Part shown: in pieces, positions 1 through 64,000 of the stretch
How the letters are laid out: each line of letters opens with the position of its first letter
How positions within the stretch are numbered: position 1 is the first letter of the stretch
Virus record (IMG/VR): IMGVR_UViG_3300045988_074841
Length of the DNA: 64,000 nucleotides
Reading direction: 5' to 3' (one strand)
Source: a virus
Position numbers and translations under genes: made by a program
Notes under the pieces: generated by a model
The model's input: the letters and a program-made list of their open reading frames with translations, nothing else
The model's database searches: none
Told to the model about the DNA's origin: nothing

Positions 1-3000
1 CCAACTCAGAATAACGATGAGTATGAAGTTCATCCTACAAGTAATGATAGCATTGCAAATCTTACAACTAATGAAGATTTGTTTGCTAATTCTAATATTG
101 CTACTCAAGATAACGTAGGTATAACTTCTTATCCTATTGTTAGACTTACTGGTAATAATTTTGAAGTTGTTAGTCAAGGTAAACTAGGAATTGAAGATGT
201 AAAAGAAGAAGAAACTTCACAGCAAACATCTTCTACGGGGGGTCTAGAACAAACTGAACCAGTAGAATCTCAAGCAGCAACTGAACCTATTCCTGAAGTA
301 GAAGAGACTACTCCTGAAGTTGAAGAACCTAAAGTTCCTGATTTTATGGGTAATGCTTCTGACACTAAAGTCATTAGAGATGTTATTACTGAATTAAAAA
401 CTACTCCTGATTTAGATTTAGATGCTAAAGCCAAGAGTATTCTTGATGATTATGTAGCTAAAGGATATAGTGAAACTGAAACTAAAAAACAAATAGATAG
501 TGCTTTTAGACGTATTCGTAAGAGACAAGAAAAACTTATGAATAAAGAAAGTACTGTTGCTTCTGTTTATTTTAGTAGTTTTGACCAAGAAGAACGTAAT
601 GCCAAATCTAAAAATGGTAAAGCTGTAGTATTTGATGATTCTTATAAAAAAGCTGTTAGTGACCTTCTTGATGTATACGCTAAAGATGCTGAACTTCCAC
701 AAATTAATGGTAAGTATTATGGTAATCTTATGAACCTTATGGATTATATTAAGTCTGCTTATGATGATTATTCTATGGCTGACTTTATGTTTAATAGTTT
801 GTCTGCTTATCTTAATACTCCTGAAGGTCAAGCTAAATTTAATATTACTGATGCCAATGATGTTAGTAATCCTGTTGCTTTCTTAAATAACTTCCATAAA
901 TCTCAAGCTGAAAGAGATGCTGCTCTTTCTAATGGAACTGTTCATCAAGTTAATATGAATCTTTCAGATTTTGGAACTGATGAATATATGAAAGAAAGTT
1001 ATGCTGAACAAGTTAAACTTAAAAATGGCGATAAACTTACTATAGAAAGAGTTACTACAAGTAAAGGTACTAGTCGTTTAGGTATCAAATCTAACGGTAA
1101 ACTTGTTGGTAGTATATCAATTCCTTCTACAGGAGAAAGAGGAGAATATGTTCAAAAGAATGATGGACTTATTTATCATATAGATAAAGCTGATGGTTCT
1201 AAAGATGGAGCACTTAAACAAGTTCTTAAAGATATAGCTAGAAGTAAAACTCCTGAGCATGAAAAACTTAATGAAATTATTCATAAAGCTGCTTTTGATA
1301 AGTTTAACGCTGAACAGCTAGTTAATGAATTTAAGAGTAATCCTATTGTTCAAGATATGGTTAAGAATCATATGATTAATTTTGATGGAACTGGTCCTGA
1401 ATATGAAGTTGCTCTTAATGGTCTTGCTAAACTTTGGAGATATAACTATAAAGTTCTTACCGAAGGAAGGGTTAATAAGTTTACTGGTGCAGTAGTTGCT
1501 AATTCTATTGATAAATGGTTTGATACTCTCCGTGAAAGTTATAATGAAACTAGTAAATTAGATAACAATCCAAACATTGATATTGTAGCTAGTGATGTAT
1601 TTGAAGGTGAGCTTATTCGTAGTAATGATGGTACTTTTAAAAGTGATGCTGAAACTTCTCTACCTATTCAATTAGCTATCGCTAAAGATACTAAGTTTGA
1701 AATTGCTGCCAAATCTACTACTGGTGAATTTATTAATGGTATTGGAAGTAATAAGTTTCTTGTTAGTGTTGGTCGAACTTATGTTACTGTTCCTCGTAGT
1801 AACGGTACTGTAGATATTGTAAATGCTTATCCAGTGAGTTGGACAGGTGCTACATATTATACAAAAGATGACAAACAACAACAAGTTGAGACAGGTAAAG
1901 ACTTTAAGCAGCTTCAAAATGCTATAATTACTCAAATTAAAGATAGACTTGCTTCTATTAATGATGGTGATTTTGCTGAAAATAGAAATAACTTTATTGA
2001 TTTTATTGATAATCTTCTTAATATCAATAAAAATCCTATTTTCCTTAGTAAAGAACTATCTGTATTTAGAACTGCAAATATTCTTGGAATTAACTTTGGT
2101 AATAAGAATAATCAACTTCTTTTCTATAGAGATAAGAATGGTGATGGTGTAGGTCAAATAATTAATAAAGTTGATGGTAAACCTAATTATATTTCTTACA
2201 ATAGTGATTTATCTGCTGTAAGCGATAGACTTATTGAAGGAATAAAAAGTCTCAATTTCAATATTAACTTTGCTGTTTTAAAGTCTGATAATAATCATAA
2301 TATTCCTCTTCAAGGTATTACTAGTAGAACTACTGACGGTAAGTTTAAAATTACTATTCCTGAATATAAAGGGAAAAATGGTGTAAATCTTACTTATGAT
2401 AGTTTTAAAGATTTTATTCAACAAAACAATCTTCTTAGAGTTAATATGGCTCAAGAAAACGGTAGTAATATTAGAAGAACTGCTATTAATAAACAAGGAG
2501 CTAATGCTAGATTTAGTTTTCAAGTAACAAATAAACAAGAAAGCCGCCCCGTAGAAGATGTTAGTGATAGTTATATTTCTAAAGCTGATGAAATTAAATC
2601 CATTGTAACATCTGATTCTACAGATAAAGGTTTTGAAGTTGCTAGTGCTCTTTTATTAGATGATACATCTAAAGAGAAACTAAATAGTATTAAAAGTGAT
2701 AGTTCTTTACGTAAACTTTTAGCTAAAGATATTATCTTTGACGAAGAATTTATGAGTAAAGAACATGCACAAGCTAATGCTGTTTGGAGCAAAACTAAAG
2801 GTGGTAAAGTTGTTATTGGTCAGAAATTCTTAGATATGATTAATAGTAAGAAACCTGGTGAAAAAGGTAGAGCTATTAGAACTTTGATGCACGAAAATCT
2901 TCATGGTTATATTGAAGATATGGCTAATAATAAACGTCATCCTAATGCGGTTGCTAATCTTAGAAATAGAATGCAAGATATTTATGATGATTTTGCTACT

Positions 3001-3708
3001 GCTATTAATCAAGATATTAATGATTTAAAAGCAGGAAATATTGATGAGATTAAACAACGTAGACATATTCAAGATAAAGCTACTCTTGAAAAGATTAGTG
3101 AGTGGCTTAATAATGTTAATACTTTTACTGCTGAAAGTTATGCTACTCGTGAGAATCCTCAAGATGCTCTAGAAGAATTTATTGTTGAATCTCTTACCAA
3201 TGTTGATTTAATGAATTATCTTAATCAAGTTGACGCTGATGGTGGAGTAGTTAAAGGCAATACTATTTGGCAGAAAATACTCAAGTTTATTGGTGACTTG
3301 TTTGGTATTAATATTCGTCCTAATAGTCTTCGTGCTAAACAAATGGAAGCTCTTGGTGAAATATTTAAGAATAATCAAGAAGCTGAAGTTAAAGCTGAAG
3401 AAAAAGAAGAAGAAGTTACTCAACCAACAACATCTTCTACGGGGCGTATAGAAGAAGTTGAAACAGAAACAGTTGCTGATAATACTAATAGTGTTATAGA
3501 TAATGATGATGTTGGAAATGCTAATGAGGTGTTTGATATTAAGGATGAAGATGTTGATGCTGATGATGAATATGATGCTGATGAAAGTACTAGTGAAGAA
3601 GTAGCTTTCAATTCATTCAACTCAGCAATCGAATCTCTTCCGATGTCGGAACGTGCCAAATTTGCCTCTCTCGTTAGCTCTGCTGCGATTTCGATGTCTT
3701 GCAAATAG
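1..3708 (+). CDS. large virion/cargo-like protein, 5-prime partial (>1235 aa), HExxH zincin-like motif (HENLH, nt 2890-2904) and strongly acidic C-terminal tail
   Basis: Reading frame of listed ORF 79..3708 stays open back to nt 1, so the TTG at 79 is not the real start and the gene continues upstream of the window. Coding composition is uniform. It lies directly upstream of the giant RNAP gene, as cargo genes do in crAss-like phages. Confidence 0.6.
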   Translation, partial: PTQNNDEYEVHPTSNDSIANLTTNEDLFANSNIATQDNVGITSYPIVRLTGNNFEVVSQGKLGIEDVKEEETSQQTSSTGGLEQTEPVESQAATEPIPEVEETTPEVEEPKVPDFMGNASDTKVIRDVITELKTTPDLDLDAKAKSILDDYVAKGYSETETKKQIDSAFRRIRKRQEKLMNKESTVASVYFSSFDQEERNAKSKNGKAVVFDDSYKKAVSDLLDVYAKDAELPQINGKYYGNLMNLMDYIKSAYDDYSMADFMFNSLSAYLNTPEGQAKFNITDANDVSNPVAFLNNFHKSQAERDAALSNGTVHQVNMNLSDFGTDEYMKESYAEQVKLKNGDKLTIERVTTSKGTSRLGIKSNGKLVGSISIPSTGERGEYVQKNDGLIYHIDKADGSKDGALKQVLKDIARSKTPEHEKLNEIIHKAAFDKFNAEQLVNEFKSNPIVQDMVKNHMINFDGTGPEYEVALNGLAKLWRYNYKVLTEGRVNKFTGAVVANSIDKWFDTLRESYNETSKLDNNPNIDIVASDVFEGELIRSNDGTFKSDAETSLPIQLAIAKDTKFEIAAKSTTGEFINGIGSNKFLVSVGRTYVTVPRSNGTVDIVNAYPVSWTGATYYTKDDKQQQVETGKDFKQLQNAIITQIKDRLASINDGDFAENRNNFIDFIDNLLNINKNPIFLSKELSVFRTANILGINFGNKNNQLLFYRDKNGDGVGQIINKVDGKPNYISYNSDLSAVSDRLIEGIKSLNFNINFAVLKSDNNHNIPLQGITSRTTDGKFKITIPEYKGKNGVNLTYDSFKDFIQQNNLLRVNMAQENGSNIRRTAINKQGANARFSFQVTNKQESRPVEDVSDSYISKADEIKSIVTSDSTDKGFEVASALLLDDTSKEKLNSIKSDSSLRKLLAKDIIFDEEFMSKEHAQANAVWSKTKGGKVVIGQKFLDMINSKKPGEKGRAIRTLMHENLHGYIEDMANNKRHPNAVANLRNRMQDIYDDFATAINQDINDLKAGNIDEIKQRRHIQDKATLEKISEWLNNVNTFTAESYATRENPQDALEEFIVESLTNVDLMNYLNQVDADGGVVKGNTIWQKILKFIGDLFGINIRPNSLRAKQMEALGEIFKNNQEAEVKAEEKEEEVTQPTTSSTGRIEEVETETVADNTNSVIDNDDVGNANEVFDIKDEDVDADDEYDADESTSEEVAFNSFNSAIESLPMSERAKFASLVSSAAISMSCK
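229..245 (+). repeat. GC-rich motif copy TCTTCTACGGGGGGTCT (forward), in-frame in cargo gene (TSSTGGLEQ)
   Basis: direct reading of sequence. Confidence 0.8.
2544..2560 (-). repeat. GC-rich motif copy CCGCCCCGTAGAAGATG (reverse), in-frame in cargo gene (SRPVEDV)
   Basis: direct reading of sequence. Confidence 0.8.
3431..3446 (+). repeat. GC-rich motif copy CATCTTCTACGGGGCG (forward), in-frame in cargo gene (TSSTGRIEE)
   Basis: direct reading of sequence. Confidence 0.8.
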
Positions 3709-3732
3709 ATTATTCATAGAATATATTTCAGG

Positions 3733-3774
3733 GTTCTAGAGGAGAATTTAAAATCCTCTAGAACTTTAATTTTT
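3733..3774 (+). terminator. Rho-independent terminator-like hairpin between the cargo gene and the vRNAP gene
   Basis: Perfect 11-bp stem GTTCTAGAGGA/TCCTCTAGAAC with a 10-nt loop GAATTTAAAA, followed by TTTAATTTTT. It sits 25 nt after the TAG stop at 3708. Confidence 0.6.
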
Positions 3775-3800
3775 AAATAACTAATTTAATTAATAAAGTT

Positions 3801-6800
3801 ATGGCTTGTAATTTTAAAACAACAAGTGCTGGCACAAGCATTAAACGTAAGGTTGGAGCAAATAATGCTCGTTTTGTAGCGTTAATTAGTCTTATTAGTA
3901 ATCCTGAAACTGGAGGTTTTACTGATGAGTTTGTTAAGTATTATCAGAAAGTAAATCATACTGATAATATTCCTAGTGTTGATAATTCCGAAAGAGGAGT
4001 TATCGCTAAAACTGCTATCCGTTATTATAATAGTATTCACTTTGATGTTAATGCTCAAAGTACAGGTACTTATTATGATAAGGATGTAGATGCTTTCGGT
4101 TATAGTGATAGTCATGCAAAGGTATATGCTATTACTAGAGCAATTCCTAATATTATGCGTAGTATGTATGTTAGTGATATTAGAAGTGGAGAAATTGTTG
4201 ACAAGGATTCAATTCTTGGCGATTTAATTAAACGTACAAAAGTTAGGATAACTAAGGATGTTGCTGCTAATTATCTTAAAGCTATTGGTAAACCTGCAAC
4301 TAATGTTGAAGTTAATAAGATAGCTGATGCTCTTCTTAATAATAATGAAACTTATTATAAGAAAGATGAACTTATACTTGCTATAACTAAAGCTTTTGAC
4401 AAGAATGGTGATGTTCAAGTTCAAAATACTTTTGCTATTTATAAAGATATATTTAAAGATACTACTGGTAAAGATTTCTTTAATAGAGTTATTATTGCTG
4501 ACCCTATTATTGGTAATCTAAAATATAGCGATGAAACTGAATCTAGTCTTGCTGAAGCTTATGCTGAAGATTTTGATTCAGTAGATGATTCTTCTTATAA
4601 TAATAACGAAGATGAAGATGTACTTACTGTAGGTGATAGACAAGATAATACTTGGAATGATCATAGTGGTCTTGGTTCTAGTTATATGAAAGGTTTTGAC
4701 CTTGATATTCGTCTTAGTCTTTCTATGATACCTAAACTTACTAGTAATACTGTTGATACTAAGACTTTAAAGTCTGGTAAAGTAAAGGATGTTTACGATT
4801 ATGATAAAAACAATCCTACTGGTAATGTAGATTATATTGACGTAAAAGATATTATTAGTACTCTTAGTGCTAAGAAAGATGTTTCTAATCTTAATACTTT
4901 TATTGATAGTGTAAAAGAAGCTAGTAATATTCCTGGTATGGAAGGTCTTATTAAACTTTATAAAGACCTTACTTCTGATTTAGATTATGCTGCTCGTCTT
5001 TATACTCAATTCAAAACTGTAATTAACAAATATGAAACTCGTATTGCTGATGAGAATACAGCTATGAATAAGAGTAATAAGAATAGTAATGCTCAGCAAG
5101 TTCATGCTCTTAGTTTCCTTAATGATGCTAAGTTTACTCATATAAATACTGATTCTGATATTACCAATAAACTTGCTAATGAAGTAGATGAAACTATTGT
5201 AGAATATACTCAAGCTCTTGCTGCTGGCGATGAGTTTGCTTTAGACCAAGCTAAACTTTATAATACTATTGTTGATAGAATTGCTTCTCGCATTAAAGAT
5301 TATTATCCTAGTGCAGATAAAGCTTCTATTGATAATTATGTTCGTCTTGCTAATAATGGTGAAGTTGCTACCAATATGCGTTATCTTACTGATAGTCTCA
5401 GAAAGATAGCTAAAGCTTCTGATGCTACTACTTCTCAGTATACTGAAAATCGTGATGCTATTAGCGGTATTAACAAAGAAATTAGGAAACTTCAAACTAA
5501 AATTGACGCTCTCAACGAAGCTGGGGAACATAAAGGTATAGATAAAATCAATGAAGAAATAGATAAACTTGTTAGTCAAAGAGATAATATTCGATTTAGT
5601 GATTATCGTTCTCAAGATAGTATTACTCAGAGTATTGCTTTATCTGATAAACTTTATCCTTATTCTTCTGTTAAAGTTGAACTTAATTCTCGTAATGGTT
5701 TGGGTAATCTTCAATCTGATATTATCAATAGTTCCATGATTACTTATCTTCTTAAAGTACTCAATAGTCCTAAGACTACTACTGATGAATTAGGTAATAC
5801 CGCTCCTGAGTCTCTTGTTAACTTTGCTAAGTTTAAGTTTAAGAACAATCAATATAATCTTAGTAATATTCTTATTGAGACTAGAGAAAATGGTAAGATT
5901 GTAAATTATGGTCTCTTTTATTATGATGCTGACAAACAGAAATATGGTGTTACTAATTATGCTTCTGGTTTACTTAACGTTGCATTATTTAATGGAGCTG
6001 TAAAAACTGATGAAGGTACAGGTATTACTTATGCTCAAATGAGTAAAGGCGATTATGTTTATACTGCTTTTGCTAATTATTTTAATAGCGATAAAAATAT
6101 TGATGCTGATAGAGTAACTAATAGCATTCCTCTTGCTAATTACTTTATGAGAACTCCTTCTGATGCTCCTAAAACATTTGTAGTTCGTGCTCCACGTTAT
6201 CATATAACTAAGAGTAATCCAATTAGAACTGTAACAAATGCTGCTGATGTAGATAATTATATTAAGAATTATGTTGCAGAGCATATTGCTAGTATGTCTG
6301 AAGCTGCATTTAATCAAGCTAATCCTAGAGCTAAATTTATTCAACTTGAAGATAATCGTAGTGATCGTGCTCAAATTACTAGAGATTTAACTGATAATAA
6401 TATTACTCGTTCTGTATATGAGAATGAGATTATTCGTAATGATGGTAAAACTGCAACTATTGGTTATCAATTTACTGATGAAGAAGGTAATGTAAATAAA
6501 TATATTATTACCGGTTCTATTCGCCACGTAAAAGGTATGAATAAATTTGTTATTGAGAATGGTAAAGCTACTATTCTTGATAATAATGAAATGAGAGATA
6601 ATCTTCGTCCTATGATATATGATAAGTATCGTAAACAAGCTTATCGTAACGGTAGAATTGGTGATGTTCAAGTTGATTATAAAGTTAATAGAGAACATCC
6701 TATTTATAAACAATTTAGAAAGATATTTAATCAAGAGTTGACTAATATGGCTGAGGCTATTAATATGATATTCTTGACTGGCGATGATGGTGTTATTCAG

Positions 6801-9800
6801 CGTGAAGCTGATGGTAAACCTAAGTTTAATCCTAATAATGCTTTTGGATTAGATAAAGAATCTGCTCGTAGACTTTATGCTAATTATCAAACTAAAAAAG
6901 ATAAATATCTTGATTCTAATTATGGTTTAGTTGGAAATATGTTCCATAGTGATAAGTTCACTATTACTGATTATAAGACTGGTAAAATTCGTAATTATGG
7001 TCAAGAACTTCTTGATGATTATTTTGATAGTCTGTATAATGGTAGTAAAGGTGGCTTTATTCATTTTGGTTATGAGAATGGTAAGATTAAACTTAATCAT
7101 ACTAAAGACCAAGCTAAAGCTATTGATAACAAAATAGCAGAATTTATTAGTGATTATATTTATAGTTCTGCTATACGTATGGATGAATTTAAAAATCTTG
7201 ATGTAGCTGGACTTATTAATGATGATAATGTTGCTGACTTTGCTCTTAATTATCGTCTTGCTTATAATTATTTTGATGATTTATTTGAAGGTGATGATAA
7301 GTTTTATAAGTCTTCTCAAGACTTCTTGAAACGTGCTAAGGAAGGTCAAGCTAGTGGTACTCCTTATAGTACTTTCAATATTTATCAAGATGAGAATATG
7401 ATGTTGACAGACTTAAAGAAGATGAGTTATCTTAATAGTCAAGCTATTCAAGATAAACTTAATAGTCTTGGTCTTCATGTTACTCAACGTCCTGGTTTTG
7501 TTGGTATTACTATTAAGAATACTGTAAGAACTTCTCATGAAGCTTCTCAAAATGGTCCTGTTGTTCATGAACTTGCTCGTGTTTATATGAAACATGACCC
7601 TGAACTTACAGAAGATGAAGCTATTGCTAAAGCAAATAAGCATATGGAAGGTTATCAAAATACTACTGTAAACGATGCTCAATCTTATATTACTTTTGAA
7701 GAATGGATTCGTCGTGTTGCAGGTAGAGGTCAACTTAATAAATATATGCCTCTTATTGAGCGTATTATGGATAGAAGTAAACCTCTTAGAGTAGATGATA
7801 TTAAAACTTTTGTTCAAGTACAAAAGAACTTCTATTATGATATGACTTATAATGATAAGATTAATACTTATGCTCCTCGTCAAATTAAAAATGCTGAACT
7901 TGTTCTTGTACCTAGATTTATTGAAGGTACTGACCTTGAGAAAGTATACAATCTTATGAAAGACCATGGTATTGACCAACTTAATACAGAAGAGACTTCT
8001 AAAGCTGGTAAAGCTGGAGTTCTTACTTTATTTGATGAAGAAACTGGTGAAGTTACTGATACTCATATTCAAGATTTTAATAACCATGTAGAAGATTATA
8101 AAGAGACTTATTCTTATAATTTCCTTTATACTCAGCAAGAAACTCCTCAACACATGAATGCAGAAAATAAAGCTGCTATTCAAATTATGAAGAAGATTGT
8201 TGATAATATTCCTGATACTGGAACTATTGGAGAAGTTAAGAAAGAGTTTTTTAAACTTTATGTTGCTAATATTAAAGATAGTTTCAATAGTCTTGTTAAG
8301 GAACTTAATATTCCTACAAATGAAGATGGTTCTATTAAACTCGATGCTAATGGAAATATTGAAGGACTTGATATGAAACTGTTCTTCAATAAGCTTCGTA
8401 AAGAATGTCTTCGTCAAGGTCTTGATAGTAATATTCTAGAGTTCTTTACTCTTAATGAAGATAGTCCTTATACTGAACTTGGAAGAGCTAATACTGTTAT
8501 GCCTACATATATGACTAATATGATGAGTAAAGCTCAGAATGTTTGTCAGTCTATGTTTAATAATGCTATTACTCGTCAAAAGTTGCCTGGTTTTCATGCT
8601 GCTCAGGTAACTAATGTAGGTTATTCAAAGCATCTTCGTTATCATCCTGATGGTGGACGTTACATTGAAGTTCTTCTTCCTAAGAGCAACTTTGGTTTTG
8701 CTAAAAATGAAGATGGTACTTATAAAGAACCTGATGAAATTAGAGACAAAGATGGAAATCTTGTAGGTGGACTTCTTTATCAACTTCAAAGAGCTAAACT
8801 TGATACAATTATTGGTTATCGTATTCCTACTGAAGGTAAGCAATCTATATGTGCTATGAAAGTAGTTGGATTTACAGATGATGCTCAAGGTTCAACTATA
8901 GTTGTTCCTGATGATTGGGTTGCTCAAACTGGTTCTGACTTTGATATTGATTCTGTATATGGTATTCAACATAATACATATATAGATAAAGATGGAGATA
9001 TTCAAAAAGTTGCTTATAAAGAATCATTTGGTAAATTATATGACGATTATGTAAAAGAACAACTTAATGATGAAGCTAAAGATAAACTAGAAGAAGCTGT
9101 TAAAAATGGAGTTAACGAATCTACTGCTTTAGCTAATGCTGCACAAGAGGGTGGACTTCTTAGTCGTGAAGAATTTAGTAAAGCTAATAGTATTGAAGAA
9201 AAGAATAGTCGTCAAGCTCGTAACAATCGTATACTTGATGATATGCTTCGTATTCTTCAATCTGATGAAGCTTTTGAAGAGAATACTGGTCAATCTCAAT
9301 TTGAAGATATTATCAATGCACGTGATAATATTATGAATGATGTAGTTAAGAGTGTTCGTAATGGTCGTAGTTGTTATGATTTTATTGACCAAGCTGAATA
9401 TCAAGAAGATGTTATGAGTGGTGCTAAACTTAAAGCATTTAGTGTTACTCGTGATACCTTTGTTTCTATTTGCAACAAAGTTCAACCAACTATTGATAAA
9501 AATTATGCTATTAGTGCTAGATATAAAGCTACTCCAAAACAAGCTGAGGTTTTAGCTAAACGTTTTGGAGAAGATAATGTTATTTACAAAGATGGTTATG
9601 TTACAATTAGTCATACTATGATTGGTTGGTCACACGATAATCATAATGTAGATGATGCTATTCTTACTGCTTATAGTTCTGAGACTACAGCTCATATTCT
9701 TGATGCTGTAAAAAAAGGTGCTGTACCTAATGTAAATGAGTTTACTTTTGCAGTATATAAAACTTTCCCTGATGTAGGTAGTAATTATAAGACTGGTGTT

Positions 9801-12800
9801 GCATTTATGATGCACCCTGCTGTAACTCGTATAGTTAATGCTTATAATAAAGGTAAATCTGTTTATAGTGAAGATTCTGCTCAACCTATAGTTGATGCTC
9901 TTAAAGAAGTAGCTGAAGAACTCGATGTTGATAGTAGTTCTTTATATTCAGGTAAAATGGTAGTTGAAGCTATTAATGATAAACTTGGTACAAATTATAG
10001 TTTTATTAAAAACAACAATATTGTTCTTGATGAAGAGCAATTAGCTAGTGATGTAAAGAATGCAAACAATGTTTCTCTTGCTCGTGAAGTAGAGATTCTT
10101 ATGGCTTACAATGATATTAATCGTTTAGCTGATGTAATTCAGAAAACTGTAAGAGTTTGTAATCCTGATAAGTTTGGAGCTAAACAAACTATATTTGCTA
10201 CTAATGAAGTATTTGAAACTATTAAAGATATAATTAATAGTAAACAAGCTAAAGTACTTAGTAAGAATGATATTCCTTTCCTTGAAAGTATTTATCCTGG
10301 ACTTATTAAAGATGGTGTTGTAGATAAAGATAATTATGTAAAAGATACTCATGAATCTGCTTATCCTTCTCTTAATGCTTTCTTAAAGTATGCTTCAGTT
10401 ACTAGTACTGTAGTTAATAGCATGCTTTTTGAAACTCAAAATTCTGCTTTTGTAACTACTATTAAAGCTCTTAGTAAAATGCTTCCTACTCCTCGTAAAC
10501 TTACTGAGAAAGAATATAATGATTATGAGAAGTATGTTATTGGTGCTGCTTATAATAATGCTGACGGAATTAGATTAGGTTATACTATCAACTCTTCTAC
10601 GGGGCGTCTTGAATCAACTAAAACAAGTGATTTACAAGAGCGTCTTCGTATTTATGGATTTAGTGGTAGTCCAGTATTTCATTTTGATGTTGAAGATATT
10701 ACTGAACCAACTCAAGATGAAATTGATGCTTGGTCTAAACTTACTCCTGCTCAAAAAGTTGCTTGGTTACAAAGTAAAGCAGAAGATGGTGGTATATTTA
10801 GTAAACTTAAAGTTGACCTTCAAGATAATTATCGTGTTGGTAATAAAGAATGTGCTGCTCAATCTATTCGTTTTAATGATGATAATGTAGATACTGAAAC
10901 TGCTTACAATCTTTTTGAAACTGCTACTAAGAGTCAGAATCCTCTTGTTAAACTTGCAGCTATAGACCTTATTAAATATGCGTTTGTAGTTGAAGGTTTC
11001 AAGATGCGTCGTAATGGTATTAATAAGATTATTAAGAATAGTACTCTTCGTGATGATACTTTGTTTGCTAATCAAGATGGAGAACCTACTAGTCTTCTTA
11101 GTCAAATTGATGCTAATTTTAAGCATATTACTTATGATGATTATCGTGATGATTATTTAAGAAGTCATTCTGATAATGGTATGGTTCCAAAAAGAACTGT
11201 AAAGAAGAAAAGAGTAGGTAAAATTTGGGTTAATGAACTTAGTGCTCCTGATGGAGTTATAACTCTTAATGTTCCTTCTCGTAGAAATGATATTACAGAA
11301 GCAGATATTAATGATGAATTTGCTGCTACTAAAACTATTGCAGAAGAGACGGAAATCCGCCCCGTAGAAGATGTAGTAGATAATAAACTTCAAGTTGTTC
11401 AAGATAATACTACTGCTCCAGATGATACTAAACTTGCTGTTAAGTATGGTATTTATAATGCTTGGACTGATAGAGTTAATCCTTATGTAAAACTTACTTT
11501 TAAGAATCGTGGTGTTAATACTACGAATCTTTATAAGACTGTTCGTCATGGTGATATAATATTTGCTTATCCTGTTAGTATGCTTGAGGAAAACGAACAT
11601 GGTATTGTTTCTGTTAATCAAGCTAATAATACTCTTTATAGTGAGATGTATTATAGAACTATTATTGATAATAAACTTCAAGGTAATCAACTTACTAAAG
11701 AAGAAGCAGATAAACTTCGTAAAGAATACGCCAATGAACGAGCTATTTCTTCTAAAAGTAGAGTTAATACTGGTTTTGATATTAATAAAGATAGAACTAC
11801 TGGCGATATAGGTGGTGCTCGTGATGCTTATAGTAAAATTATTAATCTTATTAAGAATGATGCTAAAGGTATTCAAATTATAAACAATAGGTATCTTTAT
11901 AATCGTGTTAGTGAAGGATTTGGTAATTTCCAAATTATTCATGATGTAATTGATGGTAATGAAGTTACTAAGAAAATTGCTTTTGCTAAAGAAACAAAAG
12001 TAATATTTGATTCTGAAGGTAAAGTAATTCCTTATCCTGTTAAAGTTATTCAGATTATTCCTTCTACTAATGATAAAGAAAGTACATCTGTTGAATATAA
12101 TTTTGACATGTTTACTGATATTAATCGTAGAGCACATGAAGGTGATGTCAATGCTTATCGTGAAGTTCAGTTTATGAATAATAATGGTTTTGAGAATGTT
12201 AGTACTGATTATACAAATATGTCTCCTAAACTTTATGAAGCTATTGATAGATTCACTAGTGCTACAGCTAAGAAACTTATCAGTGATGCTGACCAATTCT
12301 ATAAAAAAGAAGATGGAACTTATGCTTCTATATTTGCTCCTGAAACTATAGAAATGATTCGTAATAATCCTAGTGAGCAAAGACGTTTTCAAAAGTTACT
12401 TCTTGATACAGATAGTATTATTAATAAATATGGTACTATATTTGATGTTGTAGTTGACGAAAATGAGAATCCTGAAGTAATTGATTTTATTAATCATATT
12501 AAGAAAACTATTGGAGATTTACGTAACAAACTTAATCTTAGTACTCTTAATGAAAGATTTGCTAGAGAAGTTGTTGCTAAATGGTCTAATGACCCTAATA
12601 TTCAAAATGGTTTAGTTGATATTTGTAATGGTTATCATGCTGTTACTTGGTGTGATGCTTGGATTGGAGATTTACAAGATACTGGTAATAGTCTTATTCA
12701 AAATATTAGCAAACATATAGTTGATGATATTAGTGCTAAAGATATGCAAGCTGCTAAAGATGCTCGTGAATTTGAAAAAGCTATTAAAGCTCTAGGTCAC

Positions 12801-15800
12801 ATAGATTGGGATAAACTTGTTGATAAGAACGGTAAACTTATTAGAGATTATACTGACAAATTTGTTGAAGATTTAGATACTCTTAGAAATAAAGTAGATG
12901 AAGCTCGTAAAGATGTCATTAATAATCCTATGGCTTATCTTAAAGCTAAGCATGAATATGATGCTTTCAAGCTTGCTCATCTTAATCAACAATTTAAGGA
13001 TGAGTATTATAAAGCTATGTATGATAATGATGATTACATGCTTAATACTGCTCCTACTATTTTTGCTGAATATACAAAACTTAGAGAGCAAATTAGAAAT
13101 ATTAATCGTCTTCGTATTAGTGGTGTTCTTAGTCCTGAAAATGAAGAAGAATATCGTAAACTTAGAAGAAGTATTAATCAACTTGAGTCTACAATAAATT
13201 TTGATGATGGTACTGAGAAACCTATTTATGATGAAACTAATCCTATTCCAGGTACTAAAGGTTTCGATGAAGAAGGTAAACCTATAATTGTAGATAAGGC
13301 TAAATATGATGAAGCTGTATTAAACTCTCAAGGAGCTGCTATGAAACTTAATCAATATCTCAAACGCAAACGTGATATTAATGAAGAATATAATGATACT
13401 CAAGTTAAGGATAGTTTTGAAGAAGAACTTGATAAGAGACTTGATATTATTAAGCGAGCTGAGAAACGTGATGCTTTTGGTAATAAACAAGTTTCTGATG
13501 AAGTTCTTGCTAATGACGAAAAGTATCAAAGAGCTAAAGAATGGCTTGAGCAAAATGCTACTTGGCATGTAGACCCTAAAGTTAGTGATGAAATTGCTGT
13601 AGCTTATGGTGTTCTTTCTAAAGGTAGAGTACAAAAGAATAATCAAATAACTTATAAGGCTAAACTTATCAAAATTAAACTTGCTAATGGTGAGAAAGTT
13701 TATGATAGTAAAGGTCGTATTCGTGGCGATATATTTACTGAAGAAGAACAAGAAGCTATAAGAAAAGATGAAGCTGGTCGTTATAATAATACTATTTATT
13801 CTGCTGGTAATGAACAAATATTAATTAATAATGCTCCTGAACAAAAGCAAGCTCTTCCTGCTGTAGTACAAAGAATGCTCACTTCTAATAGCAAAGAAGG
13901 TAAAGCTAACGTTGAATATCTTAAATTAGTTAATGAAATTAATGAAATTCTTCGTCCTTATTATGATACTACTAAGAAAGAAGTTAATACTATAACTGAT
14001 AGACATCAAATTAGTATTGAAGAACTTCATAAACTTGCTGATTTGTATGAGAAACTTCGTAATACAAAAAAGACTATAGTTAATGAAGATATACCTGGTA
14101 ATGGTTCTGCTGTTGGTAGTTTTATTCGTAAGTTTATGCATACTGAATATAGTTCTAAGTTTGATATTGAATACAGTAAAGCTAAAACTATTGGTGGTGA
14201 ATATCTTAAAGCTTGGGAAGATGCTAATATGGAATATGATTTTGAATATGATGAAAAAGGTCATATTGTTAAAGACTCAGATGGTAATTATGTATATGAT
14301 AAATCAGTTCGTCTTCCTAATCGTTTTCTTTATGGTACTCTTACTCTTAAAGATGAGTTCTATACTGGTATGAAGAATCAGAAAGTAGCTAAAGACTTGC
14401 GTAAAGAAGCAGAGATTAAAACTAAAGCTCTTGCTACTATTAACGAATATCTTGAAACTACTACAACTCCTTATTATAGTGATGCTATGGCTGAGGCTAG
14501 AGCTAAAGGTAAAGAAGAGTTTGATAAGTGGTTTACTCGTAATCATGTATGGAATGTTTATACTCATAAGTTTGACCCAATAGGTATTTGGCAAAAGACT
14601 AGTATTAAACCTAATTACGCTAATGGTACTTGGGCTGCTAATTATAATCAGTTAGATATTGTTCCTAAAGAAGAATATCGTAATCCTGATTATAAAGAGA
14701 ATACTACTCAAGCTGAGAATTTTAAACGTGGTATAAACGATGAAAAATATGTTAACAATGTAACTCTTAGTGACAATGAAAAACAAGCTAAGAAACTTAT
14801 TGAAACAACATTAGATAAGATTGTTAGAGATAAAACTAGTCGTCGTATTATTAGTCAAGGTTTTATTCCTATTACTGCAAAAGAAGCTGACCATGACTTT
14901 AAATGGTTTGGTAAACAAATAGCTGAATTTGCTGGTTGGAATGCTAATATTAGCTCTGTTGGTAAGAATAGTCTTCATGCTAATATGAATTATTCTACTG
15001 ATAAAACTCCAGTGCTTCCTATGATTGGTAGAGAATTTACTAATAAAAATAGTGAAGACATTAATAAAATTAAAGCTGCTGAGCCAAAGAGAGATCAATA
15101 TACTACTGATGAAGAGTATAATAAAGCTATGACTGAACATAAAGCTAGACTTGATGCTGCTGAAAAGAATAATAAAGCAATACATCAATCTCTTGTTAAT
15201 AGAGATTTTGTTTCTAGTATTAGTCAGTTTATTAGACTTGCTGGTCATCAAAATGCTGTTCAAGATAATAAGTATCTCTTCTATTATGGTCAAAATATGA
15301 TTAAAGCTACTCCTGTACTTGATGATAATATAGGTTTTAGTAATCTCAGAAAAGATATTAATAGAAGTACTACTGATGTTACTCGTTATGCTGAAAAGAC
15401 TTATGATGAAAGACTTTATGGTCAGTTTACTAATTGGGGTAATAGACTTATCTACGATAGATATAAACTTCCTAATAATAAACTTACCAAAGCTGCTAAT
15501 ATTGCACAAAGTCTTACTAGTGCTAAATTTATGATGTTAAATATTACTGGTGCTATTGGTAACGTTACTGTTGGTCGTAGTGGTATTTTTGCTGAACATA
15601 TAGCTAAAGCTTATTTTAGTACTTCTGCTTGGAATAAAGCTAAAACTATGTGGTATGGTGCTTCTTTATCTTTCCTAAGAGGAATGACTAGAGAAGATAG
15701 TACTAGTCTTGCTGATGCTATTGTTAAATTTATGAATGTTGTAGATTTCGATGAAGTACTTGGTAGACCTAGTGGTAGTTTTAAAGCTAGTGATGCCATT

Positions 15801-17174
15801 AATCGTCTTAGAAACCTTATGTATTCTCCTAATGCTATGGGTGAACATCACATGCAGAATAGTGCTATGTTTGCTATGATGTTTGAGAATAGAATTGTTC
15901 CTGTAGATGATTATCGAAATAAAGGTAGACTTCCTTATCAAGCTATGACTTGGTCTCAATATAAAGTTGCTTCTCACGAAGAAGCTATGAGACAACTTAT
16001 TGCTGGTACTCCTCTTGCTGCTCAATTTGAGAAATTTGTAAATGATATAAAGTCTGACCCAAATCAACTTAAAGAATATGCTAGAGGAAGAAGAGATTTA
16101 GCTAATGAATTTAAGAACATTTTCCTTAACAATAAACAAAGTAAAGATTTTGTTGCTAAACGTAAGGAACTTGAAGCTAAAGCTAAGAAACAATTTGAAG
16201 CTAATCCTACTCTTATGGAACAGCTTGATTTGGTTGATGGTAGACTAGGTTTTAAAGATGGTTCTCTTATGGAACAACTTTCTAAACAAAGTACTAATGG
16301 AGAAATAAATGATGCTTATGCTCTTCTTGGAGAGTTCAAAGGTAAAGTTATTGCTGTTAATAAAGAAATACATGGTGTATATGATAGACTTGGTGCTGCT
16401 CAACTTGAAAAATATTGGTGGGGTAGTCTTGTTATGCAATATCATAAACATATATATCCAGGTATTCTTAAACATTGGAGAAGAAAAGGTTATTTTAATG
16501 AACAAACAGGCGATAGTCGTGTAGGTTGTGGTCCTGCTCTTATGGATTTCCTTACAATGCCTATTCGTCAATATAATGAAAGACATAAACTTTTAGATAA
16601 TAAACAGCTTGAAGCACTTGAAGGTACTCAAAATCTTTTTGCTGCTTATGTAAACTTTGCTGAGAATATTCGAGTTAATTGGGAAGCATTACCTGAATAT
16701 CAGAAAGCTGCTATTCGTAGAACAGCTGGTGATGTATTTGGTGCTTTATCTTCTATTATGGTTGCTATCGGTACTAATATAGCTTGGGATGATAAGGATA
16801 AAGATAAAATGCTTCTTCCTAATCTTATGCTTTATAGTGCAGACAAACTTGCAACTGAAAGTATGATGTATAATCCAATATTCCTTCCAAACAATGCTAA
16901 AGATCTTTGGAGTTCTCCTATTGCAATGATGAATATGCCTAATGATATTATCAATAGTCTTAATCTTGTAGCAAATGCTATGTTTGATGATGAATTTGAT
17001 TATAATTATACTACTGGTCGTTACAAAGGTGAGAATAAATTTAAAGTTAAACTTATGAGACAAGTTCCTATTTATAGAGCTTATAATAATCTTGCTACTA
17101 TTGATAAGAGTAATAGTTATTATCATTATGGTAAAAATATACTTGGATTTGTTCCTACATCATTTGATAAATAA
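3801..17174 (+). CDS. giant virion-packaged RNA polymerase-like protein (crAss-like vRNAP), 4457 aa
   Basis: Uninterrupted 13.4-kb ORF. Aspartate triad DFDID at aa 1713-1717 (nt 8937-8951) resembles the DxDxD metal-binding motif of crAss-like phage virion RNAP (phi14:2 gp66 type double-psi beta-barrel). All antisense ORFs inside it are AT-rich artefacts. Confidence 0.6.
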   Translation: MACNFKTTSAGTSIKRKVGANNARFVALISLISNPETGGFTDEFVKYYQKVNHTDNIPSVDNSERGVIAKTAIRYYNSIHFDVNAQSTGTYYDKDVDAFGYSDSHAKVYAITRAIPNIMRSMYVSDIRSGEIVDKDSILGDLIKRTKVRITKDVAANYLKAIGKPATNVEVNKIADALLNNNETYYKKDELILAITKAFDKNGDVQVQNTFAIYKDIFKDTTGKDFFNRVIIADPIIGNLKYSDETESSLAEAYAEDFDSVDDSSYNNNEDEDVLTVGDRQDNTWNDHSGLGSSYMKGFDLDIRLSLSMIPKLTSNTVDTKTLKSGKVKDVYDYDKNNPTGNVDYIDVKDIISTLSAKKDVSNLNTFIDSVKEASNIPGMEGLIKLYKDLTSDLDYAARLYTQFKTVINKYETRIADENTAMNKSNKNSNAQQVHALSFLNDAKFTHINTDSDITNKLANEVDETIVEYTQALAAGDEFALDQAKLYNTIVDRIASRIKDYYPSADKASIDNYVRLANNGEVATNMRYLTDSLRKIAKASDATTSQYTENRDAISGINKEIRKLQTKIDALNEAGEHKGIDKINEEIDKLVSQRDNIRFSDYRSQDSITQSIALSDKLYPYSSVKVELNSRNGLGNLQSDIINSSMITYLLKVLNSPKTTTDELGNTAPESLVNFAKFKFKNNQYNLSNILIETRENGKIVNYGLFYYDADKQKYGVTNYASGLLNVALFNGAVKTDEGTGITYAQMSKGDYVYTAFANYFNSDKNIDADRVTNSIPLANYFMRTPSDAPKTFVVRAPRYHITKSNPIRTVTNAADVDNYIKNYVAEHIASMSEAAFNQANPRAKFIQLEDNRSDRAQITRDLTDNNITRSVYENEIIRNDGKTATIGYQFTDEEGNVNKYIITGSIRHVKGMNKFVIENGKATILDNNEMRDNLRPMIYDKYRKQAYRNGRIGDVQVDYKVNREHPIYKQFRKIFNQELTNMAEAINMIFLTGDDGVIQREADGKPKFNPNNAFGLDKESARRLYANYQTKKDKYLDSNYGLVGNMFHSDKFTITDYKTGKIRNYGQELLDDYFDSLYNGSKGGFIHFGYENGKIKLNHTKDQAKAIDNKIAEFISDYIYSSAIRMDEFKNLDVAGLINDDNVADFALNYRLAYNYFDDLFEGDDKFYKSSQDFLKRAKEGQASGTPYSTFNIYQDENMMLTDLKKMSYLNSQAIQDKLNSLGLHVTQRPGFVGITIKNTVRTSHEASQNGPVVHELARVYMKHDPELTEDEAIAKANKHMEGYQNTTVNDAQSYITFEEWIRRVAGRGQLNKYMPLIERIMDRSKPLRVDDIKTFVQVQKNFYYDMTYNDKINTYAPRQIKNAELVLVPRFIEGTDLEKVYNLMKDHGIDQLNTEETSKAGKAGVLTLFDEETGEVTDTHIQDFNNHVEDYKETYSYNFLYTQQETPQHMNAENKAAIQIMKKIVDNIPDTGTIGEVKKEFFKLYVANIKDSFNSLVKELNIPTNEDGSIKLDANGNIEGLDMKLFFNKLRKECLRQGLDSNILEFFTLNEDSPYTELGRANTVMPTYMTNMMSKAQNVCQSMFNNAITRQKLPGFHAAQVTNVGYSKHLRYHPDGGRYIEVLLPKSNFGFAKNEDGTYKEPDEIRDKDGNLVGGLLYQLQRAKLDTIIGYRIPTEGKQSICAMKVVGFTDDAQGSTIVVPDDWVAQTGSDFDIDSVYGIQHNTYIDKDGDIQKVAYKESFGKLYDDYVKEQLNDEAKDKLEEAVKNGVNESTALANAAQEGGLLSREEFSKANSIEEKNSRQARNNRILDDMLRILQSDEAFEENTGQSQFEDIINARDNIMNDVVKSVRNGRSCYDFIDQAEYQEDVMSGAKLKAFSVTRDTFVSICNKVQPTIDKNYAISARYKATPKQAEVLAKRFGEDNVIYKDGYVTISHTMIGWSHDNHNVDDAILTAYSSETTAHILDAVKKGAVPNVNEFTFAVYKTFPDVGSNYKTGVAFMMHPAVTRIVNAYNKGKSVYSEDSAQPIVDALKEVAEELDVDSSSLYSGKMVVEAINDKLGTNYSFIKNNNIVLDEEQLASDVKNANNVSLAREVEILMAYNDINRLADVIQKTVRVCNPDKFGAKQTIFATNEVFETIKDIINSKQAKVLSKNDIPFLESIYPGLIKDGVVDKDNYVKDTHESAYPSLNAFLKYASVTSTVVNSMLFETQNSAFVTTIKALSKMLPTPRKLTEKEYNDYEKYVIGAAYNNADGIRLGYTINSSTGRLESTKTSDLQERLRIYGFSGSPVFHFDVEDITEPTQDEIDAWSKLTPAQKVAWLQSKAEDGGIFSKLKVDLQDNYRVGNKECAAQSIRFNDDNVDTETAYNLFETATKSQNPLVKLAAIDLIKYAFVVEGFKMRRNGINKIIKNSTLRDDTLFANQDGEPTSLLSQIDANFKHITYDDYRDDYLRSHSDNGMVPKRTVKKKRVGKIWVNELSAPDGVITLNVPSRRNDITEADINDEFAATKTIAEETEIRPVEDVVDNKLQVVQDNTTAPDDTKLAVKYGIYNAWTDRVNPYVKLTFKNRGVNTTNLYKTVRHGDIIFAYPVSMLEENEHGIVSVNQANNTLYSEMYYRTIIDNKLQGNQLTKEEADKLRKEYANERAISSKSRVNTGFDINKDRTTGDIGGARDAYSKIINLIKNDAKGIQIINNRYLYNRVSEGFGNFQIIHDVIDGNEVTKKIAFAKETKVIFDSEGKVIPYPVKVIQIIPSTNDKESTSVEYNFDMFTDINRRAHEGDVNAYREVQFMNNNGFENVSTDYTNMSPKLYEAIDRFTSATAKKLISDADQFYKKEDGTYASIFAPETIEMIRNNPSEQRRFQKLLLDTDSIINKYGTIFDVVVDENENPEVIDFINHIKKTIGDLRNKLNLSTLNERFAREVVAKWSNDPNIQNGLVDICNGYHAVTWCDAWIGDLQDTGNSLIQNISKHIVDDISAKDMQAAKDAREFEKAIKALGHIDWDKLVDKNGKLIRDYTDKFVEDLDTLRNKVDEARKDVINNPMAYLKAKHEYDAFKLAHLNQQFKDEYYKAMYDNDDYMLNTAPTIFAEYTKLREQIRNINRLRISGVLSPENEEEYRKLRRSINQLESTINFDDGTEKPIYDETNPIPGTKGFDEEGKPIIVDKAKYDEAVLNSQGAAMKLNQYLKRKRDINEEYNDTQVKDSFEEELDKRLDIIKRAEKRDAFGNKQVSDEVLANDEKYQRAKEWLEQNATWHVDPKVSDEIAVAYGVLSKGRVQKNNQITYKAKLIKIKLANGEKVYDSKGRIRGDIFTEEEQEAIRKDEAGRYNNTIYSAGNEQILINNAPEQKQALPAVVQRMLTSNSKEGKANVEYLKLVNEINEILRPYYDTTKKEVNTITDRHQISIEELHKLADLYEKLRNTKKTIVNEDIPGNGSAVGSFIRKFMHTEYSSKFDIEYSKAKTIGGEYLKAWEDANMEYDFEYDEKGHIVKDSDGNYVYDKSVRLPNRFLYGTLTLKDEFYTGMKNQKVAKDLRKEAEIKTKALATINEYLETTTTPYYSDAMAEARAKGKEEFDKWFTRNHVWNVYTHKFDPIGIWQKTSIKPNYANGTWAANYNQLDIVPKEEYRNPDYKENTTQAENFKRGINDEKYVNNVTLSDNEKQAKKLIETTLDKIVRDKTSRRIISQGFIPITAKEADHDFKWFGKQIAEFAGWNANISSVGKNSLHANMNYSTDKTPVLPMIGREFTNKNSEDINKIKAAEPKRDQYTTDEEYNKAMTEHKARLDAAEKNNKAIHQSLVNRDFVSSISQFIRLAGHQNAVQDNKYLFYYGQNMIKATPVLDDNIGFSNLRKDINRSTTDVTRYAEKTYDERLYGQFTNWGNRLIYDRYKLPNNKLTKAANIAQSLTSAKFMMLNITGAIGNVTVGRSGIFAEHIAKAYFSTSAWNKAKTMWYGASLSFLRGMTREDSTSLADAIVKFMNVVDFDEVLGRPSGSFKASDAINRLRNLMYSPNAMGEHHMQNSAMFAMMFENRIVPVDDYRNKGRLPYQAMTWSQYKVASHEEAMRQLIAGTPLAAQFEKFVNDIKSDPNQLKEYARGRRDLANEFKNIFLNNKQSKDFVAKRKELEAKAKKQFEANPTLMEQLDLVDGRLGFKDGSLMEQLSKQSTNGEINDAYALLGEFKGKVIAVNKEIHGVYDRLGAAQLEKYWWGSLVMQYHKHIYPGILKHWRRKGYFNEQTGDSRVGCGPALMDFLTMPIRQYNERHKLLDNKQLEALEGTQNLFAAYVNFAENIRVNWEALPEYQKAAIRRTAGDVFGALSSIMVAIGTNIAWDDKDKDKMLLPNLMLYSADKLATESMMYNPIFLPNNAKDLWSSPIAMMNMPNDIINSLNLVANAMFDDEFDYNYTTGRYKGENKFKVKLMRQVPIYRAYNNLATIDKSNSYYHYGKNILGFVPTSFDK
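10592..10606 (+). repeat. GC-rich motif copy CTCTTCTACGGGGCG (forward), in-frame in vRNAP (NSSTGRLES)
   Basis: direct reading of sequence. Confidence 0.8.
11357..11373 (-). repeat. GC-rich motif copy CCGCCCCGTAGAAGATG (reverse), in-frame in vRNAP (IRPVEDV)
   Basis: direct reading of sequence. Confidence 0.8.
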
Positions 17175-17176
17175 AC

Positions 17177-17192
17177 CGCCCCGTAAAAGAGT
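17177..17192 (-). repeat. GC-rich motif variant CCGCCCCGTAAAAGAG (reverse), 3 nt after vRNAP stop codon
   Basis: direct reading of sequence. Confidence 0.7.
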
Positions 17193-17228
17193 TGATAATG
17201 TGAATTCTACTAATAAGAATTAAATAAG

Positions 17229-17298
17229 ACCTTTATCTGTTGGAGATATTAATATTAATAGTATCTTTGCAACAGATAAAGGTTTTCCTGTTTTTGCC
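17229..17298 (+). terminator. strong hairpin (14-bp perfect stem, 27-nt loop) followed by T-tract, between the vRNAP stop and the tRNA
   Basis: ACCTTTATCTGTTG (17229-17242) pairs perfectly with CAACAGATAAAGGT (17270-17283). It is followed by TTTCCTGTTTTTGCC. Confidence 0.5.
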
Positions 17299-17331
17299 AT
17301 GAAATTACTACAGATATATGCGAAACTTTAT

Positions 17332-17402
17332 TGCTCTATGGTGTAATGGTAGCACTACAGATTTTGGTTCTGTCAGAGCAGGTTCGAATCCTGCTAGAGT
17401 AA
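17332..17402 (+). tRNA. tRNA-Gln (anticodon UUG)
   Basis: Cloverleaf folded by hand. Acceptor stem TGCTCTA/TAGAGTA (one G-U), D-stem GTGT/GCAC with a GG-containing D-loop, anticodon stem ACAGA/TCTGT with loop TTTTGGT (anticodon TTG), T-arm GCAGG-TTCGAAT-CCTGC. CCA is not encoded. Confidence 0.7.
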
Positions 17403-17487
17403 CAAATGCTATAAGTTCTAAACTACTTGCTAAATTAATTGTTTATAGGGTTTAAATGTGGTTTAAGGTGATATTTATAAAGTTCTT

Positions 17488-17528
17488 GAGCTAGATAGTC
17501 GTGATGACTGTCTAGCTCTTTTTCGTTT
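17488..17528 (+). terminator. Rho-independent terminator downstream of the tRNA
   Basis: 11-bp stem GAGCTAGATAG/CTGTCTAGCTC (one G-U) with a 9-nt loop, followed by TTTTTCGTTT. Confidence 0.6.
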
Positions 17529-17958
17529 AATGTGTTATAATGTGTCGCTACTAATAAATAAAAAAAAGAGTAACTCATCCTCACGGACAAGCTACTCATA
17601 ATATAAAACAATGATTAAAATGATGCAGCCGCTGCTGCTAATGTTGAATTATGAATTCTTATAACATGGAATGCAAATATCAAAAACATAAGTAATATTT
17701 CAATTTCTTTCGTAAGCGGTCAAATAATTAAAGTAGTATGATTAATCGGCATTAATATATAAGTTGCTTAGAAATCATTTATTATGTAATTGTGGGAGTT
17801 TCCCACTAAGGTTGGCACAGATTAAACTCGTATGCCTGGAGCTGAAATAAGACTTACAAGTAAGAATGGTTATTAAATAAATTACACTTTAAATGACTTC
17901 TAAGCTACTTTAAGATTGCGACTGAATAACTATTCAGAAGAAGAGAATTAATGCGACA

Positions 17959-17978
17959 GAGGAGAATTTAAATTCCTC
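17959..17978. repeat. second copy of hairpin element GAGGA-GAATTTAAAT-TCCTC (shares the GAGGAGAATTTAAA/TCCTC core with the 3739-3759 hairpin)
   Basis: 5-bp stem GAGGA/TCCTC with a 10-nt loop. A 15-mer is shared with the hairpin upstream of the vRNAP gene. It lies in the convergent-terminator zone just beyond the stop of the - strand gene at 18020. Confidence 0.45.
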
Positions 17979-18019
17979 AAGAACGCAGCATCATTTTGAA
18001 ACAATCTACTGCCATATAA

Positions 18020-18277
18020 TTAATTAGCTTCTTGTTTAAAAGGAGCTTTAATTATATTACCATTACCATCAAGATAAATAACACTATCTGTGTCATATCC
18101 ATCATTTGTAGAATCAACATCATTTATTTCATAGAAATCATCATTAATTCCACAACTATCTATACTTACAGGTTTGTTATTAGAAACTTTATTATAACTA
18201 CAAGCACCAAGTCCGGCAGTTACAATAGCAAGTATAAATATGGCTATATTCTTATGTTTATTATAATTTGGATTCAT
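18020..18277 (-). CDS. small lipoprotein (signal peptide with lipobox LGAC)
   Basis: N-terminus MNPNYNKHKNIAIFILAIVTAGLGAC has a basic n-region, a hydrophobic core and L-G-A-C. It is the last gene of the leftward block. Confidence 0.45.
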   Translation of the reverse strand: MNPNYNKHKNIAIFILAIVTAGLGACSYNKVSNNKPVSIDSCGINDDFYEINDVDSTNDGYDTDSVIYLDGNGNIIKAPFKQEAN

Positions 18278-18350
18278 AATAGTTTTAAATTAAAAACTGC
18301 TAGTACTTTCACAAGCACTAGCAGAAACATCAGAAGAAAAATTTCAGTAT

Positions 18351-18623
18351 TTATTTCAAATACAAATCTATATACCTCTGTATACAGTTCACATGAGTAC
18401 TTCCAACAAATTTAAATGTTACTTCATCATCTTTAAGAAATATTGTAGTAGGATAATCATAAGCTTTATACTTATGAATAAGTCTTTTAGGAAGCTCTGT
18501 AAAATCTTTAATTTCAAGAGCTATTTCTTTAGATGATTTAGCAATAACTGTTTGAATGTTATTTATCACTATAGAACAACCAAGACAATTCTTAGTCGTT
18601 ATTATCAGGATTTTTCTTTTCAT
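18351..18623 (-). CDS. thioredoxin-fold protein, glutaredoxin/NrdH-like
   Basis: CLGC (CxxC) near the N-terminus, a downstream cis-Pro-like YPTTIF and a C-terminal G-containing motif, at a size (90 aa) typical of phage glutaredoxins. Confidence 0.45.
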   Translation of the reverse strand: MKRKILIITTKNCLGCSIVINNIQTVIAKSSKEIALEIKDFTELPKRLIHKYKAYDYPTTIFLKDDEVTFKFVGSTHVNCIQRYIDLYLK

Positions 18624-18867
18624 TTATCTCAGCTACTTTTTCATAATAAGAACCATCAGGAGTGAAATGAACTCCTTCATTGTTAAGAATAGTCGCATAA
18701 GTCTTTGCAGTATTCTTCAAATCTCTAAGAAGCAAAGCAAGATTAGCAAAAGTTACTTTATTAACTTTATCGCTATTCTTAGCATTTTCAATAAACTTAG
18801 ATACATTGTTAACTTCAATAGCAGTATGTGCGTGCTGCTTAATCATTTCTGATACCCACTTTTTCAT
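18592..18867 (-). CDS. hypothetical protein (91 aa)
   Basis: ORF fits the operon spacing. It overlaps the downstream gene by 32 nt. Confidence 0.35.
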   Translation of the reverse strand: MKKWVSEMIKQHAHTAIEVNNVSKFIENAKNSDKVNKVTFANLALLLRDLKNTAKTYATILNNEGVHFTPDGSYYEKVAEINEKKNPDNND

Positions 18868-18891
18868 ATTGTTTACTATTTAAATTATTAA

Positions 18892-19500
18892 TTATTTCTT
18901 TGCTGTAGAACCAAATGCACCATCACCTCTATCAGTTATGCCAAGGTCTTCAAGATTCTCGACTGGTTCAAAACAAATTTGTCTATGATGAGGAATTTCA
19001 AATTGCCCAATAACATCACCAACATTAATTGGTGTAGGATTATCTACAATAGCTCTAAAAACAATGAAAAATTCACCTCTATAACTTTCATCCAGAGTCA
19101 TTGGAGCATTAGCTACAACATAACCCATTTTAGTAATTCTACTATTAGGACGACAAGTCAGCGAATCTCTATATTCAAGAGCTACATGAATACCAGTTCC
19201 GCATTTAATGCGTCCATCATCTGTCTTTTCAATAGAAGTACAGACTACATCACAACAAGCATCTGTAGCGTGTCCATAAGCGTGACCATCTTTATCACCT
19301 TCACTCATATAATGAGCATACTCTGGAATTTGTGCTTTAACTTTAGGGTCAAGCCAAATCTTAACTGGAACAAAATCAATAGCTGTACGAAGAGCTTCTT
19401 TAAGTTCTTTTTCAGCTAACACTCTGTTGTCAGGAGTGTCTTTAAAAGCATTTGCATAATTAATAAATGCATCTGCAATACGATTACTTAATTGACTCAT
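18892..19500 (-). CDS. dut: dUTP diphosphatase (trimeric dUTPase)
   Basis: Motif 3 DESYRGEF (G-x-ID-x-DYRG type) and C-terminal motif 5 RGDGAFGSTAKK (RGxxGFGSTG type). Confidence 0.75.
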   Translation of the reverse strand: MSQLSNRIADAFINYANAFKDTPDNRVLAEKELKEALRTAIDFVPVKIWLDPKVKAQIPEYAHYMSEGDKDGHAYGHATDACCDVVCTSIEKTDDGRIKCGTGIHVALEYRDSLTCRPNSRITKMGYVVANAPMTLDESYRGEFFIVFRAIVDNPTPINVGDVIGQFEIPHHRQICFEPVENLEDLGITDRGDGAFGSTAKK

Positions 19501-19503
19501 AAT

Positions 19504-20019
19504 TTATTTATTGAAATTATATACTATAGCAGAATATTCATTAATCTGATAATTCTTACTATTTCTTATACACTTTAGAGTAGTATTAACTTGTTCTTTA
19601 AATCCTTCACAACCAATACATTTAATCATTTGAGGATTTAACAGATACCAATTATTACCAACTTCTACATTACTAGGAAGACCTTCAATGTCTTTCCATT
19701 TAATAATAGCTCCTACATCAATAAGTTCTTTAATAGCTTTTCTTATTGTGTCAGGAGTTTTAGCATTACACTGAGAAGATTCAATTAAAGTTCGAGAATT
19801 AAATTCAATACTAGTTTGTGAAGGTTTCATTGTATCACTAATCCAACAAGCAATATCACAAGCAGTTTTACTACAAGTTTTATGTATCATAGTAGACACA
19901 AATTTACCAGTACCTTTAAACACTTCATAAACAGTAGTTACTTTAGCATCTTTACCTTTAATTTTATTTCTAGCTTCATGTTCTTCCATAATAGTTGTAA
20001 AATTAAGTACTTCAATCAT
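19504..20019 (-). CDS. hypothetical protein, possible winged-helix DNA-binding protein
   Basis: ORF. The segment TPDTIRKAIKELIDVGAIIKWKD resembles a wHTH recognition helix. Confidence 0.3.
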   Translation of the reverse strand: MIEVLNFTTIMEEHEARNKIKGKDAKVTTVYEVFKGTGKFVSTMIHKTCSKTACDIACWISDTMKPSQTSIEFNSRTLIESSQCNAKTPDTIRKAIKELIDVGAIIKWKDIEGLPSNVEVGNNWYLLNPQMIKCIGCEGFKEQVNTTLKCIRNSKNYQINEYSAIVYNFNK

Positions 20020-20307
20020 AACTTCACTACCTTAACTAATAACGACACTACAAAGATAGAAAAATTCCTCGTTTCTATCACAGAAACGAGGAAAAAATGT
20101 CGTTAATTTGTGTTAAGGCTAACTATAACTATCTGATAATCAATTAGTTACAGCGTCAAAAATTGGCTCTATATATATAATATATTAGTCCTATGATATT
20201 TGACACGGCAAAGATAACTAAAAAGTAGTATACTGGTACAACTTTTAAGCTAAATGTTGTATATATCTACAATATTTTCTATAGTAGCATTAACATCACC
20301 TACTTCA

Positions 20308-20385
20308 CATCTTCTACGGGGCGGCTTTAGCTGCTTCTAGTATTCTAGCACTAGTAGTTGCTCTATCCTCCCCGTAAAGGACATC
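20308..20385. repeat. inverted pair of motif copies (CATCTTCTACGGGGCGGC at 20308-20325; CCTCCCCGTAAAGGACATC at 20367-20385) in intergenic space
   Basis: direct reading of sequence. The pair ends 2 nt from the stop of the - strand gene 20387..20671. Confidence 0.75.
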
Positions 20386-20386
20386 C

Positions 20387-20671
20387 TTAGTAACAAGCAT
20401 TTAATTCATTTTGTAATTTTATAGTCCATTCTCTAGCATCTTCTTTATTATCAAATACTAAAGCTTCTGGAACATTAGGAACACCTTTATTTTCATCAAT
20501 CATAATAGTGTAATTTACAACACTTTGGTTAGTATCAGCATAACTATTTACAGCACTAACTGTACCAACAAAGAATTTACCACTAATATGACTAAAAGCT
20601 AGTACCTCATCACCAACTTTGTAATGAGGTACTTTAAATTGATTTTCTTTTCCATTAAAATTAACTAGCAT
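20387..20671 (-). CDS. hypothetical protein (94 aa)
   Basis: ORF with start/stop overlap with the upstream gene. Confidence 0.4.
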   Translation of the reverse strand: MLVNFNGKENQFKVPHYKVGDEVLAFSHISGKFFVGTVSAVNSYADTNQSVVNYTIMIDENKGVPNVPEALVFDNKEDAREWTIKLQNELNACY

Positions 20672-21713
20672 AAGCTACAACAGAATTAAGTGCTTTATTC
20701 ATATTATTATTAGCACTACCCCAAACAAGACTATTCATACGTTTCTCACCTTCAAGATTAGCAACGTTACAATAGAAACCAGTTACAGCATTATATGCAC
20801 CCCAAGCAGTACCACAAATATCTTTCTGACCAATACCATCATTATAGTAATCCATCATATTATAAAGTTGATTAGCTTTACGAGAAGATATTTCAACTGC
20901 TTCAAGAAGTCTATAATCACGAGCAACAAGTCTAGCGTAACCTTTATTAGGGTCGTACTGATTAATTCGTTCAATCTCAGCAGGAGTAAGTTGCAATTCA
21001 CAAAGATACTTATAAACTTGTTCATCATTCATCTTAATAGTAGTAAGATGACGATAAAGTTCTTGAGCATCTAAAGCATGAGAACAAGCAACTTTAAGTA
21101 CTTGAGCACCAAATTCAAGTTTCTCTTTTATAGACTTAGTATGTCTAAGTCTGATATGACAAGAAGCTTTATCTAATGCTCCATTAAGCATATTAGTACA
21201 AATAACACGAACAGGAGTAATCATAATATCTACAGATGAACCACCATCATGTCCATTACTAAACACAAGATAGTTATCTATAACATCGTCTTTACTTACA
21301 GAAGTTTGTATTGGAAGTTTAGCACTAACATATACTTTCTCTCCCATATTAAGACAAGCAGCTTTATCCCAAATTGCTTTACCTTCACCAATAGCGTTAT
21401 TAAAGAAGTTGAAAGCATCCATATTTTGAACAACTTCATACTTATCTTTAACTATACCTAAAGGATAGTTACAATCTGTACGATAGGTAGCATAAGCGTT
21501 AGCACACTCACGATAAATATTACCATCATGTACAAAAGCATCTTCACCTAAATCGTTATTACTACCTATTCTAAAAGGCATTTTACCTACAAGTTCACAC
21601 TTTTGCACAGACCAATCAAGACCTGCTTCTTTCATTACTTCTTGTGCAGTTGCACAACCTGAAACGTCTTTACCCATAGCCCAAGGAAGACCACCACGAT
21701 TAAATTTACTCAT
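20661..21713 (-). CDS. hypothetical protein (350 aa)
   Basis: long ORF in operon context. Confidence 0.45.
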   Translation of the reverse strand: MSKFNRGGLPWAMGKDVSGCATAQEVMKEAGLDWSVQKCELVGKMPFRIGSNNDLGEDAFVHDGNIYRECANAYATYRTDCNYPLGIVKDKYEVVQNMDAFNFFNNAIGEGKAIWDKAACLNMGEKVYVSAKLPIQTSVSKDDVIDNYLVFSNGHDGGSSVDIMITPVRVICTNMLNGALDKASCHIRLRHTKSIKEKLEFGAQVLKVACSHALDAQELYRHLTTIKMNDEQVYKYLCELQLTPAEIERINQYDPNKGYARLVARDYRLLEAVEISSRKANQLYNMMDYYNDGIGQKDICGTAWGAYNAVTGFYCNVANLEGEKRMNSLVWGSANNNMNKALNSVVAYAS

Positions 21714-21745
21714 AACTCAGCGTTATTAAATTGTTAAACATTAAA

Positions 21746-22018
21746 TTAAATATTATCAGTAGGAGGAAGAGCTTCTTGATTATCTTTACTTTCTCCTGTA
21801 TAGTCAGGATTTAAATCTTTAACGCTCCGTGAATCACGTATTACATTTGAAACAATAAGTTCTACACTAACTATATGTCTCTTTAGTTCTTCACCATTAT
21901 ATTTAAGATATGAAGCACTACTTGTAGCATCAGATAAATCTTCTGCTAGAATATTAACATTAAGAAAAGTATTAGCTTTTACTTTAATATTTGTTTTAAC
22001 GAAATATACATTATACAT
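21746..22018 (-). CDS. hypothetical protein (90 aa)
   Basis: ORF. Confidence 0.35.
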   Translation of the reverse strand: MYNVYFVKTNIKVKANTFLNVNILAEDLSDATSSASYLKYNGEELKRHIVSVELIVSNVIRDSRSVKDLNPDYTGESKDNQEALPPTDNI

Positions 22019-22034
22019 AATATTATTATTTATA

Positions 22035-22175
22035 TTAATAAGACTTTATATTTATACAACCTAAAGCAGAATCATAATTCACACTATTAGCATATAAATC
22101 ATCAACCATAACTTGACAGTCTCCATTATTTTCTTGGAGACTGTTAAGTTTTTGTATTAATTCTGAAACTCTCAT
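22035..22175 (-). CDS. small hypothetical protein (46 aa) below the ORF-track size cutoff
   Basis: ATG lies 2 nt after the stop of gene 22177..22941, and the ORF fills the gap down to 22018 exactly. Confidence 0.3.
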   Translation of the reverse strand: MRVSELIQKLNSLQENNGDCQVMVDDLYANSVNYDSALGCINIKSY

Positions 22176-22176
22176 A

Positions 22177-22941
22177 TTATTTGATAGTTAAATTATCATT
22201 TTCAACAAGTTTAGCAATATTGGAAACACAACCATCATCTTTGATTTTAACTTTCATAAGTTTCTTATCAATACTAGGTTTAAATTTCCAACCATAACGA
22301 TTAACAGCTCCGATATTAGTCATAAGCTGATAACCATCACCCTTGAGAAGGTCTGTAAGTTTAACTGGAACAGTAACCTCAATATTAACATCATCAAGGT
22401 CTTCTATTTCAATTTCACTACATTCGTAATTACCAGAATCTTTAGCAGTATTAACAATAGCATCAAGTAATGCTTGTTCGTCTACAGAAGAATTTTGATT
22501 AAGAGTACCGGTATATATACCATTAGCAAAAGTTACTTTAAGCATATCATTAATAGCTTCGAGTTTCTTACTATTAACTTCAATAGTTTCGCTTTTACGA
22601 ATAGTTACTTTACCAGTACCCCAATCAATCCACTTCTTACCTCTCTTATCTTCTGTACCATAATTTTTAATAGCAAAGAGAACAAGATTAGTAAGACCTT
22701 TAATTGTATTCTCTTTAGACTTCTTGAGTCTAGAAAGTCTATCAGTTTCAGACTTAATAGCAAGAATATCAGCATTCAAATTATTAATAAAGTTAGTTAT
22801 ATTCCTAACTTTATTAGTCATTTCTTGACCATTAATTTCAAGCTTTTCTTCTATTTCTGGAGTTATTTCTCCACCTGCTTCTTCAATCTCATCATAAAGA
22901 GAATATAATTCTCTATCAATATCAAAAATACTTTTTCCCAT
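22177..22941 (-). CDS. Gp157-like protein (siphovirus Gp157 family)
   Basis: The N-terminal acidic helix LYSLYDEIEEAGGEITPEIEEKLE, a coiled-coil and a central KKWIDWGTGKVTIRKSE segment fit the Gp157 pattern often found in phage recombination modules. Confidence 0.45.
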   Translation of the reverse strand: MGKSIFDIDRELYSLYDEIEEAGGEITPEIEEKLEINGQEMTNKVRNITNFINNLNADILAIKSETDRLSRLKKSKENTIKGLTNLVLFAIKNYGTEDKRGKKWIDWGTGKVTIRKSETIEVNSKKLEAINDMLKVTFANGIYTGTLNQNSSVDEQALLDAIVNTAKDSGNYECSEIEIEDLDDVNIEVTVPVKLTDLLKGDGYQLMTNIGAVNRYGWKFKPSIDKKLMKVKIKDDGCVSNIAKLVENDNLTIK

Positions 22942-22950
22942 ATTACTTAA

Positions 22951-23139
22951 TTATTTAATAGTTAAAGCTATATCTGCTTTATGAGTAATTTTACAATCTT
23001 CAACAGCAGAATAATTACGACCTACAGTAACACGAATTTCAACTTCAGGATTAGCTATTTCAAAATCACTAATTAACTTGAGAATAGCATTCTCTAAAGT
23101 CTTTGCATTCTTCTTAACTTCATTAATTGTCTTTTCCAT
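22951..23139 (-). CDS. hypothetical protein (62 aa)
   Basis: ORF. Confidence 0.3.
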   Translation of the reverse strand: MEKTINEVKKNAKTLENAILKLISDFEIANPEVEIRVTVGRNYSAVEDCKITHKADIALTIK

Positions 23140-23143
23140 AATT

Positions 23144-23359
23144 TTATAAGTTTAAATGAGTTTCTACATTATTTACTACACACAAAGGACATTCGTCAGT
23201 TAGCATGAATACAGTTTCAGCAGAACAATAACCGTTTGATTCAAGCCAATCTACAGCTCTTTCATTATCATCAGCAGCAGTTTTGTTTTCTGCGAAATCT
23301 TCAGTTACATCAACAACTTCAATTTGTCCAGCATTATAATTTAAAATACTTATCCACAT
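23144..23359 (-). CDS. hypothetical protein (71 aa)
   Basis: ORF. Confidence 0.3.
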   Translation of the reverse strand: MWISILNYNAGQIEVVDVTEDFAENKTAADDNERAVDWLESNGYCSAETVFMLTDECPLCVVNNVETHLNL

Positions 23360-24378
23360 GTTGTATAATTAATTAAATTTTTAACTTTATCAGCAAGTTC
23401 TTTAGCCATAGGATGAGGAGCTCCACTAACACCATTAGAACGTAAATCAATATAATGCTCCCAATCATCAACAAAAGCAGTATGAACTACTTGAGTTTTA
23501 GTATTAAGAGGAAGAATTTCTCTAGCTTGTTGTGCAGTCCAACCAAGTTCACGAGTTTTACGATAAACTAAATCACAAATTTGAAGACCATATAAAAACC
23601 AATCTACAGCAACCCAATTATAAGTATTCTTAGCTTCAATAAGATGAGTAGATTTATCATAAATTTCTTCATCACTATAAAAACCATTATTATACGTAGT
23701 TACATTAAATTCGTCATTAGTATCTATAGTTTTAATCCAAGGAAGTTTAGCAACAGTTATTCCATTACCAAATTTACCTTTATCATAAGCACAATATCTA
23801 GTACTTTCTTCACTAATACTATTAACTCTATGACGATTAAGTTCACGACTAGCACCAATATCTGTTATAAAACAAACAGTAGGTCTTGGAATATAGTAAG
23901 GACAATTAGGAGTTTCATCTATGAAATCAAGAGTATCAACAGCATAATTTTCTATTATTACTCTAAGATTTGTAGTAACATAATTATAACCATTATGATT
24001 ATTAATTCTACTATATTTATTATGTGAATATGTATTTACACACATATCAACAGCACTAGGAATAAAAGTAGGAAATTTAAGATGAACTGTTGCATGTTCA
24101 CAACAACTTAAATGAAGACTTGTTAAATCTACATCACCATAAGAATTTTGAGCAAGTATTCGTTCAAATCTGTTATTAACATTTATCTTACTATAACCAA
24201 GGAAATCATGTCCTTTAAAAATAGTTCTAACAAGAAAATCATAGGCATTTTCATCTTTATTTTTAGGAGTACTTTGATAGCAAACACGAGCACATCTAGC
24301 TACATGTTTAAAAATACTCTCTAAATCATAACCATCTTGTTTCCAAAGTTCAACACTAGGATTTACAACTTTAATCAT
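23350..24378 (-). CDS. thyX: flavin-dependent thymidylate synthase ThyX
   Basis: ThyX signature RHRVNSISEESTRY, i.e. RHR-x7-S ... R. Confidence 0.75.
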   Translation of the reverse strand: MIKVVNPSVELWKQDGYDLESIFKHVARCARVCYQSTPKNKDENAYDFLVRTIFKGHDFLGYSKINVNNRFERILAQNSYGDVDLTSLHLSCCEHATVHLKFPTFIPSAVDMCVNTYSHNKYSRINNHNGYNYVTTNLRVIIENYAVDTLDFIDETPNCPYYIPRPTVCFITDIGASRELNRHRVNSISEESTRYCAYDKGKFGNGITVAKLPWIKTIDTNDEFNVTTYNNGFYSDEEIYDKSTHLIEAKNTYNWVAVDWFLYGLQICDLVYRKTRELGWTAQQAREILPLNTKTQVVHTAFVDDWEHYIDLRSNGVSGAPHPMAKELADKVKNLINYTTCG

Positions 24379-24383
24379 ATTAT

Positions 24384-25034
24384 TTACTTTTTATGTTTAA
24401 CAAAATCTTTTCCAGCAGCATATTCTTCAGGAGAAATAGCTACTACATTTTCTTTATTTTCACTAGTAACAGGAATTTCTTTATTGTCAGCAGATAAATT
24501 ATACACATATCCATCTTCGTCTTTACAAAGATGGTCAAAACCATAGGTAGCTATAATTTCATTAGTTACATCTTGTCTACTAGTTACTTCAATAAGAACA
24601 AGTTTATCTGTTTTAACAAGAGTAGAAATATCAATGAAAGTTGACTCTACCCGCCCCGTAGAAGGTATGGTAGGTTCATGCCCATCATTACTAGCTTGCC
24701 AAGCTAATAACATATTACAATAATTACCTAAATCTTGAATAGTATCAAACATACTTTCATCTTCAACATTAGGATTATTATAACCATTAAAATCATCTTC
24801 AATAAGATGAACTAAACGATTAGCTTTATCATACATTCTAGCTAGACCATATCTATAGCCTAGTTTATCACAACCTTTATTGAAAGCATTACCATAATCA
24901 GCATTTTTCTTAGCCATAAGATTAAGCATTTTATTTTGCTGGTCACGTAATGCAACAACTTCAGGAGTTACAAGATGTTTTGGAACTACTCCATTAAGAG
25001 CAGCTTTCCAATAATTTAAATCACTTTCTGTCAT
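24384..25034 (-). CDS. hypothetical protein (216 aa)
   Basis: ORF. It contains an in-frame motif copy (STGRVEST). Confidence 0.45.
   Translation of the reverse strand: MTESDLNYWKAALNGVVPKHLVTPEVVALRDQQNKMLNLMAKKNADYGNAFNKGCDKLGYRYGLARMYDKANRLVHLIEDDFNGYNNPNVEDESMFDTIQDLGNYCNMLLAWQASNDGHEPTIPSTGRVESTFIDISTLVKTDKLVLIEVTSRQDVTNEIIATYGFDHLCKDEDGYVYNLSADNKEIPVTSENKENVVAISPEEYAAGKDFVKHKK
24651..24669 (-). repeat. GC-rich motif copy (reverse on + strand), in-frame in - strand gene 24384..25034 (PSTGRVEST)
   Basis: direct reading of sequence. Confidence 0.8.
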
Positions 25035-25040
25035 AACTAA

Positions 25041-25307
25041 TTAATTAATACTTATAAGTTTATTTTCTACACACCAATTAAAAGCTAATGAAATAACTCT
25101 TTCAGGAGTATTAGCTTCAAAATCTTTAATAGTACAAAAATCTTCATCAACCCACATGATAATATAGTCATCATTTTCATGAATTAATGCAGGTTTTGCA
25201 CCATCTTTATTAACAACATAAATGTCTGTATCATCCGTTTTACTAATAGAAGGAAGAGAAGTAAACATTTTCATTGCTAATGCTAATAAACTATCATTAG
25301 TTAACAT
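25041..25307 (-). CDS. hypothetical protein (88 aa)
   Basis: ORF. Confidence 0.35.
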   Translation of the reverse strand: MLTNDSLLALAMKMFTSLPSISKTDDTDIYVVNKDGAKPALIHENDDYIIMWVDEDFCTIKDFEANTPERVISLAFNWCVENKLISIN

Positions 25308-25312
25308 AATTC

Positions 25313-25791
25313 TTATTTTATATAAGTAGGATTTATTATAAGACCTTTATCTAAACACCATTTAAAAGCATTTCTAATAGCTTGTTCTGGAGTAATACCA
25401 CTAATATAATGAAGTGAATCTCCTTCATCACCTATCCAATCAATAGCATATTTATCTTCAAAACAATAAAGCTGAGGAATGTAACCACGGTCTTTTTCAC
25501 ATGTTACAAAATTATCAGCTTTTTCTTCTATTGTAATACATGGAAGTTGAATAAATAATAGAAATTCATCAGCAGCTTCAAAATCAGTTTTTAACTGTAT
25601 ATGAAGTCTTCCTGTAGTATCTAAACATCTGTTATTGGAAACATTTCTCTTTCTAGTAATTCGTTAGGAATTTCATGAGCCATTCCTTCATAAATACTAA
25701 CTGAATAATGAGAATCTTTTGGGTCTGTTTCTTCAAATACAACTAGAGCATTATGAGAAACAGTTACATCAATAGCATTTTTTAATTTCAT
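25313..25791 (-). pseudogene. frameshifted gene: ATG-initiated 56-codon segment (25621..25791) plus ATG-less 102-codon segment (25313..25621) in the -1 frame
   Basis: The two segments exactly fill the otherwise gene-free 25308-25802 gap. The second frame opens at 25663 and contains no ATG, GTG or TTG. No classical slippery heptamer is present at the junction. Confidence 0.45.
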
Positions 25792-25802
25792 AATTTTACT
25801 TT

Positions 25803-26060
25803 TTAAATTTCACTAATTTGTTTCTTAATATTCTCTATTTCTCCTTTAACTTCAATACGTATGATATTTTCATACTTTGCCAAGATGTCTTTTATAGGAG
25901 ACAAATCTTCAAGGTTACAAAGACTATCTCTATTACCTAAGTAACCTTTCTTATAATAAGAAAGATGAGTGTCATTGTTATCTAACATATGATACACTCC
26001 TTTCAACTCATTTAATCTCTTATCAAGAGAAATAACTTCATTGTACTGTTCTTCTGTCAT
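25803..26060 (-). CDS. hypothetical protein (85 aa)
   Basis: ORF. Confidence 0.35.
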   Translation of the reverse strand: MTEEQYNEVISLDKRLNELKGVYHMLDNNDTHLSYYKKGYLGNRDSLCNLEDLSPIKDILAKYENIIRIEVKGEIENIKKQISEI

Positions 26061-26078
26061 AATTGTTATTTTATTAAG

Positions 26079-27551
26079 TTAAATATCCATTGTTCCTACA
26101 GCTTCAATAGTTCTTCCACTAGGTAAATGAATCAAATGATTCTCCATACATTCAGCAGTAGTTTTATCTAGAGGAAAACTAAGTCTATCTTGCAGATTAT
26201 AATATCTAGCAAAATCTTTAATATCATCAAACCAAAGAGTATGACAACCTATTCTAAATCTCCATTCTTTATATCCTAGAAAATCAGATTTATCTTTATA
26301 ATGAGTAATATCGACATATTTATCTGAATAGTCAATTCTTGAAACACAGAAAGAACCAATTCTAAACTTATCATATTTAAAGACAAATTCAGTTTTACCG
26401 CTAAGAATATAATTAGTATAAAGCTGATTAAATATATTAATAGCAGTTTCTAAAGGAACTAAAGCACCTCTACTAGTTTCAACCCAATTAGGTTTATTAG
26501 GTTTAAGTCTAAGTTGAGTATTAGGAAACATAGTATGATACAATACACTATCCATAGCTTTAATTTCTCTAGTATCAGGATTTGAATAATACATAGTATA
26601 ATGGATTTCTTGTTTTGTACCTCCTTTTCTCCATTCATCAATAGTTTGATTAGCTTTAGCTAAAGCTGCTTTATAATTATTTTCAGTTTTAATATTATAT
26701 TCAGCTTCTCTTTTACGAAAAGCTTCTTCTTCAGCTTTATCTTTAGCTTCTACTTCTGCAACATATTCATTAGACCATTTCTTGTTAAGCTCTGCCCAAC
26801 TAATTCCTTTATGAAGACAAAACTTAGTATAGAACTTACATTTCTTAATATACTCTTTTTGCTCATCAGTAAATAGAGCATCATTAAGAATAGCATTAAT
26901 TGAAGGAAAATCAACTTTATAGCTATTAATCCAAAATCCTTTATCAGATAAAGGCTTACATTTAGGAATAAACTTATATTTATCTACAAGAGTTTTAATA
27001 GCTATAAAATATTCATTTCTTTTATTTGCTATAAAACTATGGTCAGGAATTTGTTTACTTATAGAACTAAGTACTTTATATTCATGTCCAAAAGTCTCAA
27101 GATACTTCTTAATAAGATACTTTGCATACATTTTAATAAGTATCTTTTTGTTCTTTGGTTCAGTTATATCATAAATAGGAATATCTTCTTCTGTTTTATA
27201 AATAGCATAACCTGCTGGAAGACCACGTTCAATATCCCAATCATATTCAGTTCCTTCTTTAATTACAGCTATTTTACGTTTACGGTCAATACGAGCCATA
27301 CAAGAACCTTTAAGACCTCCACACCAGCCTTCTTTATCCCAATTATTTTTAATATAATCAGGAGTAAGTTTTTCAGCTAGACCTTTTCCTCTATGAAAGA
27401 AATAACCATAAGCAAAACAATAGCAGTGATAACTACTATCATAATATCCATACTCATCACGATGAATACCTTCATGGATACCTTCACTTTTAGTAATAGC
27501 ATGTCTAACTCTTTGTTTCTTAGGTTCAGCACCTACTTTACTTTTAGTCAT
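26079..27551 (-). CDS. hypothetical protein (490 aa) with central coiled-coil
   Basis: long ORF. Confidence 0.5.
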   Translation of the reverse strand: MTKSKVGAEPKKQRVRHAITKSEGIHEGIHRDEYGYYDSSYHCYCFAYGYFFHRGKGLAEKLTPDYIKNNWDKEGWCGGLKGSCMARIDRKRKIAVIKEGTEYDWDIERGLPAGYAIYKTEEDIPIYDITEPKNKKILIKMYAKYLIKKYLETFGHEYKVLSSISKQIPDHSFIANKRNEYFIAIKTLVDKYKFIPKCKPLSDKGFWINSYKVDFPSINAILNDALFTDEQKEYIKKCKFYTKFCLHKGISWAELNKKWSNEYVAEVEAKDKAEEEAFRKREAEYNIKTENNYKAALAKANQTIDEWRKGGTKQEIHYTMYYSNPDTREIKAMDSVLYHTMFPNTQLRLKPNKPNWVETSRGALVPLETAINIFNQLYTNYILSGKTEFVFKYDKFRIGSFCVSRIDYSDKYVDITHYKDKSDFLGYKEWRFRIGCHTLWFDDIKDFARYYNLQDRLSFPLDKTTAECMENHLIHLPSGRTIEAVGTMDI

Positions 27552-27591
27552 AATTTTATTTTTTTAAATGTTCTACAATAAGTACATTATT

Positions 27592-27708
27592 TTAAATTGC
27601 ATGATTGCGAATAGCATAATAAATAAGCATTAAAATTCCTATTATTACATAAGGTATAATAATAACGAAACAACCAAAGCAACCACTATTGTAATCTTCA
27701 TTAGTCAT
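27592..27708 (-). CDS. small hydrophobic peptide (38 aa, MTNEDYNSGCFGCFVIIIPYVIIGILMLIYYAIRNHAI), below the ORF-track cutoff
   Basis: Hand-translated. It has a single predicted TM helix and sits in an otherwise empty 310-nt intergenic gap. Confidence 0.3.
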   Translation of the reverse strand: MTNEDYNSGCFGCFVIIIPYVIIGILMLIYYAIRNHAI

Positions 27709-27830
27709 ATTATTAAGTTATTTAATATTTTAATTTTGTTTCTAACGAATTGAATTTAGTTATATGAATAACTAATAAGCGAGCATAATAAAGCCGCTCA
27801 CACATGAAGTAAAGTGGAAATCTGCCACAT

Positions 27831-27846
27831 TCTTCTACGGGGCGGC
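27831..27846 (+). repeat. GC-rich motif copy TCTTCTACGGGGCGGC, intergenic, 16 nt after stop of - gene 27862..28218
   Basis: direct reading of sequence. Confidence 0.8.
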
Positions 27847-27861
27847 TCTAGCAATTTGATG

Positions 27862-28218
27862 TTATATGTTCAACTGATACACTTCACCATCAGGTTGAGC
27901 ATCAACAAGTTTAACTTCAACATTAGTATCTACAGTCATAGTATTAAGAATAGAATCTTCAATAACTTCTTTAGGAATAGAAAACTTTAATCTACTATAA
28001 TTATCTTTATTAGTTATACTAAATCTACCATCAACATTATTCATGCTAACAGCTAGAAAATAATCATCTCGTTTAATAGTTTCATTCCATCGTTTCATAA
28101 ACTTATAGAACATTCTAAACTTTATTTCTCGACTATATAATCTTTTAAACTTTGGAGAATACCAAGTTTTATGTTTATCTAATTCTTCTTTTACATTATC
28201 ATAAGCATTTAAATTCAT
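27862..28218 (-). CDS. hypothetical protein (118 aa)
   Basis: ORF. Confidence 0.4.
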   Translation of the reverse strand: MNLNAYDNVKEELDKHKTWYSPKFKRLYSREIKFRMFYKFMKRWNETIKRDDYFLAVSMNNVDGRFSITNKDNYSRLKFSIPKEVIEDSILNTMTVDTNVEVKLVDAQPDGEVYQLNI

Positions 28219-28226
28219 TGTTATAT

Positions 28227-29426
28227 TTACTTTTGAATGTCCACTAATTTACAATGAAAAGGCACGTTCTTTACACCCGACCTTTCACGAAACTCACAAG
28301 TTGCAAGTTTACCAATAAAATCTTCTTTATGTTTAAGAATATATTCTTGTCTTGAATGGTCAAAATTACCAGTAGCTTCAAATAGTTCATCATTGATGTC
28401 ATTTTTAAGAACAAACTTACAAAGTGTAGTTCTAACTCCTTCAGGAACAACATCAATAATTTTAAACTTAGCATCATCAACTCGTTTATATTTAAGCATA
28501 GCTAAATTACGAGCACCAAATTGATAAGCAGAATCAACATCACGAATAATAAGACCTTCAAAACCAAGACTTATAAATTTATCTCTAAATCTTGTAGCAT
28601 CATCAATATTACTAATAACTACATCTGGTAATAATACAAGTTTACTCTTGTTATTAAGATGCTGTTCATAAGTATCAAAAGTATAACATAGTCTACTTAT
28701 GTTATCATTCTTAAACTTACGTCTAGCTTCATAACTCATATTATCAATAGCAATATCATAACACCAATACTGAAGAAGTAGATGTTGAGGAAGTTTTTCA
28801 TTCTTAACAAAACTATTAATATCATTTACTTTATAACCAGGAATATAAAGTTCACCATCAAGGCAAGCTCCTTCTTCAATCATAGCATCAAGTAAATCAT
28901 CTTTAATAGCTGGAAGAATTACTTCATCCATCCAAGTAAGTTTAGGAGTCCAATCAGTACCTTCTCTAGAACGATAAGTAAGTCTAACAGGATTAAACAT
29001 ATCATTAGTTTGTTCAGCACCAACAATACATCTAACTCCATTAATTTTATATTGACCTAAGTAACTACGTTTATCAAAAGGTTTATTATCTTTAAGTACT
29101 TTTGCAAGCATTGGAAGAACAAAACCTTCATCAGTAGTATTATTCTTTGGAAGATAAGTATTAAGATAATTAATTAAACTAACATAATCAGGAAAACTTT
29201 CAGGAGCATTATCTTTAAGCTCAGAAACTTCTTTATATCCTTCTTTACGTTTAGCTTTAATACGAGACTCAATCTCATTACCTTTAACTAACTTTCTAGC
29301 AACTTCTTCATCGTGAACAGTAGCTCCAGCTACTAAACCATATTTCAAAGATATGTTACCATTAGGAAGTTCAGATATATCCCAAAATTGAGGTTCGCCT
29401 TTAGCGTTTCTTTTATATAGTCTCAT
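28227..29426 (-). CDS. ATP-dependent DNA ligase (nucleotidyltransferase superfamily)
   Basis: Motif I KINGVR (KxDGxR type with N), motif IV FEGLIIRD and motif V LKYKRVDD occur in the canonical order. Confidence 0.55.
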   Translation of the reverse strand: MRLYKRNAKGEPQFWDISELPNGNISLKYGLVAGATVHDEEVARKLVKGNEIESRIKAKRKEGYKEVSELKDNAPESFPDYVSLINYLNTYLPKNNTTDEGFVLPMLAKVLKDNKPFDKRSYLGQYKINGVRCIVGAEQTNDMFNPVRLTYRSREGTDWTPKLTWMDEVILPAIKDDLLDAMIEEGACLDGELYIPGYKVNDINSFVKNEKLPQHLLLQYWCYDIAIDNMSYEARRKFKNDNISRLCYTFDTYEQHLNNKSKLVLLPDVVISNIDDATRFRDKFISLGFEGLIIRDVDSAYQFGARNLAMLKYKRVDDAKFKIIDVVPEGVRTTLCKFVLKNDINDELFEATGNFDHSRQEYILKHKEDFIGKLATCEFRERSGVKNVPFHCKLVDIQK

Positions 29427-29920
29427 ATATTAATTTTAAGTTTACTAATAAGTTTAGCTCTAGCTTGAGCATTTAACTGAGCAGCACTTTGAGTTTTCTC
29501 TTTCTTAGGTTTTTCAAAACCATCAAGAGTTCCTTCTTTAGCTTTCTTTTTAGTAGTACGAGTAGTCTTCTTTAAACCTTTCTTCTTGTCATATATGATA
29601 GGAGGATTATCTTCTTCATATTTAAGATTACGTTTATGTAAAGCTACAAGTTTAGAAACATATTCGTCTCTTTTATTTTCATCAATCCACCCTTGTTCAA
29701 GAGCATAATTAATTCCATACAGAGTACGACTAACTTCATATTGATAAGGAGTACCAATAGTTTGCATCATTCTCATATCATCTTTAATACGAGAACAATC
29801 AAGACGAACACAAGCTTTAGCAACAAATTCATCAGCACCACAAGTACTAATATCTTTGATAGCCATAACTTTAACTTGTTCATCTATTACCATAGTATAA
29901 GCTTTTGGAAATCTTACCAT
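29423..29920 (-). CDS. hypothetical protein, Lys-rich C-terminus (165 aa)
   Basis: ORF. Confidence 0.4.
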   Translation of the reverse strand: MVRFPKAYTMVIDEQVKVMAIKDISTCGADEFVAKACVRLDCSRIKDDMRMMQTIGTPYQYEVSRTLYGINYALEQGWIDENKRDEYVSKLVALHKRNLKYEEDNPPIIYDKKKGLKKTTRTTKKKAKEGTLDGFEKPKKEKTQSAAQLNAQARAKLISKLKINI

Positions 29921-30390
29921 TGTTTAGCTATTAATCTGAATATTACAACTTTATCTGGTTTACCTAGACGACCATGAGCATATTGAGCCATAGCACCAAT
30001 ATCATCAGTTTCTCTAGTTTGATACATTTTTGTAGGAGTTTTACAAGTATGAGTATCATAATCGTAATTAAGAGGAATATGAACAACATCTTTAAAAGGA
30101 ATTAATTCGTTTAAAGCATCATAATCTTCAGTACCATCATGAAAATCTACTTCTCCATACGAAAATATATTGTCTTTATCAAGATCAAAAGTAATACCAC
30201 CTCTAGTTATAGAAATAGCTCTACCTTTATCAAGTAGAGCTTCTTCTTTGTCACTTATCCAAGTCATAAGAATACGAGTTTGTGATTTTATTTTATTACC
30301 AGCTTTCTCAGTATGGCAAATCACAGTCTGATAATCTTTTGAAATAGGCATCGGTATTACTCTTATCTTTTCTGTATCGGATTTCGACAT
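29914..30390 (-). CDS. hypothetical protein (158 aa; real start may be an internal Met)
   Basis: ORF overlapping the primase-like gene by 83 nt. Confidence 0.35.
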   Translation of the reverse strand: MSKSDTEKIRVIPMPISKDYQTVICHTEKAGNKIKSQTRILMTWISDKEEALLDKGRAISITRGGITFDLDKDNIFSYGEVDFHDGTEDYDALNELIPFKDVVHIPLNYDYDTHTCKTPTKMYQTRETDDIGAMAQYAHGRLGKPDKVVIFRLIAKQW

Positions 30391-31534
30391 ATCTAATAGT
30401 TTCTTTAATAAAAGTATCTATTTCATCATTATTGAATTTATCATGTAAATCAGCAAAATCTTTACACTCATAATTCTCAAGTCCAAATTCTCCACGAGTA
30501 ATAAAAAGATAAGGAATGCCATAAGTTTCCAAAAGATAATCAGCACCATCACGTCCAGTCCTATCAAAATCTAGAAGACTAACAATCATACCTTCATTAT
30601 TAAGTCTTTTTCTAAGCCAAGTATATTCATTAGCTTTAAGTCTATAATTTTCACTAGGAAGATTAACAACTCCAATATTAAGAGTTTTTCCATCCGCCCC
30701 GTAGAAGATATGTTTGCTTAGATGACTACCTAAACTTAATCTATCTTTACTAGACTTAGTTATAATAATATAATCATAATCTTCTCTTTCTAGATTAGGA
30801 AGACCTTCAAGTACATTACAATTAGTTACAAACTTTAATTCCTTAGTTCTATCACGTAATGGAAAATATAGTTTAATAAGATATACTCCAGATTTATTAC
30901 GACCAAGCATATAAGCATAACAAGGGTCATTTTTAGCATCTTTATATTTAGGAGTAGGATTAGTTACTCTATCAATATAATATTGTTCAACTGGAATAAC
31001 AAAATGAGTATTAAGATAATTCAAATCTACATTTAATTTAGCCCATATAGCTTTATCTTGACGATTCCAACTACGAGGAACAATTTCAATAATAGCTTTT
31101 TTCTTACGAGCTTTAACGAGAGCATTCTTTATAGATTCGTCTACATCATAATCATTAATACGATTATCTATTTGATATGAAAACGTTCTATAAATATGAC
31201 TTAGTACAAAATAAAAATCTTGTTTATTATTTGTACTAATCGGTCTTTCATATACAATACTTAGTACGTAAGCTACTACACCATACACATCATTAAAAAA
31301 ACCAGCACCGCCAAAATCACGAACTTTAAGTCTACCCTTGGCATTGTATGCAATACCCATACTACCATCAGTATCATCATCACGAAATACAGAAGTAATA
31401 AGATGATTATGTTCAACACAATCTCTAACTACTTCTAATGGTATATCTAAGTATTTACTTACAATTTCTTCTTGACTTACTCTAGATTCTATAAAAGCTT
31501 TTGTAAGTTTACTTGTGTTAGCATTACGTTTCAT
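30308..31534 (-). CDS. DNA primase-like protein (TOPRIM-type acidic motifs)
   Basis: YIIITKSSKDRLSLG and LLDFDRTGRDGADYL resemble TOPRIM E...DxD motifs. Location is within the replication module. Confidence 0.35.
   Translation of the reverse strand: MKRNANTSKLTKAFIESRVSQEEIVSKYLDIPLEVVRDCVEHNHLITSVFRDDDTDGSMGIAYNAKGRLKVRDFGGAGFFNDVYGVVAYVLSIVYERPISTNNKQDFYFVLSHIYRTFSYQIDNRINDYDVDESIKNALVKARKKKAIIEIVPRSWNRQDKAIWAKLNVDLNYLNTHFVIPVEQYYIDRVTNPTPKYKDAKNDPCYAYMLGRNKSGVYLIKLYFPLRDRTKELKFVTNCNVLEGLPNLEREDYDYIIITKSSKDRLSLGSHLSKHIFYGADGKTLNIGVVNLPSENYRLKANEYTWLRKRLNNEGMIVSLLDFDRTGRDGADYLLETYGIPYLFITRGEFGLENYECKDFADLHDKFNNDEIDTFIKETIRYVEIRYRKDKSNTDAYFKRLSDCDLPY
30694..30710 (-). repeat. GC-rich motif copy CCGCCCCGTAGAAGATA inside primase-like gene (different frame: IFYGADG)
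   Basis: direct reading of sequence. Confidence 0.8.
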
Positions 31535-31644
31535 ATTGATAAAAAATTAGGGGCAACAACAGTATTACTACCATCGTTACCCCTTAGAACATTAAACTTT
31601 AGTTGAGAATAAGTAGGCAAAGAGATAACTCTTCACTTGTCTAC

Positions 31645-32622
31645 TTAGAATGGAAGGTCATCTGTAGCAGTTGGATCAAATCCGGCACCAGTAGGAGCAC
31701 CACCAGCAAACTCACCACCAACAGGAGGAACTACAGCACCACTAGTCATACCAGGCATACCAGGAATACCAGGAACACCAACAGTAGGAGTCTTATTAGT
31801 CTGCTTAGGAGTAATACTTTCCTTAACCTTATCGATAGCAAGAATAACAGGAGGAAGAATCTTTCCTTCCTTCATCTTAACTAGCTCAATAGCACCAGAA
31901 CCAACAAATGAAGTAAACTGCAAATCTTTGCTCTTATCAACATCTACCCAATCACCTTTACGATTACGAGTAGCACGAAGCAACTTAATCCAACAAGAAA
32001 TAGGTTTACCATTGCCATCCTTAAAGCAAGGCTTAGGAGTAGCACCATCAGCAAGATTAAATTGTCCATTAAGCATAGCAGCAACATTCTCAAAGATATG
32101 ACGATAACCATTAAGAACATCCTGTGCATCTACTGCATTGTACTCCAAATTACCATTCTCATCTTCAGTGTAATCTTCAAATGTAAGAGTAAGAGCATCT
32201 TCCTCTTCAACAGTAAGTTCACGACCTTTAAGATAGAATACATCAAGAAGATGCTTTGTCCAATTAAGAAGAGCATCTACTTGCCAAGCATTCTTACCAC
32301 CAGGAATAGTATCAACATTACTCTCAACTGGGAAGAAAGTCTTAGTAACATAACGACGTTCCTTAATATTCTCATGGTTACTAGCAAAAGTAACCACAAG
32401 ACGAGGCATTTTAAGACCAGCAAAAGAATTACCTTCTCCACTTTGAGACCACTCTACACTTACAGAATCAAGATGAGCCATAAATAAACCATTAGCTGGA
32501 CTAGCATCTTTCTCGTGAAATTTAAGACGAGCAGCAGCTACTGTGTTATTACTAATACCTCTACGATTCTTCTTTGCAGCACCATTTGCAACTGCTGCTG
32601 CTTCTTTTGTTACATCTGTCAT
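31645..32622 (-). CDS. ssb: single-stranded DNA-binding protein
   Basis: A Gly/Pro-rich flexible linker ends in the acidic tip TDDLPF, which matches the bacterial/phage SSB C-terminal DDDIPF. Codon usage suggests high expression. Confidence 0.6.
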   Translation of the reverse strand: MTDVTKEAAAVANGAAKKNRRGISNNTVAAARLKFHEKDASPANGLFMAHLDSVSVEWSQSGEGNSFAGLKMPRLVVTFASNHENIKERRYVTKTFFPVESNVDTIPGGKNAWQVDALLNWTKHLLDVFYLKGRELTVEEEDALTLTFEDYTEDENGNLEYNAVDAQDVLNGYRHIFENVAAMLNGQFNLADGATPKPCFKDGNGKPISCWIKLLRATRNRKGDWVDVDKSKDLQFTSFVGSGAIELVKMKEGKILPPVILAIDKVKESITPKQTNKTPTVGVPGIPGMPGMTSGAVVPPVGGEFAGGAPTGAGFDPTATDDLPF

Positions 32623-32726
32623 AACTTAATTAAGTTTTAAACGTTTATATTAATTGATTAAAAAAGGGAACTGATTTGCTCAGTCCCCTATAATAAAAGC
32701 GAATGAATATCTAATGAATGAACTAA

Positions 32727-33542
32727 TTACTCAGCAGATTCAGCAGCCTTATTAGCAGCTACACGAGCAGGCTTCTCATCAGTATACTCACCGAGTGGAT
32801 AATAGATAACATCAACAATCTTATGACCATCGTTGAACTTACCTGTCTCACCATTCTTAATATCAACAGAGAATACACGCTTCAAAGCAGTCTTATCTTC
32901 CATATCAGCTTTAAGCTGCTCCCAGTTGTTTGTATCAGAGAAGTTAAGCTTCAGACCAGTACCAACTGCATTACCACTAGCAGCAAGCTTACAACCACTG
33001 AATGCCTGAGTCTGTGGACTCTGCATTTCATCAACTGTATAATGCTCCTTAATCTCATCAGCTGTAGCATTCTCATTAAGGTTGTAAGCAGCAATGAGCT
33101 GAGCACGATTAGCAGCAATGATAGCATCAACATTCTCATCATAGAGCTTCTTCTTCTCTTCCTTAGTAAGACGAACAGCTACAGTAGCTTCTGAACCATC
33201 CTTCTTAAACATAGGAACACCCTTAGCAATATACCAAACAGTAAGAGACTTAATACAAGCTTCTACACCCTCAGAAGTCTCAAGGTCGAAACCATTGTTC
33301 TTAGCATACTCCAACAAATCAGCATTTTCCTTAGCCATTACAAGTGCTTCAACATCAGCGATGTTATTAGCAAACATAATGTTATCACCAGCCTGCAAAC
33401 CAAGAGCCTTAGATACAGAACCTGTGATAGCAAAACCACCCTTAGTAGTAGCAACAATAAGCTGAGGTTCAGCATTAACTACACTACTCTTAACACCACT
33501 TGCAACTGCTGAAATACCGAATGATAAACCGTTAATCTTCAT
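32727..33542 (-). CDS. hypothetical protein (271 aa), Ala-rich, likely highly expressed
   Basis: ORF adjacent to ssb with similar codon bias. Confidence 0.45.
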   Translation of the reverse strand: MKINGLSFGISAVASGVKSSVVNAEPQLIVATTKGGFAITGSVSKALGLQAGDNIMFANNIADVEALVMAKENADLLEYAKNNGFDLETSEGVEACIKSLTVWYIAKGVPMFKKDGSEATVAVRLTKEEKKKLYDENVDAIIAANRAQLIAAYNLNENATADEIKEHYTVDEMQSPQTQAFSGCKLAASGNAVGTGLKLNFSDTNNWEQLKADMEDKTALKRVFSVDIKNGETGKFNDGHKIVDVIYYPLGEYTDEKPARVAANKAAESAE

Positions 33543-33612
33543 AATTTTAAATATTTAAATTGTTAATAAAATAATTATATAGTATAATACTATTTACACA
33601 CTAAATTGTTCC

Positions 33613-34545
33613 TTACTCTGGAGAAACTTTACCATTAGAAATTTCTTCAATATTTACAAAGTCTTCATCATTAGGAACTGAATTGGCAAAGACTTCGGAT
33701 AATTCATCGTCTGACATAACACCCATAAGAATATCACTAGCTATATCACGAGCACCATACATAAAGGCACGATGACCAATCATAATACGAGTATATTTCT
33801 TAAAAGTATCTTTAGTAAATAAGTCAGCCGTATTAGCTTCTGTATAAGAGAAATGACCTACAGCATGAGTTTCAACTACTTTACCATATATTCTCTTAAA
33901 CCTAGTAAACTTATATTCAGTAACATAATCTGTAGGAGTAGCCTGAGTTCTAATAACAGGAAACTTACCTTCTTGAGCTACTTTCATAGCTTGGGGTAGA
34001 TTAATGCACTTAATACATTGTTCGTTAATTTGAAATTCGTTGTATACTCTACCTTTTAAATCTTTATAATATTTAAGAGGATAAACACCAACTATTTCAT
34101 CGTCTGTTTTACTTTCAGCTTCTGCTTTGGTACGACATTTAACACAATACTGTGGAAGTAGTGTCTCATCATAAACATTATTGCCATCAGTATACTTATA
34201 CTGAGGTACATAATCTTTAGTAGTTTCCCAGACTATACCTGCCCTTGACAACAACGCTTTGACGATATGAACATCAACACCGGTTTTACCATTAATTACA
34301 TGGATATGTTCTATACAAGTACTAAAAGGTAATCTTAAATCTTGTGCTCTCATAAGAATAGCAAGACCTTCATTTACACTCTTAACACCGCCTTTTTCTG
34401 TAGCAATAATCTTCTTTAGAAATACTTCTGCATTAGCAAGTTGTTTCTCATCAAGAAGATTTAGAACATGAATACCAGTATTAACATCATCTTGTCTAAT
34501 AATCAAACTACGATTGCTACCATTTTCATCTTTAGTATCATTCAT
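33613..34545 (-). CDS. hypothetical protein (310 aa), possible single-strand annealing/recombination protein
   Basis: ORF. The functional guess rests only on weak resemblance and context. Confidence 0.3.
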   Translation of the reverse strand: MNDTKDENGSNRSLIIRQDDVNTGIHVLNLLDEKQLANAEVFLKKIIATEKGGVKSVNEGLAILMRAQDLRLPFSTCIEHIHVINGKTGVDVHIVKALLSRAGIVWETTKDYVPQYKYTDGNNVYDETLLPQYCVKCRTKAEAESKTDDEIVGVYPLKYYKDLKGRVYNEFQINEQCIKCINLPQAMKVAQEGKFPVIRTQATPTDYVTEYKFTRFKRIYGKVVETHAVGHFSYTEANTADLFTKDTFKKYTRIMIGHRAFMYGARDIASDILMGVMSDDELSEVFANSVPNDEDFVNIEEISNGKVSPE

Positions 34546-34605
34546 TATTTCAAAGAGCTTATTAGTTCGTTTTCTAATTTCTGCTGCAAAGATAAGAACT
34601 TTTTC

Positions 34606-36021
34606 TTAATCAACAATACAATAATCATTATTATTATCAACTTTAACATTTCTATCAAAATCGTTAATTATTGTATGATTAGCTGGAACAGTCCTATCTT
34701 CTAGTTTTTTCTCCTCTAACGTGCTTTTATAGAATAAGGTATATAATAGTACCTCATTACTGAAATGAACCTTAGAAAGCCTATAGAAATAGCTCTCAAT
34801 AGTATCACATAGCGGAGAAGTGATTATAACCAAATCAATATCAACATCTAAAGACTTATCAGGCGACGCACCACAAGAAATTACATTTATCTTATGACTA
34901 TTCATAAGTTTCTGTGCAAGTTTCTTTTGAGCAATAACACCTAGAAGTTTAGGTTGACCTTTCTTTGGACCACTCTTTATAAGAATAGGATTTCCATAAT
35001 CATCTACAGCAGGAACATTATCTACTTTATCATGGCAATTAGCACAAATTCTTTTACCAAATTTATCATTAAGATAATCAGTAACAAGATTAGCAAATTC
35101 ACCATACTTGTTTATAATGAGTATATTCTTGTCTAAATTATCATTGACTATATCTAAGATATTACTAAGTTTATCTTTAGAACTAGCAAGTTTAGTACTA
35201 CGTTCTCTAATAATATTATAAATACTATCAGCACGTTCTTTAATAGCAGAAGGACTATACAGTTTATCTATGTCTCTATTAAATTCTGAAGACATATCTA
35301 AATGATTATCCCAACCATTAGTACGAGCAATAGCATCACATATCATCATACTAGAACAATTAGTAGCACTATTTCCCAATCTAGCATACTTGATATTATC
35401 AAAGTTACCAAATATAGCTAGAGCAGTAGAAATTTCCCTATTATAATAAGTCATTTCTTTATCTAATTCAGTATCAGGTGTTATAGTTAATCCTACCAAA
35501 CACTCTTTTACGGGGCGGTTAGTTCTAACTTCATCAATAACATTTTGACTAAAATTACCAATACTAGGAGCAACAGTATAGAAATCATCCATAGTTTTAT
35601 TATCTAGTAGTTTACTAAGAATTACTAGATTAAACTTAGACTTTTCTATCATAGCTATATGTACAAAATGAAATATACTAGGATTATAAATTATAGTCAG
35701 TAAAGGACTATAATCATTAATATGTTCAGCAGCATATTCAGTAGTTAAAATCCTAAGACTTCCATTATGCATTACAGTACGAAAAGAATTATTCCATACT
35801 TCATTATTCAAAGTAGTTAGATAACTTTCAATACTACTTCTATCTGCAAAATCTTTCACAATAATAACAACACTAGTCGTAGGAGACTTATTGTAAAGTT
35901 GTGGAAGAATATAAAGCAGAGGTCTTAGAGCATCAAAAGGAGCAGGTATTACAAAAGTACCTATTCCTTTATTTAATCTCCAAGCATCAACAGCATTTAA
36001 ATAAACTTGTTCTTCTGTCAT
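34606..36021 (-). CDS. hypothetical protein (471 aa)
   Basis: ORF with start/stop overlap with polB. No Walker A motif found. Confidence 0.45.
   Translation of the reverse strand: MTEEQVYLNAVDAWRLNKGIGTFVIPAPFDALRPLLYILPQLYNKSPTTSVVIIVKDFADRSSIESYLTTLNNEVWNNSFRTVMHNGSLRILTTEYAAEHINDYSPLLTIIYNPSIFHFVHIAMIEKSKFNLVILSKLLDNKTMDDFYTVAPSIGNFSQNVIDEVRTNRPVKECLVGLTITPDTELDKEMTYYNREISTALAIFGNFDNIKYARLGNSATNCSSMMICDAIARTNGWDNHLDMSSEFNRDIDKLYSPSAIKERADSIYNIIRERSTKLASSKDKLSNILDIVNDNLDKNILIINKYGEFANLVTDYLNDKFGKRICANCHDKVDNVPAVDDYGNPILIKSGPKKGQPKLLGVIAQKKLAQKLMNSHKINVISCGASPDKSLDVDIDLVIITSPLCDTIESYFYRLSKVHFSNEVLLYTLFYKSTLEEKKLEDRTVPANHTIINDFDRNVKVDNNNDYCIVD
35503..35518 (+). repeat. GC-rich motif variant CTCTTTTACGGGGCGG inside - strand gene 34606..36021 (NRPVKEC)
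   Basis: direct reading of sequence. Confidence 0.7.
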
Positions 36022-38291
36022 TATTCTTCTTCATTATCAAATAAACTATTATACATACCAAAGTTCTTCTTTAATAGAGCTTTTCCAGTAAGAGTTTTAT
36101 TCTTTACATTACCTTTCTGATTAGGACTTATTCCAAGCTTAATAGGATTAATAATCTTATAAGCTTCTTCATAATAATAAGCATAATCTATATTACGCTC
36201 ACTAATATCTTTATCATCAAGTAAATTAAGAATTTGAACTGGCTTTCCACTAGCTAGTACACTACGTTTACCAGTAAGTTTATGCTCTTTCATAATCACA
36301 ACTCCTCTAGTAGATACATAGAAACGAACATGAGGTTGACTACGAACTTCAACACGTTTTCCATCTACTACTTTTTCATAAACAACTTCAAATTGTTTAC
36401 CAACATTTTGAGTTTTACAAAAATCAAGAATATCTTTATGATTACGAAGAGTTTCCATTACAGATATACCATGAGCAAAGTACTCAAATACAGCAGTAGC
36501 TACAATAGGCATATCATAACCTTTCTTTAAGTCTTTAATATACTGCTTTGGGTCAAGAGCACCTTTATACTCAAGTTTATTGTTACTTTGAATATCAAAA
36601 TAGTTATTCACATTAAGACTAACAAGCATCTTATAATGTTCATCATCAGCAGACATTTTATTAGTCTCATTCCATTCCTTACAAATTTGATTATAAACAT
36701 CAATTTTATCATAAGGAAGTTTTATAACGATACCATCTGTATTAGCACTAACAACATGTATTCCAGCAAGTTCAAGAGATTCACAAAGAGTCATTGTCAT
36801 TAACTGACCATTAATAGTAACTCTCATTTGTGCAAGTCTATCATAAAGCCAATAATTTTCATAACCATATTTACCATAAATAGCATTGATTACAATCTTT
36901 AATGCTTCAGCTGCTAGACTATTATGTACACCAGGAACTACAAAACCATCTTCATCCTTAGTATGTTTACACTTAACACGCGTCTGTTTAAAGTAATCTA
37001 CCATGTTTACAAACACCTTAGTATTAAGATGTTCAGGTACTACTTCATAGCTAATCATTATACTTGGATAGTAGGATGTATAATCATGATGAACATAAAC
37101 ATATTTATCAGTACTTTTAAACACTACAGGCTTATCTTGAGTATGAATACCTCCAGTAGCTAGAGTATATGTTGTACCATAAAAATCTATTTCACGTACA
37201 AAACTATCTTTATTAGTTCTATATATTACAACTTTCTTCATTTCTTCAAGTAAGTCTTGAAGTTGTTTAGTCTTAAATTTAATATGAGGAAATATAATAC
37301 GTTTAAACGATAAAGCAGTTCTTTGAGTACGAAGATTTTTAAAAGCATCTTCTTTAAGTCCACTACGTTCAGAATAAAACTTATTAAGAAGTTTATCAGC
37401 AATATTACTTCTAGCACTACATAGAAGATTAAGTTTAAAAGCATGACCTAGACTATATCTAAGTTTAATCTCATCAGGCTTTTGTCTAGCTATCTCACAA
37501 ACAAGAAATACATCATTCTTATTATAATGAAGCATAGGCTTTATATATTTAGGCATAAGATACCTATCAAAGTCAGCAACAAACAAGTGATTTAATTGCT
37601 CATTAGTCATACCTTTATATTCATCTTTTTTTCTATATACATCACCTTCTTCATCATCTATTGGAGGTAGCTTAAAATCAAGAAGATTATACCATTTAAG
37701 ATTAATACTAACTTGCTTTAAACTTTTACCATACTTCTTACGTTCACCAGTATCTTTATCTACATTTACTCCAGCAGAATTAAGAGCATAAACTTTAAAC
37801 AAATCAACAGTTACATAAGGTAGTCTATACTTACGAATAACATTAAGTAGAGGGTCATTCCATAAAGCATCTTTATCATCTTGTAGAGATATTAGTTTAT
37901 CATTCACTTCTTTAAGAAATGAACAAAGTTGTTTACTAGTATCAAAACGATTCCAATACATAAGGAAAGCTCTAGTCATCATATCATCATAAGCTTGATT
38001 GTTATAGCCAAATAAATCATATCTGTCTACAGTACCATCATCTTTAGTTATAGGACGCATCTTCTCAAAGAAGTCTATCAACTCTAACATCTGTGAATCA
38101 TCTGTATCAGTAACATAAAATATCCAACTTTTTACACTATCAAGTCTAGATTTAATTTCTTCAACTGTTAAAGTATCAGTTAAAGCACCTTTACAATCTG
38201 CAAATTTATCAAGATAATCTCTAACATCTACAAAAGTAAATGAAATCATATTCTCAAATACTTCTAAGTCTACAGCTAAACTATGAATCAT
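36021..38291 (-). CDS. family B DNA polymerase
   Basis: Exo I DLE (AVDLEVFE). Pol motif A HDYTSYYPSIM (DxxSLYPS type), motif B NAIYGKYG (KxxxNSxYG type) and motif C NTDGIV (DTD type) occur in the correct order. Confidence 0.8.
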   Translation of the reverse strand: MIHSLAVDLEVFENMISFTFVDVRDYLDKFADCKGALTDTLTVEEIKSRLDSVKSWIFYVTDTDDSQMLELIDFFEKMRPITKDDGTVDRYDLFGYNNQAYDDMMTRAFLMYWNRFDTSKQLCSFLKEVNDKLISLQDDKDALWNDPLLNVIRKYRLPYVTVDLFKVYALNSAGVNVDKDTGERKKYGKSLKQVSINLKWYNLLDFKLPPIDDEEGDVYRKKDEYKGMTNEQLNHLFVADFDRYLMPKYIKPMLHYNKNDVFLVCEIARQKPDEIKLRYSLGHAFKLNLLCSARSNIADKLLNKFYSERSGLKEDAFKNLRTQRTALSFKRIIFPHIKFKTKQLQDLLEEMKKVVIYRTNKDSFVREIDFYGTTYTLATGGIHTQDKPVVFKSTDKYVYVHHDYTSYYPSIMISYEVVPEHLNTKVFVNMVDYFKQTRVKCKHTKDEDGFVVPGVHNSLAAEALKIVINAIYGKYGYENYWLYDRLAQMRVTINGQLMTMTLCESLELAGIHVVSANTDGIVIKLPYDKIDVYNQICKEWNETNKMSADDEHYKMLVSLNVNNYFDIQSNNKLEYKGALDPKQYIKDLKKGYDMPIVATAVFEYFAHGISVMETLRNHKDILDFCKTQNVGKQFEVVYEKVVDGKRVEVRSQPHVRFYVSTRGVVIMKEHKLTGKRSVLASGKPVQILNLLDDKDISERNIDYAYYYEEAYKIINPIKLGISPNQKGNVKNKTLTGKALLKKNFGMYNSLFDNEEE

Positions 38292-38850
38292 TTATTAATT
38301 TAATTATTTCCATTCCATTATAATTATTATCTTTACTAGCAGTAAGCCATTTAACTAGACGATTACGAAATTCATTATATTTATTATCATCTATAAACTT
38401 AATAAAAGGAGAGTAATTTGTACTGTAAACATAAGGGGCTATATAATATAGTTTATCTTTACCTTTAGTAATATCAAAACCAAAATTAGTAGCAGCATTA
38501 CCAAGAAGCATTATCTTCTTAATATTATTAATTCTAATATCAGCAAATGTATGAAGTATACATCTATTAGCTATATATTTATTTACAGGACAACGTTCAT
38601 CAAGCTTACAACGAATAAGAGGAACAATATAAGGGTCTAGTTGTTCTAGACCCCCCGTAGAAGATGTGATAGTTTCCTTTACTATTTCCACATACTTACT
38701 AAATGTCATTCCTCTATTCTTATAAGCATTATAATCAACATTAGGTACAACAATAATCATACCTGACATTGGATTACCAACACCATCAAGACATTTGCAC
38801 TTAGTATTAAACATACCTAAAGCACAATCATCACACACTTTAGGAATCAT
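38281..38850 (-). CDS. UDG-superfamily (family 4-like) protein
   Basis: The N-terminal Cys cluster CDDCALGMFNTKCKCLDGVGNPMSGMIIV resembles the family-4 UDG N-terminus (C..C.L...G.GNP....M.V). It contains an in-frame motif copy. Confidence 0.35.
   Translation of the reverse strand: MIPKVCDDCALGMFNTKCKCLDGVGNPMSGMIIVVPNVDYNAYKNRGMTFSKYVEIVKETITSSTGGLEQLDPYIVPLIRCKLDERCPVNKYIANRCILHTFADIRINNIKKIMLLGNAATNFGFDITKGKDKLYYIAPYVYSTNYSPFIKFIDDNKYNEFRNRLVKWLTASKDNNYNGMEIIKLINDS
38641..38669 (-). repeat. extended GC-rich motif copy (27 nt identical to 226-252) in-frame in UDG-like gene (TSSTGGLEQ)
   Basis: direct reading of sequence. Confidence 0.8.
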
Positions 38851-38981
38851 AATTACATATTATCGACGATAATAACCAAGAGCGCTTCCAGGATATTTAC
38901 TAATAGTCATAAGACTAGGAAAGTTACACCATTTTCAATACGCTTACGAGCTTTAATTTTATCACTTCTTTTCATAATTAA

Positions 38982-39374
38982 TTAATCTTTACTAGGTTCA
39001 ACATAATTTTCTACTTTCTCATAATGCTTAACGGCAAAATTATCATATACAGAAACAATAAACATGAACATATTATCACGTTTACCCCAAGTTTTATCTA
39101 ATTTACGTTTACGACCATAAACATCAACCGAACCATTAACATTGGCTTCAAGTTTAGCAACTTTATAATAATTACGTTTAACACTCCAAGCATTATTACT
39201 TTCAATTACATAAACATCGCCAACTTTAATAGGACAATTAGCTATAATATCAGCAGAAGCTTCTTTGTTAAGAGCTTCCATTTTACTCTTATATTCAGCT
39301 TCTATTTCTTCTTTTTTATTAATGTAACATTGCACACGTTCTTTAAAAGAAGGACTATTACTTGAACTACACAT
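38982..39374 (-). CDS. hypothetical protein (130 aa)
   Basis: ORF. Confidence 0.4.
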   Translation of the reverse strand: MCSSSNSPSFKERVQCYINKKEEIEAEYKSKMEALNKEASADIIANCPIKVGDVYVIESNNAWSVKRNYYKVAKLEANVNGSVDVYGRKRKLDKTWGKRDNMFMFIVSVYDNFAVKHYEKVENYVEPSKD

Positions 39375-39455
39375 TTTATTTAATATTTTAATTTTTAATT
39401 TGAGCGCATCAAATAATTTTCGTGATTAATTAATCGACTAAACTATTCAAATCGC

Positions 39456-39788
39456 TTAAAACTCAACAAAATTGTCATCTGATGAATTTGGTATCACTTC
39501 AATGTTCCATTCTGCCAGCGAAAACTCGACACTTTCATAAACATAATCAGGACGAACAACAACACCTTTATGATAATTATCATCAATAATAACAATAGTA
39601 GCATCTAAGAGAGTACCGATAACAGTACGACTATTATCTTTTTTGGTTAACTTTACAGTATCACCAAGGTTCAAATCATTTTCATCAAGAATACCATTAG
39701 ATATAGTATCTTTAATTCTAGCTACATCTTGTTCTTTTTGTTTAAGAACTCGAACTAGTCTAACAAAGCTATTATTATCAATATCCAT
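39456..39788 (-). CDS. hypothetical protein (110 aa)
   Basis: ORF. Confidence 0.4.
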   Translation of the reverse strand: MDIDNNSFVRLVRVLKQKEQDVARIKDTISNGILDENDLNLGDTVKLTKKDNSRTVIGTLLDATIVIIDDNYHKGVVVRPDYVYESVEFSLAEWNIEVIPNSSDDNFVEF

Positions 39789-41250
39789 ATCTCAAATACA
39801 CTTTTTCTTTAGCTCTACTAACAGCAACATAAAGCCGCTTATTAATATCACTAGCATTAGTATAAGGTCTACCATACTTATCATAAACAATATCCATAAC
39901 ATCTACCATGCTTACATTGTAAGTTGAGCCTTGAGACTTATGACTACTAATAGCAAAACCATAATCTAAATCTCTATAATAAAGAATAGAACCATCAGGT
40001 CTACCAATATTAACAAGAAGAAGACAAGATTCTTTAAACTTATAATAAGCTTTCCACTTAGTAGCACGAATATCTCTACGAGCATTCTTAGCTTGTTGAA
40101 TTAAATCATCAGCAATCTTACAATACATAGCCATAGTATACTTATCTCTATGGTCTATAATAAATAATGGAGAAGTAACTTGACCACCAAATACAGCTTG
40201 AAATTTAACCATGAAACCTTTAAGTTCATATTGTGGATGAGTATAGTTAGCTATCTCTTTTACAATATAATCTTCACTATTCTGAATAATCGCATCATTA
40301 AATTGGTCTACAATAGTGACATAAGAAGTAATCAAATCATTCTTAGTAATAACAGATTTTTCACTGTCTTTAATTATAGTTTCTCTAATAAATTTATTCC
40401 AATTAGAAACAGCTTTATTAGTATAAGATATAACTTTGACATAATCAGTATTATGAGTAATTGATTCGTCACTAAATTGTTTCATAACTTCTTGCTGAAA
40501 TTGAGCAGAATTACAAACTACAAATCCTTTAGTCATAGTATTATCAAATTTACTACGATTACGAGATATGTAATTTAGGAAGTTAAAAGTTCCATTATAA
40601 ACATCACCACGAAGAAGTTCAGTAAGAGTTCTTATAGGATTATCTTCATCTTGTCGTACAACTTGAGTTAGCTTAAAAGATTGAACACCTTTAAAAGCAT
40701 AACTATCTCTCTCATTTACAGGGGGGATTTGACAATCGTCCCCACATAGAATAAGTTTAATACTATACCTTTTCATCATCTTATCAATATAACCAACAAG
40801 ACTACGATTAAGCATAGAACTTTCATCTACTATATATAGACGATAATCTTCAATCTTTATACGACCATAAGAAGCAAAAGTAACATTGTTAATATCAAAC
40901 TTTTCAATATCATAATTAGGTTTAAAACCAAAATCAGATTGAATGGTATTAACATTACAATTAGTACCTCTAATACTATTTTTAAGAACCCTACAAGCTT
41001 TATGGCTTGGAGCACTTAATCCTATTTCAGAAAATGGTATGTTACAATCTTGAAGTAAAGCTTTAAGAAGGAAAGTTTTACCAGTTCCACCACGACCAAT
41101 TAAAGCACGCTTAAAATCTTTAGGATTATAAGGTTCATTAATAAACTTAATAAGTCCATTATAAGCTTTTGTTTGGTCATCAGTAAAAGTAAACTTTTTA
41201 GCTCTATTTTTATTAGGAGTATTTATAGTAAATTCATCAGTATTACTCAT
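39778..41250 (-). CDS. SF1B DNA helicase, Dda/RecD-like
   Basis: Walker A GRGGTGKTF, motif II IVDESSML and motif VI SSHKSQGST (Dda/RecD T-V-HKSQGS signature). Confidence 0.8.
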   Translation of the reverse strand: MSNTDEFTINTPNKNRAKKFTFTDDQTKAYNGLIKFINEPYNPKDFKRALIGRGGTGKTFLLKALLQDCNIPFSEIGLSAPSHKACRVLKNSIRGTNCNVNTIQSDFGFKPNYDIEKFDINNVTFASYGRIKIEDYRLYIVDESSMLNRSLVGYIDKMMKRYSIKLILCGDDCQIPPVNERDSYAFKGVQSFKLTQVVRQDEDNPIRTLTELLRGDVYNGTFNFLNYISRNRSKFDNTMTKGFVVCNSAQFQQEVMKQFSDESITHNTDYVKVISYTNKAVSNWNKFIRETIIKDSEKSVITKNDLITSYVTIVDQFNDAIIQNSEDYIVKEIANYTHPQYELKGFMVKFQAVFGGQVTSPLFIIDHRDKYTMAMYCKIADDLIQQAKNARRDIRATKWKAYYKFKESCLLLVNIGRPDGSILYYRDLDYGFAISSHKSQGSTYNVSMVDVMDIVYDKYGRPYTNASDINKRLYVAVSRAKEKVYLRYGY

Positions 41251-41759
41251 TATATATCCTCCTCATCATCTATTAAATGTTTAACATTATAATCATGACC
41301 AACTAGAGTTAAAATTCTATTGAATTTAGCATAAAGTTTACCATCAATTCTAACAATCCAACAAGAACAAATCCAGTTATGACAAAAAGGTACATAACGA
41401 TTAGGGTCTGCTTTCTTGAATATTCTATCACTTTCACTAAGAAGTAAACTAATATATTGTCTATTCCTTTGACCAACTCTAGTGAATATACGTTCACATT
41501 TAGTTAAATCATAAGAATCTTCAGTAAAAGGAAGAGTTACTCCATCTTTACCTATATCACTTATATTAGTATCTTTGGTAAGTCTATTAATATAATCAAA
41601 GTATTTAATACGAACAGTAAAATTACCTTGTTCATCTTGAATAACTTGACCAGGAACTAATTTAGTTAACTTCTTATTAGGAAGTATAGTTGGTGCTCTA
41701 CGTTTAGTAGAAGCTTTAGGCTTAAATACAAATTTAAGCTTAGAATAATCTACATTCAT
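41250..41759 (-). CDS. hypothetical protein (169 aa)
   Basis: ORF with start/stop overlap. Confidence 0.4.
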   Translation of the reverse strand: MNVDYSKLKFVFKPKASTKRRAPTILPNKKLTKLVPGQVIQDEQGNFTVRIKYFDYINRLTKDTNISDIGKDGVTLPFTEDSYDLTKCERIFTRVGQRNRQYISLLLSESDRIFKKADPNRYVPFCHNWICSCWIVRIDGKLYAKFNRILTLVGHDYNVKHLIDDEEDI

Positions 41760-42025
41760 TTCTTTTTGTTTGTTAGTTTATGTTCTTTCTTAATCTTCTT
41801 AGCTTCTCTAGCACTTACAGTAGCATCTTCAAAATTAAGATTACTAGCTTTAACGTTTTTAGCACGATAAAGAATGTAACCACAATAATGAATTAAGAAG
41901 TCAATTCTACCCCAAGTGTGGATACCAATTACAGCATCTGTTGGAATAATGATACGATTACCATTAATCTCAGCTACTTTTGATACACACTTTAAATCCT
42001 TTCTTTCATCATGTTTCTTTGCCAT
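41756..42025 (-). CDS. hypothetical protein (89 aa)
   Basis: ORF. Confidence 0.35.
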   Translation of the reverse strand: MAKKHDERKDLKCVSKVAEINGNRIIIPTDAVIGIHTWGRIDFLIHYCGYILYRAKNVKASNLNFEDATVSAREAKKIKKEHKLTNKKK

Positions 42026-42037
42026 TTTACAAAAAGT

Positions 42038-42280
42038 TTAATTAATACTATTATTATTTAATACAGCATGAATGTAATCACGCTTTTCTTTATCATATTT
42101 AGCTCCAAGTATTCTAATCATATCTTGAGCACACATAAGATTATGTTTTCTAACTCCAAATATAACATTAAGAGCTTTATGAAAATCTTTAGTAGCAAGC
42201 ATAGTATTATATATTAATTTAAAACCAGCTTTACTATTAAGAGTTTCACTATTATGAAAAGGAATAAATGGTGTTCTCAT
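42038..42280 (-). CDS. hypothetical protein (80 aa)
   Basis: ORF. Confidence 0.35.
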   Translation of the reverse strand: MRTPFIPFHNSETLNSKAGFKLIYNTMLATKDFHKALNVIFGVRKHNLMCAQDMIRILGAKYDKEKRDYIHAVLNNNSIN

Positions 42281-42332
42281 AACCTTATTATATTAATAAA
42301 TTAATACTATTATTACCTCATCAATAATATAA

Positions 42333-42602
42333 TTATACTAAACGTTCTATTGGTATTTTTTCATTAAAATATTTAAATCCTATAGGAGCAAGAATAACAT
42401 ATATAACGTTCTTACTATTTATGATAGCACTATGAACTTTATATTTTCTGTTATTATAAATAATTTCATCGCCAACATGAATATTATAAGATTCTAATAC
42501 TTTATTACTTAAAGCAGTACGTTCTTTTTTATATTCAACTTTAGCTTTTTCAAGAATACCTTTAGTTTCTTTAAGTTTAGCTTTAAATTCTTTTGCTTCC
42601 AT
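42333..42602 (-). CDS. hypothetical protein (89 aa)
   Basis: ORF. Confidence 0.35.
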   Translation of the reverse strand: MEAKEFKAKLKETKGILEKAKVEYKKERTALSNKVLESYNIHVGDEIIYNNRKYKVHSAIINSKNVIYVILAPIGFKYFNEKIPIERLV

Positions 42603-42697
42603 AACTCTATTATTTTAATTATTAATATTAGAAGTTCTGCTCGGTTTCGCACCATAAGCCGTATTACTACACTTAGCAGAACTTAAAGTATTACATT

Positions 42698-43042
42698 CTA
42701 GCCTCCCCGTAAAAGGAATGTTAGTATGTAATCATTTTCCTTTTCTAACTTATCCCATACATTAAGTATGAAATCAATACCAGCATGTCTAACAGCAATT
42801 ATATCTTTAATTACAGTAGTCATATCATGCTGACTTAATTTCATAAGAAAATATATAGTTCTAAAACCTCTACGAGTATTAAGAGGAAAGTTATAAGGAA
42901 TAATATAACCTTTACGTTTTGAAGAACATTTATAAAAGTCTTTCTTATAAACATAACCATTACATTGTACAACTTCTCCAAAATCAGGCGCACAACAATG
43001 TCTTATATCAAATTGATAAAGACAACTATTACATAGTATCAT
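42698..43042 (-). CDS. hypothetical Cys-rich protein (114 aa) ending in motif-encoded LLRGG
   Basis: ORF. Confidence 0.35.
   Translation of the reverse strand: MILCNSCLYQFDIRHCCAPDFGEVVQCNGYVYKKDFYKCSSKRKGYIIPYNFPLNTRRGFRTIYFLMKLSQHDMTTVIKDIIAVRHAGIDFILNVWDKLEKENDYILTFLLRGG
42701..42717 (-). repeat. GC-rich motif variant GCCTCCCCGTAAAAGGA at the C-terminus/stop of - gene 42698..43042
   Basis: direct reading of sequence. Confidence 0.7.
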
Positions 43043-43218
43043 AGTCTACCCTTTCTTCTTCTAATAGCTCTACGTCTACTTTCTCTACGTTGAGCCTTAC
43101 CATCAGGAAAACTACTACTACAAGCTTTTAAACCAGGTCGTTCATTATCACTAAGTATAATACTTTGAGTATTATAATAGTTTCTAGCATTACCTATATA
43201 AATATCTTCGTCACCCAT
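43039..43218 (-). CDS. small basic protein (59 aa, Arg-rich C-terminus), below the ORF-track cutoff
   Basis: Hand-translated MGDEDIYIGNARNYYNTQSIILSDNERPGLKACSSSFPDGKAQRRESRRRAIRRRKGRL. Its stop overlaps the downstream start (ATGA). Confidence 0.3.
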   Translation of the reverse strand: MGDEDIYIGNARNYYNTQSIILSDNERPGLKACSSSFPDGKAQRRESRRRAIRRRKGRL

Positions 43219-43447
43219 AATTAATTCTTATTTTAAATGGTTTATTAATACCTTCATAAGAAACAAAAGTATGATATATTATATCATGTTTCTTATGCTT
43301 AAACTTATTATATAAAATTTCAGCTACAGCACTTATAGTAAAATAATCAATAGCATTAGTATTAAAACTAGCTTTAATTTCATTACGTAAAAGTATTATA
43401 GCTTCAGTGTCTTTATTCCTAAGTTGAGCTTGAGTTACAATTATCAT
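43211..43447 (-). CDS. hypothetical protein (78 aa)
   Basis: ORF. Confidence 0.35.
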   Translation of the reverse strand: MIIVTQAQLRNKDTEAIILLRNEIKASFNTNAIDYFTISAVAEILYNKFKHKKHDIIYHTFVSYEGINKPFKIRINYG

Positions 43448-43866
43448 TATTTGCTATGTTCATCTAAATATTTATATATACAATCAATAGCTTTATCAGG
43501 TAATTGTTTAGCTTTATCATTAGTACGAATATAATCTATAGTATTACCCATACCATATATTACATACAATTTAGATTCACTAGGAACAAAAAATGATATA
43601 ATAATCATAACAATACCAATAATAAGTTTTCTATTAGCACGTTTAATAGCATCTTTTGCTATTAATCTATCTGCTCGTTTAGTATACTTATCTATATCAA
43701 TAGCATCATAAAACCATTTATGATATGTATTACTATAATATCCACATCTATCATAATTATAAAATTGAATATAAATATAACAAGCGAATAGTACTAAAAG
43801 AGCACCAATACCAGCTATAATTCTAGCAAGTATAGGCACTAAATAAAACCAATATAATATACTCAT
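43447..43866 (-). CDS. hypothetical membrane protein (139 aa, multiple TM segments)
   Basis: hydrophobic stretches at the N-terminus and mid-protein. Confidence 0.4.
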   Translation of the reverse strand: MSILYWFYLVPILARIIAGIGALLVLFACYIYIQFYNYDRCGYYSNTYHKWFYDAIDIDKYTKRADRLIAKDAIKRANRKLIIGIVMIIISFFVPSESKLYVIYGMGNTIDYIRTNDKAKQLPDKAIDCIYKYLDEHSK

Positions 43867-44115
43867 TTTATTTAATATTTTAAATTCTTGTATAAAGCCC
43901 TCAATTAATTTGCCGATAAACTTATCAGCTAAACTAATTGAGAGCTATTAAACCTAGGAAATTACGTAAGAATTGAATTTACTCATCGTAAAGACCGGAC
44001 TGCTCAAGCATAATTGCTTGGTCAGCCTGCATATCAGAGTAAATATCATTAAGTACATCATCACTAAGAATAATAGTACTTGGAATATCAGGAAGTTTAT
44101 TATCTTTATTCATAA

Positions 44116-44379
44116 CTAACTTGCTTTTTCAAGATGAATACTAGCGCAGTCAAACTGCACTTTACTACCTAATTTACCTTTAAGACAAAGGTCTTTTACG
44201 GCACATTGAGGACACTTAACCCCATTAGCCATAACATTGTATATATTACCAGCAATTACAATACCAGTTATAACATTTTCTTCCATAATTATATCTATTA
44301 AAATTAAAAAACCACTACTACTTTCACAAGCAATAGTGGTATATCCTTTGAATAAATTTATGAATACGTTTTTACACAC
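44116..44379 (-). CDS. hypothetical Cys-rich protein (87 aa)
   Basis: ORF. Confidence 0.3.
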   Translation of the reverse strand: MCKNVFINLFKGYTTIACESSSGFLILIDIIMEENVITGIVIAGNIYNVMANGVKCPQCAVKDLCLKGKLGSKVQFDCASIHLEKAS

Positions 44380-44396
44380 TTGTAAAACACCAGTCT

Positions 44397-44819
44397 TTAT
44401 ATGAAAAATAGAATAATAACACTAATTACAAGAGCAACAATAGTAGCAAATAATATACGTGCTTCTTTATTACGTGTTCTAATAGTTTTCTCAAGAGAAT
44501 CAATTCTACCATAAAGAGCTTTATTATGCTCTTCAAGAGAAGCAATACTCTTATTTTTATTATCTATTGTTGCATTAAGAGCAGCAATAGTTTTTTCTTG
44601 ATTACTTTGAATCTCTTCACTCATATCAAGAGAATCTTTAAGAGTTTCAACTCTCTTTTCACTAGTAAGTTGAAGCTTTCTAAATGTATCAACAGTCTTA
44701 CTAAGTTTACGTTCAACATCGTCTTTACGAAGAACGATATTAACTAATTCATCAACACTCTTTTTACGTAGTGTAGTTCTACGTCTTTTATCATTAGCTG
44801 ATAATTCTTTTTCTTTCAT
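44397..44819 (-). CDS. hypothetical coiled-coil protein with C-terminal TM anchor (140 aa)
   Basis: ORF with heptad-like sequence and a C-terminal ILFATIVALVISVIILFFI. Confidence 0.4.
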   Translation of the reverse strand: MKEKELSANDKRRRTTLRKKSVDELVNIVLRKDDVERKLSKTVDTFRKLQLTSEKRVETLKDSLDMSEEIQSNQEKTIAALNATIDNKNKSIASLEEHNKALYGRIDSLEKTIRTRNKEARILFATIVALVISVIILFFI

Positions 44820-45040
44820 AATACTCTTATGTTTTAATTATTCGTATAATATATTATTACTAAGTTCATCATAGCTAGCATCATCACCAACCATGATTTC
44901 ACCAAATAAGTCATAGTCATCAATATCGTGACTAGTACAGAATGCGTCAATATCTTGAGCATTATAATCAAATTCATTATCTTGTATCATAACTATTATT
45001 ATTAATTATAATGCAAAGATAATGAATTTAATCTATCATA

Positions 45041-45056
45041 TCTTCTACGGGGCGGC
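45041..45056 (+). repeat. GC-rich motif copy TCTTCTACGGGGCGGC, intergenic, 17 nt after stop of - gene 45073..45261
   Basis: direct reading of sequence. Confidence 0.8.
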
Positions 45057-45072
45057 TAGATTAACTTATATT

Positions 45073-45261
45073 TTAAGCAATACTAGCAGTCTTAACACTA
45101 AAAGGATGAATATTAACTATTCTACCTTTATAACCATAAGTCTTAAATCTAGACTTAGCAATTTTCTTAGCATGAGTAAGACCTTTACTAGTAGAAATCA
45201 TAAGACTACCATCAGCACGTTCTTTAAGTCTACTACTAACAAAATAATATCTTGTACACAT
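45073..45261 (-). CDS. hypothetical basic protein (62 aa)
   Basis: ORF. Confidence 0.3.
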   Translation of the reverse strand: MCTRYYFVSSRLKERADGSLMISTSKGLTHAKKIAKSRFKTYGYKGRIVNIHPFSVKTASIA

Positions 45262-45329
45262 AAGTTCTCCTTATTTAAATTAATAAATAGTAGTAGCACT
45301 ATTTCTAGCACTACTACTTATAGTTATTA

Positions 45330-45827
45330 TTAAATGTCACCAAACATCATCTTCTCTGCTAATTTGTCTAACATTTTAAGACCAAAAGCACTAAGACGAA
45401 TATTAAACACATGATTATAGAAACTATTATGCTGAACTACTGTAGGAACAGCATTATTACTAAATGGATTAGTATACTCCTGACCCTCAGCTACAGCTTC
45501 TTGAATGATGTTAATTTTAGCACCACTAAGAACTACATTAAGAGCTTTAGGATGCTGAATCAAATGATTACCAGCAAATGCTACATCCTCATTCTCTCTA
45601 AGAGCACCAACAATAGAATAGTTACCAACGAAGATGATATTGCTTTCACCTTCAACATAACTACCATCTTCTTGAGCAACCATAGCTTTTACTGGTTTAT
45701 CAAGAGTAATAGCAACTCTATTATAAGTTTCACACTCAGTAACGTTAATGTTACGTACTACTAAATCCTTGACTACATTGTTAGTCTCAACTGCCATCAG
45801 CTGGCTAATAACTTTCTTTGTGTCCAT
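45330..45827 (-). CDS. hypothetical protein (165 aa)
   Basis: ORF. Confidence 0.4.
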   Translation of the reverse strand: MDTKKVISQLMAVETNNVVKDLVVRNINVTECETYNRVAITLDKPVKAMVAQEDGSYVEGESNIIFVGNYSIVGALRENEDVAFAGNHLIQHPKALNVVLSGAKINIIQEAVAEGQEYTNPFSNNAVPTVVQHNSFYNHVFNIRLSAFGLKMLDKLAEKMMFGDI

Positions 45828-45945
45828 AATTTAAATAATTAAAATGTTTATAATATTGTTAATTAACACGATTACTAATTAAACTAGTACTATCTTCACA
45901 GACCGTACTAGTAACAGAACTTTATTTATTGGAAATGGGAAGGCT

Positions 45946-46131
45946 TTATTCATCTTTATTATTTTTAGCATTACCAATTATATAACTACCACTTATAATA
46001 AGCAGTATAAAACCAATGACATTAGTAATACTTATATGGTCATCAGTACCATGACTAATAAGTACTAAAGATAATAGCAGCATTGGTACTACTATTATCT
46101 TCATTATATATTTCATTAAATCTATGTTCAT
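45946..46131 (-). CDS. small membrane protein (61 aa)
   Basis: ORF with a hydrophobic core. Confidence 0.3.
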   Translation of the reverse strand: MNIDLMKYIMKIIVVPMLLLSLVLISHGTDDHISITNVIGFILLIISGSYIIGNAKNNKDE

Positions 46132-46370
46132 AGTTCTTCTATAAGTTTAATATTTATATCATCACTATCATCAATATCAATTAAATTATCATTGATAATA
46201 TCACAATCATCAACAACAGGATAGTCTTCAAGAGTAGCAAATACTTCTCTAAATTTATCAGTATCATTAAGATTATTATCACTATTAATAGCATGAACAC
46301 GCTTTACTATATTAATAAGTGAAATAATATCACTCTTAGTGATACCTATTGTATTTTGTTTCCAAAGCAT
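46128..46370 (-). CDS. hypothetical acidic protein (80 aa), first annotated gene of the leftward operon
   Basis: ORF. The same frame stays open upstream without ATG through about 46730. Confidence 0.35.
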   Translation of the reverse strand: MLWKQNTIGITKSDIISLINIVKRVHAINSDNNLNDTDKFREVFATLEDYPVVDDCDIINDNLIDIDDSDDINIKLIEEL

Positions 46371-47005
46371 AACATTAATAAGTTTAAAAGTAAAACATTA
46401 GAATTATTATAAGTATCAGTTATAGTATCAATAGCAGTAGTAAGAATAGTAAAATAAATACTATTATTTACGTAACTAACTGAAAGATAAGATAGTATAA
46501 GAGATACAGTATGAGTAGTATAAGTTATAGCAGTAACATTAATAGTGTTATTTATATTATTACTATAAGGAATACGAGTAGGGTAAGAAAGAGTAATTGT
46601 AGTAGTAATTAGAAGATGAGAAAGTGAGGCTGTTTCAGCAACACTATCTTTAACTTTCTCACCTTCAATTACACTTACTTCTACATTAGTACAATTATTG
46701 CCATCACAATCATACTTATTACTCCGAGAATAATCTCAAAATTAGCACACTTATTATATTCTTTTTGATTAAACATATCTTTATTTGTTTTATTATTATT
46801 ATTATTAACTCTTATTAGTAGGTGTAGCATTATCTGTACTACTCATTTCATTCGCAGTACGAACTATTTGTGCTCCATTACTAACTATATTATATATGTA
46901 TATCTATATAAGATATAGGAAATTTCATAAGTATTTGATAATTAATTAGTTAGCTAAATTAGCAATATTGGAATACGACATTTCGGTACTCTAAAATAGC
47001 CAAAA

Positions 47006-47081
47006 AATATTGGATTCCGATATTTTAAAAGTTATTAATATCAGATTTCGATATTTTTTATTATCTTTGTAATATCGAAAT
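47006..47081. promoter_or_regulatory. operator-like palindromes (AATATTGGA direct repeat at 46964/47006; TTCGATATT-15 nt-AATATCGAA inverted repeat at 47047-47079) upstream of gene 47102..47701
   Basis: direct reading. The sites sit 20-140 nt upstream of the start codon of a putative DNA-binding protein. Confidence 0.4.
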
Positions 47082-47101
47082 AAGACATAAAAATAGCAAT
47101 T

Positions 47102-47701
47102 ATGAATCAAAAGTACTGTATGAAAGTAGGAGATAAGCTAATAGAAATAGCTAATCCTAAGATGAACGCTAATAAGCGTAGGTATATTAACAAAGCTAGT
47201 GAGAATTATGATAAAGCCGCTAGCAAAGTTATTAAAACTGTTTTTACTCTTAATACTAATCGTAATAAAGATAGTGAAGAAATATATGAAGGTTTAAAAG
47301 GTCAAATACTTCTAAACAAACCAGGAAAGATTAAGAGAAAAAGTTATCACACAGTAAATAATGATTTTTGGATTTATATAGAAGATTTAAATCCACAACA
47401 AGTAGTTCTACTTATTTATATATCTTGTCACTTAGATTATAATAGTAATGTATTTGTAGCTGATTATGAACAAATATCTAATGATTTACATCTTAGTTTG
47501 TCACGTACAAAGAACTTATTTACTGAACTACTTGCTATTCCTAATCAAATAATAGCTAAAACCAATATAGCTAAAGTATATCTTATAAATCATAATGTAC
47601 TATTTAGAGGTAGTTATGATGAATTTATAGAAATATACAATGAGTTATATGATGGTGAACAAGCTTGTTTTGATGATAAGAATAGAGTCATCATTGCTTA
47701 A
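47102..47701 (+). CDS. putative DNA-binding protein (wHTH-like), candidate replication initiator or transcriptional regulator
   Basis: Isolated + strand gene within the control region. A helix-rich C-terminal half (QQVVLLIYISCHLDYNSN...ISNDLHLSLSRTKNLFTELL) resembles RepA/replisome-organiser-type HTH domains. It is flanked upstream by palindromes and downstream by iterons. Confidence 0.35.
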   Translation: MNQKYCMKVGDKLIEIANPKMNANKRRYINKASENYDKAASKVIKTVFTLNTNRNKDSEEIYEGLKGQILLNKPGKIKRKSYHTVNNDFWIYIEDLNPQQVVLLIYISCHLDYNSNVFVADYEQISNDLHLSLSRTKNLFTELLAIPNQIIAKTNIAKVYLINHNVLFRGSYDEFIEIYNELYDGEQACFDDKNRVIIA

Positions 47702-47707
47702 ACTATT

Positions 47708-47743
47708 AAAGGTGAACTTATTAAAGTTCACCTTTATTTATAT
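47708..47743. terminator. bidirectional terminator hairpin (12-bp perfect stem AAAGGTGAACTT/AAGTTCACCTTT, 4-nt loop) followed by ATTTATAT
   Basis: direct reading. It sits 7 nt after the stop of 47102..47701. Confidence 0.6.
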
Positions 47744-48020
47744 GATTATAAGGATATTCATAATCATCAATATTATCATAAATATCCTCATAATCAATAT
47801 CATTAATCAACTTTATTTCTAACATTGATTTCAACAATTTTATCGTAAGCAACATAAGGTGCATATTTATCATTACTAAAATATACACCTTTTGTATCAA
47901 ATCATCTACTTCAACGTTATTATAAACATTACCATTACTTGTAACAATAGTAACATTAACACTATCATCCTTTATAGGCATAATAGCTTCACAAATATTC
48001 ATCGCTAAATAATTATTCAT
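47721..48020 (-). CDS. hypothetical protein (99 aa), low confidence
   Basis: ORF. Its 3-prime end overlaps the terminator hairpin. Confidence 0.25.
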   Translation of the reverse strand: MNNYLAMNICEAIMPIKDDSVNVTIVTSNGNVYNNVEVDDLIQKVYILVMINMHLMLLTIKLLKSMLEIKLINDIDYEDIYDNIDDYEYPYNHINKGEL

Positions 48021-48103
48021 AATATAGTTCTCCTATTTTTAAATTAATACTTTTATTAGCAGTAGAACGCTTACTTTCACTATAAGTCATTTCCGCATCA
48101 AAA

Positions 48104-48174
48104 CCTTTTTTGTTCTTGTTGACAAGACCTTTTTAGTTCTTGTCGAGTACTTTTTATTTCTTGTTGACTAGTAG
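48104..48174. repeat. three iteron-like direct repeats CTTTTT(T/A)(G/T)TTCTTGT(T/C)GA(C/G) with about 23-bp periodicity
   Basis: direct reading: TTTTTTGTTCTTGTTGACAAGA / TTTTTAGTTCTTGTCGAGTAC / TTTTTATTTCTTGTTGACTAG. Confidence 0.6.
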
Positions 48175-48218
48175 CAACATGAGAAGCCACTCTAGCATAA
48201 GCTAGAGCAGCAACCATA

Positions 48219-48713
48219 TTAACGTAAACTCTTGCGAGTAGCAGTCCAAGCAACTCTACGAGCTTTGCAAGTAGCATAAGTCGTAGTATCACCATCATAA
48301 TCTAGAGCAAATCTACCAACAGCAGAAACACTGAGCAAATCAAACTTGCTAATATGAATACTGTCATAGACAGCAATAACCTTCTGACCATCACCATCAG
48401 TATACTCTTCACCAGCACTACGCTCAGTCTGCTCAATATCAACTTTAGCACCCATAAGAATATCCTCAATCTGTGCATCAGTAGGGTCAGTAGCCATAAG
48501 AGTAAATGCAACATCATCAGCAATATCACTGTTTGCTTCATTGATGAAGTGCATAAACTGCTTCATACTAATGTTGAGCATCTTACGCTTTCCATGGGCA
48601 AAAGCATTTGCTCTATCTAAGAAGTCAAACTCCTCAGATGTAGCAAGGTTAATCACTCTAGTACCAGTCTCAGCATTGCGAATTACATTCGCTGTAATAA
48701 TTGTTGTCTCCAT
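48219..48713 (-). CDS. hypothetical protein (164 aa) with atypical codon usage (G/C-ending codons), flanked by related direct repeats
   Basis: ORF. It is visibly higher in GC than its neighbours and frequently uses GAG/CAG/AAG/CTC codons. Confidence 0.5.
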   Translation of the reverse strand: METTIITANVIRNAETGTRVINLATSEEFDFLDRANAFAHGKRKMLNISMKQFMHFINEANSDIADDVAFTLMATDPTDAQIEDILMGAKVDIEQTERSAGEEYTDGDGQKVIAVYDSIHISKFDLLSVSAVGRFALDYDGDTTTYATCKARRVAWTATRKSLR

Positions 48714-48785
48714 TTGTAATAAGTTTTGGAAATTAATAACAAACTAGTTCACGACTAGCTAGCAGAAGTCCTTCTCCTACCAAAA

Positions 48786-48840
48786 CTTTTTTAGTTGTTG
48801 CATGACTAAAATTTTTCAGTTGTTGATGAGTAGGGGGGGG
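48786..48840. repeat. two further repeats of the TTTTT(A/C)GTTGTTG family (48786-48806, 48811-48830) followed by a G8 homopolymer (48833-48840)
   Basis: direct reading. Confidence 0.55.
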
Positions 48841-49391
48841 CATCCAATCTTTATCTTGATGACCGGGGTGACTAAGTAATACCCTCTCCCTTACAATCAT
48901 AAATATAATTTTCTATACTATTACCTTATTCTTTATCATTATCTCTAACATATTCTTTATCATTATTTTCTTTATTATTATTATTATTATTAGTAATATT
49001 ATTATCATTAATAATATAATCATTTATTTTACTTTAATTACTTTATACTTTTACTTTATCTTTACTACCCTTACTTGTTTCATAGTTTTCTTTATTACTA
49101 CTACTTGTTTCACTTTTATCATTATCATCACCATTACTTTTAATTAATCATCACATTGATTTTACTATTACTTTACTTACTAATCGTGCTGATAATTATC
49201 AAATTTAGTTAATTCCGTTTAACTAATTATAATTTATTACTAATACTATTATTACTTTTATTATTATTATCTATATTTGCAGCAGTATTTCTAGCACCTA
49301 CAGTATTACTATTTACTAAGTTAAGTTCTGTAGGCTGAAATAACTTAATAGTACGGACACTATTCAAAGTATTAATTTAAAATATAAAGTT

Positions 49392-49928
49392 ATGGTTGAT
49401 TTAAAAGTTAATTATCTTGGTCTTAATCAGACCTTTCGTATGCCTACTAGTATGAGTGAAATTAACATGAATGTAATTTCTGATTATGTTAAGCATGTTA
49501 ATGTTAGTAAGGATTATGCTCTTATTGCAGTTGTATTTAAAGAGCGTCCTATTACTATTGTAAGTGTTAGTAAGCAGAATAAGAACGCAAGTGTAAGCGG
49601 TGTTGCTGTTATGATTAAGAGTAATACTGATGATGAGTTTATTAAAGACATTAAACTTGGTGAAACTATAGTTATTTCTCCTAGTGATATTGCTATGGGA
49701 CATCATGTTAATTCTCCTGCTAATCCTCTTACTCCTGGTTTCTTACTTAATCTTCTTCAAACTAATGCTGATTTAAATAAGAAACTTATGGGTATTGGAG
49801 TTCCTACTTATTTCGTAGATTTTAAGATTGTTCCAGTTTGTAATATTCATGGTTCTGTAGGAAAGTATATTCCTGTTAGTCAATATTATATTGCTCCTGA
49901 TGCTGGAGAAACTGATATGGGTAAGTAA
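49392..49928 (+). CDS. hypothetical protein (178 aa), first gene of the rightward late block
   Basis: ORF. Confidence 0.45.
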   Translation: MVDLKVNYLGLNQTFRMPTSMSEINMNVISDYVKHVNVSKDYALIAVVFKERPITIVSVSKQNKNASVSGVAVMIKSNTDDEFIKDIKLGETIVISPSDIAMGHHVNSPANPLTPGFLLNLLQTNADLNKKLMGIGVPTYFVDFKIVPVCNIHGSVGKYIPVSQYYIAPDAGETDMGK

Positions 49929-49940
49929 TTCTACATTGAA

Positions 49941-49959
49941 CATCTTCTACGGGGAGGCT
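49941..49959 (+). repeat. GC-rich motif copy CATCTTCTACGGGGAGGCT, intergenic, 13 nt after stop of + gene 49392..49928
   Basis: direct reading of sequence. Confidence 0.8.
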
Positions 49960-50022
49960 TAAAAAGCTAAGGGAGTTTATGCTCCCAAAGCTTCATATTA
50001 TAGTGTTAATAATATTACTAAT

Positions 50023-50535
50023 ATGAAATATAAAATAAACGATGAAGGTTTAGAAGAAGGTAAATTTCCTAGTTCTACTGGTAAACAAGTTCTTATTGAA
50101 AATAAAGCATCTATACTTAAAACTATAGATGATAATATTATAGATAAGGATGTTGCCATGATGATTCTAGTTCAACTTGAAAAAGATGCTCAACGTCATT
50201 TAGAAGCTGATGAAGTTACTGCTATTCCTTATCTTGGTAAGATTAAAAGAAAAGCTGGTTCAAAAGCTTATGCTGAAAACAAAGAAACTCTAGATGCAGC
50301 TAAAGAAGTTATGAGTCCTGAAAACTTTGAAAATTTTAAGGCTGCAATGATGAGAGAAGCTGTTATTAGAGACAATAAAGCAAAAGTATATAATTATCAA
50401 GTTGCACGTATGGCTAATAAGAATGGTAAAACTTATTGGAAATGTGTTGAACTTCGTGGCAAATATTATGCTAATATTAGGTTTTATTGTTTAGGTTGTT
50501 TAAATTATTCTGAACCATGCAACGAGATAGATTAA
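50023..50535 (+). CDS. hypothetical protein (170 aa)
   Basis: ORF. Confidence 0.45.
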   Translation: MKYKINDEGLEEGKFPSSTGKQVLIENKASILKTIDDNIIDKDVAMMILVQLEKDAQRHLEADEVTAIPYLGKIKRKAGSKAYAENKETLDAAKEVMSPENFENFKAAMMREAVIRDNKAKVYNYQVARMANKNGKTYWKCVELRGKYYANIRFYCLGCLNYSEPCNEID

Positions 50536-51137
50536 TAATAGATAATCTTTTACTTATTGATGAAAATGGTATGCCTGAAGCTCCAACTATTCGTCAATTA
50601 ATAGATAAAGACGTTAGAGAGCTTTATACTAGAGATAAGTCTAAAGATAAGTCTGGTTATGTAAAAGACTGTATAGTTATTTATTATCTTGGAGACCCTA
50701 AGTCTCCTGCAAAACAAAGTGGTTTAAGTGATGCTGAAGCTCTTAAAATGGCTATAGAACAAGCTGGTCTTCCAGCTAACTATATACCTAGTGCTCTTGT
50801 TTTGAAGATAATTAAAAGATATTATGCTCAAAATATAGGAGAAGCTGGTAGAGTTGTTGAGAATCTTCTTAAAACTCTACATAATGTAAATATTGCAGTT
50901 GATTCTATTAATGCTTTGCTTAATGAAAAGCTTAGAGATAGAGCTAATTTAACTATAGAGAATGTAAGTACTCTTTTAGATTTAGTAGATAAAGTTACTG
51001 CTAAAGCATCTGAGATTCCTAAGACTTTAAAATCTTTGAATGAAGCTAAGGAAAATCTTATGTATGAAAAAGAGTCTGAAAAAGCTAGAGGTGGTGGTGC
51101 TATTACTAGTAGTATGAATGCTGCTGATTATGTTTAA
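50517..51137 (+). CDS. hypothetical protein (206 aa)
   Basis: ORF. Confidence 0.45.
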   Translation: MQRDRLIIDNLLLIDENGMPEAPTIRQLIDKDVRELYTRDKSKDKSGYVKDCIVIYYLGDPKSPAKQSGLSDAEALKMAIEQAGLPANYIPSALVLKIIKRYYAQNIGEAGRVVENLLKTLHNVNIAVDSINALLNEKLRDRANLTIENVSTLLDLVDKVTAKASEIPKTLKSLNEAKENLMYEKESEKARGGGAITSSMNAADYV

Positions 51138-51155
51138 CATTATATTGTTTAAGTT

Positions 51156-52145
51156 ATGAATAGTATTTATGAAAATAACTTTCTTTATTTTGATGAAGGT
51201 CCACATAAATATACCGATTCTTTAGGTAATGAATATCTTAGTGTAACTACTAATATAGAGAATTACTGTCCTAAGTTTGATAAGAAGTATTGGCTTAGAA
51301 AGAAAGCTAAAGAACGTGGTATTAGTGAACGTAAACTTGAAGCTGAATGGGAAAGAATAACTAAAGAAGCTTGTGAACGTGGTACAGCTACACATAATGG
51401 ACTTGAAGATGGTATCAAAGGAAGTAGTATGTTTAAAGATGCTATTCAATATCTTAATCAAGTTAAAAGTGGTAGATGTATAACTGTAGCTGATATTCCT
51501 AATCTTACAGCTCATCCTCTAGATATAGAACAATTTAAAGAAGCTACTAATAATAAGTATCCTGAAATATATCAAGTATTTCAATATTATATAGATAAAG
51601 GATATACTATTTATTCTGAAATTGGAGTATTTGTTCCAGAGTTACTTCTTAGTGGTACTATAGATGTTCTTTGTGTTAGACCTGATAGATTTGTTATTCT
51701 TGATTGGAAAACTAATAAAGATGGTCTTCATTTTACTAGTGGTTTTTATCGTAAAGATAAAACTACTAAACCTGTTCAACTTACTAGTGAATGGTGTAAT
51801 ACTCACGAATTTATGTTACCTCCTTTTGCTCATCTAGAAAATTGTAATGGTAATCATTATACTATGCAATTATCTACTTATGCTAGAATGACTGAAATGA
51901 TATTAGGTATTCCTTGTGTTGGTCTAGGTCTTTGTCATATTCAAACTCCTTTTGAAAAGAATAAATATGGTATGCCTTATCGTGATGTTCATGGTATGTA
52001 TAAGATTGATAAAGAAGGTAAGGAAGTTGTTACTTGGTTTAAGATTAATTATATTCGTAATGAAATAGATGCTATGTTTCAAGATAGAAGAATTAAACTT
52101 AATAAACAAGGTTTACTAACTCCACAAACTGAAATACAATGGTAA
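51156..52145 (+). CDS. PD-(D/E)xK nuclease, Cas4/RecB-like, with four Cys (possible Fe-S cluster)
   Basis: Catalytic signature GTIDVL ... ILDWKTNKDG (D ... D-x-K-T as in RecB/Cas4 nucleases). Cysteines at YCPKF (N-terminal) and WC..., NC..., PC...C (C-terminal) match the Cas4 Cys arrangement. Confidence 0.5.
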   Translation: MNSIYENNFLYFDEGPHKYTDSLGNEYLSVTTNIENYCPKFDKKYWLRKKAKERGISERKLEAEWERITKEACERGTATHNGLEDGIKGSSMFKDAIQYLNQVKSGRCITVADIPNLTAHPLDIEQFKEATNNKYPEIYQVFQYYIDKGYTIYSEIGVFVPELLLSGTIDVLCVRPDRFVILDWKTNKDGLHFTSGFYRKDKTTKPVQLTSEWCNTHEFMLPPFAHLENCNGNHYTMQLSTYARMTEMILGIPCVGLGLCHIQTPFEKNKYGMPYRDVHGMYKIDKEGKEVVTWFKINYIRNEIDAMFQDRRIKLNKQGLLTPQTEIQW

Positions 52146-52275
52146 TATGACAAGACGAAGACGAATTAATACTAGAGTTCTTCATGTTGAAGAAGTTAGT
52201 AATATTAAGTATGTTTGTAAAGGTGTTCCAGAAGATGGAACATTTTATGTATTTGGTGTATTAAAACAATAAGAT

Positions 52276-52884
52276 ATGAATGAAAAATTATTTAATAAAG
52301 CAAGTAAAGCTGATTTCAGCAAAATACTCATCAATAAAGGATATGCCTATTTTAATAAAGGTAAGTATAATCTTAACATTATTGGTATTAGAAATGCTGG
52401 CAATAATGTTACTAATAAATTTGATGATGTTATTGTAGTAGAATATATTGATATGTATGGTATTAAATCTAGAAATATATTTGCTGCTACTACTGAGCCT
52501 GGTATTACTAGTATGACTAAACCTGTAAGTTATAAAGGTTGTGCTATACTTGTTCCTGGTCAATATCGTTCTGCTTTGAAACTTGGTTATCATAAAGGTA
52601 AGTATGAAGCTATTGTTCAATATAAACCTGTAAAAGTTTATAGAGATAATAATAAAGATGCTGTTTACGATTTTAATCCAAAGACTATAGAAGAAGGTAC
52701 ATTTGGTATCAATATTCATAAAGCTGGAACACATTCTACTCAAGTTGATAATTGGTCTGCTGGTTGTCAAGTTCTTGCTAATAAAGAAGATTTTGATACT
52801 CTTATGAAACTTGCTCATAGACAAATTAGTCAAGGATATGGTAAACTATTTACTTATACTTTACTTAATGAGGAGGATTTATAA
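52276..52884 (+). CDS. L,D-transpeptidase-fold (YkuD-like) cell-wall hydrolase, candidate endolysin
   Basis: Active-site pattern INIHKAGTHSTQVDNWSAGCQVL matches YkuD IHGT...S-x-GC(I/V). It lies immediately upstream of the spanin-like pair. Confidence 0.45.
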   Translation: MNEKLFNKASKADFSKILINKGYAYFNKGKYNLNIIGIRNAGNNVTNKFDDVIVVEYIDMYGIKSRNIFAATTEPGITSMTKPVSYKGCAILVPGQYRSALKLGYHKGKYEAIVQYKPVKVYRDNNKDAVYDFNPKTIEEGTFGINIHKAGTHSTQVDNWSAGCQVLANKEDFDTLMKLAHRQISQGYGKLFTYTLLNEEDL

Positions 52885-53144
52885 TGAGTAATTTAATTAA
52901 AGAAATTATTAAAGGTGCAGCAATGTTTTTTGTTTTTGGCATTAGTGCTATTGTAATTATTAGTCTTATAGATAATAAAAAGACTTATACTATTGTTGAA
53001 CAAAATGTTGAAATACAGAAGCATAATGATAGTTTAAGAATTGAAGTTGATAATTTAGATAGTATTAAAAATGCAAAAGTTATTGAAGTTAAAACTCTTG
53101 ATAATGATAGTACTATTAAGTTGTTCTATAAACTCATCAAGTAA
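52884..53144 (+). CDS. i-spanin-like or holin-like protein (single N-terminal TM helix followed by a helical periplasmic segment)
   Basis: TM at residues 12-28 (AAMFFVFGISAIVIISL). Its start shares ATGA with the upstream stop. Confidence 0.4.
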   Translation: MSNLIKEIIKGAAMFFVFGISAIVIISLIDNKKTYTIVEQNVEIQKHNDSLRIEVDNLDSIKNAKVIEVKTLDNDSTIKLFYKLIK

Positions 53145-53427
53145 ATCATTAACATCTTCTACGGGGAGGATAGAACAAGATAGTGTAACTATAGCGATTA
53201 GTGATATTCGTAAAGCTAATGCTAAACTAATAGAATTAAATTATGAAAAGGATATTAATAAGAATCTTCGACAAATTATTAGAAATGATAGTATTCTTGC
53301 AGAACAAGCTAGACAAAGATATATACTATTGGATAGGTCATGTAAGAAAGTAACAAAACAACGTAATGTTGCTTGTTGTAGTGCTGCTGGTGCTATTATA
53401 TTACTAATTTTAAGTTTAATAAAATGA
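53071..53427 (+). CDS. o-spanin-like outer-membrane lipoprotein (signal peptide with lipobox LLSC)
   Basis: MQKLLKLKLLIMIVLLSC has a basic n-region, a hydrophobic core and L-L-S-C. The gene starts inside the 3-prime end of the preceding gene in another frame (overlapped spanin architecture). Confidence 0.45.
   Translation: MQKLLKLKLLIMIVLLSCSINSSSKSLTSSTGRIEQDSVTIAISDIRKANAKLIELNYEKDINKNLRQIIRNDSILAEQARQRYILLDRSCKKVTKQRNVACCSAAGAIILLILSLIK
53153..53169 (+). repeat. GC-rich motif copy CATCTTCTACGGGGAGG, 9 nt after stop of 52884..53144 and in-frame in the o-spanin-like gene (TSSTGRIEQ)
   Basis: direct reading of sequence. Confidence 0.8.
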
Positions 53428-55730
53428 GTGATAATCATACTGTAGAAAAGTATATTGAAAGCTACCCTTTTCTTCAATATTTAAACGATAATCATGGACA
53501 ATATAAACATGCTAGAGAAGCAGGTTATAAAGACCCTAATGATTTGTTTATGATTGGAGAAAGTGGTGGCTTTCTTCTTGATATACGTAAAGGAGATAAG
53601 TTTGTTAATACTAATCTTCTTACTGAAATGGCTTCTCTATATCATATAAATGGTGAGAAATATACTTTATATAAAGAAGATAGTATTCCTCATCGTCAAT
53701 TACGTAAAAGAGAAGAGTATAGACGTAAACATGGATTTGATGCTCCATGTTTTATGCGTAATGGTGAAGTTCATAATCTCCATATTAGTGGAGATATGTA
53801 TAATTATTTGAATTATACTATTATTGAACAGCTTGATGAAAAGACTATTATTCATACTGATAAAGGTTCTGTTGCTAAGAAGAAACAAGACTTTCCTAAG
53901 TTTATAGATGCTCAGTTTTGGACATTTGCTATTATAGAGTTTTGTGAACTTAATGGTTTTCATCTTCTTATTGATAAAACTCGTCGTGGTGGTTTCTCTT
54001 ATATTATGGCTAGTCATAGTGCTAATAAGATAAATCTTCAACCTAATAAAGTTTGTATTCATGTTGCTGCTGATAGTAAGTATCTTACTAAGCGTGGTGG
54101 TCTTACTGATTTTACTATTCGTAATCTTTATTTTTATGAGAATAAGACTTTCTTTAAACGTGGTATTCTTTCTCGTGCTGCTGAAAACTTTACTCTAGGC
54201 TTTAAACTTCCTAATGGTGATATTAGTCCAAATAGTTGGAATAGTGCTCTGTTTAGTGCTTCTGCTAATAACAATCCTGATTGTGCTATTGGTAAGGATG
54301 CTGTTAGTGTTAAGACTGAGGAGGTTTCTACTATGGAAAACTTCGATGAGTACATGAATGTTACTGAACCTGCTATGCGTACTGGTAGTTATGTTACAGG
54401 TAACTTATTTGCTTGGGGTACTGCTACTAGTGGTAACATGCAAACATTTGAACGTAACTTCTATAATCCATCTGCTTTTCATTTTATAGCTTTTGAGAAT
54501 GTTTGGGATAAAGATTCTCGTAATGAAGTTTGTGGTTATTTTAAACCTTATTGTTGGGGTCTTCAAGGTCAGATTGGTGATAGATATGCTATGGATGCTG
54601 ATGGTAATTCTGACATTGAAATGGGTCTTAGAATTGCTTATAAAGAACGTACTGATAAGAAAGTTCATAGTAAGACTTTTAGTGACTATATTAATTATCT
54701 AGGTCAGTATGCTAATATGCCTAGTGAATCATTTAGTTCTACTAGTGAAAATTTATTTAGTTCTGAAGCTTTAATGAATTGGGAAGAAGTACTTAAAAAT
54801 GACCCAGCTTATACTAATATATCTGATGATGGTATGTTCTTTGAAGATGCTGACGGTAAAGTAATATTTAAAACTAATGCTCGTATTAAAGCAGAAGGAG
54901 GTAAGTTTAATAAAGATTTCTTTGATTGGATTCAAGGTGTACCTCGTAAACAACATGAACATCCACATGGTTGTGTTCGTAAATGGTTTGAACCTATTAG
55001 AGTTAACCATGTTAACGAAAATGGTAAATATGAAGTTGGTATTCCAAAAGGTCAATATTCTATAAGTTATGACCCTGTAGGTGTGAATAAAGAAACTAGT
55101 GGTATCACTAATAAACATTCTCATAATAGTATTAAAGTTTGGGAGAACCCTACACAATATAATGGCTTTAAAGGTAAAGTAGTATGTGCATATTATGGTC
55201 GTCCTGAGAAACTTGAAGAAGCTGATAGAATATGTTACTTTATGGCTGTTTATTATAATTGTATTGGTACTACTGGTGTTGAGGTTAACCGTGGTGAAAC
55301 TGTTAGTAATTTCACTAAATGGAAAGCTTTAAAGTACTTAATGAAAGACCCAGTAGAACTTTGGGATAGTTCTATTAAAGCTAAAGTTACTGCATCTTAT
55401 GGTGTAAATATGGGTGGTGGTAGTGGTCAAGGTACTACTAAAGTTCTTGAAGGACTTCGATTACTTAAAGAAATGTTATATAGTGAAGTTGGTAAAAAAC
55501 TTGATGGTACACCTCTTTATTTCTTTCAGACTATTTATGATTATCAAACTGTACTTGAACTTCTTAAATGGAATGATAAAGGTAACTTTGATAGAGTATC
55601 TGAAATGTTGATACATGCACTCCAATGGAAACTTGATGATGTAGAAGCTGCTAAAGAACTTGCTCATCGTAAGAAAGCTACTATTGAAAATTATAATGAT
55701 AATATTTGGGAACGTCCATGGTTTACATAA
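53424..55730 (+). CDS. putative terminase large subunit
   Basis: 768-aa ORF directly upstream of the portal-like gene. The C-terminal region SISYDPVGV...D has the RNaseH-like Asp pattern of TerL nucleases. No canonical Walker A was found, so the call is tentative. Confidence 0.4.
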   Translation: MSDNHTVEKYIESYPFLQYLNDNHGQYKHAREAGYKDPNDLFMIGESGGFLLDIRKGDKFVNTNLLTEMASLYHINGEKYTLYKEDSIPHRQLRKREEYRRKHGFDAPCFMRNGEVHNLHISGDMYNYLNYTIIEQLDEKTIIHTDKGSVAKKKQDFPKFIDAQFWTFAIIEFCELNGFHLLIDKTRRGGFSYIMASHSANKINLQPNKVCIHVAADSKYLTKRGGLTDFTIRNLYFYENKTFFKRGILSRAAENFTLGFKLPNGDISPNSWNSALFSASANNNPDCAIGKDAVSVKTEEVSTMENFDEYMNVTEPAMRTGSYVTGNLFAWGTATSGNMQTFERNFYNPSAFHFIAFENVWDKDSRNEVCGYFKPYCWGLQGQIGDRYAMDADGNSDIEMGLRIAYKERTDKKVHSKTFSDYINYLGQYANMPSESFSSTSENLFSSEALMNWEEVLKNDPAYTNISDDGMFFEDADGKVIFKTNARIKAEGGKFNKDFFDWIQGVPRKQHEHPHGCVRKWFEPIRVNHVNENGKYEVGIPKGQYSISYDPVGVNKETSGITNKHSHNSIKVWENPTQYNGFKGKVVCAYYGRPEKLEEADRICYFMAVYYNCIGTTGVEVNRGETVSNFTKWKALKYLMKDPVELWDSSIKAKVTASYGVNMGGGSGQGTTKVLEGLRLLKEMLYSEVGKKLDGTPLYFFQTIYDYQTVLELLKWNDKGNFDRVSEMLIHALQWKLDDVEAAKELAHRKKATIENYNDNIWERPWFT

Positions 55731-55757
55731 TAATTAGTTAACTAAATAAATATACGT

Positions 55758-58187
55758 ATGTTTAATAACAATTTAACTTATCAATTTCCTAAACAAAAGG
55801 TTAGTGCTGAAGAAAAAGCAAAGCCTTATTGGTATACTAATAGTATTGATTATATTATTGGTTTAGGAATTAGTATGAATGACCGTAGTGATACTGAAAC
55901 TAAAATTCGTATTCTACATGGTGAATTACCTCAAGAGTTTTATAGAAAAACTCTTAATCCTTATAATGCTAGTAAGGAACGTTTTAAGAACTTTCCTGCT
56001 ACTCTACGTAACTATGATATTATGTCTGATATTATACGTAGATATATAGGAGAATATTTTAAAAATCCTCATGATTTTGTTGTAGGAGCTAATAATCCTG
56101 ATATAGTATTTAATAGAAATGCTGCTCTTAAACAAAAAGTTATGGAAGCTGCTCAACAAGCTTTTCAAAAAGAGTTTCAAAAACGTTATCAGGCTGCTGT
56201 TCAACAAGCTGAAGGTCAAGGTCAATCTGTAGAAGCTATAAATCCTCAAGATGTTATGCCTGACCCAGAGGAGTTTATGCACAACTTTAACCAGGAGTAT
56301 ATAGATAAAGAAAGTAAGCAAGGTCAAGATATTCTTAATTATATTAGAGATATTACTAATGACCTTAATATTTATCTTACTGCATTCTTTAATTATTGTG
56401 CTTTTGGTGAATGTTATACATATACTGAACTTAGAGGAGATAAGATTATTAAAGAATGTGTTCCTTTGATGGAAGCTTATCCTATTCCTAATAGTGAATA
56501 TATGATTGAAGACCATGATATGTTTGCTAGAAAGATGAAGATGAGTTATAATCAAATTCTTGATGCTTTTGATGATTATCTTGATGATAATGATAGAGCA
56601 TTTCTTGATAAGTATTATAATGATGCAGCTTATGCTACAAAGACTGTTCCTTTGAGATATGACCAATACTTTGAACATTATGCTAATGTTTGTGATAAGT
56701 TTACTGATGAAGAACGTAGACTGTTTAGAACTAAAGATGAACATCCTAGTGCTCGTAATGGTAATCTTTATGAAGTTTGGCATGTAGTTTGGAAAGGTTT
56801 TGCTCGTCAAGGTATTCTTACTTTTGTAAATCAACTTGGTTTTCAGGAGCAAAGAGTTGTAGAAGAAGATTATGAATTGAATAAAGAAGCTGGTGATATT
56901 AGTATTGAATGGGAATATAAACCTCAAGTTTATGAAGGTTATAGAATAGGAACTAGATTTACTGGTATCTATCCTGTTAAAGCTAGACCTATACTTTATG
57001 AACGTAAAGGTAAACTTCCTTATAATGGTATTATGGAAGTACTTCCTTATTTTGGTAAGTTTAGTATTATTGAAACTATTACTCCTTTCCAAGTATTTCG
57101 TAATATAGTTTCTTATCATCAAGAAATGGTAATAGCAAAGAATAAAATGCTTATTATGCTTTTGCCTAAATCTCTTGTAGCTAATGACACAGAAGATGCT
57201 ATATATAGAATGGCTGCCGATGGTGTACTTCCTATTGATGATGAAGAAGATGCAGCAGGAGTTAAGATGCAAAACATTAGATTACTTAATGTAAATATGG
57301 GACAATATATTACAGAACTTAGTAATCTAAAAGAAGCTATTAAACTTGAAGCTCGTGAACTTGTTGATATGAATGCTCAACGTTATGGACAAATTGCTCA
57401 ATCTGCTGGAGCTTCTACTACTCAAACTGCTGTTGCACAATCAAGTACTGGTTCTGTTATAATATTCCAAATGTTTGACCAAATGAGATGTGCTGATTAT
57501 AATAGAGATTTAGACTTTGCTAAATGTGCTTATATTGAAGGTCTAGAAACATCTTATATTGATAAGACAACAGGTAAGAAACATTATCTTAGTCTTGATA
57601 TAAATTCATTTGTTGGTTCTGAACTTAGTACTACTGTTAGAAACAATGCTAAGGAAATGGATAAGATTCAGCAATTAAAACAATGGGCATTTAGTGCTGC
57701 ACAGAATGGAGATTTGGATTCTGCTCTTGCTGCTATTACTGGAGATAATGTTGCTGCTATCAGTGATGCTGTTAAAAAATTTAGTCAGATAAAGCAACAA
57801 CATGAAGAACAAATGAAACAAATAGACCAAGCTATTCAAGAACAAGCTAATCAACTTGAGTTACAAAAGATTGCTGCTAAAGGTGAACAAGATAGAGAAA
57901 CACTTGCTCTTAAAGCGCAATACGATTTACAGCTTGAATATGCTAAAGGTGATATAGCTTTACTTGGTGATACAAATCCTCAAAATGATGAATATGCTAA
58001 GACTCAATTAGCTCGTATTCAAGAAGAAAGTAAGAGAGCTAGCGAAGCTGCTAAACTTCAACTTGAAAGACAAAAGCTTGCTATGGATGCTTATAATAAA
58101 GCTGCTGACCGTCAAGTAAAGAGAGAAGAAATGGCTAACCAATTAAAGATAGCAAAGACAAATAAGAATAAGTACGATAATAAATAA
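55758..58187 (+). CDS. putative portal protein
   Basis: 809-aa ORF between the TerL candidate and the capsid genes. Size and a Gln/Ala-rich coiled C-terminus fit crAss-like portals. Confidence 0.45.
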   Translation: MFNNNLTYQFPKQKVSAEEKAKPYWYTNSIDYIIGLGISMNDRSDTETKIRILHGELPQEFYRKTLNPYNASKERFKNFPATLRNYDIMSDIIRRYIGEYFKNPHDFVVGANNPDIVFNRNAALKQKVMEAAQQAFQKEFQKRYQAAVQQAEGQGQSVEAINPQDVMPDPEEFMHNFNQEYIDKESKQGQDILNYIRDITNDLNIYLTAFFNYCAFGECYTYTELRGDKIIKECVPLMEAYPIPNSEYMIEDHDMFARKMKMSYNQILDAFDDYLDDNDRAFLDKYYNDAAYATKTVPLRYDQYFEHYANVCDKFTDEERRLFRTKDEHPSARNGNLYEVWHVVWKGFARQGILTFVNQLGFQEQRVVEEDYELNKEAGDISIEWEYKPQVYEGYRIGTRFTGIYPVKARPILYERKGKLPYNGIMEVLPYFGKFSIIETITPFQVFRNIVSYHQEMVIAKNKMLIMLLPKSLVANDTEDAIYRMAADGVLPIDDEEDAAGVKMQNIRLLNVNMGQYITELSNLKEAIKLEARELVDMNAQRYGQIAQSAGASTTQTAVAQSSTGSVIIFQMFDQMRCADYNRDLDFAKCAYIEGLETSYIDKTTGKKHYLSLDINSFVGSELSTTVRNNAKEMDKIQQLKQWAFSAAQNGDLDSALAAITGDNVAAISDAVKKFSQIKQQHEEQMKQIDQAIQEQANQLELQKIAAKGEQDRETLALKAQYDLQLEYAKGDIALLGDTNPQNDEYAKTQLARIQEESKRASEAAKLQLERQKLAMDAYNKAADRQVKREEMANQLKIAKTNKNKYDNK

Positions 58188-58219
58188 ATTGTTTTTGTTT
58201 GTTGGTTTTGTTATGTGTA

Positions 58220-58256
58220 GGAGTAGTGCTCGTGAGAGTATTGCTCCTTTTATTTT
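58220..58256 (+). terminator. Rho-independent terminator after the portal gene
   Basis: GGAGTAGTGCTC-GTGA-GAGTATTGCTCC stem (12 bp including G-U pairs, GUGA tetraloop) followed by TTTTATTTT. Confidence 0.55.
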
Positions 58257-58628
58257 ACGTGATAAAATTTTATTTAATATTTTAAATTCAATTCTGAGAC
58301 GTTATCTATAAATAGCTGATTAACTTATAAGCCACTTAGATTGGATTGATTGTACATTAAGGAAATTGCATGTACTTGAATGTTTGTAACAAACAAAGCC
58401 ACTCGAAAACACACGCAAACAATAGTTTAGAGTGCTGGAGTTGCATAAGAAACTCATGCTCAAACTGATGACATTAATAACCTTTATTCTACTAATAATC
58501 AGTTTGCTGAAACTTCTAATAATGATAGTTAAATAACTTATGCTTTTCTTCATACTATAAATAAAGGTATTACTTTTGCAGCAACTAACAAGTGTTAGTG
58601 TATTATTAATCATTTAAATTATAAAGCT

Positions 58629-59993
58629 ATGTTTGTATTTCGTAATAGTATTGGGTTCGGTCAGCATCATCGTTTGATGGTTGAACTTGATAATATTGAT
58701 TTTGGAAATGGCGGTGGTAATGGTAGTGGTACTAACGCCAATAATAACCAAGGTAACGGAGGCGGCACTGATAATAATAACGGTGGTGGTAATGGCTCTG
58801 GTGATAATAAAGATGGTGACGGTAAAGAGGGTGATGGAAATGATAAAGATAATCCTGAGCCTGATAATGCCAATGATAATCCTGATAATAAGGATAATAA
58901 CAAAGACAATCCATCCAACTCTTCTACGGGGGGTCTTGAGGTAGGTACAAATGTCGAGTTTGAAGGCAAAAAGTATACTGTTGCTGAAAATGGAGACCTT
59001 GTAGATGCAGATGGTAAAGTTTTTAAAGAAGCTAAAGATGTTGACGAGTGGATTAAATCACTCGAAGTTGATGAACCTGGAGCTGAGGTAAATATTGAAA
59101 ATATTCGTAAAGCTATGAATATTGATATTACTGATGAAAATGGTAATCCAGTTGAATTTACTGATGACATTGAAGGTATTAAGAGTTACATTAATTCTGC
59201 TATTGAACTTAAATCAAATGAAGTAGCTGTTGCTGCTGTTAATAAAGTATTTGTTGACAATCCTATTCTCAAGCAGTTTGTTGATTATCTTACTGTAAAT
59301 GGTGGTGATTCTCGTGGTTTTGGTGAACGTCCTGACCGTTCAGGTATTACTGTTGATGAGAAGTCTGAAGAGCAACAGATTGCTATTATTAAAGCTGCTG
59401 CTAAAGAATTTGGTAATGCTTCTCTTAATGATAATTACATTAAGTATCTTAAAGATTCTGGTGGTCTTTATGATGAAGCTAAAGTTCAACTTGCTAACCT
59501 TCAAAATGCTGATAAACAACGTGATGAAGATGAAGCTAAACAAGCTGAAGCTTATCGTCAAAAACAAGAAGCTGAAACTATTGCTTATTGGAAAGGTATT
59601 AAAGATACTATTGATAAACGTGAAATTGGAGGATATAAACTTCCTGAATCTCTTGTTAAAGAAGTTAATGGACAGAAAGTTACTGTTACTCCAAACGATT
59701 TCTATGATTATCTTTCTTGTGGTATTAAAGATGAAAATGGTAATATTGCTACTGCTTATGAGCGTGCTCTTGCTAATCAATCTCCAGAGGAAGCTACTAA
59801 TCAAGAATTACTTAGTGCTTGGTTAATGTTCACAGGTGGAACTTATAAAGACCTTGTTAAAATGGCTATTAATAATGAGCAGGTTAAAACTTTAAAGCTT
59901 GTTGCCAAAGGAAATAAAGGTCATGGTGCTGTACGAATTACTAAGCCACAAACTAATAATAATAAAGCTATTGATAATATTCAATTTAGCTAA
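58629..59993 (+). CDS. capsid-module protein with N-terminal Gly/Asn/Asp low-complexity region and coiled-coil (scaffold- or decoration-like)
   Basis: ORF located between the portal and MCP genes. The N-terminal 100 aa is a GNGGG/DN-rich disordered segment. Central and C-terminal regions are helical (QLANLQNADKQRDEDEAKQAEAYRQKQEAE). Confidence 0.45.
   Translation: MFVFRNSIGFGQHHRLMVELDNIDFGNGGGNGSGTNANNNQGNGGGTDNNNGGGNGSGDNKDGDGKEGDGNDKDNPEPDNANDNPDNKDNNKDNPSNSSTGGLEVGTNVEFEGKKYTVAENGDLVDADGKVFKEAKDVDEWIKSLEVDEPGAEVNIENIRKAMNIDITDENGNPVEFTDDIEGIKSYINSAIELKSNEVAVAAVNKVFVDNPILKQFVDYLTVNGGDSRGFGERPDRSGITVDEKSEEQQIAIIKAAAKEFGNASLNDNYIKYLKDSGGLYDEAKVQLANLQNADKQRDEDEAKQAEAYRQKQEAETIAYWKGIKDTIDKREIGGYKLPESLVKEVNGQKVTVTPNDFYDYLSCGIKDENGNIATAYERALANQSPEEATNQELLSAWLMFTGGTYKDLVKMAINNEQVKTLKLVAKGNKGHGAVRITKPQTNNNKAIDNIQFS
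58919..58933 (+). repeat. GC-rich motif copy CTCTTCTACGGGGGG in-frame in 58629..59993 (NSSTGGLEV)
   Basis: direct reading of sequence. Confidence 0.8.
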
Positions 59994-60018
59994 ATGTTTA
60001 ATTAATTAATTAATAACT

Positions 60019-61497
60019 ATGTACGCAATTCGTGAAGTGCAACGTGGTAACTATGATGACCGTGGTTATTCTAATGAGGAAACTATTGCTCATCTTATGC
60101 TTACCAAACCTAGTGAGATTAATTCTATGCTCACCTATACTTTTGGTATGGATGATGATAGATTCCCACTTAATTTCCTTACAGAAGGACAAGGTACTGC
60201 TGGTGTAGTAGATATTGCTACTACTGATTGGACTTGGAAGACTATGGGTCGTATGAAGTTCAATGATTCTGTACTTTGGTTTAACACTGCTAATACTACT
60301 CCTGGTAAAGGTGGTGCTACTTTTGAAGTTGAGTTTAAGACACACTGGTTCATTGAGCAGTATGGTTTGATTGCTCCTGATGGTGTAACTCAAGTTCGTA
60401 TTATGAAAGACCTTGGTCATGGTTCTCATGGTGGTTATTTGTATCGTCTTCGTATTACAAATCCTAATCCAAATGCTTACGTTAATGTAACTCAGAATCT
60501 TGGTGTAGGTATGTTTTGGTCTTTGACTGCTCCTACTATTCCAGAGTCTTTCTCAAAGGGTAATCGTACTAATACTATGGGACCTGGTAAGATGACTTCT
60601 CAACTTGAGTTCCATCGTTATAGTAAAGAGATTGCTGGTAACATTAGTAATACTGTTGTTACTTATGAGTTTAAGACTAGTGGTGGTGGTACTACTAATC
60701 TTTGGATGAATGAGGAGATGCGCCAGTTTGAGCTTCAGCAACGTGTTATGAATGAAGAGCGTCTTTGGTTTGCAGAATATAATAAGACTGTAAACGGTGA
60801 GATTACTCTTATTGATGAAGACAATGGTCAGCCTATTCCACATACTGCTGGTATGCAACAGATTTGTCGTGAAAGTAACTATGATACTTATGGAGAGGAA
60901 CTTACTCTTAATAAGTTGAATCGTACTATCGGTGATATTCTTGACCGCAATACTGATACCGGTAATATGGATGTAGTTCTTGCTTGTGGTAAAGGTTTCG
61001 TTGAGGACTTTGACCGTGCTATTAAGAATGATGCTCGTGATAATGGTTTTATTACTCCTCTTGGTGACAAGATGATTACTGAATCTAAGAGTGGTCTTTC
61101 TTATGGTAATTACTTCCGTCAGTATAAGACTGTTGATGGTCACATGATTACTCTCAAGCATCTTGGTTTCCTTGACCGTGGTACTTTTGCAGACAATGCT
61201 CGTGACAATGGTTATATCCATCCTCGTACTGGTCTTCCAATGACTTCTCACCAAGCATTTATGCTTGATACATCTTCTTATGATGGTCATAATAATATTC
61301 GTAAGGTACGTATGAAGGGTCAAGAGCATATTGCTGGAGTTGTTAAGGGTCTTACTCCAATTCCTGCATCATGGGGTGGTTTCCCTGCTAATACTCTGTC
61401 TACAGACATTGACGTATCTCGTTATGAGGTTAAGGATTCTTATGGTCTTCAAGTTGACCGTAACACTAAGTTCTTCCAACTCAAGTGTGTACTCTAA
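60019..61497 (+). CDS. putative major capsid protein
   Basis: 492-aa ORF with highly-expressed-type codon usage at the canonical position downstream of portal/scaffold. Size matches crAss-like HK97-fold MCPs. Confidence 0.45.
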   Translation: MYAIREVQRGNYDDRGYSNEETIAHLMLTKPSEINSMLTYTFGMDDDRFPLNFLTEGQGTAGVVDIATTDWTWKTMGRMKFNDSVLWFNTANTTPGKGGATFEVEFKTHWFIEQYGLIAPDGVTQVRIMKDLGHGSHGGYLYRLRITNPNPNAYVNVTQNLGVGMFWSLTAPTIPESFSKGNRTNTMGPGKMTSQLEFHRYSKEIAGNISNTVVTYEFKTSGGGTTNLWMNEEMRQFELQQRVMNEERLWFAEYNKTVNGEITLIDEDNGQPIPHTAGMQQICRESNYDTYGEELTLNKLNRTIGDILDRNTDTGNMDVVLACGKGFVEDFDRAIKNDARDNGFITPLGDKMITESKSGLSYGNYFRQYKTVDGHMITLKHLGFLDRGTFADNARDNGYIHPRTGLPMTSHQAFMLDTSSYDGHNNIRKVRMKGQEHIAGVVKGLTPIPASWGGFPANTLSTDIDVSRYEVKDSYGLQVDRNTKFFQLKCVL

Positions 61498-61508
61498 TAT
61501 TTTAAAAT

Positions 61509-62669
61509 TTGATTGCTATGACTGATATTAAAATTGAAATTCCAATGGGAAGTCCTGCAAATAGTGGAAACGATAATACTCCTGCTGAAGGTTCAACTCC
61601 TTCAGCAGACCAGACACAAGCTGAATTAGAAGCTAAAGAAAAAGCTGCTCTTGAGGCAGAACTTGAAGCTCCATATTTTGAAAAGAAGACTGTAGTTATT
61701 TCTTCTGTTCGTAATTATTCTGCTTATCGTAGAATTAATATGCAAGCTCTTGGTAAGCCTAAAGCTACTATAGGTTCTTCTGTTAAGTCTGTACGTATTC
61801 TTATGAGTGATAAAGGTGAGCTAGCTGCTTATTATCCAGAGATTATTGGTGTTGCTGCTAATCATCCAGACTTCGTTACTAGAGTTAAAGGTTATCTTAA
61901 TAACATTTTCTTTGATGTTAATGATGGAGATAAGGAACTTAATATTTCTTTCCATTATAATCATAAAAGAGACTATCTCGCTGTTAAAGCTGAGGAAGAT
62001 AAAATTCTTGCAGCTTATGAAAAGGTAGACCGCTCTAATGAAGCAGAGCTTTATAAAGCTGCTGTTAAACGTGATGAAGCTATTACTCGTCTTGAGCAAA
62101 CTAAGTACCAGTATGGTATGCCTGATAACGTAGAGGAATATATTATTTGGCGTCATTGTCTTAACTATCCTGATGTAGCTAAAGATGAAGCGTTTATAAA
62201 TAGTAATGCTACTCTTCGTTTCTTTATTAAAGATGTTGCTAAAGAAGAGAATCGTAAGGTTAAACTTATTGTTGAACGTAAGAAGGCTATTGAACGTCTT
62301 GTTGAACTTCAATCTTCACCTAGTAAAGTTAGTGCTACTTATATTCAGTATTGTAGAACTAACGGTCTTAACATTTCTGATGGTCTTAATAAGACTGCTC
62401 TTGAACAAGTTGATGACCTTATGAAGTTCGCTACTGAAGACCCTAAGAAGTTTAATTCTATAGTTACTGACAAGAATCTTCTCGATAAGGCATTTATCGA
62501 AATTCTTATTACTAGAGGTGAACTTGTTCGTTCAGAGTATAATCAACAAATAAATACTCCTGATGGTCTGTTTGTTGGTGCTAATATTAATGATGCTATT
62601 GCATTCTTTAAGAACCCTGACAATAACGGACTAAAGAATAAATTGGAAAACAAATTGAAACTCTTTTAA
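61509..62669 (+). CDS. structural-module protein (386 aa)
   Basis: ORF 11 nt after the MCP stop. Confidence 0.45.
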   Translation: MIAMTDIKIEIPMGSPANSGNDNTPAEGSTPSADQTQAELEAKEKAALEAELEAPYFEKKTVVISSVRNYSAYRRINMQALGKPKATIGSSVKSVRILMSDKGELAAYYPEIIGVAANHPDFVTRVKGYLNNIFFDVNDGDKELNISFHYNHKRDYLAVKAEEDKILAAYEKVDRSNEAELYKAAVKRDEAITRLEQTKYQYGMPDNVEEYIIWRHCLNYPDVAKDEAFINSNATLRFFIKDVAKEENRKVKLIVERKKAIERLVELQSSPSKVSATYIQYCRTNGLNISDGLNKTALEQVDDLMKFATEDPKKFNSIVTDKNLLDKAFIEILITRGELVRSEYNQQINTPDGLFVGANINDAIAFFKNPDNNGLKNKLENKLKLF

Positions 62670-62680
62670 TTGATAAAGAT

Positions 62681-63589
62681 ATGACTACTGCTGAAATGCA
62701 CCAAATGTTCAGAAACTATGCCCAACAAATGGGTATGCAGAATGTGAGAGCAATACTGCCTTCACAGATAGATTTGTTGCTGAACAACTCTATTTCGGAC
62801 ACAGTAAATCAAGTGATTGCTCAAAACATTGGTTCTACCAGTGATAGAGTAATCACTGATAACTCAAAGCTTAATCAAGTTAATGCTCTTAAAAGTCTTT
62901 ATAAAGTATGGAAAGCTAAAGTTAAACTTCCTGCTGCAAAGACTAACTACATTGCAAGTTATATTCTTCCTCTTGAAAATTTTGGTATAGCTAGCGAAGC
63001 TAAAGATAGCACAATTAAAATAGGTGATAACGTATATGCTACTCCTGGTAGTGCAGATAACGGTAAACCTAATAAGATTGAATATTTCTTCCTTGTAGAT
63101 TTGAGCATTGATTATGTTAAAGCTGATGGTGGTAGTTCATTTACTACTAATATATTCCCAATTCGTCTTGTAGATGACCAATATCTTGCTGATGTTGTTA
63201 ATGACTTTGTAATGGCTCCAAGTCTTCGAAGTCCTGTTGCTACTATTCACGATAACACTATTGAACTTTACATTGATAAACCTGATGCCAATACTAAGAG
63301 TACACCAGCTGCTTATAAGTTTGAAGGTGGTCTTGAAGTAAACGAAATTCGTTTATCTTATATTGGTAAGCCTGGTATTGTTAAGTTTAATGAAGACATT
63401 GGTGGTACAGACGTAGATTGTGAACTTCCTGAGAGTATGCACGTTGATATTGTTAAACATGCTGTTGATTTGTATCGTATCGCTCTTAATGGTAGTATTG
63501 TAGGTGCTCAAGGTGCTCAACAGCAACAACAACGTGAAAATGTCCGTAATAATGCTAGAGACGAAGGTTATGAACCTAATTCTCGTTAG
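62681..63589 (+). CDS. structural-module protein (302 aa)
   Basis: ORF. Confidence 0.45.
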   Translation: MTTAEMHQMFRNYAQQMGMQNVRAILPSQIDLLLNNSISDTVNQVIAQNIGSTSDRVITDNSKLNQVNALKSLYKVWKAKVKLPAAKTNYIASYILPLENFGIASEAKDSTIKIGDNVYATPGSADNGKPNKIEYFFLVDLSIDYVKADGGSSFTTNIFPIRLVDDQYLADVVNDFVMAPSLRSPVATIHDNTIELYIDKPDANTKSTPAAYKFEGGLEVNEIRLSYIGKPGIVKFNEDIGGTDVDCELPESMHVDIVKHAVDLYRIALNGSIVGAQGAQQQQQRENVRNNARDEGYEPNSR

Positions 63590-63617
63590 TTAAACGTAAT
63601 TTATAATTTAAGTAATA

Positions 63618-64000
63618 ATGAGACAATTATTTATTTGTACTAGTGATGCAGTTCTTGCTGCTGCTGGTAAACCACAAGACTTGACCAATGTAGCTGCTGG
63701 TACTATTGGTATGTGGCAGAATGATGATGATTCTAAGTGGCTTTCTGCTACTCCTGCTGCTGATTTTAGTATTGCTTATGGTCGTCCTAATAGTCAAGCA
63801 ATCGTAATTCCTATTGATTTTGCTTCTGCACGTGTTACAGTTTCTACTCCTCAAGCAGGTAACATGTTTGAGGCAAAGATTACTATTCCAGAACCTGTTG
63901 CAGGTAAAGATTATACACTTCAGCTTATTAAACTTGGTACTGAAAAGCATGAGCGTTATTCTTGGACTGTTACAGATAATGGTTCACATAAGACTACTGC
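63618..64000 (+). CDS. structural-module protein, 3-prime partial (continues beyond window)
   Basis: ATG at 63618 opens a frame with no stop to nt 64000 (MRQLFICTSDAVLAAAGKPQDL...). The listed - strand ORF 63627..63950 is antisense to it. Confidence 0.5.
   Translation, partial: MRQLFICTSDAVLAAAGKPQDLTNVAAGTIGMWQNDDDSKWLSATPAADFSIAYGRPNSQAIVIPIDFASARVTVSTPQAGNMFEAKITIPEPVAGKDYTLQLIKLGTEKHERYSWTVTDNGSHKTT

Follow-up and report, generated by a model that had tools for sequence, protein, structure and literature searches.

The GC-rich word and its setting in the window

The window analysed here (64 kb) comes from an Intestiviridae crAss-like phage and contains 18 copies of a GC-rich, asymmetric word of about 24 nt, CAYAYCTTYTACGGGGVGGNTNKA, where fewer than 0.4 would be expected. 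A first-pass annotation had put 18 copies far above chance, and this was confirmed, as TACGGGG occurs 18 times in the window against 0.35 expected and each occurrence is a motif copy. Similarly, CATCTTCTACGGGG with up to two mismatches yields 14 matches (0.11 expected), and ACGGGGVGG is found 13 times (0.01 expected). The annotated coordinates were accurate to within a few bases, apart from a copy placed at 38641 that is about 10 nt off; the word described there is present but was drawn too short at 15-20 nt, since the conserved block spans about 24-27 nt. An invariant G-rich core, TACGGGG-V-GG, adjoins a G-free pyrimidine tract, and the word lacks dyad symmetry, its best-conserved part being asymmetric. 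Two hits with one mismatch, at 31580 and 55349, were set aside as chance because their flanks are missing, and a likeness to the 16S rRNA 341F region and the T7 class II terminator was judged coincidental. Some copies are flanked by TTCTA...TAGAA.

The copies are distributed over both strands and over genes of unrelated function; core starts were scored with TCTACGGGG/TTTACGGGG. The large ORF at 79-3708 carries two sense copies on the plus strand, at 225-248 (core 232-240, SSTGGLE) and 3429-3452 (core 3436, SSTGRIE), and an antisense copy on the minus strand at 2539-2562 (core 2547, RPVED) that has an orthologous site in cr8_1. The giant vRNAP-like gene at 3801-17174 holds a sense copy at 10589-10612 (plus, core 10596, SSTGRLE), which is missing at the matching position of cr8_1-like genomes, and an antisense copy at 11352-11375 (minus, core 11360, RPVED). 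Intergenic, 4 nt past the stop of this gene, is a TTT variant at 17171-17194 (minus, core 17179) that is kept in cr8_1 and many contigs. Two intergenic copies 57 nt apart form a convergent pair, with the left half at 20306-20329 (plus, core 20313) and the right half, a TTT variant, at 20362-20385 (minus, core 20370), 6-8 nt past the stop of the gene at 20387-20671. The copy at 24646-24669 (minus, core 24654) is sense in the gene at 24384-25034 (PSTGRVE) and identical at the cr8_1 site, and that at 27827-27850 (plus, core 27834) is intergenic and antisense to the gene at 27862-28218, 19 nt past its stop. Within the primase gene (30308-31534, minus), a sense copy at 30689-30712 (minus, core 30697) is read as IFYGADG, and the SNF2-helicase gene (34606-36021) contains an antisense TTT variant at 35500-35523 (plus, core 35507, RPVKE). 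The UDG-like gene at 38281-38850 carries a sense copy at 38645-38668 (minus, core 38653, SSTGGLE; orthologous site in cr8_1), and a TTT variant at 42697-42720 (minus, core 42705) overlaps the end of the gene at 42698-43042, whose stop codon is the word's own TAG. Two more intergenic copies lie at 45037-45060 (plus, core 45044), kept in distant relatives, and at 49939-49962 (plus, core 49946), 15-17 nt past the stop of the gene at 49392-49928; a separate GC hairpin follows the latter. The ORF at 53071-53427 holds a sense copy at 53151-53174 (plus, core 53158, SSTGRIE; orthologous site in cr8_1) directly past the stop of the ORF at 52884-53144. Finally, the scaffold-like gene at 58629-59993 contains a sense copy at 58916-58939 (plus, core 58923, SSTGGLE), which is homologous in crAssphage ZA and degenerate in cr8_1.

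Apart from the primase copy, sense copies encode S-(S/P)-T-G-(R/G)-x-E and antisense copies RPV(E/K). The pattern of gene context and frame had been recognized previously and is largely correct, but the single antisense frame is forced by stops, because the other two frames hold TAG or TAA within the word; the blocked frame is used by 0 of 31 antisense sites. Frame regularity is largely avoidance of stop codons, and the recurrent S-T-G and R-P-V-E peptides should not be taken as protein motifs. With 39 intragenic sites in sense and 31 in antisense, orientation is independent of the direction of transcription, which upholds the earlier rejection of a simple promoter. Promoters for a T7-like phage RNAP, or of the sigma-70-like crAss middle type, were rejected, as intragenic copies take both orientations and intergenic ones tend to lie close to the preceding stop. 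A study of phi14:2 reported no early motif and sigma-70-like middle promoters (10.1101/2020.03.07.982082), and the word is unlike the described crAss middle promoter. Spacers are enriched, containing 33% of the sites as compared to 8-10% non-coding DNA. That all intergenic copies follow a stop codon by 0-30 nt proved to be a tendency and not a rule: the distance is 65 nt for site 20313, and in other genomes some intergenic copies are closer to the following start.

The nearness of intergenic copies to stops, the TTCTA...TAGAA flanks on some copies and the S-T-G peptide common to several host proteins would be expected of an element acting at the RNA or peptide level (a structured RNA, a terminator or a loop peptide), or of a homology linker for modular recombination. 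This explanation is very improbable and already contradicted by the tests that were run. When the 18 copies were folded as DNA, 16 did no better than shuffles (z near 0) and no common fold or hairpin emerged, and an Rfam search of the window at the gathering threshold returned only a tRNA at 17332-17402, with nothing at the copies; an intrinsic terminator or known RNA family was rejected on these grounds. Moreover, half of the copies are antisense, and orthologs read the same DNA in different frames. Change-points in the identity of related genomes do not concentrate at the sites (P = 0.39-0.68), which argues against the gene-boundary recombination linker proposed in the first-pass annotation.

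Conservation of the sites among crAss-like phages

Members of this word family, each with lineage-specific flanks, are present at 27-30 copies per genome in cr8_1, the cultured crAss002 and the prototypical crAssphage, as compared to 0.4-0.7 expected. About 12 of the 18 window sites have cr8_1 orthologs, and site positions are kept even where flank identity has fallen to 65-70%. Many sites are also kept in IMG/VR relatives, where the estimate of core invariance is inflated because an exact match to the word was the criterion for retrieving those fragments. Across subfamilies 2-3 sites are kept. The primase and SNF2-helicase genes carry theirs at homologous codons despite 25-50% protein identity: both sites are homologous in cr8_1, crAssphage ZA and crAss002, and crAss002 reads the primase site in another frame. 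When these two proteins are aligned with those of the motif-less outgroup cr127_1, the motif peptide faces residues and not a gap. Because homologous codons are read in different frames, and because, set against this outgroup, the peptides do not count as insertions, selection acts on the DNA. Among 24 close contigs the sites are stable, and the only indel is a 14-nt deletion of site 45044 in the cr8_1 lineage. Turnover between subfamilies has affected most sites, with their number, spacing and strand balance maintained; selection on these genome-wide properties despite site turnover is unusual for a virus.

These data bear directly on the idea, also raised in the first-pass annotation, that a selfish, miniature mobile element is at work, inserting in frame in genes and past stops. 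High GC content against an AT-rich background, in-frame placement in genes of unrelated function and enrichment in spacers all recall the GC clusters of yeast mitochondria and the Rickettsia palindromic elements, and one site does differ by an indel. However, those elements are mobile, palindromic and insertion-polymorphic, whereas the phage word is none of these. The copies show no terminal repeats, target duplication or hairpin of a mobile element, the peptides suspected of being lineage-specific insertions are not insertions, the one indel is a loss, and positions are conserved in diverged flanks and across subfamilies. Together with the regular per-strand spacing described below and a constant copy number, these tests contradict a mobile origin, which we consider scarcely credible. 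Searches for the word and its variants, and for nicks or motifs in crAss phages, found no description in the searchable literature. The word looks like an undescribed genome-wide signal for a phage DNA enzyme, not a jumping element.

Spacing of the sites on each strand

On each strand the sites form a separate array of even spacing, with about one site per 6-7 kb and a coefficient of variation of 0.32-0.45 as compared to 0.9 for random placement; the tests of spacing are not wholly independent, given the common ancestry of the three genomes. The arrays are balanced, with plus/minus counts of 14/13, 16/13 and 13/17 in these genomes and 10/8 in the window. Neighbours on the same strand are always at least 2 kb apart, whereas sites on opposite strands approach to 27 nt. 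Every one of the 20 pairs of neighbours separated by less than 1 kb is inverted, and among pairs closer than 150 nt, 7 are divergent and 2 convergent. Strand-specific regularity and lineage-specific flanks lend further support to a DNA-level recognition site for a phage protein, a reading offered at first pass and already supported by conservation across frames and subfamilies.

One protein of this kind would be an architectural, packaging or condensation factor, e.g. a phage HU/IHF-like protein, that binds irrespective of orientation, in which case the missing close same-strand copies would reflect selection against direct-repeat deletion. Constant copy number and even overall spacing are compatible with this, HU/IHF-like genes are a conserved feature of crass genomes, and direct 24-bp repeats are prone to deletion in a phage with RecT and an exonuclease. 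However, a 1-kb exclusion, the plausible range of slippage, fails to reproduce the per-strand regularity, and neither the uniformly inverted close pairs nor the asymmetry of the word is accounted for, so that we hold an architectural role to be quite improbable. Bacterial DNA uptake sequences offer a further comparison. The DUS of Neisseria and USS of Pasteurellaceae are 10-12 nt long (a 9-nt core plus flanks), occur in both orientations and in tolerated frames, are enriched after genes and sometimes form inverted pairs, and are spaced more evenly than random. They differ in serving self-recognition in bacterial transformation, where orientation is irrelevant, whereas a per-strand rule operates here in a lytic phage; an uptake sequence was rejected since close neighbours are all inverted and regularity holds per strand.

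Orientation would matter to an enzyme that tracks along DNA, and the word could be a polar signal for Chi-like control of a helicase-nuclease or for pausing or termination by the virion RNAP, with the two-strand arrays limiting enzyme travel in both directions. Orientation dependence, strand balance and even spacing would keep the way to the nearest site in the right orientation as short as possible from any entry point, and a RecD/Dda-like SF1 helicase and an exonuclease are among the phage's gene products. Because early crAss-like vRNAP transcripts have no common promoter motif (10.1101/2020.03.07.982082), curbing of stray transcription is conceivable. We nevertheless consider a tracking signal fairly improbable. 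The 39 sense sites in long essential genes imply that the word is no efficient terminator for the polymerase transcribing them. Chi (RecBCD/AddAB) and KOPS/SRS (FtsK/SpoIIIE) resemble the word in being polar and over-represented, with informative orientation and about one copy per few kb, but these are host words of 5-8 nt with a replichore bias, whereas the phage word is long, phage- and lineage-specific and strand-balanced. Chi is determined by the host, whereas the words differ from family to family among Bacteroides phages. A Chi-like host word was rejected given the block of about 24 nt, the lack of breakpoint enrichment and a search of 185,579 bacterial species genomes, in which a 16-nt pattern of the word gave only scattered singletons and no repeat.

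Possible nicking or priming, and a candidate primase

Strand-defined arrays are known from the nicked virion DNA of other phages. The nick sites of T5, phiKMV and tf have an over-represented asymmetric consensus, lie in coding and non-coding DNA and keep their positions among relatives; tf has 14 in 46 kb, about one per 3.3 kb, and the role of these sites is still unknown (PMC3517423, PMC11780129). Judged from sequence alone, the word is likewise over-represented, strand-defined and positionally conserved at a similar density, and at about 24 nt it is longer than their consensus of 7-19 nt. These are the closest precedents for supposing that the sites are nicks in packaged DNA, made by a phage nickase in the word-bearing strand and having no role in priming. 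A DNA ligase gene is present in the crass phages (28227-29426 in the window), and the divergence in the word's 5' shoulder is polar, which also fits a nick; it could alternatively reflect relaxed protein constraint in word-tolerating loops. However, all phage nick arrays known to us lie on one strand, whereas the word is equally frequent on the two strands, each with spacing of its own, and close opposite-strand pairs (27-120 nt) would weaken the duplex if cut. An HNH nickase gene adjoining a cr8_1 site was rejected as the reader because it is absent from the window, leaving no conserved nickase candidate; contig ends coincide with sites in 0 of 37 cases, a weak proxy for physical breaks; and nicking alone gives no obvious reason for even per-strand spacing. 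Nicks of this kind seem unlikely to us.

We tentatively favor a different reading, while granting it less than an even chance, in which the word marks polar, cis-acting sites at which DNA synthesis on the word-bearing strand would be begun, through priming or a nick, by an enzyme of the phage that co-evolves with them. Each strand would own the array formed by its copies; a phage-encoded enzyme would recognize the core beside its G-free pyrimidine tract and then begin a DNA transaction on the word-bearing strand. This would most likely be a synthesis start, by the phage DnaG/T7-type primase or from a site-specific nick, giving one start point per 6-7 kb of either strand whatever the fork direction. 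The putative reader is the primase encoded at 30308-31534 on the minus strand, which a fold search assigns to the DnaG/T7 gp4 type, and neither to the AEP nor to the HUH enzymes, and which has a zinc-less, ZBD-like N-terminal module. A RepB'/relaxase-like primase was rejected, as a PDB sequence-profile search was empty and the fold is of DnaG/T7 type; Pfam searches with ten replication-module proteins gave little information.

Sequence-specific starts have partial precedents. T7 gp4 primase recognizes 5'-GGGTC, TGGTC or GTGTC, and RSF1010 has the priming signals ssiA and ssiB on opposite strands. Both share with our proposal strand-specific synthesis starts at which a recognition element lies beside a template tract of restricted composition. 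However, T7 sites are 5 nt long and not in a spaced array, the ssi signals are hairpins used by an AEP-type primase once per strand at the origin, and neither forms a genome-wide array. Against priming, a trinucleotide normally suffices for DnaG-type primases, we know of no precedent for a site of at least 30 bits in lagging-strand priming, and with one start every 6-7 kb the sites are thinly spread for Okazaki priming. Against nicking, opposite-strand sites only 27-40 nt apart would be awkward if both were cut.

More speculatively, and with considerable doubt, the Intestiviridae including the prototypical crAssphage may rely for genome replication or processing on a hitherto unrecognized system of 'strand punctuation', in which a dedicated, co-evolving enzyme of the phage, possibly the zinc-less DnaG-type primase, starts synthesis or nicks only at about 14 fixed and evenly spaced 24-nt sites per strand. 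If true, initiation sites that are specified by sequence and arrayed genome-wide on both strands would be described for the first time in a virus. Among viruses of the human gut, crAss-like phages are the most abundant, and almost nothing is known about their replication, processing and packaging. The 24-nt word could serve as bait for DNA-affinity capture of its reader, and it defines about 28 exact positions per genome where nicks, primers and footprints could be sought, with crAss002 grown on Bacteroides xylanisolvens as a cultured model. The word and its lineage-specific flanks form a compact signature by which Intestiviridae contigs could be recognized and subtyped, and the sites should be left intact when these phages are recoded synthetically or engineered. 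An analogous system with a different word may operate in the Steigviridae, where CTTCTGGWG is a real word of 22-27 copies. Its spacing and orientation in DAC15 are not significant, and DAC15 and crAss001 have two of six aligned CTTCTGGWG sites in common.

A GC-rich word and its distribution

The first-pass annotation reported an over-represented GC-rich word in the window, and the counts bear this out. The heptamer TACGGGG occurs 18 times as compared to 0.35 expected, and all 18 occurrences are copies of the motif (10 on the plus strand and 8 on the minus strand). In scans of the window, CATCTTCTACGGGG was found 14 times with up to 2 mismatches (0.11 expected), and ACGGGGVGG was found 13 times (0.01 expected). 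The word is genuine and lies far above chance expectation. Its copies had been placed correctly to within a few bases and it is present as described, but it was drawn too short, as an in-register alignment of the window copies reveals a conserved block of ~24-27 nt (C.A.MA.ATCTTCTACGGGGVGK.T.GA). Folding identified no common secondary structure among the window copies, and an Rfam search of the window returned no family at the word. The word (e.g. TCTACGGGGAGGCTTAA at window 49946-49962) resembles, indels apart, the universally conserved 16S rRNA segment of primer 341F (CCTACGGGAGGCAGCAG), a likeness that is probably coincidental.

The window has a GC content of ~30% and derives from a crAss-like phage of the Intestiviridae, the phage family most abundant in the human gut. 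Its closest deposited relative, cr8_1 (Obtuvirinae, ~85% identity), carries ~28 copies of the variant ACATACCTTTTACGGGG[CG]GGCTAGAG. In crAss002 (Churivirinae), a phage cultured on Bacteroides xylanisolvens APCS1/XY whose terminase is 52% identical, there are 15 copies of CTCCTTTACGGGGGAA and ~12 of the TATGGGGGAA variant, and the prototypical crAssphage (Carjivirus, strain ZA) contains 17 copies of TCCATCCTCTACGGGGRGT and 13 of the CCTCCACGGGG variant; the flanks of the word vary as CATCTTC, CATACCTTT, CTCCTT or CCATCCTC, and as CGGCT, GGAA or RGT. Exact-word scans of IMG/VR returned >120 stretches each, in which crass-like contigs (~30% GC, 90-98 kb) hold several copies apiece and high-GC contigs hold single chance matches. 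Within these fragments, a set that is ascertainment-biased as it was retrieved by the word itself, 406 of 418 distinct TACGGGG heptamers share the context CAYAYCTTYTACGGGGVGGNTNKA, with hardly any G in the ten positions that precede the core. Four contigs with several copies and window-like sequence (89-96% identity) far exceed the ~95-kb crass genome length and may be concatenated or chimeric assemblies (3300045988_068777, 125.7 kb; _037651, 124.8 kb; _064312, 167.1 kb; 3300029413_000001, 222.1 kb). The word was not found in the genomes of crAss001 (Steigviridae) or cr127_1 (Crevaviridae). When one genome for each bacterial or archaeal species was scanned, only scattered singletons appeared, so the word is not a host repeat; its lineage specificity and absence from hosts likewise exclude a host-determined word. 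No variant of the word, nor any such array, was found described in the searchable literature, and the array appears to be undescribed so far in this phage family.

Positional conservation and gene context

Of the 18 window sites, approximately 12 have an ortholog in cr8_1, and it is at those very sites that the lineage-specific 5' difference is seen. Among IMG/VR relatives, sites are kept even at 65-70% flank identity. Between subfamilies, where sites were mapped by protein anchoring, the primase gene (30308-31534, minus strand) carries a site at homologous codons in the window (30697), cr8_1, ZA and crAss002, and the site in the SNF2-helicase gene (34606-36021; site 35507) is likewise shared by these four genomes and is antisense in each. 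The site at 58923 in the scaffold-like gene (58629-59993) is found at homologous codons in ZA. At the primase site the same DNA is read as IFYGADG in the window and, in another frame, as YPLRGN in crAss002. In cr127_1, a motif-less outgroup, the protein segments of the SNF2-helicase and primase that match the motif peptides are equal in length, indicating that the word arose within codons already present and was not inserted. The sole indel polymorphism observed, a 14-nt deletion at site 45044 in the cr8_1 lineage, is a loss, as more distant relatives keep the site. The proposal of a mobile or selfish element is refuted by this positional conservation, by the loss at 45044 and by the lack of insertion relative to the cr127_1 orthologs, a comparison that the first-pass annotation had itself suggested. 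Taken together, the alignments indicate that selection acts on the DNA and that the sites are old. Only 2-3 alignable sites are shared between subfamilies; individual sites turn over, while their number, spacing and strand balance are retained.

Across four genomes, 104 sites comprise 34 intergenic, 39 sense and 31 antisense copies, with an intergenic share of 33% as compared to 8-10% non-coding DNA (annotation of three of the genomes is ORF-based). The antisense copies and frame changes exclude an RNA or peptide element. The earlier observation that all antisense copies read RPVED holds as a pattern, and is explained by stop codons, as one antisense frame contains TAG/TAA and is never used. 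The placement of intergenic copies just after stop codons holds as a tendency (4-20 nt after the upstream stop codon in the window) but not as a rule, as paired copies in short spacers put one member near the next start. A small gene at 42698-43042 (minus strand), which ends in LLRGG, uses the word's own TAG as its stop codon, as does its cr8_1 ortholog. Downstream of several intergenic copies, within 5-25 nt, stands a distinct GC-rich hairpin, giving the order stop codon, word, terminator-like hairpin; examples are GGGAGTTTATGCTCCC at window 49963-49990 and ...GGAGCGAAGCG... in ZA (5965, 28308, 45084) and crAss002 (4214, 47844, 86212). In ZA, each of the two RepL-like 'plasmid replication initiation protein' genes (28730-29404 and 96778-97632) is immediately preceded by the word, at 28208 (minus)/28308 (plus) and at 96605 (plus), respectively. 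A tRNA gene (window 17332-17402, plus strand; Rfam 61.5 bits) lies between convergent gene blocks at the position of the cr8_1 tRNA-Gln, and a 490-aa ORF at 26079-27551 (phrog_7247, function not assigned) is not matched by any ORF at the same location in cr8_1.

Per-strand spacing and polar divergence

To describe the arrays, sites were defined by the regular expression [CT]{4}[CT]A[CT]GGGG, for which 0.3-0.7 matches are expected per genome. This family pattern occurs 27, 29, 30 and 18 times in cr8_1, crAss002, ZA and the window, respectively, in roughly equal numbers on the two strands. Orientation alternates more than expected by chance in cr8_1, crAss002 and ZA (permutation P = 0.0004, 0.0001 and 0.013, respectively) but not significantly in the window. 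In the Intestiviridae, neighbors in the same orientation are never <2 kb apart, whereas 20 of 78 neighbors in opposite orientation are <1 kb apart, some by merely 27-120 nt (same versus opposite, Fisher P = 0.002). Spacing within each strand is even, with a CV of 0.32-0.45 as compared to ~0.9 (P <= 0.006 in all eight strand sets), and the plus and minus arrays are otherwise nearly independent of one another; as the genomes are related, these spacing and orientation tests are not fully independent. A model with a 1-kb exclusion, the distance that might result from slippage of replication at direct repeats, fails to reproduce the per-strand spacing (P = 0.0000-0.012; combined ~1e-11), whereas the spacing is mostly reproduced when the excluded distance is 2-3.5 kb. 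A duplex-binding site that is blind to orientation would not predict this per-strand rule.

The sequence around the word is also polar. Among 24 close relatives, the core (0 to +14) has a mismatch rate of 0.02-0.03, a figure in which ascertainment inflates conservation, and the 30 positions 5' of it (-30 to -1 from TACGGGG) reach a rate of 0.11-0.15, as compared to 0.07-0.10 on the 3' side and a background of 0.04-0.06; the 5'/3' asymmetry is unaffected by ascertainment. Divergence of the 5' flank is ~2-3 times background over all 18 window sites, and small indels (2, 6 and 14 nt) cluster there. The 5' flank thus carries a polar mutational or turnover footprint. Identity change-points are not enriched at the sites, which speaks against the proposed gene-boundary recombination linker or hotspot, and no contig ends were found at the sites, a weak test.

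Candidate mechanisms and comparable words

The word does not match the described crAss promoters. After these exclusions, we infer that the word acts as a polar site, whose reader would be a phage enzyme that co-evolves with it and works on one strand. We favor a reading in which the enzyme would start DNA synthesis at the word, as forks moving in either direction would then require evenly distributed start points on each strand separately. With its invariant G-rich element next to a pyrimidine tract that lacks G, the word recalls primase sites such as those of T7 gp4, in which template of restricted composition borders the recognition element. The 5' divergence coincides with the stretch where a primer or repair tract would be expected. 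The main rival is that the word is nicked, either to prime synthesis or purely as a virion nick. To our knowledge, all phage nick-site arrays lie on a single strand, a feature that the word does not share. Primase signals, in turn, offer no precedent for such an array. The nick reading nonetheless has the best precedent, as in phages tf, phiKMV and T5 asymmetric words that are over-represented and conserved in position mark nick sites with no assigned function (PMC3517423, PMC11780129). Virion nicks were examined by native nanopore sequencing in phage Rembedalsseter (PMC11780129) and by denaturing gels with and without ligase in phage tf. An HNH gene beside a cr8_1 site was considered as a nickase candidate and rejected, as it is missing from the window; the window lacks this endonuclease gene and a small ORF between the DNA ligase and the next small gene (window 27862-29426, cr8_1 85628-86669).

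We rate the word as belonging among polar, over-represented genomic words. Nick-site arrays and primase signals are the most similar to it in working; Chi/KOPS share its polarity and density, and DUS/USS its frame tolerance and inverted pairs, but the word lacks the defining features of both groups.

Other crAss-like phages contain words of their own. The Steigviridae lack the TACGGGG word and have an over-represented 9-mer with a similar layout of pyrimidine tract and G-run: CTTCTGGAG occurs 27 times in crAss001 (NC_049977; 75-fold over expectation), with alternating orientation (P = 0.003-0.004), and CTTCTGGTG occurs 22 times in DAC15 (MT074136; 52-fold), where spacing and orientation are not significant. 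Two of six aligned 9-mer sites are shared between these phages. In cr127_1 (NC_055886), ten copies of a different GC-rich word of ~30 nt (aatGGCCACAAGGGCGAGAGGTGTTCCGAAAt) are mostly intergenic and often form inverted pairs 170-550 nt apart (e.g. 11356, 11910, 28696, 28871, 42038 and 42232). The DAC15 annotation records exact 1842-bp direct terminal repeats (1-1842 and 97653-99494), so defined genome ends exist in some Crassvirales at least.

Follow-up and report, generated by a model that had tools for sequence, protein, structure and literature searches.

The closest described systems in which an asymmetric sequence is dispersed over a genome are the uptake sequences of Neisseria (DUS) and Haemophilus (USS), which serve a competent bacterium and its uptake machinery; the Chi sites of RecBCD/AddAB, with a length of 5-8 nt; the stoperators of cluster A mycobacteriophages (the L5 gp71 sites), which are mostly intergenic and lie in one orientation relative to transcription; the promoters of T7, T3 and SP6, which are all co-directional with the genes; the signals for primases or single-strand initiation (ssi), of which the dispersed primase sites span 3-5 nt whereas the long ssi signals form hairpins and number one or two in each replicon; and the nick sites of T5 and phiKMV-like phages, of which the known sets comprise 4-15 sites confined to one strand.

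In the current work, a 64-kb window, being the whole stretch of viral DNA under analysis, was found to contain a family of copies of an asymmetric motif with the general architecture (from 5' to 3') (C)AT, a pyrimidine hexamer, ACGGGG, SGG and CT(A)GA. Its 12-nt core TCTTCTACGGGG is present in 13 exact and 5 near-exact copies, i.e. 18 copies against 1.1 expected, of which 10 are located on the + strand and 8 on the - strand, and the information in the sequence logo extends from about -16 to +8 around ACGGGG, fading gradually at the edges. The original prediction concerned a 27-nt block shared between positions 226-252 (+) and 38641-38667 (-), and this identity was confirmed (ACATCTTCTACGGGGGGTCTAGAACAA is exact at both positions): a repeat search of the window retrieves the pair as an inverted repeat of 27 nt with 100% complementarity, and a 27-nt match was absent from all 100 dinucleotide-preserving shuffles of the window. 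Both copies indeed encode TSSTGGLEQ in frame in otherwise unrelated genes. The block had been regarded as the longest version of the motif, which holds in the sense that it is the best-matching pair of a family of 18 members in the window, a number that had been underestimated. Similarly, the TCTAGA sequence within the block does occur at other copies, as had been stated, but represents part of the 3' extension CT(A)GA(R) rather than a special palindrome, and the strings noted earlier at 27841 and 45051 each form the 3' part of a further copy (cores 27831-27842 and 45041-45052).

The first of the two long-form copies (226..252, +, core 229-240) is located in sense and in frame in a cargo or RNAP-associated ORF, where TSSTGGLEQ is part of an acidic linker. 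This ORF runs off the window start, stops at 3708 and is homologous to cr8_1 gp_19918 and crAssphage gp45, the homologue being annotated as 'RNAP-associated protein'; it also contains an antisense copy (2547..2558, -, with + strand codons RPVEDV) and a second sense copy (3433..3444, +, TSSTGRIEE), of which the surrounding 71 nt are 75% identical to 192-262. The giant ORF 3801..17174 carries a sense copy (10593..10604, +, NSSTGRLES), an antisense copy (11360..11371, -, RPVEDV) and a possible degenerate copy, CCTTTTACGTGG (6524..6535, -). Five nt beyond its stop codon lies an intergenic copy, TCTTTTACGGGG (17179..17190, -), whose orthologue is cr8_1 3394(+), the window being reversed in orientation relative to cr8_1. 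Two further intergenic copies form a convergent inverted pair, namely 20310..20321 (+; orthologue cr8_1 113-124(-)) and TCCTTTACGGGG at 20370..20381 (-), the latter just beyond the stop codon of ORF 20387..20671. They are followed by a sense copy, CCTTCTACGGGG (24654..24665, -), in ORF 24384..25034 (IPSTGRVES; the same variant is found at cr8_1 88032) and by an intergenic copy (27831..27842, +; orthologue cr8_1 86700(-)) between ORFs 26079..27551 and 27862..28218 and antisense to both.

Several copies reside in or near genes for replication functions. One is in sense in the primase-like ORF 30308..31534 (30697..30708, -), in a second open frame (IFYGADG), and is conserved in all relatives; another, TCTTTTACGGGG (35504..35515, +), is antisense in the helicase ORF 34606..36021 (RPVKEC), its site and orientation being conserved in all relatives. 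The second long-form copy (38641..38667, -, core 38653-38664) is in sense in ORF 38281..38850 (TSSTGGLEQ), 373 nt upstream of the DNA polymerase start. This ORF (-) corresponds, by synteny and approximately 80% nucleotide identity, to the gene annotated as uracil-DNA glycosylase (UDG) in cr8_1; a Pfam search with it gave no match. The remaining copies are CCTTTTACGGGG (42705..42716, -; orthologue cr8_1 71506), in sense at the C-terminal end of ORF 42698..43042 (FLLRGG*); 45041..45052 (+), between the - strand ORFs 44397..44819 and 45330..45827 and antisense to this block; 49943..49954 (+; orthologue cr8_1 62575), intergenic, 15 nt beyond the stop codon of 49392..49928 and 69 nt before the start codon at 50023, with small hairpins next to it on the 3' side; 53155..53166 (+), in sense in ORF 53071..53427 (TSSTGRIEQ), 258 nt upstream of the terminase start, with orthologous sites in both cr8_1 and crAss002; and 58920..58931 (+; orthologue cr8_1 53215), in sense in ORF 58629..59993 (NSSTGGLEV). 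A second over-represented 9-mer in the window, TGCTCGTGA, reflects a sense-strand codon effect (Ala-Arg-Asp) and is not an element.

Within genes, copies of the motif are tolerated solely in frames free of stop codons. The peptide is SSTG[GR][LIV]E or IFYGA where the copy is in sense and invariably RPVED where it is antisense, the remaining frames containing TAG. The codons involved are rare here (ACG and GGG each representing 1.5% of the Thr and Gly codons, respectively), and all six in-frame ACG-GGG dicodons of the tabulated ORFs are located within motif copies, this table leaving out the ORF of the seventh sense copy at 53155. Among relatives the peptide shifts from TSSTGG to TPFTGG or TPLTGG while the architecture of the motif persists. 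A protein-level motif, for example a protease site, is ruled out by the intergenic and antisense copies, the fixed synonymous sites and the changing peptide; the earlier suggestion of an identity at the DNA level rather than a convergence of protein motifs was thus borne out. Copies are furthermore enriched in the non-coding DNA of the short spacers between genes, both in cr8_1 (13 of 29 copies in the 7.6% of the genome that is non-coding, P=6e-8) and in crAss002 (8 of 28 copies in 7.4%, P=7e-4).

The motif is common to the crAss-like family Intestiviridae, with approximately 30 copies per genome of about 93 kb (one per 3.1-4.2 kb). It occurs as ACATACCTTTTACGGGGSGGCTAGAG in cr8_1 (29 copies), as CTCCTYTAYGGGGGAA in crAss002 (28 copies), as TCCATCCTCYACGGGGRGT in the prototype crAssphage (31 copies; accession BK010471 was used in place of NC_024711 / JQ995537) and as TCCTYTAC(A)GGGG in jaberico (12 copies in 50 kb), and the pyrimidine tract preferred genome-wide is TCTTCT in the window and CCTTTT in cr8_1. 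An analogous motif of different sequence, CTTCTGGAG, is carried by crAss001, in 27 copies where 1.7 would be expected. The motif of this phage, whose host is B. intestinalis, differs from that of jaberico, whose host is B. cellulosilyticus. The sequence variant follows the phage lineage rather than the host species. No such motif was seen in Suoliviridae cr1_1 or in the marine phage phi14:2, though the latter has a primase and a DnaB helicase; therefore, the motif is not required by the conserved Crassvirales replication genes. A scan of 185,579 species genomes with a 17-mer of the extended motif returned chance-level single matches only, which rules out a host genomic repeat, the match in a Segatella isolate not being phage-like. 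In the accessible literature, covering literal sequence strings and the text of crAss papers but not logos present only in figures, no description of the motif or of a function was found.

Copy numbers are about equal on both strands and independent of the direction of transcription. The strand counts in four genomes are +10/-8, +14/-15, +16/-12 and +13/-18, so that sites are not confined to one strand, and sense to antisense ratios in five genomes are 11:7, 14:15, 15:13, 19:12 and 13:14, amounting to 72 sense against 61 antisense copies (46% antisense). Spacing on the same strand is even (CV of 0.35-0.61), with a minimum gap between same-strand copies of 1.5-3.2 kb in six genomes (P = 0.0000-0.0023 in five of these, 0.0185 in jaberico); the window and cr8_1 do not count as independent samples in this respect, since many of their sites are orthologous. 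Adjacent copies less than 1.3 kb apart are invariably opposite in orientation (32/32 pairs, and another 56/56 in 2.1 Mb of IMG/VR loci). They include inverted doublets 36-90 nt apart and, in several AT-rich spacers, opposite-strand copies separated by just 27-70 nt. Evenness of spacing on its own is no proof of strand-specific reading, since the uptake sequences of Haemophilus, which do not function in a strand-specific manner, have likewise been reported to be evenly spaced on each strand.

A conserved hairpin was rejected on the basis of RNAfold analysis of 18 copies (mean z of -0.39, heterogeneous structures): hairpin potential is limited to inverted doublets, and a mini-hairpin (CUCC-ACGG-GGAG) is possible solely in crAssphage. 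An intrinsic terminator was likewise rejected, there being no consistent fold and none of 19 canonical hairpin-plus-T terminators in the 17-37 kb region overlapping a copy. A search for tRNA-like and Rfam elements retrieved one tRNA-Gln only. With regard to a possible role at recombination junctions, the boundaries of HSPs between the window and cr8_1 did not coincide systematically with motif copies, and a breakpoint scan of 16 aligned relatives yielded peaks near the UDG and primase sites, also elsewhere, and none at the helicase site. Pfam analysis of 10 motif-bearing ORFs identified a RecD/PIF1-like helicase and a weak PolB match only. As a separate observation, cr8_1 encodes a 57-aa ORF annotated as 'transposase'.

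The two 27-nt sites had been taken to reflect the recent duplicative spread of a discrete element, which is contradicted by their age, both being old and orthologous in relatives. The UDG site YCTYYTACGGGGG is kept in all 21 homologues examined, at 42-96% amino-acid identity and with retention of the ACG-GGG codons, while in 46 loci the antisense copy of the helicase gene and the sense copy of the primase gene retain both their position and their orientation. The copy in the cargo gene was found in 8 related contigs and at the equivalent place in cr8_1, where it forms an island of identity amid diverged flanks; a minority of the sites, situated in the giant gene, are not the same in the window as in cr8_1. 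Copies are kept at fixed orthologous positions by purifying selection at the nucleotide level. It had been proposed that homologues would either lack a 9-aa insert or share the peptide universally with divergent synonymous sites. What they display is a third outcome, as the motif is universally present with its synonymous sites conserved, which means that a cis-acting signal is under selection at the nucleotide level. Recent copying into genes of a small mobile element, either MITE/REPIN-like or a homing cassette, could have accounted for the many near-identical copies, for the inverted doublets, which resemble REPINs, and, through homogenization, for the genome-wide preference for one pyrimidine tract. 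This view is faced, however, with sites orthologous over deep divergence, an unchanged length relative to homologues (including those of UDG, in which no 9-aa insertion is apparent), the absence of target-site duplications and terminal inverted repeats, edges of gradually decaying information, and an even same-strand spacing not expected from transposition. At the only presence/absence site examined (cr8_1 74607-74618, absent from the window), approximately 21 nt are replaced by approximately 25 nt between conserved flanks, with no duplication and no clean insertion. The mobile-element view is thereby largely refuted and retains almost no probability. The 27-nt blocks are instead two copies of an old, conserved and dispersed signal of approximately 30 copies per genome.

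Of the other readings, a transcription signal would be either a contiguous promoter with a G-run start, of the single-subunit phage RNA polymerase type, or a factor-dependent site of pausing, termination or antitermination, its antisense copies giving rise to regulatory or primer RNAs or blocking antisense transcription. The shape is that of a T7-type promoter (about 17 conserved nt followed by GGGG), many in-gene sense copies are located 258-373 nt upstream of the next gene start, and in crAssphage and crAss002 several of the intergenic copies precede GC-rich tandem GCGRA repeats or hairpins reminiscent of stabilizing 5' leaders. Moreover, some of the intergenic sense copies in cr8_1 lie 22-35 nt upstream of start codons, and a divergent pair in crAssphage (95750(-)/95870(+)) is positioned between the divergent genes gp87 and gp88, so that a role in transcription would also fit a subset of copies. 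For the family as a whole this reading is nevertheless rather unlikely, considering that 46% of the copies are antisense, including deeply conserved ones in the helicase and giant virion genes, and that intergenic single copies have no bias to the sense orientation. No single-subunit RNA polymerase was recognized by Pfam among just 10 ORFs, nor is one listed in the annotations of cr8_1, crAss002 and crAssphage (a non-exhaustive search), and the variant in which the motif is an intrinsic terminator fails on the missing hairpin and on the 19 terminators mentioned above. For the related phage phi14:2, early transcripts are reported to have no common upstream motif, and middle and late promoters to be of the host sigma type (10.1101/2020.03.07.982082). 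A self-recognition tag on double-stranded DNA, analogous to DUS/USS and used for multi-site packaging initiation or another discrimination between phage and host DNA, would match the anatomy of the motif (a core of 10-12 nt within a longer consensus, occurrence in both orientations and restricted frames inside genes), its intergenic inverted pairs and even spacing, and its absence from bacterial genomes in the 17-mer scan. Such a tag is unlikely, as close neighbours are always opposite-oriented: orientation thus matters, and a reader indifferent to it would not yield such a rule. Multi-site packaging is also at odds with headful packaging, which is unidirectional and normally uses a single pac site, and the same motif anatomy is found in crAss001, which is reported to have fixed terminal repeats (PMC10136315).

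Site-specific nicks in single strands of the virion DNA, of the kind found in T5 and phiKMV-like phages, would explain a long, conserved, asymmetric and dispersed consensus acting per strand, and GC-rich nick consensus sequences are known in otherwise AT-richer genomes. Nicks are nonetheless quite improbable here, since both strands are equally endowed, in contrast to the one-strand sets of those phages, and since nicking both of the closely apposed opposite-strand copies in AT-rich spacers would tend to break the duplex. Finally, the core could be a host Chi site, that is the recognition sequence of Bacteroidales RecBCD/AddAB accumulated to protect linear phage DNA; it is G-rich, strand-specific, present in both orientations at a roughly Chi-like density, and absent from marine phi14:2, whose host belongs to another order. 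The conserved 12-25 nt exceed the length of Chi, however, the extended motif is enriched in none of the species genomes scanned, Gam-like nuclease inhibitor genes are annotated in these phages, and unrelated motifs occur in crAss001 and jaberico, phages of two sister species of Bacteroides, making a host Chi highly improbable.

In our opinion, and with more confidence than doubt, the motif is best described as a signal for replication or recombination that is conserved and strand-specific at the DNA level; it would then be neither a mobile insert nor a protein motif, nor simply a signal for transcription. It would be read strand-specifically by a factor that varies with the phage lineage, and, given that this reader would act on each strand of the entire genome, replication or recombination machinery is suggested rather than the transcription apparatus, the most likely role being replication priming or control of a helicase-nuclease. 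Tentatively, we favour a mechanism in which discontinuous DNA synthesis would start, or its machinery would be loaded, at the motif: the purine tract of the template strand would be recognized by a primase or primosome, which would synthesize a GC-rich primer, 5'-ACGGGGSGGCU. Such a primer would be unusually stable in a genome of 30% GC. The layout in six genomes is as expected of a primase or single-strand initiation signal, being strand-specific and present on both strands, each of which is served along its length (even spacing, close pairs only in opposite orientation). Counting against priming, known DnaG-type primases read approximately 3 nt, compared to the 12-25 nt conserved here. A second choice, to which we assign a lower probability of perhaps one chance among several, is a phage-specific Chi-like 'self' mark that would switch off a phage-encoded helicase-nuclease (a RecD-like helicase with a PD-(D/E)XK nuclease) on phage DNA. 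Conceivably, each DNA strand of the Intestiviridae crAss-like phages is punctuated every 6-7 kb or so by a long, lineage-varying signal read by the phage's own DNA-tracking machinery. In one version, primers of the lagging strand would be obliged to start at this specific sequence; in the other, the sequence would be a private 'Chi' by which a helicase-nuclease of the phage is made to leave phage DNA intact during the destruction of host DNA. In crAss001 a different sequence would have been adopted independently.

A signal of approximately 20 nt, in about 30 copies per genome with strict strand geometry, which constrains the coding sequence of essential genes (UDG, helicase, primase, virion proteins), is new and seems to have been previously unremarked. 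It provides a concrete handle on the biology of crAss-like phages, which can be tested in culture as crAss002, crAss001 and jaberico carry a motif, and it explains recurrent peptides shared by unrelated crAss proteins, which might otherwise be misread as domains, inserts or mobile elements. The motif may be used as a lineage-diagnostic sequence signature, and caution is advised with the synonymous recoding of motif sites in engineered phages. If true, punctuation by a primer-start or private-Chi signal would represent an undescribed mode of genome-wide self-marking in a virus, and would also account for odd peptides such as SSTGG/RLE that recur, in the most abundant phages of the human gut, among proteins with no relationship to each other.

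When compared to the known systems, the motif resembles stoperators in that these also comprise about 30 asymmetric sites of 13-17 bp spread over the genome with variants by phage lineage; it differs from them in its 54:46 orientation and in having over half of its copies inside genes, while crAss-like phages are not known as temperate and a candidate repressor was not found. With T7, T3 and SP6 promoters it has in common a contiguous block of about 20 bp ending in a G-run, about 17-30 copies per genome and lineage-specific variants, whereas nearly half of the motif copies point against the genes. Like the T5 and phiKMV-like nick consensus it is conserved, fairly long, asymmetric and dispersed in phage DNA, although it is present on both strands, with some opposite copies only tens of bases apart. 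Primase and ssi signals (T7 5'-GTC-3', G4-type, RSF1010 ssiA/ssiB) are alike in being strand-specific starts needed on both strands, in having a cryptic recognized part beside a copied part and, for ssi signals, in being long and specific; we know of no precedent, however, for an unstructured initiation site of 12-25 nt repeated approximately 15 times per strand. Chi is similarly G-rich, strand-specific, of comparable density and needed both ways on DNA with variable ends, from which the motif departs in its length, in being specific to the phage lineage rather than to the host, and in that its extended form is not found in host genomes. DUS and USS are likewise built on a short asymmetric core within a longer consensus; like the motif, they occur many times and in either orientation, are limited to certain frames in genes, which generates recurrent peptides, form intergenic inverted pairs and are spaced more evenly than by chance. 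In contrast to these, the motif belongs to phage genomes and is absent from bacterial ones, and it is distinguished by deeply orthologous sites and by close neighbours that are strictly opposite in orientation.

The 27-mer ACATCTTCTACGGGGGGTCTAGAACAA is present at 226-252 (+) and, as an exact copy, at 38641-38667 (-), thereby constituting a perfect inverted repeat of 27 nt in a repeat search of the window, and both copies encode the peptide TSSTGGLEQ in frame. None of 100 dinucleotide-preserving shuffles yielded any match of this kind, and the identity reported in the original prediction is confirmed. The window is derived from a crAss-like phage and is collinear, in reversed orientation, with the uncultured phage cr8_1 (MT774384; Crassvirales, Intestiviridae, Obtuvirinae), nucleotide identity being approximately 65-95%. 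The ORF at 38281..38850, for which no Pfam match was obtained, is the counterpart of the cr8_1 gene annotated as uracil-DNA glycosylase (UDG). The first ORF runs in from the window start and terminates at 3708; it covers 1235 C-terminal aa of a protein homologous to cr8_1 gp_19918 and crAssphage gp45 (annotated as ‘RNAP-associated protein fused to zincin protease’), and its earlier designation as cargo gene is reasonable by this homology and synteny. A 71-nt stretch of this ORF, encompassing an acidic linker and the motif described below, is found at 192-262 and again, with 75% identity and 3204 nt apart, at 3396-3466, so that approximately 1070 aa are bracketed by two copies of a linker module. 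Elsewhere, a single tRNA-Gln gene (anticodon TTG; 17332-17403) is located, as in cr8_1, at a convergent gene junction immediately beyond the giant ORF (3801..17174), and AT-rich low-complexity repeats (TTATTATTATT…) with the lowest GC content of the window occupy 46751-49277, between the - strand and + strand gene blocks.

A search of the whole window with the core TCTTCTACGGGG, allowing up to two mismatches, retrieved 20 places where 1.1 were expected, 18 of which have ACGGGG and its flanks in common. The other two matches were excluded, 31580-31591 being part of a canonical terminator hairpin and 8084-8095 being devoid of the ACGGGG core. The derived logo reads C.A.CA.A-TCTTCT-ACGGGG-CGG-CT.GA, with information from approximately -16 to +8, and the 27-nt identity corresponds to this consensus in its long form (…GGTCTAGAACAA), which is also found in cr8_1 as GGTCTAGAGCAAC. 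The strings GGCGGCTCTAG and GGCGGCTAGA, previously quoted as further copies flanked by a TCTAGA palindrome, correspond to the 3’ halves of the motif copies at 27831 and 45041. The + strand carries ten copies and the - strand eight, 11 being sense and seven antisense with respect to local genes, and six or seven being intergenic. Copies inside genes are confined to stop-free frames, the other frames containing TAG: the sense frame SSTG[GR][LIV]E is used by seven copies, IFYGA by one (in addition to the copy at 45041, in a + strand ORF of doubtful status) and FLLRGG-stop by one, while RPVED is the antisense frame of all three such copies inside genes. A degenerate motif-like sequence, CCTTTTACGTGG, is present at 6524-6535 (-) in the giant ORF, near the middle of the long interval that separates the - strand copies at 2558 and 11371; this may be a weak copy or one in decay. 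A further over-represented sequence, TGCTCGTGA (eight copies on both strands of the window versus 0.5 expected; e.g. 10079, 11816, 12761, 61032 and 61197), was rejected as an element, being always on the coding strand and reflecting codon usage (Ala-Arg-Asp).

Using the UDG protein as query, 46 related IMG/VR loci with 42-96% identity were retrieved. The motif segment is present, with unchanged length, in all 21 aligned sequences examined, and the DNA reads …YCTYYT-ACGGGGG… on the same codons in all sequences examined. ACG and GGG each represent 1.5% of the window's Thr and Gly codons, respectively, and all six in-frame ACG-GGG dicodons of the 31 tabulated window ORFs are located within motif copies (this table omits the ORF with a seventh sense copy, at 53155). 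Within the same 20-kb loci, copies occupy constant places and orientations, i.e. in the UDG gene (sense), in the helicase gene approximately 3 kb downstream (antisense) and in the primase gene approximately 8 kb downstream (sense). The 18-mer ACGGGGGGTCTAGAACAA was found in 28 IMG/VR loci, of which 20 represent the UDG context and eight the cargo-gene context, its sequence remaining identical while the flanks have diverged. The cr8_1 cargo homologue carries a copy (SISFTGGSSS) at the equivalent place, approximately 65 aa before the alignable region and within an otherwise unalignable low-complexity linker. At one site present in cr8_1 and absent from the window, approximately 25 nt replace approximately 21 nt between conserved flanks, and no target duplication was found there. 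Among close relatives the pyrimidine hexamer toggles between C and T (YCTYYT) with a genome-wide preference, while ACGGGG is essentially invariant.

The recent duplicative spread proposed in the original prediction is thus unsupported, the sites being orthologous down to 42% UDG identity with neither length change nor target duplication. The view of the 27-nt identity as a DNA-level phenomenon holds, since the same nucleotides are fixed at synonymous sites; of the two observations expected under protein-level conservation, universal presence was seen, while synonymous sites were fixed rather than divergent. Universal presence with fixed synonymous sites argues for a selected nucleotide signal.

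Some additional features were observed in the window and in related phages. An imperfect palindrome occupies the intergenic stretch 39399-39460; cr8_1 and its close relatives have a motif copy at this place, and the non-motif allele is common to all window-like relatives. A conserved AT-rich element, ATTTTATTTAATATTTTAA(A/T)TT, is present at 39373-39404, 43865-43896 and 58267-58298, two of the three copies adjoining the start codons of the - strand genes 38982..39374 and 43447..43866, and may be a promoter or leader element. The DNA polymerase gene of some close relatives (loci L126, L136, L140 and L144; at approximately position 11800 in each) contains an insertion of approximately 1.09 kb, absent from the window, which is probably an intron or homing-endonuclease cassette.

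Variants of the motif are found across phage lineages: ACATA-CCTTTT-ACGGGG-SGG-CTAGAG in cr8_1 (29 copies), CTC-CTYT-AYGGGG-GAA in crAss002 (Churivirinae; host B. xylanisolvens; 28 copies), TCCAT-CCTCY-ACGGGG-RGT in the prototype crAssphage, Carjivirus communis BK010471 (31 copies), and TCCTYT-AC(A)GGGG in ‘Rudgehvirus jaberico’ (host B. cellulosilyticus; 12 copies in the first 50 kb). ACGGGG has zero occurrences in crAss001 (MH675552; Steigviridae; host B. intestinalis), where a third-order Markov model predicts 1.7 copies of CTTCTGGAG and 27 exact ones are present, on both strands. The same-strand copies of this sequence are likewise evenly spaced and its close pairs are in opposite orientation only, making it an analogous signal of different sequence. 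The uncultured Crevaviridae phage cr127_1 carries a different dispersed element of approximately 45 nt, ..TATAATGGC-CACAAGGGCG-AGAGGTGTTCCGAAAT.., in eight copies in 50 kb (e.g. 11357(+), 11919(-), 28705(-), 28872(+), 42047(-) and 42233(+)), once more in opposite-oriented pairs and with one copy inside the UDG gene. No obvious comparable motif was found in Suoliviridae cr1_1, and no 9-mer is strongly over-represented in marine phi14:2. Two sister species of Bacteroides are hosts to phages whose motifs are unrelated, and when 185,579 species genomes were scanned with a 17-mer, 42 single matches were returned, mostly in unrelated GC-rich taxa, versus approximately 70 expected by chance; on these grounds the signal is a property of the phage lineage and not of the host.

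The arrangement of copies is regular with respect to strand. Motif density is uniform (one copy per 3.1-4.2 kb), and the coefficient of variation of same-strand gaps is 0.35-0.61 versus approximately 1 for random placement. Compared with 10,000-20,000 random placements, the minimum same-strand gap is 3191 nt in the window (P 0.0001), 1517 nt in cr8_1 (P 0.0006), 2007 nt in crAss002 (P 0.0001), 2078 nt in crAssphage (P <0.0001), 1537 nt in crAss001 (P 0.0023) and 2759 nt in jaberico (P 0.0185), the window and cr8_1 sites being partly orthologous and hence not independent, and the other genomes largely independent. All 32 adjacent pairs less than 1.3 kb apart are opposite-oriented, as are all 56 distinct close pairs in further IMG/VR loci (2.14 Mb), with zero same-oriented. 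Inverted doublets 27-90 nt apart, both convergent and divergent, are found in several spacers, and intergenic copies are enriched in cr8_1 (13 of 29 in 7.6% non-coding DNA; P=6e-8) and crAss002 (8 of 28 in 7.4%; P=7e-4). Sense and antisense copies number 72 and 61 over five genomes.

Orientation-blind duplex binding, such as bending or a nucleoid protein, cannot account for close neighbours that are never same-oriented. A plain promoter is set aside, nearly half of the copies being antisense and conserved as such, and single intergenic copies being without sense bias. The same applies to an intrinsic terminator, for which the motif has no consistent fold: canonical hairpin-plus-T-run terminators are located elsewhere (19 in window 17000-36999 versus 4.4 in shuffles; e.g. 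17488-17518(+), 20093-20065(-), 31584-31549(-) and 32689-32665(-)), and none of these 19 coincides with a motif copy. Site-specific nicks are unlikely, as the duplex would break wherever copies on opposite strands are separated by only tens of bases of AT-rich DNA, and a host Chi site is unlikely because of the length of the motif, its lineage specificity and its absence from host genomes. These exclusions by geometry point to a signal which is read strand by strand, by a factor serving both strands of the entire genome.

Our preferred candidate is a signal at which discontinuous DNA synthesis would start or be loaded, in which the invariant A(C/U)GGGG with three to five further G/C-rich bases would approximate the length of a bacterial-type primer, unusually stable in a genome of 30% GC. 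Y/Y changes are tolerated in the pyrimidine tract, whose template-strand complement is a purine tract, as would be expected if this flank is recognised without being copied. Each strand would require its own series of sites, and superfluous sites lying near one another on the same strand would not persist. Against priming, known primases recognise approximately 3 nt, and phi14:2 has a primase and a DnaB helicase, yet is without any such motif. A private mark of the Chi type, addressed to a phage helicase-nuclease, is an almost equally good candidate: a RecD/PIF1-like helicase is encoded at 39778..41250, genes annotated as PD-(D/E)XK nucleases are present in these phages, and with a long motif lacking from host DNA, self and non-self could be told apart. 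A subset of copies may also have a role in transcription, as sense intergenic copies of cr8_1 lie 22-35 nt before start codons and a divergent copy pair of crAssphage lies between divergent genes. Furthermore, some copies, mostly intergenic, have, 11-24 nt downstream, tandem GCGRA pentamers (GCGGAGCGAAGCG) containing GCGAAGC, the sequence of a very stable DNA mini-hairpin, in crAssphage (6045, 28190-28200, 44936-44946 and 95889) and crAss002 (4225-4230, 47861 and 86194-86204); none follows motif copies in the window lineage. In the related phi14:2, early transcripts are reported to have no common upstream motif, and middle and late promoters to be host-type (10.1101/2020.03.07.982082).

We rate the motif as a dispersed genomic recognition sequence with unusually strict strand geometry and a putative reader. 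This phenomenon is of more interest than the 27-nt pair as first described, as its range includes the prototype crAssphage and three cultured phages open to testing. No description of the motif was found in the searched literature, including crAss papers; a logo published solely as a figure would be missed by such searches. Each of the known systems that the motif resembles has one or more defining features that the motif lacks. Bacterial uptake sequences are closest in anatomy, both having a dispersed core, frame-restricted coding copies, inverted intergenic pairs and even spacing; Chi sites and primase or single-strand initiation signals are closest in logic, and mycobacteriophage stoperators and T7-type promoters are closest in phage context.

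Follow-up and report, generated by a model that had tools for sequence, protein, structure and literature searches.

Hairpins with a role in transcription or in mRNA processing are known from several phage systems. Intrinsic terminators, which in their leaky form occur inside operons in phage late regions and in Bacteroides, usually have a loop of 3–8 nt. The intercistronic hairpins of phage T7 are sites of RNase III, and sites of this enzyme are usually about 20 bp long with internal loops. In phage lambda, the boxB hairpins of nutL and nutR have a 5-bp stem and a GNRA-like pentaloop, lie in the sense orientation in both operons and are essential. The promoters recognized by the giant virion RNA polymerase of phage N4 are themselves hairpins, with 5–7-bp stems and 3-nt loops, and several of them lie ahead of early genes; the N4 enzyme is not related to the polymerase of the crAss type. 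Furthermore, T4-type phages contain PeSLs, motifs that occur in many copies per genome, have a recognizable early promoter and flank shuffled small ORFs (PMC2839356, PMC4122927).

The phage considered here belongs to an abundant group of uncultured crAss-like phages of the human gut, a group with almost uncharted transcription signals. A preprint on phi14:2 described host-type middle and late promoters upstream of the polymerase homologues and of the tRNAs in some crAss-like phages and reported no common motif at the early virion-polymerase transcripts (10.1101/2020.03.07.982082). The consensus of the Bacteroidetes sigma factor, sigma(ABfr), is TTTG at –33 and TAnnTTTG at –7 (PMC7366714). In the literature we found no description of terminators in crAss-like phages, nor of the hairpin element that is the subject of this work.

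The DNA analysed here, hereafter the window, is a stretch of 64,000 nt with a GC content of 30%. It is part of a crAss-like phage whose closest GenBank relative is the uncultured phage cr8_1 (Crassvirales, Intestiviridae, Fohxhuevirus), which matches the window at about 70% identity in the tRNA region only. On the plus strand, a gene for a protein with an acidic C-terminus (346–3708, stop codon TAG at 3706–3708; 1120–1209 aa) precedes a 4457-aa ORF (3801–17174, ATG at 3801), which is followed at its 3′ side by a tRNA-Gln (17332–17403). The giant ORF has a DFDID motif at residue 1713 and is syntenic with the giant gene of cr8_1; it is this motif, together with gene size and synteny, that suggests the label of virion RNA polymerase (vRNAP), as well as that of “cargo” gene, given by position only, for its upstream neighbor. 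In fact, sequence searches of PHROGs, Pfam and the PDB with both genes gave no family match. The genes of the minus strand span from about 48.9 kb down to 18020, where an 85-aa lipoprotein-like ORF (18020–18277) is the last gene of the module, and the sign of the GC skew is reversed near 18 kb. Between the cargo gene and the polymerase gene there is a hairpin, site A, which on comparative grounds we regard as probably a leaky intrinsic terminator (an attenuator, or a 3′ stabilizer) setting the dosage of the polymerase.

The hairpin between the cargo and polymerase genes

Site A (3733–3764, plus strand) is a perfect 11-bp stem with five G-C pairs, closed by a 10-nt A/U-rich loop, in which the 5′ arm GTTCTAGAGGA (3733–3743) and the 3′ arm TCCTCTAGAAC (3754–3764) enclose the loop GAATTTAAAA (3744–3753). 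Directly 3′ of the stem lies the interrupted T-rich tract TTTAATTTTT (3765–3774), and by G-U and A-U pairs the stem can be extended to 3730–3767. The hairpin is on the same strand as both genes, 24 nt past the stop codon of the upstream gene and 36 nt before the ATG of the polymerase gene; the first interval is occupied by the block ATTATTCATAGAATATATTTCAGG (3709–3732), moderately conserved and partly dispensable, and the second by an A/T-rich leader. The plus-strand RNA is predicted to fold with –19.6 kcal/mol in its context (z = –4.4; none of 200 shuffles was equally stable) and with –15.9 kcal/mol when the hairpin is taken by itself. The window has about a dozen perfect hairpins with stems of 9 bp or more, site A among them, and the covariance models of Rfam 15, run over 3650–3850, gave nothing at E ≤ 1.

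Relatives were gathered by an exact-pattern scan of IMG/VR, by protein-anchored scans with the N-terminus of the polymerase and by a scan of JGI/ENA metagenomes, which together recovered about 100 related contigs from the human gut. Their flanking genes define five classes, namely A1 (window-like), A2, two variants of A4 and the cr8_1 type, between which the N-termini of the polymerases are only about 30% identical in amino acid sequence. A hairpin of the A type occupies the same spot in four lineages (about 100 contigs), whose flanking genes are about 30% identical in protein; the lack of conservation in related phages, which the earlier note had named as a ground for refutation, is thus not what is seen at this site. 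Between the window and an A2 genome, the flanking coding DNA is about 50% identical, and within it an island of 104 nt (3689–3792) reaches 86.5% identity and includes a 32-nt hairpin with no difference at all. In the A4 class the identity does not extend beyond the hairpin, a fact that speaks against the recent transfer of a larger patch.

The variation found at the locus is unevenly distributed among its parts. In the about 100 contigs of the four lineages the 10-bp core of the stem is unchanged, except for a single C-to-T substitution, by which a pair becomes G-U. The loop tolerates variants (GAAATTAAAA, CATTTTAAAAG and GAATTTAAAT), and the T-run 3′ of the A-type hairpin reads TTTACTTTTT, TTTATTGTTT, TTTTTTGTTT or TTTTTCGTTT; the cr8 type has TTTTT, and the tract is rich in T in each of the five lineages. 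In locus L184 and one locus identical to it, a 14-nt part of the stop-to-hairpin block is missing and the hairpin is intact. The cr8_1 type has, at the position of site A, an unrelated canonical hairpin (CTCGCTGAGA-N8-TCTCAGCGAG) followed by TTTTT, with a spacer of only 8 nt from the stop codon; the edges of the locus are homologous to those of the other classes, with GATTAATC after the stop codon and AAATAACTTAAT before the ATG. The stems are polymorphic at just two points, one in the A type, where TCCTC is changed to TCTTC, and one in the cr8 type, where GAGA is changed to GGGA; both changes give a G-U pair in the RNA of the plus strand, where the RNA of the minus strand would have an A-C mismatch.

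The stem pattern GTTCTAGAGG-N(8-16)-CCTCTAGAAC was found once per contig, at site A only, in 26 IMG/VR contigs after a scan of 2.9 million viral contigs, a result that excludes a multi-copy or mobile element; matches to the core alone number two at most per IMG/VR contig. The wider search for the core that the earlier note had proposed was productive in relatives, at site A, and gave no copy besides sites A and B in the window at up to three mismatches. In a bacterial collection of 596 Gb the stem pattern had five sporadic matches in unrelated bacteria and none in Bacteroidales, which rules out a host origin of the stem. Searches of INPHARED gave no match by blastn with site A and, by tblastn with the N-terminus of the polymerase, one record, which begins at the gene and hence is without the upstream region. 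Module swapping at the hairpin is also excluded, because each allele of the upstream gene is always found with the same allele of the polymerase (about 130 loci). All that was seen are short patchy conversions near the stop codon, at L093, L135 and L136.

Transcription across site A

Three defining features of an intrinsic terminator are recognizable at site A: a stable stem containing G-C pairs, a U-rich tract and a position 3′ of a gene in the sense orientation. As to maintenance of the structure in evolution, the stem offers no covariation, and the signs in favor are the G-U-only polymorphisms and the unrelated hairpin of the cr8_1 type. The standard terminators of this phage have stems of 12–14 bp, GNRA-type tetraloops and runs of T5–T8, from which site A differs by its loop and by its interrupted T-run. 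Terminator strength was scored by our own implementation of the d’Aubenton-Carafa formula, an E. coli-derived metric applied here to a Bacteroidales system, and the variants of site A obtained borderline d-scores of –6.5 to +24, the cr8-type hairpin +8, the terminators at operon ends +23 to +49, and site B –46 to –92 on the two strands. The tail score of site A (3.4–5.1, vs. 4.3–6.0 for the operon-end terminators) is moderate because the T-run is interrupted. A borderline d-score fits a weak terminator. Terminator-like hairpins inside operons are present at two other places in the window: at 18324–18297 on the minus strand, 16 nt before the ATG of the 85-aa ORF and in the same operon, and at 58219–58248 on the plus strand, just ahead of the downstream gene of the same operon.

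The –7 box of the host consensus, the evident promoter signal of this phage, recurs in the window as TATCTTTG at the intergenic positions 17262, 20051, 20209, 34587, 45014 and 47062, and it is absent from the 36 nt between the hairpin and the polymerase ATG; in particular, such a box precedes the tRNA but not the polymerase gene. Since no promoter fits the 36-nt leader, the polymerase gene would have to be reached by read-through past the hairpin.

The alternative that site A is itself a promoter, either of the sigma(ABfr) type, in which case the polymerase mRNA would begin with the hairpin, or an N4-style hairpin promoter for an injected virion polymerase, receives next to no credence from these data. 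The first form could appeal to the sequence cTTGc-N19-TAtaTTTc just upstream of the hairpin, in which TAtaTTTC of the stop-to-hairpin block resembles the –7 box, and to the middle and late promoters reported upstream of polymerase homologues in some crAss-like phages (10.1101/2020.03.07.982082). However, the final G of the box is absent in all relatives, and the A4 class, which reads TAATAATTC and AACAATTC here, has no such motif; part of the block is deleted in L184, where the hairpin is kept; the spacer of the cr8 type leaves just 8 nt between stop codon and hairpin; and genuine TATCTTTG boxes are found elsewhere in the window. A host promoter at site A is rejected on these grounds, that is, a single imperfect motif, its lack of conservation and the partial deletion of the block. 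A generic sigma-70 scan was uninformative, with 105 promoter-like sites vs. 110 expected. As for the N4-style form, no common motif was reported for the early virion-polymerase transcripts of phi14:2 (10.1101/2020.03.07.982082), and site A, with its 11-bp stem and 10-nt loop, is a single copy placed ahead of a virion-protein gene in a structural operon; the geometry of stem and loop, the copy number and the class of gene rule this form out.

The proposal of the earlier note that the upstream copy acts as a terminator or attenuator for the polymerase gene is therefore supported by comparison of relatives: a hairpin with a T-run stands at the same spot in five lineages, the stem polymorphisms are compatible with G-U pairing on the sense strand only, and downstream there is neither room nor consensus for a promoter. 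From the observed anatomy and pattern of conservation we infer termination, read-through and an effect on dosage, which may be connected as follows. The hairpin would form in the sense transcript of the structural operon, between the two cistrons, and with its T-rich run would work as an intrinsic terminator that is weak and leaky. The majority of the host RNA polymerases would halt at site A, or the upstream mRNA would acquire a protective 3′ hairpin, and a minority would read through the 36-nt leader into the 13-kb gene of the virion RNA polymerase. The outcome would be a dosage of the polymerase kept below that of the upstream virion protein and, if this is true, the hairpin is a control point for a very large and costly polymerase gene with respect to the virion protein that precedes it.

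The partial copy at site B

According to the earlier note, a shorter copy of the element shared a 15-mer with site A, more than chance would give. The shared stretch is real and longer than that: the 27-mer AGAGGAGAATTTAAANTCCTCNAGAAC agrees at 25 of 27 bases between 3738–3764 and 17958–17984, both on the plus strand. In dinucleotide shuffles 0.00 matches are expected and none of 100 shuffles had two; blastn-short aligned the same 27 nt (92.6% identity, E = 1.7e-5) as the sole significant similarity between the two sites. The repeat is accepted on the strength of these two results; the 14-mer core alone, with two mismatches allowed, is not significant.

Site B, in the allele present in the window (B1; 17958–17984, plus strand), is a partial direct-repeat copy of site A, with GAGGAGAATTTAAATTCCTC located at 17959–17978. 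Its stem is of 5–6 bp and it has no T-tract. The predicted fold is weak (z = –1.3 on the plus strand and –0.9 on the minus strand), and as a terminator it offers, on either strand, neither a stem beyond 5–6 bp nor a T-run. The sequence AGAAC of the 3′ arm is kept, although it is unpaired there. Around site B, Rfam reported only the tRNA-Gln at the family threshold, with four other matches far below theirs.

The site is 35 nt past the stop codon of the 85-aa minus-strand ORF, and probably inside its 3′ untranslated region. Between the tRNA-Gln and site B there are two convergent terminators, both canonical: one on the plus strand (17488–17518), after the tRNA-Gln, which is the true end of the plus-strand unit, and one on the minus strand (17597–17568), with a 13-bp stem, a GTGA loop and T8, which ends the minus-strand unit. 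They are conserved with compensatory changes, and by their arrangement transcription of site B would come from the minus strand and give an RNA complementary to that of site A.

Past the stop codon of the 85-aa ORF, close relatives have one of two alleles: B1, with the element, in 9 of 31 related IMG/VR contigs, and B2, the majority form, which is found also in cr8_1, is 27 nt shorter and reads ...ACAGAGGATTTCAAAATGTAGGATGTGCCATATA. The extra DNA of B1 extends approximately over 17964–17993 (plus strand), its exact alignment to B2 being ambiguous. The 3′ arm is missing from cr8_1 and from the three most divergent loci (L077–L079, the outgroup), and because these most divergent loci are without it, B2 is probably the ancestral form. 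B2 already has AGAGGA and TTTnAAAAT, a microhomology at which the copying of site A could have started; one natural variant of site A, with ...AAAT in its loop, differs from B1 at a single base of the 27. Among the B1 copies there are mutations: a G-U change in L050 and a disrupted 5′ arm in L072. B1 may then have arisen as a partial copy of site A, inserted at a variable place of the 3′ untranslated region of the minus-strand module. The pre-existing AGAGGA...TTTnAAA microhomology would probably have served an illegitimate recombination or a gene conversion, and the allele, which would have no required role, would later have spread among strains by recombination. The polymorphism itself is observed directly, and copying from A to B is the direction that the comparison suggests.

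The possibility that the two copies act as a pair, either as boundaries or sites of recombination on the two sides of the polymerase-tRNA segment, or through an antisense B1 RNA that opens the terminator of site A, was weighed by scoring both sites in 29 IMG/VR contigs and in the cr8_1 record. All four combinations were found: the A-type hairpin with B1 in 7 genomes and with B2 in 17, and the cr8-type hairpin with B1 in 2 and with B2 in 4 (three contigs and cr8_1). The type of site A and the allele of site B assort independently (Fisher p = 1.0), B1 being absent from 17 of the 24 genomes with the A hairpin and present in two genomes without it. A pair would be in keeping with the direct repeat, with its 25 of 27 common bases, with the minus-strand transcription implied for site B, which would make the two RNAs complementary, and with a predicted duplex of –38 kcal/mol vs. 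–15 ± 3.7 for shuffled sequences and –23 for allele B2. However, complementarity is automatic for a direct repeat read in opposite directions, the mutations of B1 in L050 and L072 affect its stem, and the hybrid A/B junction that a deletion between the repeats would produce occurs in none of the 31 occurrences of the core in IMG/VR. Deletion or recombination between the direct repeats is rejected on this last count, and a required antisense function is unlikely because the copies do not co-occur; taken as a whole, joint action of the copies deserves very little confidence.

Given all four combinations and the lack of any association, the layout with a copy at both ends is a trait of some strains and not a conserved design. 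The earlier note had described the element as conserved at both ends of the vRNAP-tRNA unit, and in this respect it does not hold, since B1 is a minority allele without association with site A (the Fisher test given above) and without a T-tract, and is disrupted in one relative. More generally, apparently paired repeats in one genome can be strain-level accidents in highly mosaic phages.

The invariant stem and comparison with known systems

The two convergent terminators serve as controls for the way in which a hairpin evolves in these genomes. Between the window and contig 3300012344_000018 they show three and four compensatory double changes, plus two to three one-sided ones, and the stem of site A shows none that is compensatory, having lost only its apical pair. 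Overall, the stem of site A has no covariation and hardly varies: its polymorphisms are limited to G-U changes, and in the cr8_1 type it is replaced as a whole by an unrelated hairpin with T5. Because compensatory changes are found in the control terminators and none at site A, the stem of the latter appears constrained in sequence and not in structure alone. Selection on structure only does not readily explain a stem frozen across lineages in which the adjacent genes have diverged nearly to saturation, and this hints at an added sequence-specific constraint. Recognition of the sequence by a protein, a ribonuclease or a DNA-binding dimer, all forms taken together, is in our view possible, though well short of probable.

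The main form of this idea, near to the processing site and the protein-binding hairpin that the earlier note had named as alternatives, is that site A is an mRNA recognition hairpin for a phage or host protein: an antiterminator, a regulator of translation or stability, or an endoribonuclease of the RNase III/E type that would cut the upstream message apart from that of the polymerase. Read-through or processing would then be regulated; by itself this form is conceivable but rather unlikely. It would account for a 10-bp core identical in four lineages with polymerase N-termini about 30% and flanking DNA about 50% identical, for the contrast with the three to four compensatory changes of each control terminator, for the confinement of identity to the hairpin in A4, and for an A/U-rich 10-nt loop unlike the GNRA loops of the terminators of the phage. 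On the other hand, the loop tolerates changes and no candidate factor was identified; furthermore, the cr8_1 type has a hairpin of unrelated sequence, and yet its replication module and the rest of its genome are close to those of the A-type genomes, from which it follows that a shared trans-acting factor is not obligatory.

The same invariance could reflect a double-stranded DNA operator, in which the inverted repeat TCTAGAGGA-N10-TCCTCTAGA would bind a dimeric regulator gating transcription of the polymerase gene. This would agree with the perfect palindromic layout, with conservation at the level of sequence and with the retention at site B of the unpaired AGAAC. Nevertheless, the polymorphisms are exactly those that an RNA helix tolerates as G-U pairs on the sense strand, the T-run is always 3′ of the hairpin, a sister lineage has an unrelated hairpin with T5 at the same position, and matches to the half-site TCTAGAGGA are not in excess in the window (21 vs. 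17.4 expected), so that an operator seems highly unlikely. A composite switch, in which a phage-encoded or host factor would recognize the invariant GTTCTAGAGG/CCTCTAGAAC and so set the time or the dose of transcription of the 13-kb polymerase gene and, in strains with B1, an antisense RNA from the 3′ untranslated region would open the hairpin in trans, is improbable as well. If any feature of the locus could indicate a regulator not yet described, it is the frozen sequence of the stem.

Compared with the systems described at the beginning, site A resembles each in part. With the N4 virion polymerase promoters it has in common a conserved hairpin in a phage packaging a giant virion RNA polymerase. 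Its likeness to the PeSLs of T4-type phages lies in a short, conserved intergenic motif, similar to a promoter or a terminator, between highly divergent genes of mosaic genomes, and in the evidence of a piece copied to a second intergenic site (PMC2839356, PMC4122927). A cassette of the PeSL type is nonetheless excluded, as the element of site A is present in one or two copies, has no promoter and shows no hybrid combinations of flanks in about 130 loci. In lambda, two units of opposite transcription likewise each have a boxB hairpin, at nutL and at nutR, and the two are identical except for one base of the loop; the RNA of site B, however, would be the complement, and the site is polymorphic and missing from many genomes. 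The RNase III hairpins of T7 are similar as conserved hairpins between cistrons, and cleavage could leave a stabilizing 3′ stem on the upstream message; site A differs by its stem of 11–14 bp followed by a T-run. The practical value of the locus is modest: it provides a defined, conserved cis-element that can be tested in Bacteroides reporter systems.

Functionally, site A is closest to the leaky intra-operon intrinsic terminators of phage late operons and of Bacteroides. It has in common with them a sense stem-loop with a U-run after a stop codon, a downstream gene without a promoter of its own, changes tolerated as G-U pairs and replacement by an unrelated hairpin in a sister lineage, and it differs from them by the 10-nt A/U-rich loop, the interrupted U-run and the frozen sequence of the stem. 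It is, in conclusion, an element of an ordinary kind with a modest twist.

Divergence of the upstream virion gene and the polymerase N-terminus

The upstream virion gene (346-3708, plus strand) and the N-terminal part of the virion RNA polymerase-like gene (3801 to ~7000, plus strand) occur in at least five allelic classes, which share only about 30% amino-acid identity with one another, as documented at the related loci L026, L096, L097 and L001. The replication modules of the genomes carrying these classes are 87-96% identical at the DNA level, and the C-terminal regions of the polymerase are about 81% identical across genomes with different N-terminal classes. The region is one of mosaicism or of extreme local divergence.

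A hairpin downstream of the polymerase gene, and a repeated 14-mer

On the 3' side of the polymerase gene, at 17230-17286, lies a 13-bp hairpin (CCTTTATCTGTTG / CAACAGATAAAGG) followed by TTTT. Since its 27-nt loop holds a –7 box (the Bacteroidetes promoter element, consensus TAnnTTTG), here TATCTTTG at 17262-17269 and upstream of tRNA-Gln, the element looks like a promoter nested within a terminator. The nearest GenBank relative, the uncultured crAss-like phage cr8_1, keeps the hairpin with two compensatory pair changes.

The window also carries 20 matches to the 14-mer CCGCCCCGTARAAG at up to three mismatches, nine of them exact, against 0.63 expected. The copies, ten of which lie at 2544+, 3434–, 11357+, 17176+, 20311–, 24651+, 27832–, 30694+, 35505– and 45042–, are found on both strands and in intergenic as well as coding DNA, with an extended consensus of roughly tctaNCCGCCCCGTAGAAGatgt. 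The 14-mer is G+C-rich in a genome of 30% GC, and it is also present in cr8_1, 3' of the polymerase stop codon.

The end of the minus-strand module

The last gene of the minus-strand module is an 85-aa ORF (18020-18277, minus strand) with a lipoprotein-like signal (…AGLGAC…), for which a family search gave no match; a terminator-like hairpin lies upstream, 16 nt from its ATG. A non-coding stretch of about 420 nt (17600-18020, minus strand) separates this ORF from the minus-strand terminator. It shows block-wise conservation among relatives, has no match in an Rfam search, and may encode either a non-coding RNA or a long 3' UTR. The stretch contains the palindrome CTGAATAAYTATTCAG (17922-17937) and the hairpins GTGGGAAACTCCCAC and CAGCAGCGGCTG; of these features, the most divergent loci (L078 and L079) keep the palindrome alone.

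Canonical terminators

The canonical terminators in the window have a recognisable style, in which stems of 12-14 bp with GNRA-type loops (GTGA, GAAA) precede a T-rich run; the cleanest examples have T5-T8. They are located at 17488-17518+, 17597-17568–, 18324-18297–, 44340-44311–, 45318-45289– and 58219-58248+, and several are intra-operon, just upstream of the next gene. A weak, sub-threshold Rfam match to the Bacteroides sRNA BTnc231 spans the convergent pair (17466-17598, plus strand); it scores 26.5 bits (E = 0.004), where the family's gathering score is 80.4, and probably reflects terminator-like structure only.
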